Shown piece after piece: positions 1-64,000 of a stretch of DNA of 64,000 bases (position 1 is the first letter of the stretch; each line of letters opens with the position of its first letter). This DNA is from an archaeon (GTDB taxonomy: Archaea > B1Sed10-29 > WALL01). The stretch lies in assembly GCA_042584585.1 (NCBI GenBank), contig JBHOSQ010000002.1, positions 32,001 to 96,000 on the forward strand, in the 5' to 3' direction. The position numbers and the translations under genes are program-made. The notes beneath the pieces are model-generated. The model was not told the origin of the DNA, did not search any database, and saw only the letters and a program-made list of their open reading frames with translations.

Positions 1-1
1 C

Positions 2-376
2 ACGCTCCTGGCGTTCCAGCTCGTGCCCCCCGCGACCATCGCGGAAAAAATCGGGGAAACCATCCTCGACATCCCACCCGCCTCAGGCGTTACCACGCGG
101 TCCATTGAAGGCGTCGGAGAGCTCACGGAAAGCTTTGACTCAAACGACGTGGCGACCGAAGTAAAAGCGCTCGCCAAAGAACGCAACCGAAACCAATACA
201 AAGCATTTAGCGGCAGCCAAATCGAATTTATATCATTCGGCTGCACGCCATGCACCAGCGGGGAACTCACAATCGAAAGCGGCGAAGTTACAGTCCTACA
301 GCCAACCATGATACGATACAGCGTGAAGTACGCAGGCGACAGGTACCAGGTGGCATTCAGTGACGCAAACATCTAA
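2..376 (+). CDS. 5'-truncated protein, probably pilin-like/surface protein
   Basis: The frame is open from the window edge (TLLAFQLVPPATI...) and has a hydrophobic remnant at its start and a CxxC. It overlaps the next prepilin gene. The product is inferred from context only. Confidence 0.5.
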   Translation, partial: TLLAFQLVPPATIAEKIGETILDIPPASGVTTRSIEGVGELTESFDSNDVATEVKALAKERNRNQYKAFSGSQIEFISFGCTPCTSGELTIESGEVTVLQPTMIRYSVKYAGDRYQVAFSDANI

Positions 377-839
377 AGGGTCAATCGGAATAGAATTCGT
401 CGTAGCCACCGCCCTCTTCCTGGTCGCGTTCTGGTTCATCTACTTCCAAAGCGCACTCATGCTCACGCCCCAAATGCAGAGGAGCGACGTCCGCGAAATC
501 GCGGTAGAATTCTACTCCAGCACACTGATTGCCAGCCCCGGCGAGCCGGAAAACTGGGCCGCCAGCCCCACGCAACTAGGGTTCGCGGACATGGTGAGCG
601 GCTCGTCAACCCCAGGAGTGCTTAACAAGACCAAGCTTGATTGGGCGGACGGCCAAGACTGCGATAGTTACAACACTACCATGGCCGGAATGGAATTCGC
701 GTGGAAGGTCACCACGTCAGTGGCCACGTGGGAATGCAACACCGACATACCCAAAGTCGGAGTAATCAAGCGGCCGGTAATCGTGTACTGGAGCGGATGG
801 GCTTACCGCGCCGGCACAATGGAGGTGTGGGCGGCATGA
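360..839 (+). CDS. Class III signal peptide (prepilin-like) protein
   Basis: N-terminus SKG|SIGIEFVVATALFLVAFWFIYF: KG cleavage motif, Glu at +5, hydrophobic helix. The SPGEPENW motif is common in archaeal pilin-like proteins. Confidence 0.8.
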   Translation: MTQTSKGSIGIEFVVATALFLVAFWFIYFQSALMLTPQMQRSDVREIAVEFYSSTLIASPGEPENWAASPTQLGFADMVSGSSTPGVLNKTKLDWADGQDCDSYNTTMAGMEFAWKVTTSVATWECNTDIPKVGVIKRPVIVYWSGWAYRAGTMEVWAA

Positions 840-1240
840 AGAAAGGGTTCATGCGCATCCTCGAGGTCCTGATAGTGATAATGCTGCTGTTTACATTGAT
901 GACAGCGGTGGTGAAGCAAAACCCCCCCACGTCAATGGCGACGAACCTTCGGGTGCTGCAAAGGCACGCGACAGACTCGTCCAACATGATGTGCAACTGC
1001 GACAGGGCAGTAGCGATTTTCATGAGCGCGGCGTCCATGAACTGGGTTACCAGCACAATGACCTACGCCCTTCCCGAAGACATTCAATATAGCTTAATAG
1101 TAGTAAATATAACCTCCGGCGATATAATTAAGTCGTCCGGCGGAAACCTGCCTGAGACGGGCGATATCGCGACGGCAAGCTGCTCAGTCACGCGCTGGGG
1201 CCTGCCGCCAAGACAAGTAGTGGTGAGAACATGGAGATAG
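836..1240 (+). CDS. Class III signal peptide (prepilin-like) protein
   Basis: True start is probably the ATG at 836 (ATGA overlap with the upstream stop), not 701. MKKG|FMRILEVLIVIMLLFTLM is a typical prepilin leader. Confidence 0.8.
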   Translation: MKKGFMRILEVLIVIMLLFTLMTAVVKQNPPTSMATNLRVLQRHATDSSNMMCNCDRAVAIFMSAASMNWVTSTMTYALPEDIQYSLIVVNITSGDIIKSSGGNLPETGDIATASCSVTRWGLPPRQVVVRTWR

Positions 1241-2448
1241 GAACAAAAGGACAATTCTATATTTTGATTCTGGTGTTTATGATCTCGGTAGTCGTGGGGG
1301 TTGCTTACTTCACGACCGAGTCAAAACAACTGGAACAAGAAACGGACATCGAGCAGGAGCCAATGCTGCAGACGATTATGGACGGCTACGAGTCAGAGCT
1401 GAAGGCATCCATCGAAGGCGGGCTCTACAGCGGAAACCCCGCGTTCTACCAAGAGGTAGAGGCCAAGCTCACCACCCAAGCCGCCCAAAAAGGCTACGGG
1501 TTTACTTCTGACTGCACTCGGACCCCAATCAATAGCTACAGCGAGCAAATCGACTGTGACATCGAGCTCTCGGTGGGCGAGAACGTTTTGACGACGAGCT
1601 TTTCCCACACCTATGCCGTGGAATTCGGGATAGAGCTGTACGCGGACGAGGACTACACCCACAAAACCACTTACTACGCGCCCGGCGACACGATTTATTA
1701 CCGCGTGACGTCGCCCGCGCCCAGCGACACCAACGTGACCATCAACTACCCGGACGACCAGGAAAAAGAGAAGCAGGAAAAAAGCGGCACAGGCTTCGCG
1801 AACTTCGCTACGTTCGGAACCATTGACGTGGACGAGACCACGGGCGAGTGGGAAATATCGCTGGACAGCTCGGCCGACTCCATGAGCACAGCGTTTTACG
1901 TCCAGGAGTCCGTCGTCGACATCACCACGTACGACTCAAGCTGGATTCCCCAGGACACGTTCAACCGCGGCGAAGAAGTCAAGTACCGCATCGTCGTGTC
2001 GCCTTCCGCGAACGTTTACATGGACGTCACCGCCGGCGGGCAGGACAGGGACTACGACTGGTGGAGCGATGCCCCATCAACGCTGCACGAGTCCAGCTTT
2101 GTGGTGAGCTCGGTGGAGAGCTCGGGCACCGTTTTGACTTTGACGGCGATTGAGGACGGCTACTTCGGCGAGGCGTCGGTGAACATCACTGTTTTGTACG
2201 TGCCGTACGGCGCGTTCATTCCAGTGGACCTGGAGTACGAGCACGTTCCGTTTGACGCGTTCAAGACCTCGTGTGGGTACGAGGAGTGGTACGCCGGAAC
2301 CACGACTAACAACAGCGGCGTGCCGTTCGACTGCGTGCCGACGGGCGACGCGGTGGTGCGCGTTGCGAACGAAGTCGAAGTGATTAGTGTTCCACACGTT
2401 TACGCAGACAAACTCCATATTCTTAGCTCGAGGTGTGACGATTGCTGA
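1231..2448 (+). CDS. Large prepilin-like protein with Ig-like repeats, ending in a half beta-sandwich domain
   Basis: Leader TKG|QFYILILVFMISVVVGVAYF. Two similar Ig-like units (YYAPGDTIYYRV / TFNRGEEVKYRI). C-terminal FIPVDL...GVPF...DKLHIL segment (see findings). Confidence 0.8.
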   Translation: MEIGTKGQFYILILVFMISVVVGVAYFTTESKQLEQETDIEQEPMLQTIMDGYESELKASIEGGLYSGNPAFYQEVEAKLTTQAAQKGYGFTSDCTRTPINSYSEQIDCDIELSVGENVLTTSFSHTYAVEFGIELYADEDYTHKTTYYAPGDTIYYRVTSPAPSDTNVTINYPDDQEKEKQEKSGTGFANFATFGTIDVDETTGEWEISLDSSADSMSTAFYVQESVVDITTYDSSWIPQDTFNRGEEVKYRIVVSPSANVYMDVTAGGQDRDYDWWSDAPSTLHESSFVVSSVESSGTVLTLTAIEDGYFGEASVNITVLYVPYGAFIPVDLEYEHVPFDAFKTSCGYEEWYAGTTTNNSGVPFDCVPTGDAVVRVANEVEVISVPHVYADKLHILSSRCDDC

Positions 2449-2825
2449 AAGTAATTAGTGTATTGTTATTGGCAGCCCTTTTGGTTGGCTGTACAAACAC
2501 GGAGGAAGCCCCGGAGCCGACGGCAACGCTGGAGCCATTCGTGTCCCCCACGCCAGGGACATCAACAGCCACGGCAACACCAACAGCCACACCCGAGCCA
2601 ACGCCAATTCCCATTCCAACTAAAACATTCACCACGCAGTACGAAGTCTGTGAAGACCTTACTGAAACATGGTACTGCCTCACCGACAACGGCCTTGTGA
2701 CGTGCACGCTCACGGGCATCAACGCGCCGAGCTACACGCCCAGCGAAATCACAGTTACGTGCTTCAACTTCGACTCACTCGAAGAAACAGAAGAATTCGT
2801 TATACGTGTAGGTGATTCCCAATGA
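2442..2825 (+). CDS. Lipoprotein with Pro/Thr-rich linker and small Cys-containing domain
   Basis: Lipobox LLAALLVG|C. TATATPTATPEPTPIPIPT linker. TTG start preceded by GAGGTG. ATGA overlap with the next gene. Confidence 0.75.
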   Translation: MLKVISVLLLAALLVGCTNTEEAPEPTATLEPFVSPTPGTSTATATPTATPEPTPIPIPTKTFTTQYEVCEDLTETWYCLTDNGLVTCTLTGINAPSYTPSEITVTCFNFDSLEETEEFVIRVGDSQ

Positions 2826-5800
2826 AATGGCTCTTTGTTTTTGTTATAGCACTGCTATTGGTGACTGTGACAGTCGAGGCACTGGGCACGGAAATAACGC
2901 TCAAAACCAGCTACGCCAGCGCCGACTCGCCCGGGGGCGGCCCAGGCGCGAAAAACGTGTGGCGGGACCGCGATGGATTCTACCACATTATTTTCCATGA
3001 TGGCACGAACGACAAGCTCTACTATACTTACAGCACTTCAACCGAGCCGACGAGCGCGGCCCACTTCATTACGCCGGTAATCATCTTTAATAGCGCGGAG
3101 AGGGGCTCGATGTGGCTCGACGTCTCGAGTGGCATCATCCACCTCGCTTATGCCGAAGTAGACGCGAGCCCGAGGCTAGTCTACGCAAAATGCGACACTG
3201 ACGTCGGGTGCACTAGTGGCTGGACCTCGGTCGGCACAATTTACAACGGCCAGACCTATGGCTTGGCGAGCATCGTGTACCAGCAGTACACCGACATGGT
3301 AACGCACTACATAACGCACTTCGTCTACGTAAAAGACACACTGCGGTACCGGGTTTACTACCGGGATTACGACACCGCTAGAATCTCGCCGTACTGGGGC
3401 ACCGAGCAGATAGTCGACAACCTCCCGAGCGGCACCACGCAGCGCTACGTCCACCCCAGCATCGACAGGGACACCAGCGGAAGGATACACTTAGTCACCC
3501 GGACGTGGGTTGACGGCGGTGCACTCAGCACCAGAAAATGCTTGTACACCGCATCGACGGACGCCGGCCAGACCTGGAAAAACCTTGCCGGGTCAGTCGG
3601 GTACAACGACCTGCTCAGCAGCAACTACGTAGAAGCCTGCTCCATAAATGTCCCATCCCCCGCCAAAAGCTCGAGCTACCAAGTGCCACACGTCGCGATT
3701 GAAGGGGCCAGCAGCCACACCCAGTGGCACACGAAAGGAAGCGCGCTGACCGGAGGCACGTGGAGCACCCCATGGAGCTACTACACCAGCTATGCGAACT
3801 GGGGGAACCTAGGGAGCGACATCAACGGCAACACGTTTTATAGTTATTCTAGACGGAACGGCGTCGTCGGCTATGTCTACGCCAGGCAGCGAAACAACGC
3901 GGGGGCCTGGCAGACCCAAGACACACTACACGCCAGCGGCAACAGCGCGCACCAAGTGATGGAGGCGCACGCGCCGCTCTGCAGCCGGGGCGACATCGGC
4001 GTGCTCTACGGAGCCACGGGAACCAGCACCCTTTACTTCCGCACGATAGACGGCGCGTACAGCGAATGCAACACCCCGCCCACGCTCAGCAGTGTCACGG
4101 TCTCAACAGACCCAATCCAGGGTGGGGGCGAACAAACAGTGACTCCAAGCGGCCAAGGCGACGCGGACTCTGACCCGCTGAAGTTTGTATGCTGCATCGG
4201 AGAAGGAGCGTCATGCACGCCCACGACCGGGAACACCGTCTGTAATGAAGGGCAGACCACGTACTCATCCCCGTACTCGTCCATGACGTGCACGTACGAC
4301 GCTACTGCCGGGGCAACCCAAAGTGAAGCCGCGTACTGCCGCACGTACGACGGCACTGAATACCACATGGAAGTTGGTGGCGCAAACGACGCTTATGACG
4401 TTGACTCAGACGCGCCAGTGACGACTGACAACGGGGTCGCCGACAACTGTTACGGTGGGGACTGGAGCTTAACTCTCTCACCGACCGACGCTGGTGCCGC
4501 AAGCGTTGACTGGACCAAGTACTGCGTCGACGATGTGTCCAACGACTGCACGCCAAGCACGACTGGGACTTCGGTGCCAACTGACTGTGGCGCCGGCAAC
4601 GCGTGTGACGTCTACGTGCGCTACCAATCACAGGACACGGTCGGCAACCTTGAGAGCGTGAAGTCCAGTGGAAACATTAGCATCGACCGCGCGCCCCCGA
4701 ACCCGTCAAGCATCACTGGCATAGTGCCAAGCGCGGGCCAGCTCGCCGTTACCGCGTCGCAGGTTACGGACGTTGGGTGCTGGGGCGACAACTGGTACTA
4801 CTTTACTTGTGCATCCGGCGCGTGCAACGACCGGACATGGACACTGAACGACTGGACCCACACCGACGTGGGGCTCGCCCCAGCAACGGAATTCTGTTAC
4901 ACCATTACAGTGAGAGACGGCGCGACCAACACAGGCAGCGCGTCTTCACAAGTGTGTGGCATCACGCCCGGGAACCAGCCAACGAGCATGTCGGCGACTG
5001 CGTCCATAGCCGCGCCGCTTAACTCGGAAAGAGGCAACGTTGACTTGTCGTGGAGCGCGAACAGCAACCCCGGCGGAACTATATACTCAATAGAGCGCGA
5101 CCAGGCCTGGATTGCAAACACGACGAGCACGACGTATACTGACACGGCCGGCAGCGACAACACGGAGTACTGCTACCGCGTGCGCGCGGCGCACCCGAGT
5201 GGCTCATACGGAAGCTACAGCACGGAAGAGTGCGCGATGACCGCTGACCGCACTTCCCCCGCGACGCCCAGTCTGACTGCGGCCGCGGACAACGTGCTGA
5301 ACCAAGTAAACTTGAGTTGGGACCAGGGCGACGACAACTTGGTCGGCTACTGGCCGTTCGAGGAAGGCAGTGGCTCATCAACTGATGACTGGAGCCCGGC
5401 CGGCGGCGACGGCACGCTGCAGGGCCCGGACTGGATTAGTGGGCAATACGGGCGGGCGCTGGACTTCGTGCTCGCAAACACGGATTACGTTGACGTGCCT
5501 TCGGGGGCGTTGCTGGACCTAAGCGCCGGGACCAACAGCTTCACAATAGTCGGGTGGATAAATCCGGACCTGTCGCAAGACGTTGGGCCGATTATTTCCA
5601 CGAGGGACGTGATAAACGGCGTGGTGACCAAGGGCTACGGATTCGAGACCAACATAAACACCGCGAACGGCATGAAGGTGAACAGCCTACGGCTGGTGCT
5701 CGGCACTCCAGCGTGGAAGTGGAACGTGTGGGGCTCGGAAACAAACAGCCTCGTGCCGGGGTCGTGGCAGCACGTCGCGGTTGTGGTGACCGGCACTAAT

Positions 5801-8800
5801 ACGGCGTCGAAGACAGTGCAGTTCTACATCGACGGCGTCGAGTCCAATACATATTACTGGACAGCAAGCACAGAAACAGATGTATTGCTTTGGGGTGACA
5901 ATCCGTTGTCGAACCGCATCGGCGGGTACTATCCCGCGACTTACCCACCGTATGGCGTCGGCTACTTCGACGGAAGCATTGACGAGTTAAGGGTTTATGC
6001 CGGCAAAGCGTTCACGCAAGAAGAAATATTCAACGACATGGAGTCAGGGCTAATCACGCACGGCGTGCACAGGGGCGCGACTTCCTGGGAGTACGGGCCG
6101 GCCGACGGGCTAGCCGACAACTTCAGCGACGGAGACTACACAAATGACCCCACGTGGACCGTGCCCGTTGGCACCTGGGCCGTGAGCTCGGAAAAACTGA
6201 CACAATCATTCACGGGCGGCGGCTGGACAAAGATAACCGCCGGGAGCTCCAGTTGGGACGACTACGTGTTTTCTGTCAAAGTAAAGCCAACCACCATCAC
6301 TGAGACGTATCCAAACGTTGGTCTCATGTTGAGGGCGCAGAACTCTAACACGTACTACGGTATCTTCCACCACCAAGACGACAACACGTGGAGAGTTTAT
6401 GACTACCAAGATGCCGCGTACATATTCACGTCAAGCGCAATGAGCCTAGCCATGAACGAATGGCACGAGCTGAAGGCAAAAGTAGTGGGAGACAACCTCA
6501 AGTTCTATGTCGACGGAGTGCTGGTCGCGGACCTAACGGACAGCACAATGTCCACAGGGTACATCGGCCTGCTGACGCTGTACACCGCCGCAGAATTTGA
6601 CGACATCAAAGTAACACCGCTCATCGCTGACGACGAGTACGGGGACAGCGGCGCGGCAGATACCACTGCACCGAACAACGGCGCGACGCCCACGATTGAC
6701 CAAATCGCGATTAACAGCATGCGCGTGAACTGGGGCACGTCCGCGGACAACGGCAACACCTGGTACCACTACATCACGGCCTTCGACGACGAAGGCAACG
6801 AAGACAACATTTTCCACGACGGGGGATGCGAGAAGGGCACGAACCCATGCTACTTCAAGGCTGGGAGCCTCGTCAGCAGCGGGTACACAGTGGACAGCTC
6901 TGTCGCGTACACTGGTGGATACTCTGTCCGGCAGGACACCTCCTCAAGCACCAAGTACTTCGGCTCGGACTTCATCATAGGCACTGACATTGAGCCGAAC
7001 ACAGACTACATCGCAGAGTGCATGGTGAAGACTGCTTTGTCCGCGGGATACGCGAGGATATACCCAGAGCACCAGTTTACGACCCTGCACTTCAACAGTG
7101 TGAGCGGCACAACAGACTGGACGAGGATACACACGTCATTCACCTCCGGTGCCTCGGGCGACGTGCGCCTCCTCCGGTACACAATGGGGACCGCCACCGG
7201 CCAAACGTGGTGGGACGACTGCACGCTCCACAAGCTCACTGAGACCACAGTTACTACCGGCGTTGGCTCGGACGACTATTATGTCTACAACACAGTCGGC
7301 AGCGGCGATGGTGGGACGAACAGTAGTTGGCAGGCGACCCCCTACACCGACACCAGTCTGTCGGCTAACACTCAATACTGTTACAAGGTCCGCGCAAGAG
7401 ACAATGCGGGAACGCCGAATGTCGGCGACTTCGGCTCGCAGACGTGCAAATGGACCCTCCCGGAAGACCCTGACGCCATCTGCACGTCCGGCCACGTGGC
7501 TGGCACATGGAGCAGCAACAACGACCCCTCCTTCACCATCGACGGCGATGCAAACGCGTACCACTACGATTGGAACGGCGCGTCAAGCGACACGATTACC
7601 ACCGGTGACTCGACAATCACAAGCCCACACACGTTCACGGACACCGCGGACGGCACTTGGTACCTGCACCTCATAAGCGCGAACCCAGACGGCGCAGTCA
7701 ACCCCGGGGGCACGCAAACATTCTCGGTCGGCGGGTGGAAGATAGACGCCACTGCGCCGACATCAGTCAGCACAAGCGGGGGCACGGCGGGCTGGCAGAA
7801 CACCGCCGCAAGCGCGGGCGTCTCGTGCAGCGACGCGACCAGCGGGTGCGACACAAGCACTTATAGAGTATACAACCGCGGGAGCGCGGGGGCGTGTGAC
7901 ACCAACTACGCAACTTACACGCAAACAGTGCCGTACTCCGTCACGAGCCAGCAGTGGATATGCGCCGCGGCAAAAGACAACGCGGGCAACGTAAAGTACC
8001 AAGGCACCGCAACCGAGTTCCAGGTCGACATGCTTGACCCCACCACGAGCGACAACGCGGACACGGTGACGTGCCACAACATCGACCAAACAGTGACGCT
8101 GACTCCAGGAGACACCGGCGGGTCAGGGCTCGCGGACACTGATTACTGCGTTGACACCGGGAACTCTTGCACCCCGACCACAAGTGGCACAAGCGCGAGC
8201 GTCACGTGCGCCGACGGCGGCTATTGCCAGCAGTACGTGAGGTACTTCTCTACTGACACAGCGGGCAACACCGAGACAGTGAACTCCGTGGGCACCATAA
8301 AAATCGACAAGGCTCCGCCGAGCACGCCGAGCATCACCGTGATAACGCCCGGCAGCCAGCAAATTGCGCTCACGTCAAGCGTTGTGAGTGACGTTGGCTG
8401 TGAAGGCGGAGTACAGTACTACTTTGACTGCGTGTCCGGTGCTTGTAACGACCGGACCTGGGCGTCCGGGAACACTTACACCGACACTGGCTTGGCCGAT
8501 AATACTTACTACTGCTACAAAGTCAAGGCAAAAGACGCGAACAACAAAGAGACTGTGCTGTCCGCCCAACAATGCGCGTGGACCACCACTCCCGCGCCGA
8601 CGCTGGACTCCGTGACTGCGGAGGAGGACGGCCTGCTAGTCGCACAGAAGGACAGCCTTCTTATTGACTGGACAGGCAACGGCGCCACTTCGTACGACCT
8701 CGAGAGGACGACAGACACCACGACCGTTTACTCAGGCGGCAACACGGACTACACAGACCTAAACCTCGACGACAACAGCGAGTACTGCTACCACGTGCGG

Positions 8801-11800
8801 GGCGTTGACGGCGGAGGCACGCCAGGCAGCTGGTCAAGCACAGTGTGCGGGATTAATGCCGACCGCACCGGGCCCACGAGCCCGGTCTACAACGCGACCG
8901 GAACACAGGGCAATCCGGCGACTGACTGCGTGCACATTCTTGAAGAAAGGGGAGCGGTGGCGAGCGGCGTGTACTGGATTGACCCACTGCAGGACGGCGG
9001 GGGATTCGAAGTATACTGTGACATGCTTACTGACGGCGGCGGCTGGACGCTCGTGGACAACGACGCGGTCAACGCAGAAGTATTCCTTTCCCGTGAGCCA
9101 ATAGCGAACACCGACCCCGGAATAACAGCTGGCAAGTATTTGCAGGAGTGGGCGTGGGGCCCACAGCCAAGGCTCATGGTCAAGAGCTCAGTGTACAATG
9201 GAGACTTGAACTGGGTTACGTTGATTCCGTTGACTGCGTTTGCCAACGAGTACCCGACCGTGACCACTCAGCCGACCAGCGAGCCAGACGCGTGGGCGGC
9301 GGACAAGCTGAACGGCAACATGTGGAACGACGGCGGCTCCTGGATTTACTCCGGGTCAGGAAGGTTTGGCTCGGTGTGGATTGGGAACGGCGGCGCGCCC
9401 ACCGCAGCGTGCAACTACGCAAGCACGAAAGTGAGTGGGCTCGGCACGTACGCCAACGGTGACGTCTCGACGTGCTCTACTTGGGTGCGGCCGCGTGACC
9501 CACCAGTGCCCGCGAACAGTGTTTCGTTCGAGTGGACCCAGGGCGACTCGAACCTAGTGCTTTACATGCCGTTCGAGGAAGGCACTGGAGCGGCGACGGA
9601 CGACTGGAGTTCCAGCGAAAACGACGGCACGAAGATTGGGACCTGGACAACAGGGAATACAGACACATACACTGGAGGCGCACTGAACTTTGGCGGCAGT
9701 AGCGAGTATGTAAATATTCCGTACGACGCGAGCCTTGCACCCGACCAGCTGACGGTCATGGCGTGGTTCAACGCGGACGCCTTTGTCAACAACCAGAGAA
9801 TAGTCTCGAAGACAGAGGGTGGCGGATACCAGTTAAGCATTAACGAAGCGGCCTGCCCCGGAGAAGTATGCATGCTCGTCCATACTGGGAGCTATCACGT
9901 TGTCAGCTACGCACATTCAAACTTGAACACTGGCCAATGGCATCACATGACAGGAACATACGACGGCAGTACCGCGAAGCTGTACATAGACGGCGTTGAA
10001 GTAGACTCCAACTCAAACCCCAGCGGCAACATTGTGTACAACGCGAACAACCCCTTGTGCGTCGGGGCTGAAGCCACTTCAAACAGCTGCGGCGGCGGGT
10101 ACCAATTCCTTGGAGAAGTCGACGAAGTCCGCGTGTACGACACGGCACTCACGCAGCGCGAGATAATCGATGCGATGCAGTCGGGTGTAATAGGCCACGG
10201 AGTGCTGCGGGCCGACAACAATGCAGGAGGCGCCACGTACACGCCTGTCGGCGGGCTGATTAGCGCCACCAGCGGCACACTCGCGCCAGAAGACTATGTT
10301 CAAGACTTCTGGCTGGAGTTCGACTCCATGGAAGACGTGAGCGGCGGCGAGGCGTGGGAAGTGCAGTTCAAGGACGGTGGCGCCTTTGAGTACATTGTCG
10401 ACAGGACATCGCTCACCAATGTGCGGCTGCAGAACACTGCTTGCGGCGGCACGCAGCAATCATTCACCGCGCCAATCGGCCAAGGAGTGTGGGAAAACAT
10501 AGACATAATCAAGCACGGCGCCGACATTATGATTTATCAGGACAACGTATTCGTCGGCGAGACGACCCTCCAGTCCTGCAACGACCCATTCGACACAATC
10601 ACAATCAGCGGCGAAGGAATGAAGAACATCAGGCTCGTGCCGTTCAACTACGACAACGAGATTACCGACACGGTTGCAAAGGACGAGACCGGGCCCAACA
10701 CGCCAAGCGCGCCGACTGTCACGGCGGTGTCAACCAGCAGCCTGAGTGTTGATTGGACTGAGGTCACGGACAACGGCGACGACTGGTTCCACGTTGTTAC
10801 TGCATGGGACGACAACGGGAACGACGACAACATACTCAACAACTGGCCCAGCATCAAGGAGTACTACGGGCTTGCGGGATATCCCTTCTGGAGCGACGCC
10901 ACGCTCCGCAGCAGCGGGCGCGTTGAGCCCGGTGAAAGGATAATGATACAGTTCTACGAAAAGCTCCACCCCCTCTCGGCCGCGGACAGTGACTGGGTGA
11001 GCTGCTACATATATGAAACCGGGCCATGGGCAAACTCGTGCAGCGACTCAAGCGCCGCCACAACATGGGACTGGGGACAGTGCAACCGCATCGTGGGCAC
11101 TGGCGGCACGGACTACGTGGTCGGCTGCTACCACGGGCCCAACAACGAGCACACCGCAGACGGCGCATATGTGCGGGACCTACGGCTCCGCAAAGTCCAC
11201 GAGGAAACCGTCATCACAAACACAAAAGACTACTACGTCGCCGGGACGAGCCTGAACGCGTGGTACACGAGCGGCGCGCAGGCCGCGGGCAGCCTCTCGA
11301 GCAACACGCAGTACTGTTACACTGTCAAGGCGCGGGACAACGGGCTCAACGAGGGAACGGCGAGCGGCTCCGGGTGCAAGTACACCTTGCCGGTCGACCC
11401 GACGTTCTCGGTGAGCCACACCGCGAGCCAATGGAGCGCGGACGACACCGTGGAATTCACGGTCAGCAACTCGGACGGCGCTACTTACTACTACGTTTGG
11501 GACCAGAACCCGGGGACAAACCCAACCGGTGGGACCACGTGGGACGGGACACTGCTCACCAAGACCGCGACTGCGGACGGCAACAACTGGTACCTCCACG
11601 TTGTGGCGGAAAACCCGGACAACGCCCAAAACCCGAATGGCGCAGAGCACCTCGGGCCGTACTTCATTGACACGACCGGGCCGTCGAGTGTTAGTACAAC
11701 TGGCGCCCCGGCGGGATGGCAGAACACTGACGCCAGTGCGAGTGTTTCGTGCAGCGACGCGAGCAGCTTGTGCGACTCGGCGACTTACAGGGTTTACAAC

Positions 11801-12328
11801 CGCGGGTCGGCGGGGGCGTGCTCGACGACGTACGGCGACTACACGCAGACAGTGGCGTATTCAGTAACAAGCCAGCAATGGATTTGCGCGGCCGCGAAGG
11901 ACAACGTGGGCAACACCGCGTACCAGGCGACTGCCACGGAATTCATGGTCGACAAGACCGCGCCCGGCGCGCCTGCATTGACAGTGGTGCAGTACACCAG
12001 CGCGACGTGCCCAACGTTCCAGTGGGACGAGGCAGTCGACACCGGTGGCTCAGGAATAAAGGACTACGAGCTTGAGGTCGCGAGGGACAATAATACTTGG
12101 GTGACAGACCCGGTGGGGCTTGACAACGACGGGTTCGACACCGGGTGGATTGCGCAGGCGACGTACTGCAATGGTGTCTCGTGCTCGTACACCCCAAGCA
12201 CAACACACGAGTGCTCAGCAGGCATGTACGGCGGGGGGACTGCTTGCTTATGCCAGGGCGCATGGTACTGGAGAGTGAGGGCAAGGGACGCGTCACAAAA
12301 CGAGGGGCCTTGGGCAGAAGAAGAGTGA
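2822..12328 (+). CDS. Giant secreted adhesin 1 (3168 aa): N-terminal BNR/sialidase-like propeller, FN3/Ig repeats, 2 LamG, DUF1080-like, CBM-like and fibrinogen-related domains
   Basis: Sec signal MKWLFVFVIALLLVTVTVEA. Asp-box STDAGQTW. Repeated YCYxVxARD FN3 motifs. LamG motifs LVGYWPFEEG...WQHVAVV...FDGSIDELRVY. Fibrinogen-like SGVYWIDP...VYCDMLTDGGGWTLV. No C-terminal anchor. Confidence 0.9.
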   Translation: MKWLFVFVIALLLVTVTVEALGTEITLKTSYASADSPGGGPGAKNVWRDRDGFYHIIFHDGTNDKLYYTYSTSTEPTSAAHFITPVIIFNSAERGSMWLDVSSGIIHLAYAEVDASPRLVYAKCDTDVGCTSGWTSVGTIYNGQTYGLASIVYQQYTDMVTHYITHFVYVKDTLRYRVYYRDYDTARISPYWGTEQIVDNLPSGTTQRYVHPSIDRDTSGRIHLVTRTWVDGGALSTRKCLYTASTDAGQTWKNLAGSVGYNDLLSSNYVEACSINVPSPAKSSSYQVPHVAIEGASSHTQWHTKGSALTGGTWSTPWSYYTSYANWGNLGSDINGNTFYSYSRRNGVVGYVYARQRNNAGAWQTQDTLHASGNSAHQVMEAHAPLCSRGDIGVLYGATGTSTLYFRTIDGAYSECNTPPTLSSVTVSTDPIQGGGEQTVTPSGQGDADSDPLKFVCCIGEGASCTPTTGNTVCNEGQTTYSSPYSSMTCTYDATAGATQSEAAYCRTYDGTEYHMEVGGANDAYDVDSDAPVTTDNGVADNCYGGDWSLTLSPTDAGAASVDWTKYCVDDVSNDCTPSTTGTSVPTDCGAGNACDVYVRYQSQDTVGNLESVKSSGNISIDRAPPNPSSITGIVPSAGQLAVTASQVTDVGCWGDNWYYFTCASGACNDRTWTLNDWTHTDVGLAPATEFCYTITVRDGATNTGSASSQVCGITPGNQPTSMSATASIAAPLNSERGNVDLSWSANSNPGGTIYSIERDQAWIANTTSTTYTDTAGSDNTEYCYRVRAAHPSGSYGSYSTEECAMTADRTSPATPSLTAAADNVLNQVNLSWDQGDDNLVGYWPFEEGSGSSTDDWSPAGGDGTLQGPDWISGQYGRALDFVLANTDYVDVPSGALLDLSAGTNSFTIVGWINPDLSQDVGPIISTRDVINGVVTKGYGFETNINTANGMKVNSLRLVLGTPAWKWNVWGSETNSLVPGSWQHVAVVVTGTNTASKTVQFYIDGVESNTYYWTASTETDVLLWGDNPLSNRIGGYYPATYPPYGVGYFDGSIDELRVYAGKAFTQEEIFNDMESGLITHGVHRGATSWEYGPADGLADNFSDGDYTNDPTWTVPVGTWAVSSEKLTQSFTGGGWTKITAGSSSWDDYVFSVKVKPTTITETYPNVGLMLRAQNSNTYYGIFHHQDDNTWRVYDYQDAAYIFTSSAMSLAMNEWHELKAKVVGDNLKFYVDGVLVADLTDSTMSTGYIGLLTLYTAAEFDDIKVTPLIADDEYGDSGAADTTAPNNGATPTIDQIAINSMRVNWGTSADNGNTWYHYITAFDDEGNEDNIFHDGGCEKGTNPCYFKAGSLVSSGYTVDSSVAYTGGYSVRQDTSSSTKYFGSDFIIGTDIEPNTDYIAECMVKTALSAGYARIYPEHQFTTLHFNSVSGTTDWTRIHTSFTSGASGDVRLLRYTMGTATGQTWWDDCTLHKLTETTVTTGVGSDDYYVYNTVGSGDGGTNSSWQATPYTDTSLSANTQYCYKVRARDNAGTPNVGDFGSQTCKWTLPEDPDAICTSGHVAGTWSSNNDPSFTIDGDANAYHYDWNGASSDTITTGDSTITSPHTFTDTADGTWYLHLISANPDGAVNPGGTQTFSVGGWKIDATAPTSVSTSGGTAGWQNTAASAGVSCSDATSGCDTSTYRVYNRGSAGACDTNYATYTQTVPYSVTSQQWICAAAKDNAGNVKYQGTATEFQVDMLDPTTSDNADTVTCHNIDQTVTLTPGDTGGSGLADTDYCVDTGNSCTPTTSGTSASVTCADGGYCQQYVRYFSTDTAGNTETVNSVGTIKIDKAPPSTPSITVITPGSQQIALTSSVVSDVGCEGGVQYYFDCVSGACNDRTWASGNTYTDTGLADNTYYCYKVKAKDANNKETVLSAQQCAWTTTPAPTLDSVTAEEDGLLVAQKDSLLIDWTGNGATSYDLERTTDTTTVYSGGNTDYTDLNLDDNSEYCYHVRGVDGGGTPGSWSSTVCGINADRTGPTSPVYNATGTQGNPATDCVHILEERGAVASGVYWIDPLQDGGGFEVYCDMLTDGGGWTLVDNDAVNAEVFLSREPIANTDPGITAGKYLQEWAWGPQPRLMVKSSVYNGDLNWVTLIPLTAFANEYPTVTTQPTSEPDAWAADKLNGNMWNDGGSWIYSGSGRFGSVWIGNGGAPTAACNYASTKVSGLGTYANGDVSTCSTWVRPRDPPVPANSVSFEWTQGDSNLVLYMPFEEGTGAATDDWSSSENDGTKIGTWTTGNTDTYTGGALNFGGSSEYVNIPYDASLAPDQLTVMAWFNADAFVNNQRIVSKTEGGGYQLSINEAACPGEVCMLVHTGSYHVVSYAHSNLNTGQWHHMTGTYDGSTAKLYIDGVEVDSNSNPSGNIVYNANNPLCVGAEATSNSCGGGYQFLGEVDEVRVYDTALTQREIIDAMQSGVIGHGVLRADNNAGGATYTPVGGLISATSGTLAPEDYVQDFWLEFDSMEDVSGGEAWEVQFKDGGAFEYIVDRTSLTNVRLQNTACGGTQQSFTAPIGQGVWENIDIIKHGADIMIYQDNVFVGETTLQSCNDPFDTITISGEGMKNIRLVPFNYDNEITDTVAKDETGPNTPSAPTVTAVSTSSLSVDWTEVTDNGDDWFHVVTAWDDNGNDDNILNNWPSIKEYYGLAGYPFWSDATLRSSGRVEPGERIMIQFYEKLHPLSAADSDWVSCYIYETGPWANSCSDSSAATTWDWGQCNRIVGTGGTDYVVGCYHGPNNEHTADGAYVRDLRLRKVHEETVITNTKDYYVAGTSLNAWYTSGAQAAGSLSSNTQYCYTVKARDNGLNEGTASGSGCKYTLPVDPTFSVSHTASQWSADDTVEFTVSNSDGATYYYVWDQNPGTNPTGGTTWDGTLLTKTATADGNNWYLHVVAENPDNAQNPNGAEHLGPYFIDTTGPSSVSTTGAPAGWQNTDASASVSCSDASSLCDSATYRVYNRGSAGACSTTYGDYTQTVAYSVTSQQWICAAAKDNVGNTAYQATATEFMVDKTAPGAPALTVVQYTSATCPTFQWDEAVDTGGSGIKDYELEVARDNNTWVTDPVGLDNDGFDTGWIAQATYCNGVSCSYTPSTTHECSAGMYGGGTACLCQGAWYWRVRARDASQNEGPWAEEE
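7742..8030 (+). repeat. Intragenic ~290-bp domain duplication (second copy ~11666..11954)
   Basis: Both copies encode AGWQNT.ASA.VSCSDA.S.CD..TYRVYNRGSAGAC.T.Y..YTQTV.YSVTSQQWICAAAKDN.GN. Confidence 0.85.
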
Positions 12329-12332
12329 TACA

Positions 12333-12893
12333 ATGGCTAAGAAGAAAAAGATCAAGGTCGACCCCAAAGTTTGGTGGGTGGTCGGAGGAATAATAGTGGT
12401 TGCAGTCATAGCAGCGGCATTCCTCATGGCCAGCGACCAGGGAATAATCAAGCCAATCACGATTCCGGGGCTGCCCGCGGGCCCGGAGCAGCCAATAAAG
12501 CTGTGCGACTACAACGGCGTCTGTGACGGCGTGGAGACGCGCGAGTCGTGCCCCGAGGACTGCATCGAGCCGCAAGCGCTTTCAGTGGAACGGGACGAAG
12601 AGTCCCCTGTGACTGACTCGACGCCAACAGTCGAGATACTCATGGAAAGCGGGACCGGCGTCGCGTCTTGTGGGACGGGCACAAACGACGCCACGCAGTG
12701 GGAATGCGTTGTGGAGGAGCCGGGCGCAATCAGCACAATGGTGCGGTGCACGCTACTGAATTATCATTTTGACGGCAAGTACATGCTTGCCTTGCGGTGC
12801 AAGGACAACAACGGCGCTGACTTGCCCATGCAGCTCATTGACGACACAACGGTTTGTGCGGACCCCGTAACCGGATGCGGGAGGTGGCTCTAA
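12333..12893 (+). CDS. Membrane-anchored Cys-rich protein
   Basis: Basic N-terminus plus one TM helix (VWWVVGGIIVVAVIAAAFLM), a Pro-rich linker, a CDYNGVCDGVETRESCPEDC Cys repeat and an Ig-like C-terminal domain. It abuts the next gene. Confidence 0.75.
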   Translation: MAKKKKIKVDPKVWWVVGGIIVVAVIAAAFLMASDQGIIKPITIPGLPAGPEQPIKLCDYNGVCDGVETRESCPEDCIEPQALSVERDEESPVTDSTPTVEILMESGTGVASCGTGTNDATQWECVVEEPGAISTMVRCTLLNYHFDGKYMLALRCKDNNGADLPMQLIDDTTVCADPVTGCGRWL

Positions 12894-15800
12894 ATGAAGT
12901 ACGCCGCATTGTTCGCGCTGCTTTTGATGGTCAGCACAGCCTTTGGCTTATTGATAGTTGACTGGAGCCCGCCGGACGGGACCATAACGCTGTACGACAC
13001 ATGGAACCAAGATGTTAGCTACGGCAGGGGATGCAACAGCCCAATTTGTGATAACTACCCCCCGGGCGTGGACGGGCAGGTCACCGTGAACTTCACGAAC
13101 GTGACTGATGCATACGAAGGGCAAGCAGTCGCCGTGGCCGGACTGGAGAATTGTTGGATAACCGACTGTGAATTGCTGGACAAGACCGGCTGCCCGGCGT
13201 GCCCGTACGTGAGCTGCGAGGCGTATAGCCCGGACAACGCATTCTTTAACTACGGCGACCCCGTGGACGGGTCAAGCGTCGACTGGACCACCATTGAGGG
13301 CACCGGCGACCAATACGACACCCACTTGGCACACGAGCTTTGGACCGAGGGGCCCGGCACCGACTGGTCGCCATCATGGCCCACACTCCTCCCGCAACCG
13401 AACGAAGGCGTTAGGACGATTAAAGCAATTTGCGCAGACAAGGCGGGCAACATTGCCATCCAAATGCAAGACGACATTTATGGTGACTTTGTGGACCCAT
13501 ACGCCACGATTAGTTACAGCGGCGGATACCAATCAAGCACCAGCATAAGCATCACACAGACTGCCTCGGACCAAGGCAGGAGCCCACCACCGGACCCAAT
13601 AACACATGACACGCAACGGGACCGCGCCGTGATGGCGGACGGAGTGCTGGGAGCGTGGGAAGGCTGGTCCACCATTGACACCAGCGGCACGAACTTCAAT
13701 TGGGACGGGCCGGACTGCTACGGAGTCAAGCTCAGGTACCGCAGCCACGACGTTGCGGACAGGTATAGTGATTGGGAAGACCCAAGTATTACAGTATATA
13801 TAGATACTAACACCCCTGGTGCAGTTGGGTCGCTCACCTCGACCTCGCACCCCCTTGGCACCACTGCGTACGCGAACCAGACCGCGACATTCACGTGGAG
13901 CGACCCGCAGCCGTGCAGCGGGACGCAGTACTACGCGACCGCGGTGACGCAGAGCTCGTCGCACTCGTGGACTGGGACCGAGCCGACGTCGGCCGGCACG
14001 AGCAACGTGACGACCGGGTTGGCCGAAGGGACTTGGTACTTCCACATCCGGTCGCGGAACAACGCTGGCACGTGGGGGACCGCGGACTCGTTCATGATTA
14101 ACGTTGACTTGGGGGCGCCGACGCCGAACCCCGCGACGGTTGCGAGTGTGGTCGTGGACTCGGACACACAGGTGACTGTCACCGCGACCACGGCGACTGA
14201 TGCGTTCGCCCCGATTTATTACCGCGCGAACGAGACGACTGGAAACAGCGGCGGCACGAACTTCACGTGGCAGACAGGCACGTCGTTTGTTGACGGCGGG
14301 CTCGCAATAAGCACGCAGTACTGTTACATTGTCCAGTACAAGGACAAGTGGGACAACGAGGGCGCGTGGACCACGACACCAGTGTGTGACTACAGCAATG
14401 CAGCGGTGCCCGGGGCGCCGACAGTGACTCTCTTGCCAGAGAGCAGCCCATTGAACAGCGGGCTCACGATGGCGAACATCGTTATCGACGAGAACGGGAA
14501 CCCGGCCACAGTGCTCTACAACATAAAAGACGTGGCCACCGGACTCCACGTACAGGCGGACGGAACGCTTGGAGCCAGCGCAGCATGGATGAGTTATGTA
14601 AACTGGGGCGGCTCGAGCGGGATTGACGTAACGCTCGAGGACGATTTTGTGTACTCATTCGCTGTAAAGGCGAATGGGGGCGGAGGGGACTTCAGTGCTT
14701 ACGGACCGGCGATTACTGTGACAGCATTGGACAGAACCGGACCGTCGCCAGTGGACTTGACCGCGACAGCGGACATCGCAAACAACCGTGTCAACTTGAC
14801 GTGGCCGTGGGCAAGCGATGAGATAGCACCGGATATTGACTCCGGATTGGTTGGGCACTGGGAGCTGGAGGACAACACGCTTGACAGCTCAGGCAACGGG
14901 CACGATGGAACCAACCCACTGGGCATTTCATGGGTGGACGGGATACAGGGACAGGCGGGCCACTTCGTAAACGGCCGGACGGCGACGGACATAACCACTA
15001 ACTACTTGCCCTTGACGGTGAGTTTTTGGGTCAAGGAAGACGCAAACACATGGGAGTCCTCCGCCGCAATCGGAAAGCGCGACGGGTCTAGCGGGTGGAT
15101 GTTTTACCGCAATCCCACGTGGGGAGACGGCAACCTTGGGCTCTTGACCTATTACGTAAACACTGACCCCATCACCACAAGCTACATCAACTACGTTTAT
15201 GGGCTCAACGACGGCAATTGGCACCACATCGCGTTCACCATTGAGAACGGCGTGACGACGACTTACAAGGATGGCGTGCTGAACGAGCGGTACGTCATGC
15301 CTAACTTCGACTACTGGCTCAACAACTCCCAGGGCATAAGTCTTGGCTCCGAAAAGGCGGGTAGTGCGAGCTGGAACTTCGACGGGTACTTGGACGACAT
15401 GCGCGTGTACGACCGCTTGCTCACGGAAGACGAAATAAAGGCTTTGACACTCGTGGGGCAGTGGCACTTCGATGAAGGCACTGGCACGGACGCGTTCGAC
15501 GCGAGTGGGTTCGGAAACGATGGGACGATAACTGGAGCCACGTGGGCTGACGGCGTGCACGGCAGCGCGCTTGACTTTGACGGGGCTGGCGACTACATCG
15601 ACGCTGGCACCGGGAACGGCTTTAAGATGGAGGACGGCGCCTTCACGTTTGAGGCAATGGTCAAAAGCGATGGGGGGATTGAAGCTTCTCCAGTCATTAT
15701 GCAAAGAATGTATAACGGAGACTGCGGCGGCTCATCCAATAGCGATGCCATGCGGCTTGGGACCACCCACACAGCCGGCTCTGGCAACCCCGAGTACCCA

Positions 15801-18800
15801 CTGTTCTGGGTCAGGGACAAAAACGGCAACTCGGCGACCGCCACCTCAACCGTCGACATAAACGACGGCAAGTGGCACCACGTGGCAGGCGTGAGGACTT
15901 CTTCAACAATATACATTTACGTTGATGGAGTTGAGACAGGCACTGCCTCCGCAAGCAGCATCGGGGAGATCTGCCCAACAAACCCGTTTGTAATCGGCAG
16001 GCACAGCAGCTCAGCCCAGCGCTTCAACGGAAAAATTGATGAGGCACGCGTGTGGCGCAGGGCGTTGACAGCGTCGGAGCTGCAGTCGCGCGCTTGGTAC
16101 ATGCCGTTCAGGTCTGCGATGCTTGAAGCGAACTATGATGCAATCAAGGGCGCGGCCGACGACTTCAGTGACGGGGATTACACGAGCAATCCTGTGTGGA
16201 CGCCGGGCATCGGTGGGAGCACATGGGGCGTCGAGAATGGGCAAGTGTTTACACAAAGCACGACCGCCTCTGAAAGCTCGCTCACGCTCACAGAAAACAT
16301 CGCGGCGGGCGAGCCGTTCGTGATGACCGTGGACAAGGTCACTGACTGGGCTGAAACCGGAATCCATGGCGGAGGACATTACATACGGCAATACACCGCA
16401 GGCAATTACCAAGTCTCGGGAGTGACCATACCCCACGCCTATGCCCAGCACTGGCGGCTAGAGTTCGACGGCACGACGTACAGGTTCTACTTGAACGACG
16501 AATTAATCCGCGAGTGGGCAGGCAGCAGTAACGGAATATTCGACCTTTATGACGACAGGAACGCTGCGAGTGGCAAAGTGTACTACGACAACGTCAAGGT
16601 TTATTCGCTGCAGGGCAACAGCTACGAGGACACTGACGCAAGCGACACCGAAGCGCCCGACACGCCAGGCGCGCCGACGCTCACCGCGTACAGCACTTCC
16701 ATACTAGGAGTCGCGTGGACAGGTGTGAGTGACACCGGCAACGACTGGTTCCACTTTGTCAAGGCGTTTGACACAACTGGGAACGAAGACAATTACCACC
16801 CGAGCAACGGGCTGGTCAGCTACTGGCCGCTCGGCGACGGGAGCACGGGCAGCGCAGACGGCGCGGTGACGCTGAACCGCGAGAGCACGGACCACGGAAC
16901 TGTGTACGGCGCGACGTGGGTCGATGGCGAGTACGGTAGTGCATTGGACTTCGACGGCGCCGACGACTACGTCACCATCGCCAACACGCACGCATTCGCG
17001 AACGACGACTTTAGTTATACCTTGTGGTTCAAGGCGGACACGCCGCAGGACAACTGGCAGGGCATTATGCTCCAGAACAACTACCACACCGGCGCGCCGA
17101 ACACGTTCTTCGTAGCCGCAATCAGGGGCACGAACGACCCGCCGAACCAGGACAAGGTGCAGGTGTACGACAGGTACAACGGCATCAACGTCGCCGACTA
17201 CTCGGACGGGCTTTACACCGACGGCGAGTGGCACCACTTGGCGGTCACTTATGACCGTGACGGCATGAGGCGGTTCTACATAGACGGCGCGTTCCAAAAA
17301 GAGACAGACATAAGCCCGCACATCGCCATCGCGTTCCAGACCGCGCCGCTGCAATTGGGGCGGGACCTCACTGGCGCACAAGGCGGAACCACCGGTGGAG
17401 TATACGCGTACGATGGCTCGCTCGACGAGATATTGATGTACAGCCGCGTCTTAACACCTGAAGAAGTCGCGGGCATCTACCACCGCGGCTTGATACAGCA
17501 AAGCACGGTCACGACCGGGATTAATGACTACTACGTGAACGGCACCTCACTGGACCAGTGGTACACCACATCACCGCAGAACGCGACCAGCCTCGGTACG
17601 AACACGCGGCACTGCTACAACATAACGGCGAGGGACAACGCGCTTAACGTCGGCAACGTGGGCGGCACGCAGTGCAACTACACGCTCGCGGTCAAGCCAA
17701 GCATCCTGGCTGGGTCCATGGTCTGCGACGGCAACACCAGCAGCGGGTACAAGTGTGACGTTCCCTTCAGTATGGGCGACAACCCGCTTTATACAGAGTA
17801 TTATATAACCGCGACGAGCACCGACGGCGGAACAGGATTCACGGACTCTGGGTGGATTACGGTAAGGGAGACCTATGTTGATACGGGCCTCGACCCGCAC
17901 AAGACGTACTGCTACAAAATCAACGCGAGAAACGGCGACGGAACACTCACCGGCCAGTACACCCAGGTGTGCAAGACCGTAGCCAACAACGTGCCAACGC
18001 TGGGGAGCGCGACCGGCAACACGGATCCAATCAAGGGTACGGCCCAGCAGACGCTTACAATCGGCGGGGTTGACGACCTGGACCAGGAATTGCTATACAT
18101 CCACTGCTGTACGGACGAGGCCAACACGTGCACGCCAACTAACATCAACGACGTGTGCAGCAGCAACGATGCCCATCCATACTCGTCGCTGTCTTGCTCG
18201 TATGCCACTGGTGGCGTGACGACTCGGACCGAATACGTGCGGTGCGTCACAAACGACACTCATGACGTTTCCACGCCGGTGACGAGCGACTCTTACCTCG
18301 TTGACTCGGTTGCGCCGACGACGACGGACAACCACAGCGCTGGCAGCTGCAACGCCGTCGACCAAGTCGTGAGCCTTTCTGCTGGCGACGATGTTGGAGG
18401 AGTCGGCGTGGACTCGACGCTGTACTGCGTGGACACGGCAAACACTTGCAACCCTGTGACAAGCTATTCGGCTCCGGTGACAGTGACTTGCTCGGCAGGC
18501 ACCGCGTGCACCAAGTACTTGAGGTACAACTCAAGTGACGTGGTGGACAACCAGGAAACGGTCAACAGCGCTGCCGTCCAAATCGACAAGTCCAATCCAG
18601 ACGACGGCGTGATAGCGAACATTGTGTCGCTCGGCACGGACAGCCTTAGGGTCACGGCCACCGCGGGCACAGACGACGGGTGCGGAAACTCGAGCCTGCA
18701 GTACTACTTCACCTGCCAATCCGGCGCGTGCAACGATGGCACGTGGCAAAGCGGATTGGTTTATGACGACAGTGGGCTGTCGCCGGCGACTGAGTATTGT

Positions 18801-21800
18801 TACAGTGTCAAGGTCCGGGACGACGCCGGCAACGAAGGCGCGGACTCCGCGGACACGTGTGCGTACACCGACGCGAGCGTGCCGACGATGGACTCCATCA
18901 CGGCAGAGGGCACGCCGCTTAACTCTGGAATCGGGCGAGTGGAAGTCAACTGGAGTGGCAACCCAGCCGGAACTGACTACGAAGTGCAGCGCGACAAGTT
19001 CTTGACGAGGTACAGCGGAACAAACACGGCTTATACTGACACTGGACTGGACAACACATGGTACTGCTACCGCGTGCGGGCCCAGCCGTCGGGAGGCTCG
19101 TGGAGCGGCTGGAGCAACGAATTGTGCACGGTTACTTTGGACAGGACTGGGCCGTCGCCGCCGAACTTGACTGCGACGCCGGACAACGTGAACAACCGCG
19201 TTGACTTGGACTGGACGTGGGCGAACGACGAAATCGCGCCGGACATTGACAGCGGAATGGTCGGGCACTGGAGGTTCGAGGAGGGCAGCGGCATAGCGAC
19301 ATATGACTCATCAGGAAGCAACATCGATGGGACTATAGTCGGCACCCCACAATGGGTTACAGGCCTAGCAGGCAACGCAGTCCAGCTGGACAACAGCTAC
19401 ATCAATCTCGGGGACGCTCCAACACTAGACATAGCTACTGAACTCACTTTATCCATGTGGGTGAAGCCAGATGCGTTTGTTGTGGACAAGTTCCTGTTCG
19501 GCGGCTCATGGAGTTACCACGGCTATTCCCTGCGCTTCGATGATGCCGATAACTCGCAGCTGGAATGGTATGTTGGTGACGGAAGCGCGTATCATTTCTT
19601 CACCTACCCCCACGGCATGGTAACAGGAAAGTGGTACAATATCGTATGCACTTATGACGGAACCGAAGGCAAGGTGTTCGTGAACGGGAACCTGATTGGC
19701 TCAAGAATCGAGCCGTTCATACCGGACGGCGCGTACATACAGGACCACGTGATTGGCACGGACGGAAGCAAGGCAAAACACTTCACTGGAACCATGGACG
19801 ACGTTCGCGTGTACAACCGCGCGCTCACCGACGAAGAGGTGAAGTGGCTGACTCTCGTCGGCCAATGGCACTTCGATGAAGGCACTGGCACGGACGCGTT
19901 CGACGCGACTGGGTTCGGAAACGACGGATCGTTTGTTGGTGACCCCGCGTGGACTGATGGCGTGCACAACACGGCGCTTGAGTTCGACGGAAGCAACTAC
20001 GTCAGCGCTGGAAGCAGCGAAGCCTTGAACCCGAGACAGCAGGGGTGGACCGCAGAAATGATGGTCAAGTCAACCCAGAAGAGCGGGGGCAACGGCGGCT
20101 ACATACGTGTCATGGGAAGGTACGAAGCAGGAGACTACTGGCTGCTCAGGACCCACACGAGCAGTGGTGACTACCCTGTGTTCCAGATAACTGATGGGAG
20201 TAACTCTGCCGGTGTCGCGGGCACTACAACCGTCACCGACGGCGTGTGGCACCACCTAGCGTTTGTGTATGACTACGACGACTCAAGGACATACATCTAC
20301 ATAGACGGAGTTGAAGACGCGGCCAACGATTGGACTGGAACCTCAATGGGGGACATCAACCCAAGCACTGCCCTCCAAATTGGTCAATCACAAGCAGCCA
20401 ATGAAGGATACAGCGGCAAAATCGACGAAGTCCGCGTGTGGAGAAGGGCATTGACCGCGGCAGAGATACAGGCACGGGCGAAGTACGGGCTGTATCGGGC
20501 TGCGGCGCTTGACGGGGCATACGAGCCAGTTGACGGGCTGTGGGATGACTTCGATGGCGCGGCTGTGGACACGGCTACGTGGACCGAACTAACTACCAAC
20601 GACGCATCCATAACAGTGTCCAACAGCGAAGTAACACTCGACGACAATACGGGGATAGCCCACCTAACCACACAAGAAAACTTTGGGGTGTATGGAACAC
20701 TTGAGTTCGACCTCAAGGCAAACACTCCCGAGCCGGGGTCCACTTGGTACAGAATAGCCAAAGTCCCAAACACGTTCTATGTCGACGCCGGCAACATTTT
20801 CTCTATATGGATGACCGGTGGAGTTCAGCTTGGCATAGTAAACGACTACGAATTCCATAACTGGAAGTTCACTTTGGACGGGACGCACATACGGGTTGTC
20901 TACGACGGCAACGTGATATACACGGCGGACCAGGCCAGCAGCCTGGGGACCATCCGCTTGGGCAACGACTTCAGTACCGAACACGGGAACATGGTGTTCA
21001 AAAACGTTAAGTTCACGCCGCTGATTAGCACGAACACATACCAAGACACTGGCGCGAGCGACACGGCAGGGCCGAACACTCCTGCAGCGCCGACTGTATT
21101 GCCCATCAACAGCACCGCAATGCAGGCCTCGTGGAGTGGAGTGGGAGACGTCGGCACCGGGTGGTGGCACTACGTCAAGGCGTTTGACTCGGAAGGCAAC
21201 GAAGACAATTATCACGACAGCAGCGAGCTCATTGGCTACTGGCCGTTCAGTGAAGGCAGCACGGGAAGCGCGGACGGAGTGACGACGTATGACTCCGTTG
21301 GCACCAACGAGGGCACGGTAAGCGGTGCGGCGTGGGCAACAGGCGCTTACGGCACAGCACTTGATTTCACTGGCGGAAACACAGACAAAGTAGCACTGGC
21401 CACTCCCCTCACCCAAACAGTGTGGAGCACGACCTTCTGGGCGCGGCAAGACGCCGGGGCAGACATCAAGGGAATGATAATGGGCGACACCAGCAACACA
21501 ATCAGCTTCATATGGTTCTGGGAAGGCAGCTACTTCAGGTTCAGGTCCAACAGTGGCACTCTCGACTGGCCAGAGCTGACCGACTTCACGACGATGGCCC
21601 ATTATGCACTCGTGAGCGACGGCGTTAGTGTAACGCTGTACAAGAACGGCGTGCAAGTCGGCAGCCCCCAGACGCCGGCATCAACAGAATTCACGGTAAA
21701 TGCGATTGGACAGGGGTACAACAACATTGACTATTCGTTTGACGGCGTGATTGACGAAGTGATGGTATACGACCGCGTGCTCACCGACGATGAAGTGGTA

Positions 21801-28784: not shown

Positions 28785-29008
28785 GACACCCCCCTACCAC
28801 CTATTGCAATTACTATTCAGAGATAATGGGGATTAACGAATAGCCCGGAAAGGAGGGTATACAGAGGATACACTCGACTGCGTGGGCGGGCAACGTTCTG
28901 GTGCGCTTCAGGGTCAAGGACAGGGGATACTGCCGGCTCAAGGCGCAGCAGATTGGCGCCGTGATTGACGTGCGGCTCGCCACGCTGAGCGCGAAAACAT
29001 TCCGCTAG
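28781..29008 (+). pseudogene. Possible gene remnant with in-frame TAG
   Basis: ATG overlaps the tadC-like stop. The frame reads MRHPPTTYCNYYSEIMGINE*PGKEG...VLVRFRVKDRGYCRLKAQQIGAVIDVRLATLSAKTFR with one TAG at 28841. Confidence 0.3.
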
Positions 29009-29030
29009 CTTTTTAAACCGCTAGCGAATA

Positions 29031-29792
29031 ATGGGTTTTATGGCAGAGAAGGAGCAAGTCGTGAAAATAGTCCAGACCCACCCCCAAAAGGTCGAGGGCT
29101 ATACTTTGGTGGAGGGATTCCCAGGCATTGGCCTAATCGGCACGATTGCCGTGGGCTATTTGGCGGAAAAGCAGAAGACCGAGCCCGTCGGCTACATAAT
29201 GTCCCGGCAGTTCCCCCCGATGGCGTCCATCCACAAGGGCGAGCCCCTTTTCCCCGCACGGATTTACGTCGACCACAAGCACAAGCTTGTGCTGTTGTTC
29301 TCCGAATTCGTCGTGCCAGCGAGCACGGTCTATGACATCGCCGACCAAATAATCGCGTGGGCCCAGGAAAACAAAATCAAGCGGATTATTTCACTGGCGG
29401 GAATGACTTCCCGGGAAAAGGCGGGCGAGTCCGAGATTTATGGGATTGCCTCGACCGATGGCATGATAAAAGACCTCGAGAAGCACAAAGTAAAGGTAAT
29501 CACAGAAGGCGTGACGACCGGAGTGTCGGGAATACTCATGGCCAAGTGCAACGCCATCAAGTTCCCCGCGCTTAGCCTCTTGATTGAGACGGAGCACGGC
29601 TACCCAGACCCCGGTGCCGCGGCGGAGCTCTTGGAGCGGCTCGAAAAGTTCCTCGGCTACGACATAAAGACCGCGGACCTGTTGGGCGAGGCCAAGGAAA
29701 TCGAGGGCAAGATGAAGAAAATGCTCACCCAAATCAAGCTCGGGAAGATGAAGTACCAAGAAGCGGAAGAAAAAACGCCTATGTACGGCTAA
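29031..29792 (+). CDS. PAC2 family proteasome assembly chaperone (PbaB-like)
   Basis: LVEGFPGIGLIGTIA, GVSGILM and YPDPGAA motifs; C-terminal MYG (HbYX proteasome-docking motif). The start may be 29040. Confidence 0.9.
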   Translation: MGFMAEKEQVVKIVQTHPQKVEGYTLVEGFPGIGLIGTIAVGYLAEKQKTEPVGYIMSRQFPPMASIHKGEPLFPARIYVDHKHKLVLLFSEFVVPASTVYDIADQIIAWAQENKIKRIISLAGMTSREKAGESEIYGIASTDGMIKDLEKHKVKVITEGVTTGVSGILMAKCNAIKFPALSLLIETEHGYPDPGAAAELLERLEKFLGYDIKTADLLGEAKEIEGKMKKMLTQIKLGKMKYQEAEEKTPMYG

Positions 29793-29830
29793 GGCTTCTG
29801 CAAACCGATTTGGGAATCCACACTGAACTA

Positions 29831-29854
29831 GGGGGATGCCAATTGGCATCCCCC
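29831..29854. repeat. 24-bp perfect palindrome GGGGGATGCCAATTGGCATCCCCC
   Basis: Read directly. Intergenic. Shares the GCCAATTGGC core with the palindrome at 55747. Confidence 0.85.
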
Positions 29855-29934
29855 CTAGGCCGGCGGCAATTGTCACTCCCTGCGTTCTCAGCCCCCCAGT
29901 AAGTATTTTATACTTCCGAGGCTTAACTAGGCTC

Positions 29935-30471
29935 GTGAGGCTCCAGGACTACTACCGGCTAATGTCACCCAAGCTAACCGTGCTAGTCACAACCATTGAC
30001 GAAAAAGGCAGGACCGACGTGTCCCCGTTTTCGTTCGTTTCGCCGGTCTCGTTCGAGCCCCCCCTCGTGATGCTTAGCGTGGGGCTGAACAAGCACTCTT
30101 ACTGGGCAATGACCCGCGTCAAAGAGTTCGTGATTAATGTTCCGACCGAAAAAATCCTGGACAAGCTCTGGATTGCCGGCGGAAAATGGGACCCCAACGA
30201 GAGCAAGATAGACAAAGCGAAGCTGAAAACGGAGCCAGCCGAAAAAGTGAGGCCACCCCGGCTCTCGGAGTGCGTTGCGCACATCGAGTGCTACGAAGAG
30301 TTCTCGAAAAAGGCGGGGGACCACATCATGGTCGTCGGAAAAGTCGTCGCCGTGTCCGCGAACGAGGAATACCTCGACGAAAACAACAATCTGAAGGTTG
30401 ATGACGCCCGGCCGCCGCTGCATATAGCAGACAATTTGTTCGCTTTCCCGTATGTAACAAAAAGCTTGTGA
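29935..30471 (+). CDS. Flavin reductase-like (DIM6/NTAB, flavoredoxin-type) protein
   Basis: Likely GTG start at 29935, 24 nt after a TATA-like element. Motifs SPFSF.SPVSFEPP, EFVINVP, AHIEC and GDHIMVVGKV. Confidence 0.88.
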   Translation: MRLQDYYRLMSPKLTVLVTTIDEKGRTDVSPFSFVSPVSFEPPLVMLSVGLNKHSYWAMTRVKEFVINVPTEKILDKLWIAGGKWDPNESKIDKAKLKTEPAEKVRPPRLSECVAHIECYEEFSKKAGDHIMVVGKVVAVSANEEYLDENNNLKVDDARPPLHIADNLFAFPYVTKSL

Positions 30472-30474
30472 AAA

Positions 30475-31398
30475 CTATTTCTTTAGGGCACTCACGAGGA
30501 GCGGCAGCAGTATTGTCGCGTCGCCCTCGACAGTGACGTACTTGGCGTCTTCCTTTACCTTGCCCCACGAGACTGCCTCGCGGACCCTGGCGCCGGAAAG
30601 CGAGCCGTCCCACTCCGCCGCAGTCGTCATGCCAATCGCGTAATCCAAGCCCCCGCGGAACTGGTTCCACCAAATCACGTGGTGCTTGCTGATGCCGCCG
30701 CCAACCATCAAGGCACCGGTGTTCTTCGCATCGAAGACTATTTCGCTAAGTGCCTGCTCGTCCTCGAACAGGTTTACCTTGAAGTCCTTGTGGCTGTCCT
30801 GCCAGTACATCCAAAGCTGTGAGCCCCACGCGCCGTCCATCGGGCCCGGCAGGAAAACCGGGACCTTGTTTTTCCACGCCCAGTACGCAATGGACTCTTC
30901 CGCCTTTTCCTCGTCCTTGATTGCCTCGCCAAAGGCCCAGACCAGGTCGCGCGTGGACCACTCGGATTTCTTTTTGTGCAGCTTCGGGAGGATTTCCTGC
31001 ATTTTCTGCTCCAGAATAACGCCGTATGAATCGTTGGGGACGAAGACGTTCCCAAGCCGGTTAATGCCCTTCTTGTACAGCTCGGCGTCGTCCGCCTGGA
31101 AAGAGCCGTGGTAGTAATCCCTCCACAAGCGCGCGAGGTCATGGTCCATCGTGCCACACGTCGTTATGACGACGTCTGCCATTTTTTCCTTTACCATCTC
31201 CTTGATGATGCCGCGCGTCCCGGTGGCGATAATGCACGCGGGAAACGACAAGAACTTTGTGCAGTCCCCGTCGAGCATGCGCTTGTAAATGTCCGTGGCT
31301 ACCCCCAACTTTTTTGCCGTGAAGCCACCGGAGCCAAGGTACTGGCTCATCAGCTCTTCGACGCTTTCAGTTGCATGAATATCCCTAACAGGTTCCAT
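30475..31398 (-). CDS. dys: Deoxyhypusine synthase
   Basis: Start MEPVRD at 31398. Motifs GGFTAKKL, GINRLGNVFVP, GGGISKHH, DGSLSGA.. REAVSWGKV (catalytic Lys) and EGDATILLP. Confidence 0.95.
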   Translation of the reverse strand: MEPVRDIHATESVEELMSQYLGSGGFTAKKLGVATDIYKRMLDGDCTKFLSFPACIIATGTRGIIKEMVKEKMADVVITTCGTMDHDLARLWRDYYHGSFQADDAELYKKGINRLGNVFVPNDSYGVILEQKMQEILPKLHKKKSEWSTRDLVWAFGEAIKDEEKAEESIAYWAWKNKVPVFLPGPMDGAWGSQLWMYWQDSHKDFKVNLFEDEQALSEIVFDAKNTGALMVGGGISKHHVIWWNQFRGGLDYAIGMTTAAEWDGSLSGARVREAVSWGKVKEDAKYVTVEGDATILLPLLVSALKK

Positions 31399-31411
31399 AG
31401 AAAAACACCCC

Positions 31412-34400
31412 TTAAGTCTTGCGGTAAATGAAGTACATTCCCGCGAACAAGAAAAGCAGGTACATGAACAGCTCGGCACCCTCGCCGCGGAGCGGAACCG
31501 CCGGCGGGGTGATGTCCTCGCCCTCGTATTCCCTGACTTCGCTGCGCACGCTGCTCGGCTGCAGCAGCGGCGGGTCAGTGCGGCCGGTGATTGGGTTGAA
31601 GCCGTTGAGCTTGAAGTCGTTGTTCAGCTCGACCGGCTGGCCGTTCACGAATATGTAGTTGTTGTTGTCCGCGTCGTAGCGGATGGCGCCGCCGGTCCCC
31701 TTCAGATAAGTGACGAGCGCTTCCTCGAGCAATATGTTGCCTTTGCCGTCGTTTATCGTCAAAAGCGTCCGGCCAAGCGAGTCTACCTTGGTCTGGATTT
31801 CGCGGAGCAGGTTGGCCTCGACGTGTGGCTGGTCCTTCTCGTACACCAGTATGTCGCCGGTCGCCTCGTCAATCTCGACTTGGTCCGCGTCGTAAATCTC
31901 TTTTTCCCCGTTGTAGAACAACTCGAACTTGGTCTCGTTGTCCTCGTCGGTGAAGAACCTCCAGCCCGCCTTCTCCTCGTCCTGGACCTCTCCGTCTCCG
32001 TTCATGTCCTTCCACGCGTCCAGCCTCGTGATGGTGCCGAGCTTGTCGCCGCCCGGAACCCCCGCGACCGCCGCGTTAAGCCCGAGCAAGTTGTTCTGTG
32101 CGTCAAACACTTCCAATTGCTCGCCGGTAACGCTGCGCAAAGGCACGCCCTGAGTGTAGTCAAGCCACTGCTTGCCACTCATGGTCGGCATGAAGTACTT
32201 GGGGAGAATGTAAATCTTGTCGCCCTTCTTGATTATCGAGCCGCCGGTGAACACCGCGGACTCGAAGCCAAGTGTCTCGTCGTTGAACAAGACGTTCGCT
32301 GTGGCGGTGACGGTGGCGTCTTCCTCGCTGAAGCCGAACGAGCCGTCGGGCCGGTCGTGCTCGAAGCGGAAGTCGCCGTTGTAGTCCACGCTCGGGTAGA
32401 TGGAGCCGCCGTCCGTGTTGATTACGCGGAGCGTGCCCATCATCCTTGCGACTTCGTCAAAGCCTTCTTCCTCGAACTTTGTGACGACGTCCTGGTTGAT
32501 TGTGAGGCGTGTCCCGGTCTTGTCCACCGAGAACAGCATGCAATCAGTTGCCGCTGGCGTGTTCACCGCAATCGCGGTGTTGGGAATCACTAGTGCGGGG
32601 AGCTCGGTGTCCATCCACTTGAACGGCACCAACTCGTCCGTGACGATTGTCCTGCCGCCGACCGTGACCGACTCGCCCTGGATGTTGAGGCATGTTTCTT
32701 CCATTGGGTTGCCAGCGTCGTCAAGGCTACACAGGTTAATCGGTAGGTTGCCCTCGAGCCACTGGACTGAGACGTCCTGCAGGTGCGCGTAGTACACCTC
32801 ATCCATCGCTATTCGGCCGGACGCGTCGTATCCCTCGGTGTGGACGTTGAGCTGCTGCTGCGAGAACTCTTCCAGCGGGTTGGTGACGTCGCCGAGGCCG
32901 CTGGCGTCAAGGAAGTCGCCGACGGGCAGGTTCTCTAGGCCGGGCAGGGACTTCAGTTGCTCTGCCTGCTGCTGCTCCGCAATCATGACCGGGTCGCTGT
33001 AGGACGCGGCGCCAATAATCGTGAAAGTGTGTTCCTGGCACGTGCCCAAGTCGCGGAGGCACGCCTCGCGGAGCTGGATTTTGTAAATCGCGAGCGCGAC
33101 GTCTGCAAGCACTATTACCGCGCCGGCGGGACCAGCCAAGCCCATGGATGCAATCGCAACGTCGGCTACTGCAGTGCCGACCATTCCAGTGCTGCCCATT
33201 CCTTCCTGGTTGAGGCAGCTGCTCAGGACCGTGGCGCAGTTTTTTCTCTCGTCGCACGTGAAATCAGGGTTGTCGGACTCGCCTGTACGCACACATTGGG
33301 AAAGGTCCTCCATGTCGGTGTACTGCGCGGTCACGAACGCCTCACCCGCGAGGAGTGAGCTCTTCGTCGTTAGGAATAAGCCGAGCGGTGCGCCAAGTAC
33401 GCTCGCACCGAGCCCAAGGCCGCCGAGCGTCCCGCGGGTGAAGAACAGTGAATAAGAAGATGACGCAAGGAGCATGTTGGTGAACACGCCCCAGTTCCCT
33501 ATCTTCTTAATGAAAGAGTCGAACTGCGTGAAGACTCCGCCCGGCAGGTTTTGCTCGTCCTCGTACATGTGGCCGTACAAGTCAATCTTGTTGGTCCACA
33601 TGCCCATTGCGGTTACGAGATTGTTTTCGCCGCCTTTTTTGTGCATGGTGCGGACGTCTTCGACCGCTGAGTAGACGTGGTCATCCCACTCGCGGATGTG
33701 CATGATGTAATGGTCGCCTTTCTGCTCGATGTGGGTGGTGCCGGTCGGGTTTTCTTCGACTACTTCGATTACTCCACCACTGGGCGGGTACATTATCCCG
33801 CCGAACACGAGGACGTCGCCGAGCAGGTTTGCCTTCGAGACGAGGGGCTCCATGTTTTCGTTTACTTGTCCAAGCACGCCGAAGAAAATGGCGCCGAGCT
33901 CGCCGCCCGTGTAAGATGACAACAAGCCTTTGACGAGGCTGTTCTGGGCGAGGAGCACGATGACTGAGTCGTCTTGGTAGTACTCGCCGATTTCGTCTTT
34001 GTTGTAGCGGAGGGTCAGGCCCGCGCCGCTGAGCTCGAAGAAGCCCTGGCGGAAGAACAAGTCGTTGACCGAGTGCAGGCCGCGCGCGACCATGACCGCG
34101 AGCGTACCTGGGCTCGTGTAAATAGCTATGGCGAGGCGGTTAAGCGAGTTTACTGCAACCTGAACGCCAATGCTTCCACCTGACCTAGCTGCACTTTCTG
34201 CTGCGTCAGGGAACACTTCCTTGAAAATGGCTGAGGGTGAGCCACTCGTAACAGCGGTGCCAAACCGCCTCAGGCCGCCTGCAGCCCTCTGCCCGACAAT
34301 TCCATCGAGGAGCGCGATGCCGGCGTCCTGTTCGCCCATTAACTCTTTGGCAAGATCCTCATAGCCCAGGGGCGATAAGACTTCTTGTCCACCCTGACGA

Positions 34401-36070
34401 AACATATTCTTTTCATTACGGAGGTAAAAGTCAAAGTCGTCTCCCCATCTTGTTTGTCTCTCATCTACTGGCAGGCGCAAGTAGCCTTCGTAAAGCTCGT
34501 CCCGCCTTTTCAGCCAGTCTTCTGCCTTGGCTACCTTCCCCTCCATCATATAGTCCAAGTCAACTGTTGCAACGCCCCGTTCCATCTTAGCGACGAGGCC
34601 TTGCCCCGAGACAGCCGACTGGATATCCCCGCTCTTCATGGCTCTACCCAAGTCGTCGTATTGCTTGAACAACTCTTTTCCGGTATCTGCGTCTATAATA
34701 TTCTTTTCGTACTTGGCGAGCTGCCCTTGGTAGGTGGCTATATCGTCATAAGAATGCAGCCCAGCGGGGAAATTATTATTCAAATAATTAAGCAGCCGCT
34801 GGTTTTGGGCAAGTTCTGAAACTCCCCCATCACCCAGCCCATTCAACCGATACAATTCTTGAGCCATTTCAGGGTCATTAACAAACTCCTGGATGAAGTT
34901 CAGATTAGTGTAGTAATTGTAGTCCGTCATCATCCCCTTACTGATGGGAACCTCATCAATGTTCTGAAGGGCCTTGGCCCTCAACACATCCATCTGTTTT
35001 ATGCCTTGCTCCCCTCGCGTCGAAAACAATTCTCCTAGTGCCTCCAATTGCTTTGGATCTTTTGGATCCAGACTCGCAACGTCGTCTGCGAAACCCCCAT
35101 GCGTCTTCGCCAAACTGCGCAGGTCAGTCATAGCCAAGGAATCGTCCATCATCTTGCCGGCGCTTCCCCTGCTGGTGGCGACATCCCTAATCCACTGGAA
35201 AAACCCTTTTCGTTGGTTGGCGTTCGCTCCTTTTTTCAAGTGTTTTGCAGTTTTGAACGATGCAGCCGCGCCAACAACGCCGACCACTAAGTCGACCATG
35301 TCCAGCTTTTTCATGGCAGCCGTGTAAATCACGAGTGCCTGTGGAAGAATGAAAACAGTCGAGCCGGGGCCGCTCGTGGCCATGCTCGTCGTGAACTCCG
35401 TCATGCGGATTCGGGATTGGCCAAGGTCCAAAACATCCGCAGGCGCGAGCTCGCCGATTCCCTCAAGGCTCACGAAGAAAGACATTAAGTCGGCCTTCGT
35501 CTTCGCCTTCTCAAGCTCCGCGATGTAAGCATCGCGCTTGTCCAAGTCGCCCTTAGCCACGCACACATTCTCGGTCACGTTCGACGGGCTCTTCCCGCAC
35601 ATCGCAAGGTTTTCCCGGAGGTGGCCGCCGTACTCGATTCTTCCGGTGATTTCGGTGCCAATCAAGTAGCCGTTGTCCGGGCGCATTAAATCATCGAGAA
35701 CCTCGTAGTAAAACACGGCGCCGTCAGGCCCCATGAAATAAAAGTTGTAGTTGTCGAGCAATTTCGAGCGGTCCGTGCGGGTGTCGACGCCCAATTCCTC
35801 GAGCGCGGACTGGCGGCGGTACTCTTCCGCAGAAGTCGCGACGTCCTGCGTCACAATCCCCTGCAAGGCAGTCGCCTGACGGTAGTCAAGCTCCACAACC
35901 TCAAGGGCGGAATCAACCGCACACGTGCTGCCAGGCTCGGAAATTAGCTCAGGCTCACCAGAAATTAGCTCGATTTCTTCCTCGCCGTTCTCCTGCGCCA
36001 TAACGCCGAACGGCGTGAACAGCGAGAACAATAGGAGGGACAAAATGAATACAGCAGACGCCCTATCCAT
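31412..36070 (-). CDS. Large (1552 aa) secreted, C-terminally anchored protein with internal hydrophobic hairpins; candidate archaeosortase substrate
   Basis: N-terminal signal peptide, several Gly/Ala-rich hydrophobic segments, and a C-terminus PPAVPLR...LFMYLLFLFAGMYFIY-RKT (motif, TM, basic tail). Confidence 0.8.
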   Translation of the reverse strand: MDRASAVFILSLLLFSLFTPFGVMAQENGEEEIELISGEPELISEPGSTCAVDSALEVVELDYRQATALQGIVTQDVATSAEEYRRQSALEELGVDTRTDRSKLLDNYNFYFMGPDGAVFYYEVLDDLMRPDNGYLIGTEITGRIEYGGHLRENLAMCGKSPSNVTENVCVAKGDLDKRDAYIAELEKAKTKADLMSFFVSLEGIGELAPADVLDLGQSRIRMTEFTTSMATSGPGSTVFILPQALVIYTAAMKKLDMVDLVVGVVGAAASFKTAKHLKKGANANQRKGFFQWIRDVATSRGSAGKMMDDSLAMTDLRSLAKTHGGFADDVASLDPKDPKQLEALGELFSTRGEQGIKQMDVLRAKALQNIDEVPISKGMMTDYNYYTNLNFIQEFVNDPEMAQELYRLNGLGDGGVSELAQNQRLLNYLNNNFPAGLHSYDDIATYQGQLAKYEKNIIDADTGKELFKQYDDLGRAMKSGDIQSAVSGQGLVAKMERGVATVDLDYMMEGKVAKAEDWLKRRDELYEGYLRLPVDERQTRWGDDFDFYLRNEKNMFRQGGQEVLSPLGYEDLAKELMGEQDAGIALLDGIVGQRAAGGLRRFGTAVTSGSPSAIFKEVFPDAAESAARSGGSIGVQVAVNSLNRLAIAIYTSPGTLAVMVARGLHSVNDLFFRQGFFELSGAGLTLRYNKDEIGEYYQDDSVIVLLAQNSLVKGLLSSYTGGELGAIFFGVLGQVNENMEPLVSKANLLGDVLVFGGIMYPPSGGVIEVVEENPTGTTHIEQKGDHYIMHIREWDDHVYSAVEDVRTMHKKGGENNLVTAMGMWTNKIDLYGHMYEDEQNLPGGVFTQFDSFIKKIGNWGVFTNMLLASSSYSLFFTRGTLGGLGLGASVLGAPLGLFLTTKSSLLAGEAFVTAQYTDMEDLSQCVRTGESDNPDFTCDERKNCATVLSSCLNQEGMGSTGMVGTAVADVAIASMGLAGPAGAVIVLADVALAIYKIQLREACLRDLGTCQEHTFTIIGAASYSDPVMIAEQQQAEQLKSLPGLENLPVGDFLDASGLGDVTNPLEEFSQQQLNVHTEGYDASGRIAMDEVYYAHLQDVSVQWLEGNLPINLCSLDDAGNPMEETCLNIQGESVTVGGRTIVTDELVPFKWMDTELPALVIPNTAIAVNTPAATDCMLFSVDKTGTRLTINQDVVTKFEEEGFDEVARMMGTLRVINTDGGSIYPSVDYNGDFRFEHDRPDGSFGFSEEDATVTATANVLFNDETLGFESAVFTGGSIIKKGDKIYILPKYFMPTMSGKQWLDYTQGVPLRSVTGEQLEVFDAQNNLLGLNAAVAGVPGGDKLGTITRLDAWKDMNGDGEVQDEEKAGWRFFTDEDNETKFELFYNGEKEIYDADQVEIDEATGDILVYEKDQPHVEANLLREIQTKVDSLGRTLLTINDGKGNILLEEALVTYLKGTGGAIRYDADNNNYIFVNGQPVELNNDFKLNGFNPITGRTDPPLLQPSSVRSEVREYEGEDITPPAVPLRGEGAELFMYLLFLFAGMYFIYRKT

Positions 36071-36093
36071 ACTATGTTTATACCATTAAAGAG

Positions 36094-36101
36094 TATATAA
36101 A
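36094..36101 (-). promoter_or_regulatory. TATA box (TTTATATA) for the 1552-aa gene
   Basis: About 24 nt upstream of ATG 36070, typical spacing for a leaderless archaeal transcript. Confidence 0.65.
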
Positions 36102-36123
36102 GGTCGCGTCTTCTCCGTCAGCG

Positions 36124-36552
36124 CTAGAGCAGCGCAAAGACCTGGAACACAAACACCATGAAATACCAGAAGACTAAGGACGCCAAAAGCGACAGGAAGT
36201 AAATCATGAGGTGCCACGGCAGCACCGGCCACTTCTCCATGATTTTGCGGTAGACCATTGCCATTGGCATCACGAAGACGACAAAGGTATAGGTCGCGGG
36301 CTCGAAAAAAGTCAGGATGGGAATAGCCGTCCCGTACCAGAAGGCGATGACGGTTTGTGCCAGAAGGAAATACGCCTCTGTCGCGAGAAACGCGGAAAAG
36401 TACCACGGCTTCAGGTTCTTGAGCGCGAGCTTCGCCGCAACCGCCGCGGCAAACGCCACGAGCGACGAAAGAAACGCGATTATGAGCGTCGCTTGGTAGT
36501 CGCCGTACAGGAGCGGCAGCCTCAAAAACGTGAAATAAATCTCGAGCAGCAT
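36124..36552 (-). CDS. Integral membrane protein (about 4 TM)
   Basis: Likely start MLLEIYF at 36552. Mostly hydrophobic. Last gene of the prepilin run. Confidence 0.7.
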   Translation of the reverse strand: MLLEIYFTFLRLPLLYGDYQATLIIAFLSSLVAFAAAVAAKLALKNLKPWYFSAFLATEAYFLLAQTVIAFWYGTAIPILTFFEPATYTFVVFVMPMAMVYRKIMEKWPVLPWHLMIYFLSLLASLVFWYFMVFVFQVFALL

Positions 36553-36572
36553 TCGGTTACACCATACGCGCT

Positions 36573-37112
36573 TCAGTAATAAATCTTTATGTCCATCACG
36601 CACCGGAAAGTGCCGCACGTCTTGTGCTCGATGGGCGAAGAGTAATACGAAAACTTGTAAAAGTTGATTGTGCCGTCAGGGTTCCGGAGGCGCGACAGCA
36701 AGTTGCCGCAGTCCAGGTAAATCGGGTTTTCCGTGTCGCCGACGCGCACGCCGTCGGACTCGCTGTACAAAGTGAGCAAAAGCGGCGTGGGGGACTGCTC
36801 GCAAAGCTCCTCCCACTGCGAGTTAAGCAGTGCATAGCGGCCGCTAGTGCTGTTGAAGTCACCGCGCATGTACGACCCCATTTCGTTCAGCCACGGCTTC
36901 AGCACCGCCCCTCCGCCAATGTCGTATTCGTACTCCAGGTTGCTCAATGCCACGACAGAGCTGCCGACGTAGTCAGAAAAGTAAATGTAGCGGTAGGCCT
37001 CGAAGCTCTTGTTGCCGTAGACAGAGCCCGCCCACAAAAGCACGGCCGCCGCGAGCCCGCAAATCATCAGGAAAAAAATCGCGTCGAAGACCATTGCCTG
37101 GCCCCTCTTCAT
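36573..37112 (-). CDS. Class III signal peptide (prepilin-like) protein
   Basis: MKRG|QAMVFDAIFFLMICGLAAAVLLW; ATGA overlap at 37109-37112. Confidence 0.82.
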   Translation of the reverse strand: MKRGQAMVFDAIFFLMICGLAAAVLLWAGSVYGNKSFEAYRYIYFSDYVGSSVVALSNLEYEYDIGGGAVLKPWLNEMGSYMRGDFNSTSGRYALLNSQWEELCEQSPTPLLLTLYSESDGVRVGDTENPIYLDCGNLLSRLRNPDGTINFYKFSYYSSPIEHKTCGTFRCVMDIKIYY

Positions 37113-37648
37113 GTCCACGTCGTCACCACCAGAGTCGCCAGCTCGTTGCCGGTCTCGGCCTCAATCAAAACAGGGTACACGAGGGAGATAAAGAAGTCTG
37201 TTTCGTATGGGATGGAGTCGCCGTATTCGTCCTCGGTGTCGACGCACGGGTTTTCGTAAAGCCGGTCGTTGAACGGCGACGAAGTCAAGCGCGGGATGAA
37301 CTCAATTGTTTCCACCGGGACGCCGGGGTCGTGCTTCTTCAGCTCCAGCTTCGCGCGCACCCCATAGTTCGCCTTGGTGCGGTCCACCAGCGCGCACATC
37401 CCCGAGGTGTCGTCGCCCCAATACTCTTTCGAGAACACCAATTGCGAGCGCGCCGCCTTTGCCAGCGCGACGTTCGCCTCTATCAAAAGCGCGGCGTTTC
37501 GCTTCTCGGTATAATAGTCGTACGTCAAAGTGATTGCCGAAAAAAACAGCATCAATCCAAGGGCAATCGGGAAAATCGCGGGGAAGTCGTCGCCCAACGG
37601 CCCGAGGTATCCCCTAGATGCAGTTGGAATTATCTTCCCACCCCCCAT
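37109..37648 (-). CDS. Class III signal peptide (prepilin-like) protein
   Basis: SRG|YLGPLGDDFPAIFPIALGLMLFFSAI. The start is uncertain (37648 or 37660). Confidence 0.72.
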   Translation of the reverse strand: MGGGKIIPTASRGYLGPLGDDFPAIFPIALGLMLFFSAITLTYDYYTEKRNAALLIEANVALAKAARSQLVFSKEYWGDDTSGMCALVDRTKANYGVRAKLELKKHDPGVPVETIEFIPRLTSSPFNDRLYENPCVDTEDEYGDSIPYETDFFISLVYPVLIEAETGNELATLVVTTWT

Positions 37649-38246
37649 AGCAGCACTCACCCAGCCGCTCTACAGAAGCCTCGACGGGCACGCCTTCCTT
37701 GACAGTGCCCACGCAAAACACGGTGTTGTTCCGCGAGAATATGATTGTGTCGTCCCGGCCGGAATTCACTGACGGCGAGACGATGAGCGTGTCGCTGGGA
37801 AACGCTTCCCTGAAGCCGACTTCGCCGTCCCTGCCCTCGAACAAAAGGATTTCGCCGTTCGGGTCGTCCGAAATGTCGAAGGGCATGCTTACTGCTGTGG
37901 CTGCAACAATGCCGTCTTCCGTCATTTCGTCCTCGGTCTCGTGCAGTCCCCACGCCAGAAAAATCGCGACCCGCTCGTTGGACACGCGCTTGACCATCAC
38001 GGTGTAGGGGCGCGACGCTTCCCTCACCTCCATGAGCCTCGACAAGTAGACACTGTCGGTGCTGGCCCGGTAAAGCAACGCGCCGTTCGCGACCTCGCCC
38101 CACAAAAGCGTGTGGCTGCGCGCGGTGTCAGAAATTATTTTTTCGCTGTAGACCCGCATGAACAAAGTGAGCACAAGCACGAGCGAGAATAAGAAAATCA
38201 GCATTACCATCTTGCTCATTATCCACATTCCCAAGCCGCGCTTCAC
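37614..38246 (-). CDS. Class III signal peptide (prepilin-like) protein
   Basis: MKRG|LGMWIMSKMVMLIFLFSLVLVLTLF; GTG start. Confidence 0.78.
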   Translation of the reverse strand: MKRGLGMWIMSKMVMLIFLFSLVLVLTLFMRVYSEKIISDTARSHTLLWGEVANGALLYRASTDSVYLSRLMEVREASRPYTVMVKRVSNERVAIFLAWGLHETEDEMTEDGIVAATAVSMPFDISDDPNGEILLFEGRDGEVGFREAFPSDTLIVSPSVNSGRDDTIIFSRNNTVFCVGTVKEGVPVEASVERLGECCYGGWEDNSNCI

Positions 38247-38258
38247 TCAAAAACCACC

Positions 38259-38810
38259 TCAGTTCGGGACCTTGCACATGAAAACTTTGTAGCCCTCTTT
38301 TATCAACGCAATCTGGTAATAGCCCGGGATAAGCATGGTACCCCCCGCGGCAATGTCCTCGTAGTCGTACCTAAAACACTCGTCGGTGATGAACTCCATG
38401 TTCACCGGAATCCGCACGCACACCGGCGACGTCGCCTGGGCCAAGCCCAGCGATTCCCCAGTGTATGGATCCTTGTCCTCATACACTCCTTCGAGTAGCA
38501 TACAATTTGGATCATGGCAAATTTGTTGGCATGCGTCGCGGCCTTGCGGCGTCAGCGTGAAGTTGTCGACCCTCAATCCCGGGCACGAGTAAAGCGCCAG
38601 GTCGACCGCCACTATGCGCTTTGTGCCCCCCAGTGTCGACGAAAGCTCGATGTCGCGCGCGAAGCCCTGCATGTTGTTCTGCACCCTCTGCTCGCACTCC
38701 CACGACTGGAAAGAGTCAAACAAAAACGCGGCCACGGGGATGACCATCGCCATCATTGCGACCGCAAGCAAAAGCGAAAACGGGGCCTCTTCTTGTCCAC
38801 GACTAGCCAT
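38259..38810 (-). CDS. Class III signal peptide (prepilin-like) protein
   Basis: MASRG|QEEAPFSLLLAVAMMAMVIPVAAFLF; Cys-rich globular domain. Confidence 0.8.
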   Translation of the reverse strand: MASRGQEEAPFSLLLAVAMMAMVIPVAAFLFDSFQSWECEQRVQNNMQGFARDIELSSTLGGTKRIVAVDLALYSCPGLRVDNFTLTPQGRDACQQICHDPNCMLLEGVYEDKDPYTGESLGLAQATSPVCVRIPVNMEFITDECFRYDYEDIAAGGTMLIPGYYQIALIKEGYKVFMCKVPN

Positions 38811-38841
38811 AACAAAAACAAAGAAAGAGTTGTTTAAATTC

Positions 38842-38979
38842 TTATGGGGCTGCGGAGACCGCGCCAGCGACCGCCGACTGGAACATCGGCTTGATTACGC
38901 TGATGAGCAAAATGGCTGCGATGGCTGCCAAAATCAAGAGATAGATGGGCGTCCAATTAACGTCGCCCCTCTTGTCCAT
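38842..38979 (-). CDS. Small 45-aa Flp-like prepilin (absent from the ORF track)
   Basis: Translated by hand: MDKRG|DVNWTPIYLLILAAIAAILLISVIKPMFQSAVAGAVSAAP*. It fills the gap in the co-directional pilin run. Confidence 0.8.
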   Translation of the reverse strand: MDKRGDVNWTPIYLLILAAIAAILLISVIKPMFQSAVAGAVSAAP

Positions 38980-39005
38980 CAGCAGCCACTTAAGCCACAT
39001 AAACC

Positions 39006-39464
39006 TTACCGCTCAGCCCTGAAGCCAATGCTGCACAATTCGCCTCGTCCACTCGGGCAGTACGCGCGTATCGATCCCGACACGTCCGACTTCACCGCCA
39101 AATGGCCTTCGGTGGTTGCAGTGCCTTCAGTACACTCGAACTGGGCCTCAGAAAACTCGTAGCCCGTACACTGGCTCATTGAGCTGCCCTCGCAGCAGAA
39201 GCCAACCGAGTACTCGTTCAGCTCGGCAGCGCGAGCCACCGCGTTCGCAAAGAACTCTTCGTCCTCATTGAACCTGACGACGTTCGAGACAGAGGCACGG
39301 CCCCCGCCACGGACTTCCTTCAGTTCCTGGCCCATGACCCTCAACGGGTCTTCACTGGCAATCGTAATTCCGCCGATGATGTTCAGCAAAATCACTAGGA
39401 TTGCGCCTGCCACCACCGCAGCAATCAATAATTTGAAAGCGTCAAAAGCTTGTCCACGTTGCAT
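39006..39464 (-). CDS. Probable major pilin (class III signal peptide)
   Basis: MQRG|QAFDAFKLLIAAVVAGAILVILLNIIGG, with its own TATA box upstream. Confidence 0.82.
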   Translation of the reverse strand: MQRGQAFDAFKLLIAAVVAGAILVILLNIIGGITIASEDPLRVMGQELKEVRGGGRASVSNVVRFNEDEEFFANAVARAAELNEYSVGFCCEGSSMSQCTGYEFSEAQFECTEGTATTEGHLAVKSDVSGSIRAYCPSGRGELCSIGFRAER

Positions 39465-39503
39465 TTTGGATAACCCCCTTCGTTAACGGATAATGAGTTG
39501 AGA

Positions 39504-39511
39504 TATATAAA
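39504..39511 (-). promoter_or_regulatory. TATA box (TTTATATA) for the probable major pilin
   Basis: Lies in the 50-bp gap upstream of 39464. Confidence 0.6.
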
Positions 39512-39514
39512 GCT

Positions 39515-40084
39515 TTAGCAAACAGTTTCGCCAAACCACGCGTGGCACTTGTTTTCCTCACAAACCACGCACACATCGATGCTTTCGCCCGGCGCGAACC
39601 CCATCGTGGTGCACCTCGAGGTCACGAGGCCACACTTCCCCAGCACGGTCACGGGCACCTCGCCCTCAAGGCAATACGGATGGCGGCAATGCATGAAAAC
39701 GTCTACGTTGGACGGCAGTCCCGACTTGAACACCAATGCCTCGGAAGAGAACTCTTCTTCCTCAAGAATCGCTTCCCTCACGAAGTTCACGCCCGTCTCC
39801 CTGCCCGCATAGGCAGAGCTGAGCAATTCGGATGTGACGAAAAACACGGACGCCGCCGGAGCCTGCTCCCTCACAGACTGCACCACCCCGTAAACGACCA
39901 TCAGCATGACGACAGCAATGACCCCGCCCTGCAAAAGCTTCATCACGGCCCATTGTTGCCCGCGGGAGCCGATGCCAATGCCAAACCGCCTGCGAAGCAG
40001 GCCGGGGGGTTTGCTTCCCGGGGTAGCAGGGGGGCAGAGCCCCCCTAAGACGCCGGTACATTGCTGGCCCTTGGAGCCAATCAA
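39515..40084 (-). CDS. Prepilin-like protein with duplicated, hairpin-containing leader
   Basis: IGSKGQQ...(36 codons)...IGSRG|QQWAVMKLLQGGVIAVVMLMVVYGVV. Its body resembles the adjacent pilin. Confidence 0.72.
   Translation of the reverse strand: MIGSKGQQCTGVLGGLCPPATPGSKPPGLLRRRFGIGIGSRGQQWAVMKLLQGGVIAVVMLMVVYGVVQSVREQAPAASVFFVTSELLSSAYAGRETGVNFVREAILEEEEFSSEALVFKSGLPSNVDVFMHCRHPYCLEGEVPVTVLGKCGLVTSRCTTMGFAPGESIDVCVVCEENKCHAWFGETVC
39951..40081. repeat. Three GC hairpins between imperfect 23-bp direct repeats (REP/MITE-like)
   Basis: Repeats at 39951..39973 and 40059..40081 (17/23 identical). Hairpins GCCTGC-GAA-GCAGGC, CCGGG...CCCGG and AGGGGGGC-AGA-GCCCCCCT. Confidence 0.65.
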
Positions 40085-42208
40085 CTACATTGCCCCCGCA
40101 GTCATCTTCATCGCCATAAACGTCACGCCAAAGAAAATAGCCATGGCAATGGGCATCGCCTGGGCCAACGCCATCTTGAACGCCAGGTCGTTGTCGCCCT
40201 CGTTGACGTGCGAGGCAAAATACATGAGGATGGCCACAATCTCAATCATGTAAAAGCTGATTATTAAAAGGAGCTCGGCCTGCGACGCCGCGCTCTCCAA
40301 CACATCCGCCCCGCCCAAAGACGGCATCTCGAACGCCCCGCCGGGCATGCTCGACGAGCCCTCGCTCAGCCCCGACTTGCCCATGGACGACATCGCGCTC
40401 ATGATGATTTGCTGGAGCGCGATTGTGATGCCGAGCACGACCGGCGCGATGAACATGCTCATCGTCGCCATCATGGTAGTGATGTCCGAAAGCATTGCCT
40501 TCAGCGCCTTCTCGACTTTTTGCATGTCACGGATTTGCAGCGAGAGAGAGATTAGTGAGCGGGCTGCGGTCTGCACCCCAAGGCCCAGCGAGTCGACCAC
40601 GATGCGCATCGTGCCGTGGATGAACCCACTCGGGATGAACCGGAGCGATCCGTACGCCTCGTCGAACAAAGCCGTCTTCACGGTCATGCCAAGCATGCGG
40701 ACGTTATGGAGCGTCGGCAGGAAAATTCTTTTTGTCGCCTGGGAGTTGGGAATGAACTCCGCGGCGTGCTTCATCGCGTCCTCCATGGGGCGGCCCTCGC
40801 CAAGGCGCGACGCCAGGATGTAAAGCGTTTCCTGGAACCCGTTCTCCATCTCGATGAGCTCGCGCTGCATCGCCCACCTGTCCTTGTAGCTCGACCACAG
40901 GAAGAACCCAAACGCCGACACGATGCCGAGCATGAAGCCCGCGTATTGCAGGTACGGGATGCAGCCGATGGTGCGGTGGACCAAGCCCGAGGCGTCGGTT
41001 ATTGGGCCGAGCCCGCCGAGCAGGCAGTAGCTGTCATACCCCGACTCGAAAGACAGTGGCTGCGGGTCGAGGAAGGGCGTGCCGATTAACGACGCGACCA
41101 CGAGGCCCGCGAAAATCATGAAAGCGACTACACGCACAGGCAATTGGTAGCCCGCAATGCTGAACCATCCCGGCTTCGGAAGGCCAGGCATGTCGGCGGG
41201 GACCTTCGGGACCTCGCGCGTCGGCGGGCGCTTCTCGAGAATGCTCTTCGCGAGGAAAAACGACGCCACCGGAATAAGCAAATTGTAAATGACCGCGAGC
41301 GGGAAAGCGCCGGCGAGCCAGCCGATGTCCTCGCCGCCCATCATCGCGCCGACCGGGATGATGATAATCAGCAAAAGCGGGAGCAGCACGCCGAAGTAGT
41401 ACAGGTAGATGCTCGGCTGGTGCATCGCGCGGCTGTAGAAATCCATTTTTTCCTGGATGCCCTCGAGCACGTCGCTGATTGCCTTGTCGAGCAAGTCGTT
41501 CCGCTTGTTCTCGTCCGCCTCCATCACGGACGAGCGGATGAGCATGAGCGCGTGCTTGAACTCGGAAGAGTACTCGCCCCACTTCCACGCCATGTTGTCC
41601 AAAGCCTCTTCGACAGACCGGTACTTGCCGACGTGAATGTCGTACTGCAGGTCCTTGAAGTCCTCGGCGATGCGGCCCTGGCCGTGCTTCGCCACGAAGC
41701 CAATGGCGCGCTCGAGGTTTGGCGTCACCTTCATCGCCATGACAAAATAATTAACGATTTCGGGAATGAACGTCAGGGAGCGGATGCGCAGCTTTTCCGC
41801 TTCCTTCATTGGGTAGGACTGCACGTAGTACATGGCGTACATCGCGAGCGCGAACGGCCCGAAGTACCAGAACAGCCCCAAGTCCATGGTCAATGGATGG
41901 CCGATTAAAGTGAAGCCGGCGATTGTTATCGGGCCAATCATCGTGGAAAAGATGTACTCCATCAATGCCCACACAAACGCGATGCCGACGCCGACGTACA
42001 TAACGAACAATGGCGCGGAATTCAATTCCGCGGGCTTCAATTTCCAGCCGAGGAAAGCAAGTGCGACCTTGTACTGCTCGGTCAACTCTTTTTTCGCGCC
42101 CGAGCCGAACATCTTGTGGGTGTACTTACAGAAGTTGATGTAGCGGTTCGGCTTCACCACTTCTTTTGTCTTGGCCTTCTTGCCGCCGCCGAAAAGGAGC
42201 TCCGCCAC
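40085..42208 (-). CDS. Large TadC/FlaJ-like pilus membrane platform protein (two T2SS-F-like halves)
   Basis: Likely GTG start at 42208. PEIVNYFVMAMKVTPNLERAI and ETLYILASRLGEGRPMEDAM repeats, many TM helices, directly downstream of the ATPase. Confidence 0.85.
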   Translation of the reverse strand: MAELLFGGGKKAKTKEVVKPNRYINFCKYTHKMFGSGAKKELTEQYKVALAFLGWKLKPAELNSAPLFVMYVGVGIAFVWALMEYIFSTMIGPITIAGFTLIGHPLTMDLGLFWYFGPFALAMYAMYYVQSYPMKEAEKLRIRSLTFIPEIVNYFVMAMKVTPNLERAIGFVAKHGQGRIAEDFKDLQYDIHVGKYRSVEEALDNMAWKWGEYSSEFKHALMLIRSSVMEADENKRNDLLDKAISDVLEGIQEKMDFYSRAMHQPSIYLYYFGVLLPLLLIIIIPVGAMMGGEDIGWLAGAFPLAVIYNLLIPVASFFLAKSILEKRPPTREVPKVPADMPGLPKPGWFSIAGYQLPVRVVAFMIFAGLVVASLIGTPFLDPQPLSFESGYDSYCLLGGLGPITDASGLVHRTIGCIPYLQYAGFMLGIVSAFGFFLWSSYKDRWAMQRELIEMENGFQETLYILASRLGEGRPMEDAMKHAAEFIPNSQATKRIFLPTLHNVRMLGMTVKTALFDEAYGSLRFIPSGFIHGTMRIVVDSLGLGVQTAARSLISLSLQIRDMQKVEKALKAMLSDITTMMATMSMFIAPVVLGITIALQQIIMSAMSSMGKSGLSEGSSSMPGGAFEMPSLGGADVLESAASQAELLLIISFYMIEIVAILMYFASHVNEGDNDLAFKMALAQAMPIAMAIFFGVTFMAMKMTAGAM

Positions 42209-42221
42209 GTTGGCCTTGGGC

Positions 42222-44525
42222 TTACTCTTTGGCTTTCGGCTTGACCTTGGCAAGTGCATTCCTCCTCGAAACCAATTCCTTCACGAAGCCTTCCTTCACC
42301 CACTGCTTCCACTCGTCCAACACCTTGGGGTAGTCGACGGCGCCGATTTCCCGGCGCGACTGCTCCTGCATAAGCACGTACTTGTCGTTCGCGCGCACGG
42401 TGTAGCCCGCCTCGAGCAAGCCGGGGATTTTGTACTCGTTCTTCATGTCCACCATGAACTGCTTGGAAGAAGCGCGGTGCTGCACGTCCTCCCAAATCAT
42501 GTCAATGTCCATGCCACGGCGGCTCTGGATTTTCTTGAAGAACTGCGAGTTCTCGAAAATGTTGTCCTTATGGACCGTTTGGGTGTCGGTCGTCGCGTCA
42601 TAGGTCATCAAGTCGATGAGCCCACCCTCGCGCCCCGGGTCCTCGTACCAGGTCTTCCCGACCTCGGTGATTTCCACGAGGCGGCGCGTCTTCTGCAGCG
42701 AGCCCTTGAACCGAATCGGCGCCGACACAATGCACATGTCCGTCGCCTTGAACGAAGTGTTCGGGACGCCGAGGTCGTTGACCACGCGGTCCCAGACCGA
42801 GTAAGCGTTCTCCGCGTGAATCGTCCCCATGACTACGTTGCCGACGGCGCCGACGCGCATGGCCTCGTAAAGCACAAGCGCTTCCTTCGAGCGGACCTCG
42901 CCCATAATCAGGACAGAGTCGCCGAGGCGCAGCGCGGTGCGCAGCGCGTCCTCGGGCGATACCTCGGAGCTGATTGCACCGACAGTGATTGCGGAGCGCG
43001 TCTTCAGGCGGCAAATGTTGTAGCCGGTCTTGCGCATGTGCTCGACCGGCAGCTCAAGCGTGTCCTCGATTGTGATGATACGGAGCGACGGCAAAATCTC
43101 GAGCATCAGGCTCATCATCATCGACGTCTTGCCGGAGCCACGGGAGCCGACAATCAGTGACGACGCCTGCGCGTCGATGAGGAACGACAACAGGCCCGCG
43201 ACCTCCGGCGTAATCATCTTCACGCCGATGAATTGCGGGAGGGTCCACGGCGTCCCCTTGTGGAGGCGGAGCGCGAACGCGACGCCGTCCGGAGACAGCG
43301 GCGGCCCGATGGTCGCGGTGCGGGTGTGGTACTCGTGCAGGTCGAAGTCCAAGACACTGTGTGCCTCGTCGAACGGCCTCCCGGACAGCGAGCGGAACCT
43401 GGAAATGATGGAGTTCGCCTCTTCACCGGAAAAGAACACGTTGGTCTGGCACGGGCCGTAGTCGCTGTGCACGACGTAGACCGGCTTCTGTCCCAGTGGC
43501 GCGTCGATGTATACGTCGGTCAAGCGCTCGTCGCTGAGGAGAAGGCCCATCATGCCGAAGCCAACGGTGTAGCGCGCGACGATTTGCGCGAGCTGCTTTA
43601 CGTCCGACTGCGTGACTTCGATGTCATTTTGCCTCGCCAAGTCGGCGATTGTTGTCTCGTAGATGCGCATGAAATAGTCTTTGCTCGTCGCGAGCTCGGT
43701 GAACTCCAGGCCCTCGGGGTGGTACTCGCTGACTATTTCTTTTGTCTTGCTGAGCAGGAAGTATTGCTCGGGAGTGAGTGCGTACTCGGGCGGGTTGATG
43801 TGGTACAAGTACTCGATTTTTTCGGGGTGCTTGTAAATCGTGACGGTCGTTCCCTTGACAGTGTACTGGTCGAGCAACTCGATTTGCTCGGGAAGCTTGA
43901 ACAGCAGGCGCGAGCCGATGAACGACGGCTTTAGCTGGGCCTCGAAAACCGTGTGGTAAAAGCCCCTTCCGGGTGGGAGCTTCTTCAGCTTTCTGACGTA
44001 GGTCTTGAGCCGCTGGATTAGGTCGGTGGCCTCGAAGTTTGCCTTGATGTATTCCAAAGTAGTGAGGTACGTTTCGGTGCACTTCTTTTGGTCTGGCGGA
44101 AGCTGCGCGAGCGTTGCCTTTTCGCGCTGGATTGCCTCGACGCATTTCAGGTAGGCACGAATCGGGTCGGTGCGGAGCAGGTCAGAAGCAATGTTAACGA
44201 CCAGGTCGTGGCGCGTCGGCAAGTACTGGGAACACGCGTCCCCGCCCAAGTACTGCGGCGACCAAACCCCTTTGACGCGAAGCCGCTGCACCAGCTCGGC
44301 GAGCTGCTTGAGCATTCGCGTCTGCTCTTCGTCGTAGACTCGCTCGTAGACTTCGGCGAGCACCACGCGGTCTGCGTCGGTCTTGCCAAGGTATTCGATT
44401 ACCTCGGACATACGCTGCGGATAGTCCGCGATGCTAGGCCCATAAGACGAGCCGCGGCAGTCAATAATCAGGTACTTGGTCGTACCCTCACTCTTGACAG
44501 TGTAGGGGCTCTTTTCCTCAGCCAT
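42222..44525 (-). CDS. Type II/IV secretion (VirB11/FlaI-like) pilus assembly ATPase with long N-terminal domain
   Basis: Start MAEEKSPY at 44525. Walker A GSRGSGKTS, TIEDTLE, ALRLGDSVLIMGEVRS and MGTIHA. Confidence 0.93.
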   Translation of the reverse strand: MAEEKSPYTVKSEGTTKYLIIDCRGSSYGPSIADYPQRMSEVIEYLGKTDADRVVLAEVYERVYDEEQTRMLKQLAELVQRLRVKGVWSPQYLGGDACSQYLPTRHDLVVNIASDLLRTDPIRAYLKCVEAIQREKATLAQLPPDQKKCTETYLTTLEYIKANFEATDLIQRLKTYVRKLKKLPPGRGFYHTVFEAQLKPSFIGSRLLFKLPEQIELLDQYTVKGTTVTIYKHPEKIEYLYHINPPEYALTPEQYFLLSKTKEIVSEYHPEGLEFTELATSKDYFMRIYETTIADLARQNDIEVTQSDVKQLAQIVARYTVGFGMMGLLLSDERLTDVYIDAPLGQKPVYVVHSDYGPCQTNVFFSGEEANSIISRFRSLSGRPFDEAHSVLDFDLHEYHTRTATIGPPLSPDGVAFALRLHKGTPWTLPQFIGVKMITPEVAGLLSFLIDAQASSLIVGSRGSGKTSMMMSLMLEILPSLRIITIEDTLELPVEHMRKTGYNICRLKTRSAITVGAISSEVSPEDALRTALRLGDSVLIMGEVRSKEALVLYEAMRVGAVGNVVMGTIHAENAYSVWDRVVNDLGVPNTSFKATDMCIVSAPIRFKGSLQKTRRLVEITEVGKTWYEDPGREGGLIDLMTYDATTDTQTVHKDNIFENSQFFKKIQSRRGMDIDMIWEDVQHRASSKQFMVDMKNEYKIPGLLEAGYTVRANDKYVLMQEQSRREIGAVDYPKVLDEWKQWVKEGFVKELVSRRNALAKVKPKAKE

Positions 44526-44560
44526 CCTGCTTAAAAACGTGGGGGGAGTATATAAGAGTA
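44526..44560. promoter_or_regulatory. 35-bp divergent promoter region
   Basis: CTTATATA (minus, 44549-44556) lies ~24 nt upstream of the ATPase start. TTAAAAA (plus, 44531-44537) lies ~24 nt upstream of the sortase start. Confidence 0.6.
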
Positions 44561-45076
44561 ATGCTGCTCGAAAAGCGGAAAGGGGTAAGGTTTGCTGTTG
44601 GGACCGCGGTATTCGGCGGATTGGCGTACCTCGTTGCCTCGGGCCTGATGCCCGTGCTGAAGCCGTTGACCGCGGCAATGTCGGCAGCGGTGCTGTCGCT
44701 TTTTGGCTCGGCGTATTCCCAGGGCGCACTCGTTTTCTTCAACTCGCTTTCTGTGCAAGTGATTCCGCTTTGCGTGGGCGACATTGAGATCGCCGTCTTG
44801 GCGGGCGCGATGTTCGCGACCGAGGACCGCACGGTGCGCGACCGAATCCTTGGGGTAACGGGCGCGTTTGTTTTCGTGATGGCGATTAACTCCTTGCGCA
44901 TCGCGGCGACGCTGCTCGCGTGGCAGGCGTGGGGAATCGGCGCGGTCGAAGCCGTACATTCCGCGCTGTTCCGCACGACACTGGTTGTCGCAATTGTCGG
45001 GTTTTATGGGGCCTGGTATTTGCGGGACGTGATTGGCGAAAAGGTTAAGTTGCACAAGCTGCTTAAAGAAAGGTAA
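44561..45076 (+). CDS. Archaeosortase/exosortase family protein
   Basis: Multi-TM protein with the Cys-Arg-His triad in family context: VIPLCVG, INSLRIA and AVHSALFR. Confidence 0.88.
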   Translation: MLLEKRKGVRFAVGTAVFGGLAYLVASGLMPVLKPLTAAMSAAVLSLFGSAYSQGALVFFNSLSVQVIPLCVGDIEIAVLAGAMFATEDRTVRDRILGVTGAFVFVMAINSLRIAATLLAWQAWGIGAVEAVHSALFRTTLVVAIVGFYGAWYLRDVIGEKVKLHKLLKER

Positions 45077-45891
45077 TGCCCCTCCTCAAAAAAAAGAAAA
45101 AGCTGAAGCCTCGAGCGATAGCCCAGCAAGAAGGCGGGATAAAGGAAGGATTTATCCACGGCTCGATTCCACTGAGGGGAAAGGAAAGGGGTTTCGCGCG
45201 CATCACGCAAGCCGTCGGCCGCGCACTCGCGCCAATCATCTGGAGGAAGGCGAAGCGCGAGGCGCTGGAGGAGCACGGCAAGGCAATCGAAAATGTGTGG
45301 GGCACTGACGAGTACAACAAGTTCGCCGGGAAGTGGGGCGTCACCCACGACGACGTGCACCTGATGGGCGAGCGGGCGAGGCGGCTCATACACTGGAAGA
45401 CTCTGGTCGAGAGGCACGAGGAGCTGTGGGGAGAAGTAAAGACCAGCAAAAGCAAGGCAAGCGATGCCCTGAGACTTGTCGCGGAAAAGGGAGTAGACAT
45501 CGACAAGCTTGAAGAGAAAATCGTGGAGCTTGAAGGGAAAATCCAGGTGCTCGAGCAAAAGAGAGTGGAGGAAGCGCCAGTGGTGAAAGAAGAGAAGCCG
45601 CTGAAGGGGTGGCCATTGCCGGAAGAAGAACTGGAAGAAAAGGAGCCTCTACGGGAACTGCAGCCAATCACTGACGACGATGGCTTGAGCAGCGGGGCAG
45701 TGCCGCGAAAGACGCAAAAAGCCAAGCGGCAGAAGAGTGGGGAAAGGGGAGTGCCTGAAAGCATGATTCTTGAAGTCGTGAGGGGGAAAGACGTGTCGCC
45801 GAGACCCGACGATACACTGCTGCGGGACAAGCACACATACGATTTGGTGCCAAAGAAAAAAATCAAGCAACTGAAAAGCGGAAAAGCTTAA
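45076..45891 (+). CDS. Hypothetical charged/coiled-coil cytoplasmic protein
   Basis: TAATG overlap with the sortase. Lys/Glu-rich with a heptad stretch (IDKLEEKIVELEGKIQVLE). No recognised family. Confidence 0.6.
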   Translation: MPLLKKKKKLKPRAIAQQEGGIKEGFIHGSIPLRGKERGFARITQAVGRALAPIIWRKAKREALEEHGKAIENVWGTDEYNKFAGKWGVTHDDVHLMGERARRLIHWKTLVERHEELWGEVKTSKSKASDALRLVAEKGVDIDKLEEKIVELEGKIQVLEQKRVEEAPVVKEEKPLKGWPLPEEELEEKEPLRELQPITDDDGLSSGAVPRKTQKAKRQKSGERGVPESMILEVVRGKDVSPRPDDTLLRDKHTYDLVPKKKIKQLKSGKA

Positions 45892-45918
45892 ATTGCCCCG
45901 CTTGGTAACGGGGAGTGA

Positions 45919-48015
45919 ATGAAGAATAAGCGTGGCTTCGCTGTCTTTACCCCAATGGTGGGCTTGCTCGTCATCCTGATTACAATGCTCATAGTGTCAT
46001 CCATAATCGCGAACGAGCGCATCGCGGTGCAGGGCAGCGTCAAGTCGTACCGCTCGAGCGAACTCGTCAACCTCGCGTCCGAGGCGCAGACCACCGTGGT
46101 CGAGCAGGTCCGCACCGCAATCACTTCGCGGCTCGAAAAGTTTTACGAGGGGACCGGCGAGCCGGTCATGAAAATAAAAGTTTTGGATTGCCCACCCCCT
46201 GACATAGCGGACAACATAAACTTTGACGAGCCAGAGTGCGACGACGGAACGAACACGTACCCCTGCGTTTGCGACGATGAAGGCACGCCGTGCTTCGCGG
46301 AAGAGACTTGCTGGGGGCAGACCTTCAACGAAGTAAACCTTACGGCTGGGAATGAGCTGATAGGCAAGGGCCTTGTCAAGTCAAGCATCGAGCACACGCT
46401 CGCGGCAATCGCGAACAAGTACGACCTCGCAAGAATAGAGCCGAGCGACGTCGAGCTCGACGAGGCAATAACGGGCATCGAGTTTCTGGACTGCGAAATC
46501 GACTATGACCCGTTCCGCCCCGACGAGAGCGGTGACTGCGGCGACGGCAGGATACGCGTCACTGTCGACTTCAGCGAGCTCGAGGGCAAGCCCATCGCCG
46601 AAGTCATAAGCGAGGGCAAGCGGCTGCAGGTGTTCATGCCCCCCGAGCAGAGAGAGTACACGACGAACGAGCCGTTCATGCAGTACGCGAAGCTGACGGC
46701 GGACCTGTTCAACCAATTCCAATTGCTCAACGAAAGCTGGCACGGCGCCGGCGGCGAAGAAAGCCACAACCCCAACTACAAAGAGACCGACGGCAGCGAG
46801 TGGTACCACTACAACTACGCGGAGCACGATAGGTATTATGGAACGCCGGGGAAGAACACGTTCGCGAGCGACTGGGCGCCCGGCTTCGCGGTCGAGCAAA
46901 GCAACTTGGGCGCGGTCGACCCGTACGATTATTTCGATGACGGCGAGACGCTTACTGATTATATACAAGAGCTTCTTACGCCCGCGCGCAAGCGCGTGAA
47001 GGGCGCGGACGTAATCACCGGCGAGGAAGACACGCAGAACTTTCGGTTCGACACCTCGTTCGACGACGACAACAACTGGGCGAAGCTTCTTAACTTCGTG
47101 TCTGGGTATGCCACGGACGAGGAAGGCAAGACCGGCAGCACCATGAGCTTGGGAAGCAGCGTGGCAAAGCAGGGAACCGTTTTCCCGGGCGGGTGCATCT
47201 CGCCTTCTGCTACGCCGGGGGCATGCGCGACGTCCGGCATTGTCTACAACTGCCTTGTGCCGGACACCACGTTCGACAACATCCAATACAGCTCAAGCAC
47301 GATTGTCGTGAACACCAGCGCGGACTACGACAAGAAACTGACCGAGCGCATGGGCGACCAGGTCGACGGAATGCTCGAGAGCATCCTCGACAACGGCCAA
47401 ATCCTGAACGGCCTCGGAGTCGGGTTCGATAAGCCACTGGATTACAAATTGATTGTGACTTCAAAGCAGTACTACGCTGAAGGAAAAGGGTTTTCGGGCG
47501 GGGACAACTGGCGGTGCGGCCAGTTCCTTACTCTCTATCAAACCAGGAGCGCTGGCACGACCTGTTCCGGCATACGGCAGAATTTCGGTGGGGGCAAAGA
47601 TGTGTACGCCAATTGCGTCGCGGGCTCGTGCAGCACGCCGTGCGCCGGAGGAAAAGGCGGCAACTGCCCGTGGTTCATTTCCGAGCCGATTGACTGGGAA
47701 TGCAGCTCCAGGACGCTTTACCGCGTGGAAGAAACGTACCGCCTCTACCGCAGCACGACCACGAGCGCCGAGCCCACGCGGCCCGTGTTCATGGCCGAGT
47801 ACAACCGGGGCAAAGACGCGTACCCGGAAGTGGCTGCCGGAGGGCATGACACAGGCCTGTGGACGTTTTCGGACAAATACCTGGACATCACCTCGAAAGA
47901 TGACGCAAAAGACTCGGGCAGCGACGAGGTCAGCAGCCTCCGAAAATGCACTTACACGTATACTACCGAGGATGGCGGCGGCTTGGAGTACGAGTGCAGC
48001 TGGATTCCGGGGTGA
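45919..48015 (+). CDS. Large (698 aa) Cys-rich prepilin-like protein / minor pilin adhesin
   Basis: MKNKRG|FAVFTPMVGLLVILITMLIVSSII followed by an acidic, Cys-rich extracellular region. Confidence 0.8.
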   Translation: MKNKRGFAVFTPMVGLLVILITMLIVSSIIANERIAVQGSVKSYRSSELVNLASEAQTTVVEQVRTAITSRLEKFYEGTGEPVMKIKVLDCPPPDIADNINFDEPECDDGTNTYPCVCDDEGTPCFAEETCWGQTFNEVNLTAGNELIGKGLVKSSIEHTLAAIANKYDLARIEPSDVELDEAITGIEFLDCEIDYDPFRPDESGDCGDGRIRVTVDFSELEGKPIAEVISEGKRLQVFMPPEQREYTTNEPFMQYAKLTADLFNQFQLLNESWHGAGGEESHNPNYKETDGSEWYHYNYAEHDRYYGTPGKNTFASDWAPGFAVEQSNLGAVDPYDYFDDGETLTDYIQELLTPARKRVKGADVITGEEDTQNFRFDTSFDDDNNWAKLLNFVSGYATDEEGKTGSTMSLGSSVAKQGTVFPGGCISPSATPGACATSGIVYNCLVPDTTFDNIQYSSSTIVVNTSADYDKKLTERMGDQVDGMLESILDNGQILNGLGVGFDKPLDYKLIVTSKQYYAEGKGFSGGDNWRCGQFLTLYQTRSAGTTCSGIRQNFGGGKDVYANCVAGSCSTPCAGGKGGNCPWFISEPIDWECSSRTLYRVEETYRLYRSTTTSAEPTRPVFMAEYNRGKDAYPEVAAGGHDTGLWTFSDKYLDITSKDDAKDSGSDEVSSLRKCTYTYTTEDGGGLEYECSWIPG

Positions 48016-48018
48016 ACC

Positions 48019-48027
48019 TTATATATA
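48019..48027 (+). promoter_or_regulatory. TATA box (TTATATATA)
   Basis: Upstream of the 2547-aa gene. Confidence 0.55.
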
Positions 48028-48064
48028 TTCAGAGTAGCATAACTTTACAAGCCGAGGGATTTCC

Positions 48065-51000
48065 ATGGATTTGAAAACTATTTATTCCCAACTGGAAGAA
48101 AAGTGGTACGGCCTTCTTGACGCAATAGACTCGAAAGGCATTCCTGTGTACAAGGCCATCGACCCCATCGAAAACGCGGGCATTCCGTCGCTGCCGCTTG
48201 TGGCTGGCATATTGATTGTGTTCATCGCAATCGCTGCCTACATGATGAGCGGGGCCGCGCCGGACCTGGTTGGGGGCGACTATGTTGTCACAGTGCTCGA
48301 CACTGACGGTAACGCGATAAAGGGCGCGACAGTCGCGATGATAGTCGACGCGGATGCTGTGGCGGAAGAAAACACTAATTCCAGGGGCGAGGCATACTTC
48401 AGCCTCGACGCCAACAAGGAATACCAAGTGGAAGTCACTACGGACTTATGCGGCAGGGAAGTCGACTTGTTCGACACCGCCGACATGGACTCCATTGAAT
48501 TAACAGTCGAATGCGTTTCACCGGAATTCGCGGGCTGTTCCTCACTCGGCGAGGACAAGCTCGTGACCCAGCTCGCGGACGACCAAAACAACCTCCCCGC
48601 GGCATGCACCATGCGGGTATACGACTCACAGAACGAGGCCATCGACCACCCGTTCAAGGTAACGAGCAACGGCGAGCTCGACATCTCGGGAAGCGGCAGC
48701 TGCCCCGAGGACAACAACCGGGCACTCATCGACTGCCAATACCACAAGTGGGAAGGCACGGTCTCCGGGATGTACAACGAGCTGCAATTGTTCGGCCAGC
48801 TGACCCTAGTGGTCAAGGAAGACGTCCAGCCCGAAACCCCGGTCTACCTCCCGCCAGTCGAAATAACGCGTGACATTTACGTCAAGGTCCAGAACACACA
48901 GGGCACCCCCCTCGAGGGGACGGCCGTCTCAATCGTTGACTCCAACGGAGACCCGCTGCCGCTTCTGCTCGCGGGCGTGGTCGGCGAGGCAATCACTGAC
49001 GCCACCGGAAGCGCAAAGCTCGTGCTCCCCGACCAGCAAGAGTTCCACGTGCACCTTGAGGACGCCAACGGCGCGTACCAGCCGTACACGTCTGCGTCGT
49101 CGTACAAGGCAACGCTCACCCAAACACAAAACCAAATCATACTCAACATGGCCAATGGGTTCGAAACCACCATCTACGTGAAGGAAGAGGCGCGGCAGAC
49201 CGCAATCGCGGACGCCACGGTCACCGTAATGCGCGACGACAAGGTCATCTCCCAGGGCACGACCAGCAGCGGCGGCTCGTACAAGGTTAGCCTGCTCCAG
49301 TCGGCACAGTACCAGGTCGACGTGACGCACCCCCAGTTCTTCGCTGGGACTGCAACGGTCACCGGCGCACTCGACCAAAGCGTCTTCATGTCGCCCATCG
49401 ACGCGACCAAGACCGGCACCATCATCGTGGACACGTTCACCGCGACCGGAGTGCAGGAAGAGTTCCCGCAGGTTCGCCTCCAGCTCTACTCCAAGGACGC
49501 GAACAACACGCGCTGGATGAGCTGCATCACGCCCGGCAACGGCAGGTGCGTGTTCAGCAAGGTCAAGCAAGGCACTTACTACATCACCGCGACCCCGCCC
49601 GGAGCAATCTCGGAACAGTCGTTCCCAGCGTTCCAGGTAGTCGCACAGAACACAACCGTCCAGAAAATCAGCGTCATGCCAAACCAATTGACGCTCACCG
49701 TGCTCACCGAAGTAATGCTCAGCGGCGACGCCGTGCGCAAAAAAGACGTTGAGGTGACGCTGTGGAACGCGGACTACAACGAGCCCGTCGACACCAAGGA
49801 AAGCGGCACCACACGAAAAGTCGATTTCACGCTGGACCAGGGCACACGGTACTTCCTCGTGGCCGAATACGTCGACACCCAAACCGGCACCAAGTACGGC
49901 CCGGTCAAGACCAGCGCCACGACCATGACGCAGCACAGGAAGACAAGCATCACGCTCACCCGCGTCTCCGAAGAAGTAGACGTCACCACTCCGTTCGAAA
50001 TCGAGAAGGGCACCGAAGCCACGCTCACCATGCGGATGAGCCTGCCCGAGTACAGGCCCAACCAGCCGTACGAGTCGGCGACCATGGAAATGTTCTTGGG
50101 GGATCCGGGCAGTGTCCAGGACATCAAGCGCACCCCGTTCGTCATCCAGCCAATCCACTTGAGTGACGTCTCGTCGCAGGAACCGTTCGTCGCATCCGTC
50201 GAGAAGGCGGACGAATACCAGTACGAGTCCGAGCCAAAGCCAGACAACGACGGCGTCTCGAAATACATCAAGATCACAATCGGCCACTACACGCAGCCGA
50301 CGACTTACACAGTTGACATACCCGTGTACGCAAAGGCACTGGCGTCCAGCGGCGAAGTCAAGATAAGCTACCGCGCGACGTGGACAGCCGGCGGCGAAGA
50401 AGTCACGAGCAACGAAGGCCTGTGGGCAGAGAAAACAGTGTCACTGGTCGGCGACAGCGAGGCAGACACCGCGCTGGAAACAGGCGACTTCTATTCCTAC
50501 GAGGCGTACTTCTCGAAGCAGCTCGCCGGCGGCTCAATCCTAGAGCCGGACGTGCCCAACGGCTCGCCGTTCTACCTGCACGTCAAGGCCAAGGCCCGCT
50601 CCGCAGTCCAGTCGTGGAGCGTTGACGCAAACAACCTGCCCGACAAGGCAGAGGCTGTTGCCTATTCCGGCAGCATCAAGCGCGCCGCCGGGGGAACTGT
50701 CGAAATCGCGGAGTTCGCGCTGAGCGGCTCTGACTTTACCATTACCAATTCCGAAGAGGCGTACGGCCTAGAGAAAGACGACGAGCTCACACTTGTCGTG
50801 GCACTCCGCGCCAAGGAGCGCGGCAAGGGCACGCTCACACTGTTCGGTGACTACGACAACTCCTTGTCGTACGAGGTCACGCGCGAGGCGCGCGTTGGCA
50901 CGACCCCAATCGCGGGCGTCGAGGCAATGATTGTAGCGTCGTCCAACTTTTGCATCCCCGGCTATGACAACGGAGACGAAAGCGGAAACTCGTGCTACAT

Positions 51001-54000
51001 GGACTACCCGGAGGGCGAGACCCTGCCGACCAACAACAAGGACTTCAGGCTGCAACTGTCATTGACCGGCGAGGCCAGCGCAAATGTTCTGGTCGAGGCG
51101 GCGGACTCCACCATCAAGTTCGCGGACACACAGGCCAATTATTACGAGACGACCGTCGACACGCCGAAGACCCTGCTCATCGAGGGGCACGGCACGTCTC
51201 TCACCGACAACCTGATGAGTGTCTACATCTGGGAGGCCGGCGGCACCAAGCCAACGGCTCCAGCGATGACCGTCGTGTACGGCCCGGTGGACTACCGGAT
51301 GCTCGTGACCCCGTTCAACACAGGCCTTGCAGAGCTAGGGGTCAGCGAGACGACCGACGAAATCCAAGTGAAAATCATGAAGGGCACCCTTGGCACAGAG
51401 CAGACCGTCACTGCGGACGCGGAAGTCCAGGTGCTCACCGGCACAAGCAGCGGCGCCGCGGCGCTGGTGCTTAGCGCAGAGCCGTACTACAAATACACAG
51501 TTGACCCACTCCTGCCGCCGCAGAGCGAGGAAGGGGTCAGCATCACGGCGGACAGCCCGTACTTCGGCAGGCTCGAGTACGAGTCCGGTGTCTCAGGCCT
51601 TGAGTTCATTCCCAAGTTCCCCGCGCTCATGTTCGAGAAAGACGTGTTCGCGCTGGGCGACACACTCAACGACGAAGTGGAAATCAAGAGCACGTGGGAC
51701 GAGCCAGTGCACGTAACCATGAACAGGCTTGAGCGCGATGGCTGGGACATACTCATGACCGTTGCCACGTTCTCTTCGAGCAACGTGCCGCTCGACACGA
51801 AGAGCGGGACCGGCATCGGCGAGGGCATTGACATTCCCGCCGGTGGAAGGGCAGAAATCAATCTTGCCGCGACCGCGAAAAGCACGCGCTGCAGGCTAGA
51901 GCTCACGCCAACCATCCTGGAGCTTGAGGTGGACAAGGTCGCGGCAACGCCGCACTACACAGTTGACCTCAAGTGCCAGATTGACGAGGGCGAGATGCCG
52001 TCGATTGACGCGGTCGGCGTCGGCCAGTACGTGGCGCGGGAAGACCTGCCGCCCGGAAAGATAACGGCGGACTCGTGTGCCGTGGCATCGGACGGCGACT
52101 ACGCGTTCGTGTGTGACGCCGAGCAGCTGAGCGTCGCGATTGCCAAGGCGGCGGACGCATTGTTCCTCGACCCGTCCATCATCAGTGACGCGCAGTTCTA
52201 CGCGTTCGGCAACGACGAGTTCGGCGCGGCGATAATGGACACCGCGGTAAACGAGAACACTGCCGAGGCAGGCATCCAAGCGATTGACAACGTGTTCAAC
52301 AAGGAAAGTGCGGCCGTGTCGTCGACGAGCAACGACCTCTGGCTTGTGGGCGATGCCGAGTGCGGCATTGTGCAGGTGACGCTCGAGAAGATGAACCTTG
52401 ACGAAGACATCAAAGTGACTTTCACCATGGACAACAGCAGCACCTGGTGCAATGACGCGAGCTCGCACTACATCATGGGGCTCATGAACTACGACAAGAC
52501 CCTGCGCCCGGACTTCGGGAGCTACATGTCTTTCCAGGGCGAGGCACAGTTGTTCCTGGACGCAATCGCGAAGGCCAAGGAGCAGGGCAATGACATTGAC
52601 GCGACCCTGATATTCGGCCACGACGCCTACAACACGCAAAAGCGCACGGGCCAGGAGGCCATGACCTTCTTCACTTACCAAGAGTGCGAGAAGGGCGACT
52701 CCAGCGACTGCCCGACGTTTGCGGCGAAGCGCGTGAGCGACGACTTCCCAGTAATCGGATACTACCACGTGACCGACCGGGACGACATACTGATTGGAAT
52801 GGTTTATGACGAAGACAAGATTGTGGGCCCGGGCGGGGCTTACACCTTAATACCCAAGTATAGGATGGCGTTCGCCAAGGCCATGACTATTTACTTCACG
52901 ACTGGCTTGACCGACGGCTGGGGCGTTGAGAACTCGGGCTGGCCAGTGTTCAACAAACAGAATTTCCAGATGACCATGAGCCCGGCGCACTACGGGTTGG
53001 CAGACCAATTGATTGACCTCACGGGCCCAGTGCTAAGCGACTTTAAGATTTACGGTTACACGCCGTTCATGGAAGGCAGGCAGGAAAGCATGGTTGGGAG
53101 CAAGGACGTTGACATCGAGTTCGTCGTCACTGGCGACCCAGACGTGTGTTTCATCTCGAACCTTGACGCGAGCGGCCAGGCAATCCAGGAAATCCCGTCC
53201 GCCGAGTTCCTGCATCAGGGCAGCTACCAAGTGCTTTCGATGCCGTGGGAGCTTATGGAAGGAAGTGGATTGAAGTGGGTTAGCGCGTACTGCGTGAACG
53301 AGTTTGGAATCCCATCGCACAAGCTCAGGGCGAACATAACTCTTGACGACAGCAAGATGAAGCTCGTGCGGCCATTGCCAAGAATAATCACGACCAACAA
53401 GGCAGTGACTTCGGTGCCGACGACCAAGGACTGGACCCTTGAGGTTCGGGACAGGTACTCGCCGCTGCAGTTCTGCCAGCTGAAGCTGCCTGATGGCACC
53501 TATGACAACATCGAGGAGTGCGACGACAACAACGACGGCAAGTTTGAAGACACGGTTGACACCGTGGATAATAACAACAACGGCGTGCCAGTGAGCTCGG
53601 ACAATCCGTCCGGCCCGAGGGTGATTGAGAAAACAGACATAGCCTCATACCTCGACGGCTGCTGCAAAATTACACCCAAGTCCGTGCCTGGAGAGGCGGG
53701 GTATTACTTCATCGACGAATTGACGTGCTGGTCGCCGTTCATCACCGAGATGGACGCGGCAACTGAAGTCGAGCTGGAGTGCAGAGACGAGAGCGGCAAC
53801 ACCGAGTCGCTTGGCACTGTCAGCATCTGGAGGTACAGCGACGACAAGCCTGACTTCGAGGTGCCGGAAGACTTCATCATGAGCACGGACTACGACTTCA
53901 AATACCCGCAGGACCGGCAGATGCAGCCGTCGGACAGCACATTCCACTTCAACTTGCCGGACATGCCTTCGGGCGCGGAAGGAAAAGCAGTATTTGGCGA

Positions 54001-55708
54001 CTTTGAGCTAGAGCCGGTTGACGGTGGGCTCTGGAGCCCAGAGGGAGGCATGTTCGAGTACTCGTTCACAGTGTTCGACATGGACGGATTCGACCCGAGC
54101 GGGCCGTGTGAAGTTGACTTCGAACGCTACACTGTAGACGCCGCAAACGCATTCAGCCCGGACACACCATACCCATGCACTGGCGAGCCAACCGAACCTG
54201 GCTCACTGCGTGAACAGCGCGTGACGTGTGAGATGCCCCTCTTAAAAGACTACATCAATAGGGCATCCATCACGTGCACTGACCTAAGCGCGGGCGGCGG
54301 CAAAGAGGCAACGAAGTCGTTCGAGCTCACGTGGGACGAGAAGCCCGCGGAAGTGCTCGACGCCTCGTTTGACATGGAGGCACTGGGAGTAGGCCGCATG
54401 GGGGGCGGACGCGCGATTAATCCGGAGATTTTCTTTGACGTCCAGGACGACTACTCGAACGTGGAGTCTTGTAAAGTCGAGATTGGCACTCGCGCGACCA
54501 TTGAAGACGCTTTCTTCGAGTACGCTTGCGAGCTGCAGGACAAGCTCCGGTCGGACGGAAACACCTACGGTGGAACCTACAAGCACGCCGTGTGCTCGCC
54601 AATCGACAACAGCACTGTACACTCGGCGATGATAAGCTTCCACGAGGACTCACTCAAGGTAACTTGCACCGACGAGGTCAAAAACCTCAAGAAGGAGACC
54701 ATCAACAAGTGGGACGGCGGCATCAAGACCCCAACGATTGACAACATGTACCAGGACCTCATAGACATGTGCCGCATGGTTAGGGACAAGTCCTCGGCAG
54801 AAGAGATTGAAGCAAAAGGCTACATCGACCTCGGCGACAAAGCAGGCTCAATCAAGTTGGACGACGGGTTCGGCTCGGACGACATTGACGAGGACGGCGT
54901 TGCCTACGTCATGGCGTACCAAGCAACCGATAAGGATTATCCGGACCATGTCAAGAACTGGTGGCAAGATACGTTTGATAGCCCGTGGGCAAAAGAAGAC
55001 ATCGCAGAATATGTCGGTAGCGAAACAAAGACCATGGAAATCGGGAGGTCCGCCGAATGCGCGACTGGAGGAGCTGTTGACGTATTGATACTCGGAACAA
55101 TGCTGGCCACCGGTGGAACATCAACACTAACATGGGAAGCGGCTAAGCAAGAAGCACAAATATCGGTAAGACACGCCATGGCTTGGGCCGTGAGCACGGC
55201 AGCGAAAACAACATTTTCAACCACTGGGGCGGCTAATCTGGCGCGATACTTGGTTGTAGCCACAGTGCAAGGATACGCTACCCCAATACAAAAGAACTTA
55301 GTGGATGTGGGTATGGAATCCGCCTTTGAAGACGACATGCAATCAGACGTAGCACTGGAGTGTAACGAAGAGCCAGGCATGACCGGAAGCGACATTGTGG
55401 AAGCACTCCCAGTTGTCCGGTTGCTGGGCGTTGGCATACCCGACGAATTCCAGGCGTTTGTGTGTGCGCCGGAAAAAGATGGGCTGAAGCCGAACCAACT
55501 ATATTACATGGTGGCATCGGCCAAGAAGTTTGACTTCAGCGGTATTGGCTCAGACTCCGGAGGAGCCAGCGACGTTGTAACAGACGTTGTCTCGATAGCC
55601 CTAGACTCGTGCGACGATTTCGTGTGCGTCGTTGGGGTGGTTCCAATGGACCGGGGCGAGGGCCCGTCCTCGACCGCAGGCAAGGACCTCAACCCATCCA
55701 ACGAGTAA
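48065..55708 (+). CDS. Giant N-anchored surface protein, paralog A (2547 aa; carboxypeptidase-regulatory-like/prealbumin-fold and Ig-like repeats)
   Basis: Conserved N-terminal segment YSQLEEKWYGLLD...GIPVYK..DPIE..GIPS plus a TM helix. Repeats of the type G.PI.GA.V...T...G. Acidic and Cys-rich. Confidence 0.85.
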   Translation: MDLKTIYSQLEEKWYGLLDAIDSKGIPVYKAIDPIENAGIPSLPLVAGILIVFIAIAAYMMSGAAPDLVGGDYVVTVLDTDGNAIKGATVAMIVDADAVAEENTNSRGEAYFSLDANKEYQVEVTTDLCGREVDLFDTADMDSIELTVECVSPEFAGCSSLGEDKLVTQLADDQNNLPAACTMRVYDSQNEAIDHPFKVTSNGELDISGSGSCPEDNNRALIDCQYHKWEGTVSGMYNELQLFGQLTLVVKEDVQPETPVYLPPVEITRDIYVKVQNTQGTPLEGTAVSIVDSNGDPLPLLLAGVVGEAITDATGSAKLVLPDQQEFHVHLEDANGAYQPYTSASSYKATLTQTQNQIILNMANGFETTIYVKEEARQTAIADATVTVMRDDKVISQGTTSSGGSYKVSLLQSAQYQVDVTHPQFFAGTATVTGALDQSVFMSPIDATKTGTIIVDTFTATGVQEEFPQVRLQLYSKDANNTRWMSCITPGNGRCVFSKVKQGTYYITATPPGAISEQSFPAFQVVAQNTTVQKISVMPNQLTLTVLTEVMLSGDAVRKKDVEVTLWNADYNEPVDTKESGTTRKVDFTLDQGTRYFLVAEYVDTQTGTKYGPVKTSATTMTQHRKTSITLTRVSEEVDVTTPFEIEKGTEATLTMRMSLPEYRPNQPYESATMEMFLGDPGSVQDIKRTPFVIQPIHLSDVSSQEPFVASVEKADEYQYESEPKPDNDGVSKYIKITIGHYTQPTTYTVDIPVYAKALASSGEVKISYRATWTAGGEEVTSNEGLWAEKTVSLVGDSEADTALETGDFYSYEAYFSKQLAGGSILEPDVPNGSPFYLHVKAKARSAVQSWSVDANNLPDKAEAVAYSGSIKRAAGGTVEIAEFALSGSDFTITNSEEAYGLEKDDELTLVVALRAKERGKGTLTLFGDYDNSLSYEVTREARVGTTPIAGVEAMIVASSNFCIPGYDNGDESGNSCYMDYPEGETLPTNNKDFRLQLSLTGEASANVLVEAADSTIKFADTQANYYETTVDTPKTLLIEGHGTSLTDNLMSVYIWEAGGTKPTAPAMTVVYGPVDYRMLVTPFNTGLAELGVSETTDEIQVKIMKGTLGTEQTVTADAEVQVLTGTSSGAAALVLSAEPYYKYTVDPLLPPQSEEGVSITADSPYFGRLEYESGVSGLEFIPKFPALMFEKDVFALGDTLNDEVEIKSTWDEPVHVTMNRLERDGWDILMTVATFSSSNVPLDTKSGTGIGEGIDIPAGGRAEINLAATAKSTRCRLELTPTILELEVDKVAATPHYTVDLKCQIDEGEMPSIDAVGVGQYVAREDLPPGKITADSCAVASDGDYAFVCDAEQLSVAIAKAADALFLDPSIISDAQFYAFGNDEFGAAIMDTAVNENTAEAGIQAIDNVFNKESAAVSSTSNDLWLVGDAECGIVQVTLEKMNLDEDIKVTFTMDNSSTWCNDASSHYIMGLMNYDKTLRPDFGSYMSFQGEAQLFLDAIAKAKEQGNDIDATLIFGHDAYNTQKRTGQEAMTFFTYQECEKGDSSDCPTFAAKRVSDDFPVIGYYHVTDRDDILIGMVYDEDKIVGPGGAYTLIPKYRMAFAKAMTIYFTTGLTDGWGVENSGWPVFNKQNFQMTMSPAHYGLADQLIDLTGPVLSDFKIYGYTPFMEGRQESMVGSKDVDIEFVVTGDPDVCFISNLDASGQAIQEIPSAEFLHQGSYQVLSMPWELMEGSGLKWVSAYCVNEFGIPSHKLRANITLDDSKMKLVRPLPRIITTNKAVTSVPTTKDWTLEVRDRYSPLQFCQLKLPDGTYDNIEECDDNNDGKFEDTVDTVDNNNNGVPVSSDNPSGPRVIEKTDIASYLDGCCKITPKSVPGEAGYYFIDELTCWSPFITEMDAATEVELECRDESGNTESLGTVSIWRYSDDKPDFEVPEDFIMSTDYDFKYPQDRQMQPSDSTFHFNLPDMPSGAEGKAVFGDFELEPVDGGLWSPEGGMFEYSFTVFDMDGFDPSGPCEVDFERYTVDAANAFSPDTPYPCTGEPTEPGSLREQRVTCEMPLLKDYINRASITCTDLSAGGGKEATKSFELTWDEKPAEVLDASFDMEALGVGRMGGGRAINPEIFFDVQDDYSNVESCKVEIGTRATIEDAFFEYACELQDKLRSDGNTYGGTYKHAVCSPIDNSTVHSAMISFHEDSLKVTCTDEVKNLKKETINKWDGGIKTPTIDNMYQDLIDMCRMVRDKSSAEEIEAKGYIDLGDKAGSIKLDDGFGSDDIDEDGVAYVMAYQATDKDYPDHVKNWWQDTFDSPWAKEDIAEYVGSETKTMEIGRSAECATGGAVDVLILGTMLATGGTSTLTWEAAKQEAQISVRHAMAWAVSTAAKTTFSTTGAANLARYLVVATVQGYATPIQKNLVDVGMESAFEDDMQSDVALECNEEPGMTGSDIVEALPVVRLLGVGIPDEFQAFVCAPEKDGLKPNQLYYMVASAKKFDFSGIGSDSGGASDVVTDVVSIALDSCDDFVCVVGVVPMDRGEGPSSTAGKDLNPSNE

Positions 55709-55746
55709 ACTCCCTTGGAACCGGAGCAACCCGGGTTTTAACCGGA

Positions 55747-55768
55747 GGATAAGCCAATTGGCTTATCC
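55747..55768. repeat. 22-bp perfect palindrome GGATAAGCCAATTGGCTTATCC
   Basis: Read directly. Intergenic and followed by a T-run, so possibly a terminator or protein-binding site. Confidence 0.85.
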
Positions 55769-55822
55769 CCCACTTGGGTTCTTTTTGTAACGGTTGAATC
55801 TATTTCTCCAGAGGGCAAATTG

Positions 55823-55830
55823 TTTATATA
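55823..55830 (+). promoter_or_regulatory. TATA box (TTTATATA)
   Basis: About 24 nt upstream of GTG 55854. Confidence 0.65.
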
Positions 55831-55853
55831 CTCTATTACCTAATTGAAGTCAG

Positions 55854-58800
55854 GTGCTTATTGTGGACGCTGGACAGATTACTGCCATCTACAAGCAAGT
55901 CGAGACGAAGTGGTACTCACTCCTCGACGCGCTGAGTGACAAGGGAGTGCCCGTGTACAAGCTCGTGGACCCCATCGAAAACATGGGGATACCCTCGTTC
56001 CCGCTGTTTGTTGGTGGATTAATCGTGCTTCTCGCGCTCGTTGCATTCCTCTTGATTGGAGGCGCCGGAGGGCCGGCACTGACTGTTACCGTAACTAGTG
56101 GAGGGGCACCGCTCGCTGGAGCCACGGTAATCGCAGGGGACTACGAAGCAACTACTAATGAGGACGGGATAGCCGGGCTGGACCACCCCGGCGAAGGCAT
56201 CGACATCCAGATAACCAAAGAAAACTGTGAGGCGCAGGTCACAACGCTCACCGGCACCGAAGCAACGCTGGAATTCGACTTAATCTGCAGGGAAGCGCCG
56301 CCCGTAGGCGCGTGCAGCACAATCTCAAAAGAATACGACGCAATCGTAATGGTCGGCGAAGACAACGCGCCGCTCGAGGACTGCGTAATCATCGCGCTCA
56401 ACGGCGGCGACCCGATGGAGACCGGGTGGGGCGCAGACGGCAACACCCTCTTCCTCGACGATGCGACTTGTCTGCAGGAGGACCACCAAATACAAATCAC
56501 TTGCCTCGGGCACGAAAGGACTTTGTTCATTGACGAGCTGAGGAACGAAATCGAGGAAAAAGGTGAAATCACGCTCAACAAGCGCGGCTCAAGCGGCGCT
56601 TCCACCGGGCAGGGAGACTGCGACCGCGACGGAATCCCCGACGCGCAAGACCTCGACAACGACAACGACGGAATCTTTGACGTCGAAGACTTCGACATTG
56701 ACGGTGATGGAGTCACCAACGCGCTCGACGCAGACACGTGCGGCCAAGACACCCGCGAAGACGCGTACAGCCCGACAGATGTGCCGGGGCTGGTGGACTT
56801 GCCGGTTGGCACGCAGGCACAGCAGACCTTCAACAGCTACGTCACCGTAGTCGCGGACACCGGCGAAAAGCTGGACGGGATTCGGGTAACTGCCACCGAC
56901 GTGAAGGGCACGAAGCTGTCGACTGGGTACGCGAACACAGTGGTTGAAGCCACGACCGCGAACGGCAGCGCCACGCTGTCCTTGCCAGAAGGCCAGAAGT
57001 ACTACATCACTGCCGAGGACAGCAACGACGTCTACCGCTCCGCCAAGAGCGGGCTGCTCACGCAGAACAGGCAGCAGGAAGTCAAGCTCGTCATGCAGAA
57101 GGGATTCCTCACCGTGATAACCGTCGTCAGCGACCGAGCCGTTCCATACGCGACCGTGCGCGTGCTCGACGACCCACAGATGGAGAGGCAGACCAGCAAG
57201 ATTGGCCAGGCCATATTCGTGCTCGTGAAAGGCATTGACTACGACGTCGAGGTCGTGCACGAGAATTACATCCCCCTCAAGACCAAGGTAGTCGGCGGGT
57301 CCGAGACCGAAATAAGGCTCGAGGCGCTGGACGCAAGCAACTCCGGCGACGTGACCGCGACGGTTCGGAACGCACAGGGAATCGAGGAAGGCTTTCCGAG
57401 CGTGCTGCTGGAGCTTGTCGACTCCAAAAACATAGTCGTTAAGAAATGCACAACGCCCGCCAGTGGCATGTGCCAGTTCACCAAAGCCATGGCCGGCGAC
57501 TACACGCTCCGCGCGACGCCGCCTGGGGAAATCTCGTACACCGAGAGCAAGAAGTTCACTGTGGTGGCCGGGGAGTCTGTGGACCATGAAATGCTCATAG
57601 ACCCGGCTGAAGCAGAAATCGACGTGTTGACTACGATAGACGGGAACCCGACGAAGGGCGTCACGGTAACGCTTTACGACTTGAGCTACGGGGTGCCCGA
57701 AAAGCTTTCGGCGCAGAAGAGCGCGGAGAACCGGAGGGTCAAGTTCAACAGCTACCGCGGGAAAAAGGTTTATCTCGAGGCGGAGTACCGTGGGGCTCTC
57801 GGCGAGTTCGGCCCCCTCACCACCGCGCCGTTCACGCTCACCGGGAACAAGGACATGGAACTAGACCTCAAGGAAATCACGCGCAGCGTTTCGCTTGAGC
57901 TGCCGACAGGCGGCGAAATCGCGCCGGGACAAATCCATTACGCCAAGCTCGTGCTTGAGCTGCCGTATGCAAGCGAAGAACTGAAGGAGACGTACGACAA
58001 GGCGATGGCAGAGGTATGGTTCGGAGAGCCCGGCGACAAGTCCAACCCATTGAAGTCACCGGTTTTGATTGGGCCGATTGACAGCTACATTTTCGAGCAG
58101 CAGGAAAAGCCGAACGTGCTTGTGTCGGTGGGCAACTCGTACACGTTCAACCAAGAAGTGATTGTTGGGGACAGTGGAACGACTAGTAAGATAGCTAGGT
58201 TCACGGTCAGCGACTACGACCCAACGCTTTATGAAATTGAATTGCCAATGCTCGCGAGGCGCGAGGCACAAGGCGATGTAACTGTGCGCTACCGCGCGAC
58301 GTGGACCGACGATGATGGCCGGGTGTTCACTAGCCACGGAGGGGAATGGGCAGAGGACACCCTTACTGTTCTTGCGGGCGACGATGACGACGACGCAGAC
58401 TGGGTCGAGACAACCGGCGACTTCGGGCTCTGGAACGCTTTCCTGAGCGCGGACCCCAGCATTGAAGAAGAACAAGGCGCGGAAGAGACCGGCGAAGAAG
58501 AAGACGAGCTCGCCGCATCGTTCTTCCCGGACGGTGGAGAAACAAATGTTGAAGAAGACGGAGTGCCGTCGTTCACAAGTGGCTCCTTGGCTTTCCTACA
58601 CGTGCGCGCGATTGCTGCGCAGGAGACAGACACTTACGTAATCAAGGTTGACTCGTTCCCGCCGATTGGCAGCGGCGACAAGCACATGGCGCCCCTCGCG
58701 TACCGCGGCGTAATCAACAAGGCCGGCGGCAAGTCACGGATTGTTTATCCCACGACGCTGGCTGGGGATTTGCCGATAACGTTTTCGCCGACGCAGCAGA

Positions 58801-61800
58801 GCAAAGACTATTATGCACTGGACGTCGACGACGAGATTCACTTGGTGGTCGCGATGCGGCCGCAGGACGCGACGCCTTTAGCGGAAGTCGCGGTGTTCAA
58901 CGACATGGAAAACACTTTGCCGTACCGCGTCAAGCAGGTCGGTGAGGGGTTCGAGCCCACGGACATCCCGAACGTCGAAGGCAACATAATGATAAAGACG
59001 TTGATTTGCCCGAGCCCGCCGTATATCGGTGAATGTGGCGAAGGGGAAACAACTGTGAACGAGACCCTGCCGAGCTATGACGCGGACCGCACCGAGGGAA
59101 GGGACTTCACGATAAAGATAGAGCTCAGAAACAAGGACTCGGTCGACAAAAACATGAAGATGCGCGTGGACGCGACAGGCATTGAGGGCCTTGAGTACGA
59201 GGACGATGCGCTGCTCACCGGCAACAGCGGCGAGACCCTGTCCATCACTGGCAAGGGCGCATCAGCAGGTGGAGGCGAAATCAAGATTTTCATCTGGCTC
59301 GACGGAATGGAGGAAAGCGAGTGGAAGTCCATCAAGCACAGCGCGGTTAAGTACAAGCTCGAAGTCGTTGCGACTGGCGATGACGGCAAGTCGTTCCAGG
59401 AAGGCGAGCTCAACACCCACGCCGCGGAGATAGAGGTCGCGGCAGTCAGGGAGACATGGGGCGAGGCCAGCGAAGAAATAACCACTGGCATCACCACGGT
59501 CGGCCATGCCGACGCGATAAGGCTGTCCAAGGACTCAGTCGAGGCTTGGGCGAGGCTTGCGCAGGATATGAGCGGCAACAAGAAGTTCACGACCGCCCCG
59601 GACGAGCTTGACTTGGACTGGGGAATGCTTACTGTGCAGGCGGGCCACCCCGAGTTCAGGTGGCTGGAGCGCTCGTACGAAGTGCACGGCTCATTGATTG
59701 ACCCGGTTACATCGGAATACGGGTTCACGCTTACTGATTTTGAGCCTTTCGAGTTCAGGTACGCAGTAATCACAAACAACTGGGACGAAGAAATTAAGGT
59801 CACGGTGGCAAAGGACAGGTGGGAAAGCACGGTCTTCGGCGAGGAGTACGGACTCTCGCATGAATTGCGGGTGGTCGACGCCATGGGCACCGAGAGGGAT
59901 GTCGAGGACAGCTACCGGCTGACTAGGAACGTTCCGGCGCGCGGCAAGGCAGAGCTCTGGATACTGGCCGCGCCGCCCGGTGACGGGTGCAAGATTGCGC
60001 CGAGCCTCAACAAGCTCTCGGTCACTGCGGCGACGACTCTGACAAAGTCAGAAGGCGGCGTTGTGGAAGACGAGGGGGCATATGAAATCAACTTCACGTG
60101 CGCGATGGAAGGCGGGCCGGCACCGGCAGGAGACATGGCCACCGGCATCGTGATGAAGGTGGGCTACCAGCCGGCGGACATCACACCGGACTCGTGCACG
60201 ACTTCCGACGACGTGACTTACATTTGTGACGCGGAACAGTTCAGCGTCGCGGTCCTCAAGAGCGCGAAGGAATTGACTGACGGCCACTCCCAAGCAATCC
60301 GAAAAGTGCTGGCGCTTTCGGACGATGTGGTGAACTCGCTGGTGATTGCGACCGCGAGGCAGGAAAACAGCCTCAGCAAGGGGTACCCGGTGGACGTCAC
60401 TTCGTCTGCCTCCACTGCGAGGGACGGGAGCCTGATACTGACGCAGGACGAAATCACGTGCGGGCTCGTCACGATTCTTTTCGAGAAGCTCACGGACGAA
60501 AAAATAAAGGCAACAATTGAAGAAGTCAACAGCAGTATGCCGTGGTGTGCTGGCGGGTCTGGGAGCTTCCTCGGGATACTGAACTACGACAAGAACCTGC
60601 GGAAAGAAGCGGACACTGATGTGCTGTTGCAGTACGCCGAGTTTGCCCCCGACACGGACGTCACGGAGTTCAGGGCAGCGGTCGCGGCGATTACGACGGA
60701 GAAGTACGTGTTCGGCCACATGAACCCGACTACACCGGACGTCAAGGGCAAGGCCGCGAAGCACGTGGTCTATTACGACGAGTTCACCGCGGACGAGTTC
60801 AAGCAGGTCGGCATCAGGGACCCGATGTACAGCTGGCTCACGCAGGACTACGACACCACCGGGTACTTCAACATCAACGACAAGGGCGACGTGCAACTCG
60901 GAATCATTTACGAAAGCGCCGACAACCTCGAGAGGAACAGGGAGTGCATGGTGTACAACCTGCTGACGTACTGGAGCCTTGGCGACAGTTCGGTGCTCGA
61001 TGGCATTGGCAATGAAGAAGAAACGTTTGACTTGAGCACGTGCGAGATGGAGGGAACGCTTGCCGCTCCGCCCGGAGTGAGCCTGCGGCTCGACGCGACA
61101 ACGCCGGAATACAAGGTAGGTGCCTCTTCGACCGGCGACCCCGAGATTGCGCTTTACATCACTTCAGACATCAAGGCCGAAGCGTGCTACGTCTGGAACG
61201 GGCACGATGAAAACCCGGACAAGTCCATCAAGAAGTTTGTCTCGCAGGAAGGTGTGTTCGAGGTCGAGGCTGGCCAGGTTGTGTGGGACGGCTACACCCT
61301 GCAGGTTCCTTCGTGGGACTTGAAGCCAGGTGCGGACAGCCGCGCGTACACGGTGAAGGCGGCTTGCATTTCGGATGTCGGGATATGGTCCGAGCGCGTG
61401 AGCAAGCAAATCATTTACGACGCGACGCCGCCAGAGATAGTTATCGTGTCCACTGAGGACAACGGCGTGACCAAGAAAGAGGCCGTGAAAATCAGCTTCA
61501 CGGCGAGTGACAAGTACGCAATCAGGGAGTGCTCCATCGAGGGCGTGTGCCCGGAGTTCTTGATTGACACGGACTGCACTCTTCCGGCGGAGGCGCCAGT
61601 GAACGAGATGGGCAACAAGGTTTATACAGTCACGGACTGCGTGACGCCGCTTTTGAAACTGAATGGCGACATAAAAGACACGTGCAGCCCATCGGGCTAC
61701 AACCAGCTCAAGCTGACTTGCACTGACGAGCACGACAACACGGCAAGTGTTGAGAAGAACGTGTACAGGCTGGCCACGACACAGGCCGGGATTGTCCCAC

Positions 61801-63398
61801 CGACGTGCGACGACATGGAGACGGGCGATGGCACGGAATGCAAGGACTATGACTCCAATACTCCAAACGGCTTCGTCGAGAAGGGCGACAGGTATTACGT
61901 GGACAGCGACGACGTGACCATCTCCGTAGTCGTGAGTTCGGACAACCCACTAATAGGATGCAGCCTCAAGCAAGGCGACACGGAAGCGTCGTGCGGCCTG
62001 CCAAAGTCGGGGAGCACGGACTACCTGCAGTATTATGACTGCAACACCAAGCAGCCCGGCATTGACTTGCTGGGCGACGGTGAGACCAAAGTCAGTGTCA
62101 AGTGCTCGCAGACCGGGACAGAAGAGCTCGCGGAAGTGGAGCTGCTGCCGTTCGTGGTCGACACCGAGCCGCCGACATGCAACATAATCGGCGGGGAGTA
62201 TCCACAGGACTGGAGTGTTTACTTGGCCCCCTGGAAGTTTGCGAAAATCAGGGGGCAGTCCAGCAAGGCATACATCGGCGTGATGCCAGTGGACGACACT
62301 GGATGGTCCAAGGTCGTGTGCGGCGGGGAGACGTTCAAGCCAAGCGACTCCACGCGGAGCCACGAGTTCACGGTGATGAATACTATGACGGGTAGTGGGT
62401 ACTGGGCTTCTGTCTCCAGCAGCGGAACCAAGCAGACCTTCACGGCAACGACAGACCGCCTGACAGAGGGTCAGGTGATAATGAAGTGCACTGGAGATGA
62501 CTGCCGCACGATAATGGTGAGCGTGAAGTTTACGGACCCAGAGAGTGGCGAGAGTCTGGGTAGCTCGACGAGCATAGGCGGGAGCGGCAAGTGCAGGAAC
62601 TTCGAGCCCATGCTCAAAGCCTCCGAGCAAGCAGTGACTCCGGGGAAAGAGTACCAGCTTAAGATTGAGGGCGATTCGTGGGAGTACTACAACGTGCCAG
62701 GTGACTACTACACTGGCGGGAAAAGCATCGGTAGCCGGGACATTGAGGCGATTATTTACGGGACTGTGCCAGTCGAGTTCGACCTGTGGGAGCTATATCC
62801 AGAGAGCGACGGCACAATCAGCTGCACCGCCTATGACTTTGTTGGCCACAGCAATACATGCACCCAGAAGTACACGACAAAGATACTTGACAGTGCTGAC
62901 GACTGTTCTAAAAGGTACGATGTTGGCAGCGACACAAAAGACTGGAAAAAGACCAAGCTTGACGCGTTCGAGGCGTACGCCATACGCTATGCATTCAACA
63001 GCGAGGACGGCCTGTGCAACATAAACGGTGGTGTCGACTGCTATATATCAGAGTTCAACCCGTTCACCGGCGAAACAGAAAGCGGCTGGGGCAAGATCCT
63101 CTCGTCGACAAAAGAGATGCCGCCCACGAACAACCGGAAAGTCTATGCATACCAGTACAAGGGCGTGTTCTTCTTCGGAGATGAATACGACGAGGAAAGG
63201 TTCTTTGCAACGGGGAATGGGGGCAGGATGCGGGTCCGCACATATACTGATGCCATTACTGATCTCACTGGCATAACGCCCTGCAGAAATGAAATAGACG
63301 AAGAAGACTTCTTGAGCGGGGACGAGAGCAACATGAGAATATACTACGCCGTTCCAGGGTGCTATACTGAAAGGAGCATAGCCAACTATTACTGTTAG
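55854..63398 (+). CDS. Giant N-anchored surface protein, paralog B (2514 aa) with thrombospondin type-3-like Ca-binding repeats
   Basis: Same N-terminal motif and architecture as paralog A (shared ITxDSC...CDAEQxSVA and NYDKxLR). Contains the insert DCDRDGIPDAQDLDNDNDGIFDVEDFDIDGDG. The start is 55854 or 55863. Confidence 0.85.
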   Translation: MLIVDAGQITAIYKQVETKWYSLLDALSDKGVPVYKLVDPIENMGIPSFPLFVGGLIVLLALVAFLLIGGAGGPALTVTVTSGGAPLAGATVIAGDYEATTNEDGIAGLDHPGEGIDIQITKENCEAQVTTLTGTEATLEFDLICREAPPVGACSTISKEYDAIVMVGEDNAPLEDCVIIALNGGDPMETGWGADGNTLFLDDATCLQEDHQIQITCLGHERTLFIDELRNEIEEKGEITLNKRGSSGASTGQGDCDRDGIPDAQDLDNDNDGIFDVEDFDIDGDGVTNALDADTCGQDTREDAYSPTDVPGLVDLPVGTQAQQTFNSYVTVVADTGEKLDGIRVTATDVKGTKLSTGYANTVVEATTANGSATLSLPEGQKYYITAEDSNDVYRSAKSGLLTQNRQQEVKLVMQKGFLTVITVVSDRAVPYATVRVLDDPQMERQTSKIGQAIFVLVKGIDYDVEVVHENYIPLKTKVVGGSETEIRLEALDASNSGDVTATVRNAQGIEEGFPSVLLELVDSKNIVVKKCTTPASGMCQFTKAMAGDYTLRATPPGEISYTESKKFTVVAGESVDHEMLIDPAEAEIDVLTTIDGNPTKGVTVTLYDLSYGVPEKLSAQKSAENRRVKFNSYRGKKVYLEAEYRGALGEFGPLTTAPFTLTGNKDMELDLKEITRSVSLELPTGGEIAPGQIHYAKLVLELPYASEELKETYDKAMAEVWFGEPGDKSNPLKSPVLIGPIDSYIFEQQEKPNVLVSVGNSYTFNQEVIVGDSGTTSKIARFTVSDYDPTLYEIELPMLARREAQGDVTVRYRATWTDDDGRVFTSHGGEWAEDTLTVLAGDDDDDADWVETTGDFGLWNAFLSADPSIEEEQGAEETGEEEDELAASFFPDGGETNVEEDGVPSFTSGSLAFLHVRAIAAQETDTYVIKVDSFPPIGSGDKHMAPLAYRGVINKAGGKSRIVYPTTLAGDLPITFSPTQQSKDYYALDVDDEIHLVVAMRPQDATPLAEVAVFNDMENTLPYRVKQVGEGFEPTDIPNVEGNIMIKTLICPSPPYIGECGEGETTVNETLPSYDADRTEGRDFTIKIELRNKDSVDKNMKMRVDATGIEGLEYEDDALLTGNSGETLSITGKGASAGGGEIKIFIWLDGMEESEWKSIKHSAVKYKLEVVATGDDGKSFQEGELNTHAAEIEVAAVRETWGEASEEITTGITTVGHADAIRLSKDSVEAWARLAQDMSGNKKFTTAPDELDLDWGMLTVQAGHPEFRWLERSYEVHGSLIDPVTSEYGFTLTDFEPFEFRYAVITNNWDEEIKVTVAKDRWESTVFGEEYGLSHELRVVDAMGTERDVEDSYRLTRNVPARGKAELWILAAPPGDGCKIAPSLNKLSVTAATTLTKSEGGVVEDEGAYEINFTCAMEGGPAPAGDMATGIVMKVGYQPADITPDSCTTSDDVTYICDAEQFSVAVLKSAKELTDGHSQAIRKVLALSDDVVNSLVIATARQENSLSKGYPVDVTSSASTARDGSLILTQDEITCGLVTILFEKLTDEKIKATIEEVNSSMPWCAGGSGSFLGILNYDKNLRKEADTDVLLQYAEFAPDTDVTEFRAAVAAITTEKYVFGHMNPTTPDVKGKAAKHVVYYDEFTADEFKQVGIRDPMYSWLTQDYDTTGYFNINDKGDVQLGIIYESADNLERNRECMVYNLLTYWSLGDSSVLDGIGNEEETFDLSTCEMEGTLAAPPGVSLRLDATTPEYKVGASSTGDPEIALYITSDIKAEACYVWNGHDENPDKSIKKFVSQEGVFEVEAGQVVWDGYTLQVPSWDLKPGADSRAYTVKAACISDVGIWSERVSKQIIYDATPPEIVIVSTEDNGVTKKEAVKISFTASDKYAIRECSIEGVCPEFLIDTDCTLPAEAPVNEMGNKVYTVTDCVTPLLKLNGDIKDTCSPSGYNQLKLTCTDEHDNTASVEKNVYRLATTQAGIVPPTCDDMETGDGTECKDYDSNTPNGFVEKGDRYYVDSDDVTISVVVSSDNPLIGCSLKQGDTEASCGLPKSGSTDYLQYYDCNTKQPGIDLLGDGETKVSVKCSQTGTEELAEVELLPFVVDTEPPTCNIIGGEYPQDWSVYLAPWKFAKIRGQSSKAYIGVMPVDDTGWSKVVCGGETFKPSDSTRSHEFTVMNTMTGSGYWASVSSSGTKQTFTATTDRLTEGQVIMKCTGDDCRTIMVSVKFTDPESGESLGSSTSIGGSGKCRNFEPMLKASEQAVTPGKEYQLKIEGDSWEYYNVPGDYYTGGKSIGSRDIEAIIYGTVPVEFDLWELYPESDGTISCTAYDFVGHSNTCTQKYTTKILDSADDCSKRYDVGSDTKDWKKTKLDAFEAYAIRYAFNSEDGLCNINGGVDCYISEFNPFTGETESGWGKILSSTKEMPPTNNRKVYAYQYKGVFFFGDEYDEERFFATGNGGRMRVRTYTDAITDLTGITPCRNEIDEEDFLSGDESNMRIYYAVPGCYTERSIANYYC

Positions 63399-63414
63399 GG
63401 GGCACCAAAGCCCC
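63398..63414 (+). terminator. Possible hairpin GGGGGC-ACCAAA-GCCCCC at the gene end
   Basis: GC stem beginning at the stop codon, followed by AT-rich sequence. Confidence 0.35.
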
Positions 63415-63421
63415 CCCCTTA

Positions 63422-63429
63422 TTTATATA
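63422..63429 (+). promoter_or_regulatory. TATA box (TTTATATA)
   Basis: Upstream of paralog C. Confidence 0.55.
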
Positions 63430-63478
63430 CTGTTTGTCATTAATTGTTGCAATCGGTTACTTATAGAGGGTAATATAA

Positions 63479-64000
63479 ATGGGCTTCTATTCTGAACTTG
63501 AAAAGAAATGGTATAAATTGGTGGAGTCACTGGACAAGAAAGGAATTCCAATCCGTGCAATCACAGACCCCATCGAGACCGCTGGGCTGCCGAGCCTCCC
63601 CGTCGTCGCCGGCGTTGGGCTCGTGCTTTTGGCACTCGTGGCGTTTACGCTGCTGCCCGCCCAGGGAGCAACACTGATGCTGCAGGTCACTTCGGACGGC
63701 TCGGCCGTCGAAGGGGCTGAAGTCGCCGCCATGTTCGGGGACACCGAAGTGTTCTCGACCACAGGGCCAGACGGCTACGCCGAACTAATGCTTCCGTTCA
63801 ACCAAGAAGTGGACTTAAGCATTACAAAAAGCGGGTGCGACACCCGCGCCGACTCCGTTTTGCTTGAGCAAGACGACGAAATCGAGATGAGTTTGAGCTG
63901 CAAAGGAAGCCCATCCTTTGCCGCGTGCATAACCTCTGCCCAAGAAATCGACACCGTAACCCTCACCACGCCAACCGGCGCCTACGCAAAAGGCTGCACG
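63479..64000 (+). CDS. Giant N-anchored surface protein, paralog C (3'-truncated; not in the ORF track)
   Basis: Translated by hand: MGFYSELEKKWYKLVESLDKKGIPIRAITDPIETAGLPSLPVVAGVGLVLL... The frame is open to the window end. Confidence 0.85.
   Translation, partial: MGFYSELEKKWYKLVESLDKKGIPIRAITDPIETAGLPSLPVVAGVGLVLLALVAFTLLPAQGATLMLQVTSDGSAVEGAEVAAMFGDTEVFSTTGPDGYAELMLPFNQEVDLSITKSGCDTRADSVLLEQDDEIEMSLSCKGSPSFAACITSAQEIDTVTLTTPTGAYAKGCT

Follow-up and report, generated by a model that had tools for sequence, protein, structure and literature searches.

A candidate split β-sandwich domain that may dock a giant adhesin onto a pilin-like protein in an archaeal type IV pilus operon

Two genes of an archaeal type IV pilus operon appear to encode a single β-sandwich domain between them, one piece at the end of a pilin-like protein and the other at the end of a giant secreted adhesin, and it is probable, judging from sequence comparison and structure prediction, that the two pieces join and so fasten the adhesin to the pilin-like subunit. 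Such docking had been proposed in an earlier sequence-only reading of this DNA, and that interpretation is supported by the analysis reported here. The computed evidence consists of the homology of the two fragments to complementary halves of one domain, a conserved split point, the co-occurrence of both halves across genomes and their predicted co-folding in a congener; from these we infer binding of the pair encoded in the DNA under study.

The pilus operon and its pilin-like protein

The window, a stretch of 64,000 nucleotides, holds the type IV pilus operon of an archaeon (DPANN, Diapherotrites-like), and all features of the operon described here lie on the + strand. The first of three pilin-like genes (360..839) encodes, by translation of its ORF, a small protein of 159 aa with the N-terminus MTQTSKGSIGIEFVVATALFLVAF. 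Its Pfam matches to DUF7287/DUF7285 are weak and fall under the curated cut-off, and a counterpart with the same C-terminal motif is equally placed in G004, G009, G010 and G005. The second gene (836..1240) encodes another small pilin-like protein, by translation from a probable start at MKKGFMRILEVLIVIM within ORF 701..1240; its counterparts in relatives are conserved and end in ...VQVWY or ...VVRTWR. The third (1231..2448) encodes a modular pilin-like protein of 405 aa, made up of a class-III signal, an N-terminal helix, a pilin-type head, two MG2/Ig-like β-sandwich domains and an orphan half-domain. This protein begins MEIGTKGQFYILILVF... and ends ...FIPVDL...GVPFDC...KLHILSSRCDDC, and its residues 329-405 (2215..2445; FIPVDL...SCGYEEWY...GVPF...KLHILSSRCDDC) make up the putative first half of the split domain.

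Downstream of the pilin genes lie a protein of 127 aa that has a lipoprotein-like N-terminus and a linker rich in Pro and Thr (2442..2825, by translation; a counterpart exists in G002, and no Pfam family matches over the cut-off), a first giant secreted protein of 3168 aa with LamG/ConA-like, fibrinogen-C-like and FN3-like domains (2822..12328), a 186-aa protein with one N-terminal transmembrane segment (12333..12893, by translation; two counterparts in G002) and a second giant, the adhesin, of 4101 aa (12894..25199). The adhesin carries a Sec-type signal peptide, seven Laminin_G_3 stretches, FN3-like domains and a DUF2341. Giant 1 lacks the docking module, the matches of the module profile (A4) in the window's genome (G000) being confined to giant 2. 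Directly 3′ of the adhesin gene is a conserved DUF192 gene (25142..25501; Pfam PF02643, 1.7e-17), equally placed in G004, G006, G007, G008, G003, G001 and G005, followed by a pilus assembly ATPase with an N-terminal 4Fe-4S ferredoxin-like domain (25563..27212; Pfam T2SSE 4.6e-38, Fer4 1.7e-11) and by two T2SSF-type platform genes (27190..28784, as 27190..27930 and 27927..28784; Pfam PF00482, 7.1e-8 and 4.5e-7). All sequences quoted in the sequence-only reading lie where it had placed them, and the pilin and adhesin genes are indeed both intact and closely packed against their neighbours.

The 405-aa protein has the cleavage motif MEIGTKG↓QFYILILVFMISVVVGVAYF, which conforms to the [K/R]-G-[Q/A/S] pattern of archaeal type IV pilin-like proteins; K-G-Q-F is invariant among six close homologues and Q8 among 13 sequences. 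Its gene shares an operon with the T2SSE ATPase and the two T2SSF genes, and two A24 prepilin peptidase genes (PF01478 above cut-off) are found in the genome. An AF2 monomer model of the protein shows a helix at residues 5-38 and is mostly confident over residues 44-322, and a Foldseek search with the model matched macroglobulin-like Ig domains. Over residues 324-405 the pLDDT stays below 50, so the half-domain is not predicted to fold alone, in keeping with the earlier claim that it is only part of a domain. A search of the ESM Atlas for look-alikes of residues 320-405 gave no usable feature match, all structural rows having TM <0.5.

Incorporation of the 405-aa protein into a filament, and its position there, are inferred. 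It might be instead that the halves pair as proposed and the protein stays anchored in the membrane as a pilin-like stalk, either a pseudopilin or a surface anchor, which would display the adhesin at the cell surface rather than at a pilus tip. No major pilin is identified at the locus, and 405 aa with two Ig-like domains would be large for a filament subunit; however, large modular minor pilins are known from bacterial pilus tips. The canonical class-III signal, conserved in the family, also speaks against a stalk, as do the two smaller pilin-like genes, assembly ATPase and platform proteins encoded in the same operon and the prepilin peptidases encoded in the genome, and we consider this reading unlikely.

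Two halves of one domain, separated at a conserved point

In the adhesin, the putative second half of the domain is itself interrupted. Segment 1 (23925..24104) contains LTVWYTDGTYDTFAYTPEAW...GSCGG, with LTVWYTDGTYDTFAYTPEAW starting at nt 23955 (residues 3688-3707), and matches positions 2-63 of A4, a profile of the contiguous module (E 4.1e-11; G000:C2:55925-56104). Segment 2 (25056..25196), the C-terminal tail KYVFYSMKDIDETKIVDEVWFATKDKWQVNAITVERA of a protein that ends in ...YVFYSMKDIDETKIVDEVWFATKDKWQVNAITVERA, matches positions 48-100 (E 6.9e-4). Between them, in a loop of the half-domain, lies a lineage-specific insertion of ~320 aa (24105..25055) that contains the DUF2341 (nt 24213-24422, residues 3774-3843; Pfam, 1.7e-20) and, after it, a further β-rich region. 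The sequence-only reading had taken the two segments for a single unit split by this region, and they do form one contiguous C-terminal module of ~80 aa in eight of ten orthologues, including that of the same-genus genome G001; among the ten, the DUF2341-containing insertion is restricted to the window and one congener. P0047 and P0059 have comparable insertions at this position of the profile, and the tail motif closes the operon's adhesin at its C-terminus in ten genomes. An AF2 model of the last 462 residues of the window's adhesin, built on a 6-row alignment, had a mean pLDDT of 37.6, with the DUF2341 region itself unfolded, and so speaks neither for nor against folding of the module alone.

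We searched a profile of the module family (A7) against 1.84 billion representatives and obtained 159 proteins at E<=1e-3. Among the best 150, the module is C-terminal in 13 and contains an insertion in 2; the remaining 135 have internal copies, mostly in tandem and spaced ~180-280 aa apart. These internal copies belong to an unsplit domain of ~190 aa found in tandem in CAZyme-like proteins, for instance a GH28 protein of Paenibacillus. In hhalign comparisons with 90 unsplit instances, the pilin-half family (A3) aligned to columns 66-123 (P 3e-5; prob 73%, short of 95%), and the family of adhesin modules (A7) to columns 129-219 (prob 98.7%, E 3.6e-16), the latter score being partly circular because the instances had been selected through A7. 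The fragments thus match complementary, non-overlapping and consecutive halves of one profile, as had been read by eye from the sequence. The window's own three segments fall on the unsplit profile in matching order: the pilin half, as a single sequence, weakly on columns 77-120 (P 0.005, prob 7%), adhesin segment 1 on columns 131-150 (P 1.5e-5) and segment 2 on columns 178-213 (P 6.6e-4), against P 0.52 and 0.38 for two control stretches from the same two proteins. Further, among 39 weak A3 matches that reach the end of the profile, 36 finish between 1 residue inside and 14 residues upstream of the A7 match, while random placement of the 39 gave 3.1 adjacent matches on average and never more than 9 in 1000 trials. 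The two halves are mutually dissimilar (P 0.087). The likeness of the fragments to two halves of one domain exceeds chance.

The galactose-binding-like label that the sequence-only reading had put on the domain, which would place it in the superfamily of F5/8 type C and CBM-like domains, is tentative: neither half is covered by a Pfam or NCBIfam model, and the same holds for the unsplit domain, of which 8 representatives were scanned with Pfam and 3 with NCBIfam. Profile searches of the PDB with A3 (pilin half) and A4 (module) returned chance-level matches only (E 0.3-0.6), and the sole PDB relatives by sequence, AziU2 (7wuw_A) and Azi28 (8gs1_A), were found by phmmer with two unsplit representatives (E 7e-5 to 5e-4).

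A profile search at the level of the order covered 13 genomes, which are incomplete MAGs (61-98%). The pilin is present in 12 of them and is full-length in ten, the same ten that carry the adhesin module. In G010 and G005 the pilin ends ahead of the half-domain and the operon has no adhesin gene; as independent evidence these co-losses are weak, because a single deletion of adjacent DNA could explain each. In seven of the ten genomes pilin and module share a contig, at a distance of one to three genes; in the other three they are found at contig ends or on different contigs. Pilin identity across the order is 24-66%, yet both halves are kept and their core residues are invariant, those of the pilin half being G, Y, W, P, F and P in ten genomes (alignment A3).

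The split point, too, is identical in all ten genomes having both parts: the halves reside in two separate genes each time and never in a single polypeptide, and no fused form was found, in agreement with the original proposal of a domain divided between two genes. No fused pilin occurred among homologues of near length, in a search for longer proteins, which returned six matches, all of 405-425 aa (being word-based, these searches are weak evidence of absence), or among the best 150 of the 159 module matches when these were compared with a full-length pilin profile. Four short module-bearing proteins were considered as pilins and none is one: P0026 is an adhesin, small but complete, with a Sec-type signal, and P0018, P0023 and P0027, which may lack part of the N-terminus, show neither a signal there nor a pilin motif. 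Misassembly is rejected, since the same-genus genome G002 repeats both the gene order and the split. The 21.5-kb gap on which the sequence-only reading had remarked is true of the window but is lineage-specific, the adhesin gene lying directly 3′ of the pilin gene in G004 and G009.

Predicted complex and proposed docking

Since a MAFFT alignment (A6) laid the relatives' tails on the start of the window's insertion, we predicted the complex for the same-genus G001 pair, whose module lacks the insertion and whose pilin is 46-49% identical to that of the window. In three runs this pair reached ipSAE values of 0.93, 0.94 and 0.94, against 0.01 for the best of three controls. In calibration, 58 out of 80 solved complexes came up to this mark and so did 2 out of 110 mismatched pairs, counts that hold only approximately here because our input consisted of our own shallow alignments (8 and 13 rows). 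The models contain 228-231 contacts, with the runs agreeing in at least 98% of them, and the partner had a pLDDT of 90-91, the other chain one of 94-95; in controls with the true partner replaced, the pLDDT was 39 for the pilin half and 47-58 for the module. The contacts of lowest error link the pilin half, through both its first and its last strand, to the last strand of the adhesin. The co-folding that had been put forward is therefore predicted for the G001 pair. The predictor may, however, have assembled the halves by recognising the unsplit fold, in which case the result would speak of likeness and not of binding.

In the docking that we propose, a β-sandwich domain of ~160-190 aa would be encoded as two pieces within the type IV pilus operon, the first being the last ~80 residues of the 405-aa modular pilin-like protein and the second the C-terminal module of the Sec-secreted adhesin, interrupted in the window's lineage by the DUF2341-containing loop insertion. 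Neither piece, taken by itself, is predicted to fold. Outside the membrane, the adhesin module and the orphan half of the pilin would co-fold into one interdigitated domain, with the adhesin's last strand, as modelled, against the first and last strand of the pilin half, and this would tether the otherwise anchorless 4101-aa adhesin to the pilin-like subunit. Most likely this would take place at the pilus tip, where the products of the two small pilin-like genes upstream would also sit.

The same arrangement might have been left behind by an old event of gene fission or insertion, the two remnants not interacting today and serving as spacers or in unrelated roles. An ancestral pilin with a complete C-terminal domain would have been broken by an adhesin-sized insertion, and the position of one half at the end of the first gene and of the other at the end of the next large gene does fit the entry of a stop codon, signal peptide and adhesin body into a loop; unsplit homologues also exist. 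But a useless half-domain should decay, and here both halves are conserved across an order in which pilin identity falls to between 24 and 66%, with an invariant core. Their co-occurrence in 10 of 10 genomes argues in the same direction, as does the predicted co-folding with ~230 contacts. An origin by ancient insertion or fission is compatible with present docking in trans, so that the true rival is the absence of interaction, which we regard as quite improbable. It is more improbable still that each half completes itself, as a homo-oligomer or with its own neighbouring domains, and that the heterocomplex is the predictor's memory of the unsplit fold: predictor passes can stem from the memory of solved folds, and the unsplit domain has distant relatives of known structure in AziU2 and Azi28, but a homodimer could not rebuild the fold because the halves are dissimilar, AF2 left the pilin half unpacked against its own Ig-like domains, and genomic co-occurrence and linkage owe nothing to any predictor.

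Starting from in-trans docking of the two halves, a broader reading can be offered tentatively and with less than even confidence: the halves may be a natural two-piece plug-and-socket for DPANN pilus adhesins, modular and evolvable, and the first of its kind in type IV filaments. The socket would be the unfolded pilin half, and any secreted protein ending in the ~80-aa plug would become fixed by folding on binding. The plug tolerates insertions of whole domains in one loop, and the adhesin bodies measure from 467 to >4000 aa, which would make for a modular, evolvable display system. A cysteine in S-C-G-Y of the pilin and one in G-S-C-G of the adhesin, both conserved only in the split family and both inside the predicted interface, could possibly provide a disulfide lock, and a glycan-binding site might arise in the reassembled domain only once the halves have docked. 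If true, half-domain (as opposed to single-strand) docking would be new to type IV filaments, and archaeal pili would have their first proposed mechanism of adhesin attachment.

Comparison with known systems

In chaperone-usher pili, donor-strand complementation and exchange complete a six-strand Ig-like subunit with one strand, by means of a dedicated chaperone and an usher. As in the archaeal locus, an incomplete fold is completed in trans, and the links so formed are non-covalent and very stable. Those pili are bacterial, however, and unrelated to the type IV machinery, whereas the archaeal case would involve two near-equal halves with no chaperone evident.

The unsplit domain of multidomain carbohydrate-active proteins, such as P0053 of Paenibacillus andongensis with its GH28 and F5/8 type C domains, offers a second comparison. 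With hhalign support, this domain contains the motifs of both halves in the same order, ...VDL...G.(A)YS...G.pF.lG...GQtI.lP...L.lLa and then, for the second half, tftVtYTDGT...f...sDW...YlY.Y...n..KtV.si.LP....v.i.AiTl. It differs in being a single chain, often in tandem, in having a longer first loop (DG...GG.DG), which is absent from the pilin half, and in lacking the cysteines conserved in the split family. The likeness to AziU2 and Azi28 extends over residues 681-822 of P0053 (E 7e-5) and 438-572 of P0072 (E 4e-4), covering the end of the first half and the entire second half; both are, according to their depositors, azinomycin-pathway proteins and not adhesins, and the likeness is one of sequence only. 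In profile searches with A3 and A4 the split archaeal halves gave no direct match to either protein (E >0.3). A study of PilC1 and PilC2 of Kingella kingae (PMC13711793) reportedly concerns a further theme, the addition of a strand by PilC, to which we now turn.

The closest known mechanism, as far as the available sections of the published account go, is this C-terminal strand addition in bacterial type IV pili, where a β-strand at the C-terminus of the tip adhesin PilC/PilY1 is added to minor pilins of the PilK family; GspK provides the strand in cis, PilC in trans (Ellison et al., PNAS 2026, PMC13533445). In those sections archaea are mentioned in the introduction only. In both systems a large anchorless adhesin is fixed through its extreme C-terminus, which completes the β structure of a pilin-like subunit (here as predicted for the G001 pair), and the cis/trans logic is likewise shared, since the archaeal domain exists unsplit in other proteins. 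In the bacterial case as described there, ~10 residues forming one strand join an already folded pilin head, whereas the archaeal halves are ~80 residues each and would form a whole domain with a shared core, placed after two Ig-like domains. The PilY1/PilC and GspK families are absent from the Pfam tables of the window's adhesin and pilin (P0002 and P0001).

A recent survey lists 'adhesin-like proteins' in archaeal T4F loci and, in its available sections, gives no attachment mechanism (PMC13705601), so that a mechanism for the carriage of adhesins by the pili of archaea, especially host-dependent DPANN, is missing there. We found no published account of split-domain docking; the supplements of PMC13533445 and PMC13705601 may hold archaeal tip-complex models. 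If true, the docking would give a directly testable model for the display of giant anchorless surface proteins in ultrasmall archaea, a rare natural fragment complementation with an identifiable unsplit ancestor, possibly a new orthogonal, genetically encoded protein-protein coupling pair, and a search signature for pilus-borne adhesins, the C-terminal ...YTDGT...DW...C...Y.YY...K.vD.i.F...QiTAiT.Ek. Set beside the bacterial tip adhesins, the locus suggests that the same principle could operate in archaea at a far larger scale, with a whole domain divided between pilin and adhesin.

The pilus locus and its pilin-like protein

The genes between 360 and 28784 of the window are all on the + strand and closely spaced, in an archaeal genome of 1.02 Mb (84% complete); the closest named homologues of the window's proteins belong to 'Candidatus Diapherotrites archaeon' MAGs. 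Two small pilin-like proteins (360..839 and about 836..1240) precede P0001, the 405-aa pilin-like protein (1231..2448). Between P0001 and the adhesin lie a 127-aa lipoprotein-like protein, giant protein 1 (3168 aa; 2822..12328), which has no docking module and no obvious anchor, and, directly after it, a 186-aa single-TM protein (12333..12893). The adhesin, giant protein 2 (P0002, 4101 aa; 12894..25199), is followed, according to Pfam, by a DUF192 protein (25142..25501), a T2SSE ATPase with an N-terminal 4Fe-4S domain (25563..27212) and two T2SSF platform proteins. The genome has two A24 prepilin-peptidase genes, both outside this operon.

The single-TM protein is duplicated in the same-genus genome G002, with one copy beside each large gene, and might be a partner or anchor of giant 1. 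The 4Fe-4S dicluster ferredoxin-like domain that extends the T2SSE core of the ATPase is unusual and possibly redox-sensing; this cysteine-rich N-terminus (C..C..C...CP) is also present in the orthologues of G004, G006, G007, G008, G009, G010 and G011. Elsewhere in the window, a second T2SSE-type ATPase gene (42222..44729, minus strand; Pfam 5.1e-19) adjoins ORFs of 724 and 698 aa for which no annotation was obtained (40085..48015), and two further giant ORFs (2547 and 2514 aa; 48065..63398) carry CarboxypepD_reg, SpaA and Big_1-like domains. This region (40085..63398) may be a second surface-filament or adhesin locus; its ORFs have no docking module, the module profile A4 matching only giant 2 in this genome.

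P0001 starts with a class-III signal (MEIGTKG|QFYILILVF...) that is kept across its family. AlphaFold2, run with a 6-row alignment, predicted a long helix at the N-terminus, followed by an alpha/beta head of pilin type and two Ig/MG2-like sandwiches. Residues 41-320 are mostly confident (block-mean pLDDT 64-93), and Foldseek matched this body to macroglobulin-type Ig domains. Over residues 324-405 the pLDDT is below 50, and this tail, the pilin half, is not predicted to form a complete fold alone. The C-terminal end of the family is constant (...hV.A..lHIi.srC..C) among homologues at 24-66% identity.

Complementary halves of one domain

The sequence-only reading had taken the tail of P0001 and two separated segments of P0002 for consecutive halves of one domain, the adhesin part being interrupted by an inserted DUF2341; all the strings that it quoted were found in both proteins at their coordinates. 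We compared the adhesin C-termini of the window and of orthologues from nine other genomes of the order (n = 10). In 8 of the 10, 'vvWYTDGtyD.F.f.p.dW...gsCg' directly joins the tail 'Y.YY..i..n..KivD.i.F....yQiTAiT.Ek', the two making up a C-terminal module of about 80 aa, and this alignment indicates that the segments of P0002 are likewise one module, as had been read. An insertion of about 320-335 aa, containing DUF2341 and a further beta-rich or LamG-like region, is found only in the window and G002; the adhesin of same-genus G001 is without it. The contiguous-module profile matches P0002 in two pieces, at positions 2-63 (E 4.1e-11) and 48-100 (E 6.9e-4), and the metagenomic proteins P0047 and P0059 carry insertions at the same profile position (both LamG_3, P0059 also DUF2341). 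In at least four proteins (window 24105..25055, P0047, P0059 and locus L023 1400..2734) the loop at profile position ~50-56 has taken up about 320 to 580 aa containing whole domains (DUF2341 and/or LamG_3), and it appears to be a site that tolerates the grafting of domains.

A search of 1.84 billion representatives with the module profile A7 matched 159 proteins at E<=1e-3. Among the best 150 of these 159, the module is at the extreme C-terminus in 13, carries an insertion in 2 and is internal in 135, mostly as 2-6 tandem copies with a spacing of about 180-280 aa. Among the internal type, a Paenibacillus andongensis protein combines the module with GH28 and F5/8 type C domains, and in others it is accompanied by pectate-lyase-like, cohesin or FN3 domains. 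Weak matches to A3, the profile of the pilin half, sit within ~100 residues upstream of each module-like match, and 36 of the 39 that reach the profile end stop between 1 residue inside and 14 residues upstream of the module match; random placement averaged 3.1 such cases and never exceeded 9 over 1000 trials.

We aligned both halves by hhalign to 90 instances of the unsplit domain (224 columns), in which one chain holds both parts. The pilin half fell on columns 66-123 (prob 73%, P 3e-5) and the module on 129-219 (prob 98.7%, E 3.6e-16); the latter score is partly circular because the instances were collected with A7, the former is not. The window's own segments fall in the same order, on columns 77-120 (P 0.005), 131-150 (P 1.5e-5) and 178-213 (P 6.6e-4). 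For two control stretches P was 0.52 and 0.38, and pilin half and module show no mutual resemblance (P 0.087). The split point is a hairpin loop between strands 'L.lLa.a' and 'tftVtYTDG'. These profile comparisons argue that pilin half and adhesin module are complementary, consecutive halves of one domain, as first proposed.

The unsplit domain, about 190 aa long, is widespread as tandem repeats among the matched proteins (P0028-P0166). No Pfam or NCBIfam model covers the copies searched, and it may deserve its own family definition. By sequence, the solved structures closest to the unsplit domain are AziU2 (7wuw_A) and Azi28 (8gs1_A), matched by two unsplit representatives with E between 7e-5 and 5e-4; the split halves themselves had no PDB matches.

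Conservation of the split

The pilin family is present in 12 of the 61 genomes searched (the window's own and 60 relatives), all within the window's order and none outside it. Full-length pilins occur in 10 of the 13 genomes of the order (G000, G001, G002, G003, G004, G006, G007, G008, G009 and G011), and the module is present in exactly those ten. In seven of them pilin and module-bearing adhesin share a contig at a distance of one to three genes; the adhesin genes of G004 (800 aa) and G009 (1108 aa) overlap the pilin stop. In G001 and G006 both parts are at contig ends, in orientations fitting adjacency, and in G003 they are on different contigs. The two parts are thus separate genes in 10/10, and among the homologues examined none was a fused pilin with the whole domain.

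The G010 pilin stops right where the half-domain would begin, with the ATPase gene directly next, and that of G005 is cut after the first Ig-like domain, with DUF192 directly next; neither operon contains an adhesin gene. Each truncation could be a single deletion and is therefore consistent with the model, not proof of it. Neither pilin nor module was found in G012 (61% complete). In most genomes of the order (L021, L024, L025, L034, L040-L042) the gene directly after the module-bearing adhesin encodes the DUF192 protein; in G005 it still adjoins the shortened pilin although the adhesin is absent. This protein may act in the pilin-adhesin system as a chaperone or processing factor.

Predicted co-folding and proposed docking

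Because MAFFT misplaced parts of the window-first alignment, the complex was modelled with the pair from G001, whose adhesin has no insertion, using residues 24-104 of A7 for the module and residues 14-100 of the pilin alignment A8 for the pilin half. Three runs gave ipSAE 0.93, 0.94 and 0.94, versus 0.01 for the best of 3 controls; 58 of 80 solved complexes attain the ipSAE mark and so do 2 of 110 mismatched pairs, counts that are approximate here because our own alignments were used. The runs had 228-231 contacts with at least 98% agreement. In the complex, pLDDT was 90-91 (pilin half) and 94-95 (module); controls that kept one of the two gave 39 for the pilin half and 47-58 for the module. 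The contacts with the lowest error pair the last strand of the adhesin (...VTAVTL) with both the last (HIIA) and the first (YIKL) strand of the pilin half, and the YNYYY strand of the adhesin is likewise placed against HIIA. In the model the two chains share one interdigitated core rather than meeting side by side. The score supports binding without demonstrating it, and it may stem from a related single-chain fold that the predictor has learned. Modelled alone, the C-terminal 462 residues of the window's adhesin gave a low-quality AF2 model overall (mean pLDDT 37.6).

In the proposed mechanism, the class-III signal helix would insert the pilin-like protein in the membrane, leaving its C-terminal ~80 residues unfolded. 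The adhesin would be exported by Sec, its last-translocated ~80 residues (plus the loop insertion) being likewise incomplete. The two pieces would then co-fold into one beta-sandwich at the tip of the pilin's two-domain stalk, the adhesin body exiting at exactly the loop where the pilin chain terminates. Once loaded, the pilin would prime or cap a filament made by the ATPase and platform proteins, probably alongside the two small pilin-like proteins. Fragment-complementation docking, as the sequence-only reading interpreted the pair, is supported in silico, by homology to complementary halves, a conserved split, linkage and predicted co-folding, and we consider it probable that pilin half and module build a single domain in trans. 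We infer that the window's own pair binds, that the pilin-like protein enters a filament and that it sits at the tip. A nearly invariant pilin cysteine (S-C-G-Y) and an adhesin cysteine invariant in 10/10 (G-S-C-G) are conserved only in the split family and lie within predicted interface segments; a disulfide between them locking the docked domain is a speculation.

In the literature searched we found no account of a domain divided between pilin and adhesin, and the available text of a 2026 survey of archaeal T4F systems mentions adhesin-like proteins in the loci and gives no attachment mechanism (PMC13705601). The nearest known mechanism, described in 2026, is that of bacterial PilC/PilY1 adhesins: their last ~10 residues form a strand that is added to minor pilins of the PilK family, and T2SS GspK provides the same strand in cis (PMC13533445). 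The logic appears the same; however, PilC/PilY1 gives a strand of ~10 residues, whereas in the archaeal system each partner would give half a domain. The archaeal pair has no sequence relation to PilY1/PilK and would derive its split domain from an accessory domain of carbohydrate-active proteins. The locus would thus represent complementation docking of pilus adhesins, a known principle, here with half-domains.

Follow-up and report, generated by a model that had tools for sequence, protein, structure and literature searches.

The locus described here raises the question of whether a single protein domain can be divided between two adjacent giant genes. In a 64,000-nt stretch of DNA (the window) from an uncultured environmental archaeon, the first-pass annotation had proposed that the FN3 domain at the end of giant 1 lacks its closing strand, that mature giant 2 begins with an orphan strand, and that the two proteins could join head to tail by donor-strand complementation. 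We favor, with a probability of roughly 0.6, a reading in which a single domain, nicked in strand G, has one half in the last FN3 of giant 1 and the other in the first nine residues of mature giant 2, and is re-formed by intermolecular strand complementation to give a finite, ordered chain. The annotation, which had pictured a direct joint between the giants, overlooked a 186-aa ORF within the interval it covered. The coordinates of all features are given in Table 1.

Table 1. Features of the giant-gene locus, by position in the window.
Feature	Position	Strand	Description and basis
ORFs with pilin-like N-termini	360..2448		upstream of the giants; translations read by eye
Giant 1	2822..12328	+	3168 aa; ORF call, translation, Pfam
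Terminal FN3 (acceptor), giant 1 residues 3046-3168	11957..12325	+	truncated inside strand G; titin and profile alignments
DPVGLDNDGFD loop	12107..12139	+	acidic insertion 3' of strand C; strict pattern in 4/5 acceptor FN3s
Cys-bearing E-F loop, THECSAGMYGGGTACLCQG	12203..12259	+	directly before strand F; sequence pattern
Strand F, WYWRVRARD	12263..12289	+	domain alignments
F-G loop and start of strand G (ASQNEGPWAEEE), then TGA	12290..12328	+	sequence and profile
Small junction protein	12333..12893	+	186 aa; ORF between the giants; sequence and family comparison
Giant 2	12894..25199	+	4101 aa; LamG repeats, FN3, DUF2341; ORF, translation, Pfam
Giant 2 signal peptide (MKYAALFALLLMVSTAFG)	12894..12947	+	predicted cut after A-F-G, canonical A-x-G site
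Donor strand and linker, LLIVDWSPP	12948..12974	+	profile positions 97-105 (SFTIDTTAP); conservation and profile score
N1 and N2 domains, giant 2 residues 28-305	12975..13808	+	always 3' of the donor strand; protein N-termini only
Ferredoxin-fused T2SSE-type ATPase and two T2SSF platform genes	25563..28784	+	Pfam

Giant 1, the small gene, and giant 2 are tightly coupled, with a 4-nt gap after the giant 1 stop and the TAA of the small gene directly abutting the ATG of giant 2. Pfam and the translation show giant 1 to consist of a Sec-type signal peptide and LamG, FN3, Ig-like, and fibrinogen-C-like modules; no propeller was matched at its N-terminus in Pfam and PDB sequence searches. Read by eye, both giants carry an n-h-c type signal peptide with an A-x-G/A site, and the class III prepilin signal (a K/R-G-hydrophobic motif) is absent from both. 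The presence of T2SSE (PF00437, E 5e-38) and T2SSF (PF00482, E 7e-8 and 5e-7) beside pilin-like genes makes this an archaeal type IV pilus-like locus, and a congener (G002) keeps the same gene order around the giants. Pfam identified no PapD-like chaperone, usher, or fimbrial families in the two giants, the small protein, and eight neighboring ORFs.

The C-terminus of giant 1 reads ...CLCQGAWYWRVRARDASQNEGPWAEEE, followed by a TGA at 12326-12328. Strands A-C of the last domain match titin FN3 domains (phmmer against the PDB, query residues 5-52, E 6e-10), and the domain is related to FN3 in sequence, with strand G incomplete and the full set of seven strands not reached. We compared it to a 106-position profile of 139 complete domains, drawn from 255 matches in 50 of 153 non-family proteins. 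The alignment of the giant 1 domain ends at HMM position 94, with two residues remaining. This was observed across the family: all five C-termini align only up to profile positions 93-95, each with two leftover residues, and they end at ~ 96-97 of 106, with positions 97-101 (SFTID) absent in all five. Giant 1 still ends in roughly three residues of strand G (EEE), so the strand is nicked, not wholly missing. The truncation described in the first-pass annotation is therefore real, although it falls inside the closing strand instead of just before it.

Two further features mark the acceptor. The CQGxWxWRV block is among its best-conserved stretches, and the Cys-bearing loop THECSAGMYGGGTACLCQG was confined to the five truncated terminal FN3s among the 170 proteins compared. 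From FN3 topology we take this loop to lie at the C-terminal pole of the domain. Calcium binding by the acidic DPVGLDNDGFD loop is our guess from its DxDxDG-like appearance. Both loops, at the pole where the strand would dock, may clamp it, which is speculative; the Cys-bearing loop could also replace the lost half-strand and leave the acceptor FN3 stable alone. The second possibility belongs to the main rival account, in which a stop, a new signal peptide, and the small gene were inserted into one ancestral giant, and the halves now act apart, the FN3 being stabilized by the acidic and Cys-bearing loops it carries while LLIVDWSPP packs on N1 or suits signal processing. Such a relic of gene fission would account for acceptor loops that occur in no complete domain among those 170 proteins. 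It also agrees with an AlphaFold2 model of giant 1 residues 2945-3168, built from a three-row alignment and too low in confidence for use (mean pLDDT 46.2), in which the PWAEEE stump is already paired with strand F. The behavior of the same domain type elsewhere speaks against it: 5 of the 255 non-family domains end within 25 aa of the protein end, and strand G is complete in 5/5. We consider the fission relic unlikely overall, on this and the evidence that follows.

Giant 2 starts with MKYAALFALLLMVSTAFG and continues LLIVDWSPPDG, as the first-pass annotation had it. The cut site was assigned by eye from the -3/-1 rule, and by this rule cleavage is predicted at the equivalent site in 7/7 donor sequences, where AFG, AFA, or ASA is followed by x-L-x-V-D. 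In six sequences only 38-68% identical to giant 2, residues L20, V22, D23, P27, and G29 are invariant, the first four of which take up the core-facing and linker sites of the canonical strand. This coincidence of the invariant residues with exactly the core-facing positions of strand G counts against a fission relic. LLIVDWSPP scores 7.8 bits against the profile, in the top 0.067% of 405,082 genome 9-mers, and the seven donor 9-mers score 6.4-16.5 bits at positions 97-105 (top 0.14% to 0.0015% of the same 9-mers). A PDB sequence search with the giant 2 N-terminal profile gave no match for N1, and the AlphaFold2 model of mature giant 2 residues 19-339 (six-row alignment) had a pLDDT of 30.4, too low for use, which leaves room for the strand to pack instead against giant 2's own N1.

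The closing-strand motif is more frequent in both giants than in shuffled sequence. The five internal examples quoted earlier (YDVDSDAP, ISIDRAPP, WKIDATAP, FMVDKTAP, and INVDLGAP) were all recovered, and the pattern h.[VIL]D...P occurs seven times in giant 1, compared to a mean of 0.47 and a maximum of 3 in 500 shuffles, and six times in giant 2 (shuffled mean 0.73, maximum 4). The strict form xLxVD[WFY]xxP had a single match among 2638 six-frame genome ORFs of at least 100 aa, namely the giant 2 N-terminus. Homology assigns h-x-V-D to the preceding domain, not the following one, in 13 internal junctions of both giants, and this too argues against a fission relic in which the donor segment packs on N1.

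The two ends also fit in register. LLIVDWSPP, at profile positions 97-105, continues the giant 1 end at ~ 96 with neither gap nor overlap. The spacing from the W of strand F to the D of h-x-h-D is 25 residues in 9 of 10 complete domains of this type. Giant 1 ends at offset 20 from that W, and its 21 residues plus the five of LLIVD put D at 25 and P at 29. The first junction of the congener gives the same sum, while the second gives 26. An exact register is also the expected leftover of fission. The lack of drift counts against fission: at 38-50% identity, the tail has kept its 21-22 residues, and the donor has kept three residues before VD in 6/7. The P0022 donor is two residues longer.

The split was retained in relatives. 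We found five proteins with an acceptor end (P0001, P0004, P0015, P0017, and P0022) and seven with a donor start (P0003, P0014-P0018, and P0022), with three (P0015, P0017, and P0022) having both ends and constituting putative middle links. In the congener, a giant, a small protein, a 527-aa link, a second small protein, and a 1097-aa tail make up a three-protein chain with two junctions. The junctions fall into two types. Tails ending ...WA[EQ]E[EI] pair with small-protein subtype 1 and a VDW donor, and tails ending ...TSTT with subtype 2 and a VDF donor; the pairing is direct at three junctions, and P0016, P0017, P0169, and P0170 are consistent with it. Homologs fused at the split point were looked for and none was found, which we count in support of complementation. 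Among the 150 of 407 matches listed from 1.84 billion representatives, the full N1-N2 module was seen only at residues 1-7 of five proteins, and in 41 genomes only at ORF starts. A distant relative, P0005, keeps the Ig and FN3 pair unsplit with a full strand G, a point in favor of fission.

These instances should not be weighted as replicates. The family was seen in 2/41, 2/31, and 2/41 genomes, that is, in one genus among the genomes examined, plus a few metagenome proteins, so its members are kin and not independent. If the junction was once duplicated in tandem, long ago, this single event could account for the middle link, its second small gene, and the way the types pair, with no binding needed. 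A scan of metagenome contigs with the middle-link alignment recovered no relatives, and a homolog search with P0017, limited to 8000 candidates, returned P0017 alone. The completion of the giant 1 FN3 by giant 2, as first proposed, is backed by strong comparative evidence from sequence (the register, the five acceptors and seven donors, the three dual-ended proteins, and the missing fusions), and it is still to be read as a predicted joint.

The small gene was present in each junction seen, with one in G000 and two in G002. From identical contig figures, we infer that two further small genes (P0169 and P0170) lie on the contig of P0017. The protein comprises a basic N-terminus, one transmembrane helix, a Pro-rich linker, a CxxxGxCxxxExxxxCPxDC knot, and an Ig-like domain, and its family has eight members, whose division into two subtypes follows that of the junctions. 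Neither Pfam (no match) nor the ESM Atlas (no usable match) placed it in a known family, a scan of metagenome contigs with the small-protein alignment recovered no relatives, and a profile scan of genome contigs found the congener only, besides matches limited to the Cys motif. A fusion of the small protein to giant 2 by read-through, suggested by their shared frame with a single TAA between them, was rejected: the frames differ in the congener, so the shared frame here is taken as coincidence.

A membrane-anchored protein at every junction seen alters the picture of assembly or anchoring. It could itself be the true partner, binding the donor strand, the incomplete FN3, or each of them, in a three-part anchor from which the giants radiate in place of a direct strand joint between them. 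The count of one small gene per junction, the match of subtypes to junction types, and the lack of a membrane anchor in either giant's translation are all in line with this idea. We regard it as improbable, since its Ig-like domain appears complete by eye with no spare strand, its N-terminus is cytoplasmic, and co-inheritance through tandem duplication accounts for the one-per-junction count. The small protein probably serves either to anchor the joint or, as a membrane-bound chaperone, to keep hold of the incomplete FN3 until it meets the donor, both roles being speculative.

Giant repetitive genes in metagenome bins are error-prone, and the break could reflect mis-assembly, sequencing error, or pseudogene decay of one long gene. 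We consider this highly improbable. The break recurs, with a signal peptide and an intact gene of 175-201 aa separating the two parts, at two places in a second genome and in further database proteins, and the open frames of both giants are long. Read-through of the giant 1 TGA was rejected as well, with a TAA following after just three added codons.

Under the favored nicked-domain reading, Sec would export both giants, and signal peptidase I would free x-L-x-V-D-[W/F]-x-x-P as the new N-terminus of giant 2. This strand would then settle beside strand F of the giant 1 FN3, where it would occupy core positions 22 and 24 and extend the EEE stump of giant 1's own strand G. The predicted outcome is a head-to-tail, non-covalent joint resembling donor-strand complementation in pili. 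The donor motif is absent from the giant 1 N-terminus, making giant 1 the acceptor-only end of the chain, and giant 2 has the donor strand with no acceptor end, making it the other terminus; the assembly would therefore be finite, with two pieces and ~ 7,200 residues. Relatives would lengthen it to three pieces with a middle link that has both ends. A fuller version, which we offer tentatively, is a split-domain connector in which separately exported giants are snapped into a finite order through nicked FN3s, two orthogonal junction types (WAxEx/VDW and TSTT/VDF) fix the order and block self-polymerization, and each junction has its own membrane-anchored Ig-like chaperone or anchor.

If this is true, donor-strand complementation would act as a modular "Lego" joint between heteromeric giants instead of polymerizing pilins, and a ~ 1 Mb DPANN-type archaeon could build a surface structure exceeding any single exported gene product. 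Attachment to a host cell is a role ascribed to such surface structures. The 125-residue FN3 and 9-residue tag would also make a natural, possibly orthogonal, connector pair. Similar joints could be sought with a simple sequence rule: a C-terminal domain that halts mid-strand, and a next protein whose mature N-terminus supplies what that strand lacks.

In chaperone-usher pili (Fim, Pap), an Ig-type fold without its last strand is completed by the N-terminal extension of the next subunit. The hydrophobic residues of the donors alternate, and tip and terminator subunits have one feature of the two. From sequence, the giants appear to share the incomplete Ig-type fold and the N-terminal donor extension on the next subunit. 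They differ in that the subunits are multi-domain proteins of several thousand residues, strand G lacks only its C-terminal half, the chain is finite with two or three pieces, and the host is an archaeon with a single membrane. Donor-strand complementation is known for polymerizing small pilins; in the giants it would link distinct proteins, each several thousand residues long, in a set order. In SpyTag/SpyCatcher (CnaB2) and split GFP 1-10/11, a beta-rich domain is cut in or before its last strand and the parts rejoin spontaneously. These engineered domains are man-made, and SpyTag is locked by an isopeptide bond, of which there is no indication in the giants. No description of a split FN3 or Ig domain common to adjacent giant genes was found in the literature searched, and absence there is not proof.

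The Elr (WxL) pilus of Enterococcus faecalis, an organism that has no outer membrane, is reported to use a membrane-tethered, operon-encoded protein, ElrE, to prime subunits by strand complementation. The 186-aa junction protein is a possible analog of ElrE. The Elr pilus is built from other domain families (WxL, DUF916/DUF3324), is a polymer, and is anchored by sortase, and a sequence relation would not be expected. Archaeal threads are formed by Saci_0406, which is exported by Sec, has an N-terminal donor strand exposed by SPI, and needs no dedicated chaperone (PMC9715654). The thread cap Saci_0405 has a donor but no acceptor (PMC9715654), and giant 2 would resemble it in this respect. Cannulae, bundling pili, tafi, and TasA appear to be comparable systems. 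These are homopolymers of small subunits that form long filaments, in contrast to the predicted ordered hetero-assembly of giants through a split FN3, where each end type occurs once and the architecture argues against a homopolymer.

Giant 1 closes with a true FN3, whose strands A-C match titin FN3 domains (E 6e-10) and which breaks off in the middle of strand G. For reference domains of this subtype we turned to 153 unrelated database proteins, 50 of which gave 255 domain matches; the 139 full-length matches were made into a 106-position profile with the consensus end ...GNWGAWSAVRSFTIDTTAPA. All five family C-termini (proteins P0001, P0004, P0015, P0017, and P0022) could be aligned to this profile no further than positions 93-95, leaving two residues, and therefore stop at about position 96-97. 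By the profile, these truncated FN3s lack SFTID and the linker TTAP(A). Counting residues from the strand F tryptophan places the break at the same point: in nine of ten complete domains the closing h-x-h-D has its aspartate 25 residues past the tryptophan, giant 1 stops after residue 20, and LLIVD from the start of mature giant 2 would set the aspartate at 25 and the conserved proline at 29. As a control, five of the 255 non-family domains lay within 25 aa of a protein end and strand G was complete in all five, which makes the mid-strand ending peculiar to this family. The first-pass annotation had described this FN3 as lacking its last strand; the profile bears out the truncation, but about three strand G residues are left in giant 1, which makes this a nick in the strand, not its loss.

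The motif sequences quoted in that annotation are all present in the giants, where h.[VIL]D...P occurs seven times in giant 1 and six times in giant 2, against 0.47 and 0.73 expected from shuffles. Its strict donor form, xLxVD[WFY]xxP, was found once in the genome's 2638 six-frame ORFs, at the giant 2 N-terminus behind the putative signal-peptide cleavage site. The proposal that giant 2 begins with a matching strand held up: LLIVDWSPP fits the missing profile positions 97-105 with 7.8 bits (top 0.067% of 405,082 9-mers from the genome's ORFs), and the other six donors of the family score 6.4-16.5 bits there. Six donors that are 38-68% identical to giant 2 share invariant L20, V22, D23, P27, and G29, which occupy the core-facing and linker positions of the canonical strand.

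While both ends of the giant 1/giant 2 junction were confirmed, the 186-aa gene between them had been missed. The three closely packed plus-strand genes form an operon structure in a ~1 Mb, 84% complete genome with archaeal hallmarks (a deoxyhypusine-synthase-like ORF and T2SSE/T2SSF genes). Pfam identified LamG-type, FN3-type, fibrinogen-C-like, and DUF2341 modules in the giants, a ferredoxin-fused T2SSE ATPase and two T2SSF genes 3' of giant 2, and no match in the small junction protein, which consists of a basic N-terminus, one transmembrane helix, a Pro-rich linker, a Cys knot, and an Ig-like domain. The ferredoxin-T2SSE fusion seemed unusual. The small protein and giant 2 share a frame, which we took as coincidence since the congener's small and downstream genes lie in different frames. 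Further giant ORFs near the window's end were assigned to another family because they have a distinct N-terminus (...EEKWY.LLD..D.KG[IV]P[IV]...) and no signal peptide.

Features of the giant locus and its surroundings (window positions unless stated)
Feature	Position	Strand	Details
Three pilin-like ORFs directly 5' of giant 1	360-2825		by eye; short basic N-termini, then a hydrophobic stretch, e.g. MEIGTKGQFYILILVF; a 405-aa pilin-like ORF of this group is kept in the congener
127-aa ORF directly upstream of giant 1	within 360-2825		lipobox-like LVGC
Giant 1	2822-12328	+	3168 aa; stop TGA
Loop of acceptor FN3	12107-12139		DPVGxDNDGxD; resembles DxDxDG calcium-binding loop
Small junction ORF	12333-12893	+	186 aa; starts 4 nt past giant 1 TGA
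Shared frame, small ORF and giant 2	12891-12896		lone TAA abutting ATG between
Giant 2	12894-25199	+	4101 aa; ATG abuts TAA of small ORF
C-terminus of giant 2	25000-25199		beta-rich, ...KIVDEVWFATKDKWQVNAITVERA and relatives, common to tail proteins (also P0014, P0016); follows DUF2341 and LamG-type modules (Pfam, giant 2)
T2SSE-type ATPase, N-terminal 4Fe-4S ferredoxin-like domain	25563-27212		Fer4 E 2e-11; T2SSE E 5e-38; N-terminus CSHCNACVE.CPHKANFEC recurs in a 568-aa ORF of the congener
Secreted protein, C-terminal transmembrane helix	31412-36070	-	1552 aa; congener counterpart 1532 aa, same N-/C-termini, adjoining locus
Three more giant ORFs	48065-64000		2547 aa, 2514 aa, third beyond window edge (2374 aa in genome); common N-terminus
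TnpB/IS605-OrfB-type ORF (by eye)	congener locus 3954-4910		318 aa; zinc-finger-like CSVCGH...CKSC near C-terminus; adjoins the chain's tail gene, no counterpart there in the window

Only this genome and its congener yielded the small protein (2/41 genomes searched), the acceptor FN3 (2/31), and the giant 2 N-terminal module (2/41). The congener's locus is the same with one extra link: a giant ending ...CLCQGKWVWRVRARDNALAPGPWAQEI, a first small protein, a 527-aa protein (start ...MASA YLTVDWSIP, end ...CQGKWVWRVRAQDTAGNWGNWATSTT), a second small protein, and a 1097-aa protein (start ...GAFA ALIVDFTAP) whose end resembles that of giant 2. We also ran a profile of the N-terminal module over 1.84 billion representative proteins; among the best 150 of 407 matches listed, five proteins matched at full length, always starting at residues 1-7. 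This search added P0016 (2399 aa, start ...AFA YLVVDFTPP) and P0017 (546 aa, start ...AFA YLVVDWTPP, end ...GAYTTSTT); P0022 (1570 aa) starts ...ASA YESFIVDTLAP and ends ...GSWAQEI. The family thus counts five proteins with an acceptor end and seven with a donor start, three proteins having both. No fused form, with the module behind a complete FN3 in a longer protein, was found in the genomes searched or among the best 150 of 407 protein matches. In a distant partial relative, P0005, the Ig and FN3 pair is not split and strand G is full, but the domain behind the pair is a different one.

At the level of sequence, the split FN3 is a real and conserved feature. Our best reading, with a probability of roughly 0.6, is that the nicked FN3 is completed intermolecularly, the donor strand of giant 2 docking on the acceptor FN3 of giant 1. 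The earlier proposal that the giants join by strand complementation is well supported by comparison (register, conservation, no fused forms in the collections searched), though unproven; AlphaFold2 models of the acceptor region and giant 2 N-terminus (pLDDT 46 and 30) were too low for use. Among 170 proteins, the five truncated FN3s alone contain TH.C..G..GG and C[QE]G.W.W, and four of the five carry an acidic loop, D.[VT]G.D[ND]DG. The C-C' and E-F loops of an FN3 lie at its C-terminal pole, and we take the acceptor loops, placed there by standard topology, to adjoin the site for the missing half-strand and linker. They could clamp the donated strand or, equally, replace it. In archaeal cannulae, calcium is reported to take part in strand-complementation assembly.

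The small protein may also have a role in the joint. The eight members of its family fall into two subtypes: subtype 1 ends GCGxW... and occurs in junctions of the form "...WA[EQ]E[EI] stop / donor VDW", and subtype 2 ends GCMR and occurs in the junction "...TSTT stop / donor VDF". P0169 (subtype 1) and P0170 (subtype 2) have source and contig figures identical to those of P0017, a middle link with donor start and acceptor end, which points to a third, two-junction locus. This pairing would fit an ordered chain whose middle link could not bind itself. The identical pattern would result from a single ancient tandem duplication of the junction, and such an event would yield exactly the middle link, in which the N-terminal module of giant 2 is joined to the last two domains of giant 1.

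Intermolecular completion of the FN3 would follow the donor-strand logic of chaperone-usher pili. Similar logic is reported in archaeal threads, with a donor strand exposed by signal peptidase I and a donor-only cap (PMC9715654), in cannulae, bundling pili, tafi, and TasA, and in the E. faecalis Elr pilus, whose chaperone is membrane-anchored. The literature searched held no description of such a split-FN3 joint. Pfam scans of the two giants, the small protein, and eight neighbouring ORFs showed none of the defining components of these families, so the locus probably belongs to none of them. It differs from these systems in that the giant proteins joined would be unlike, a standard FN3 is cut within a strand, and the chain would be finite.
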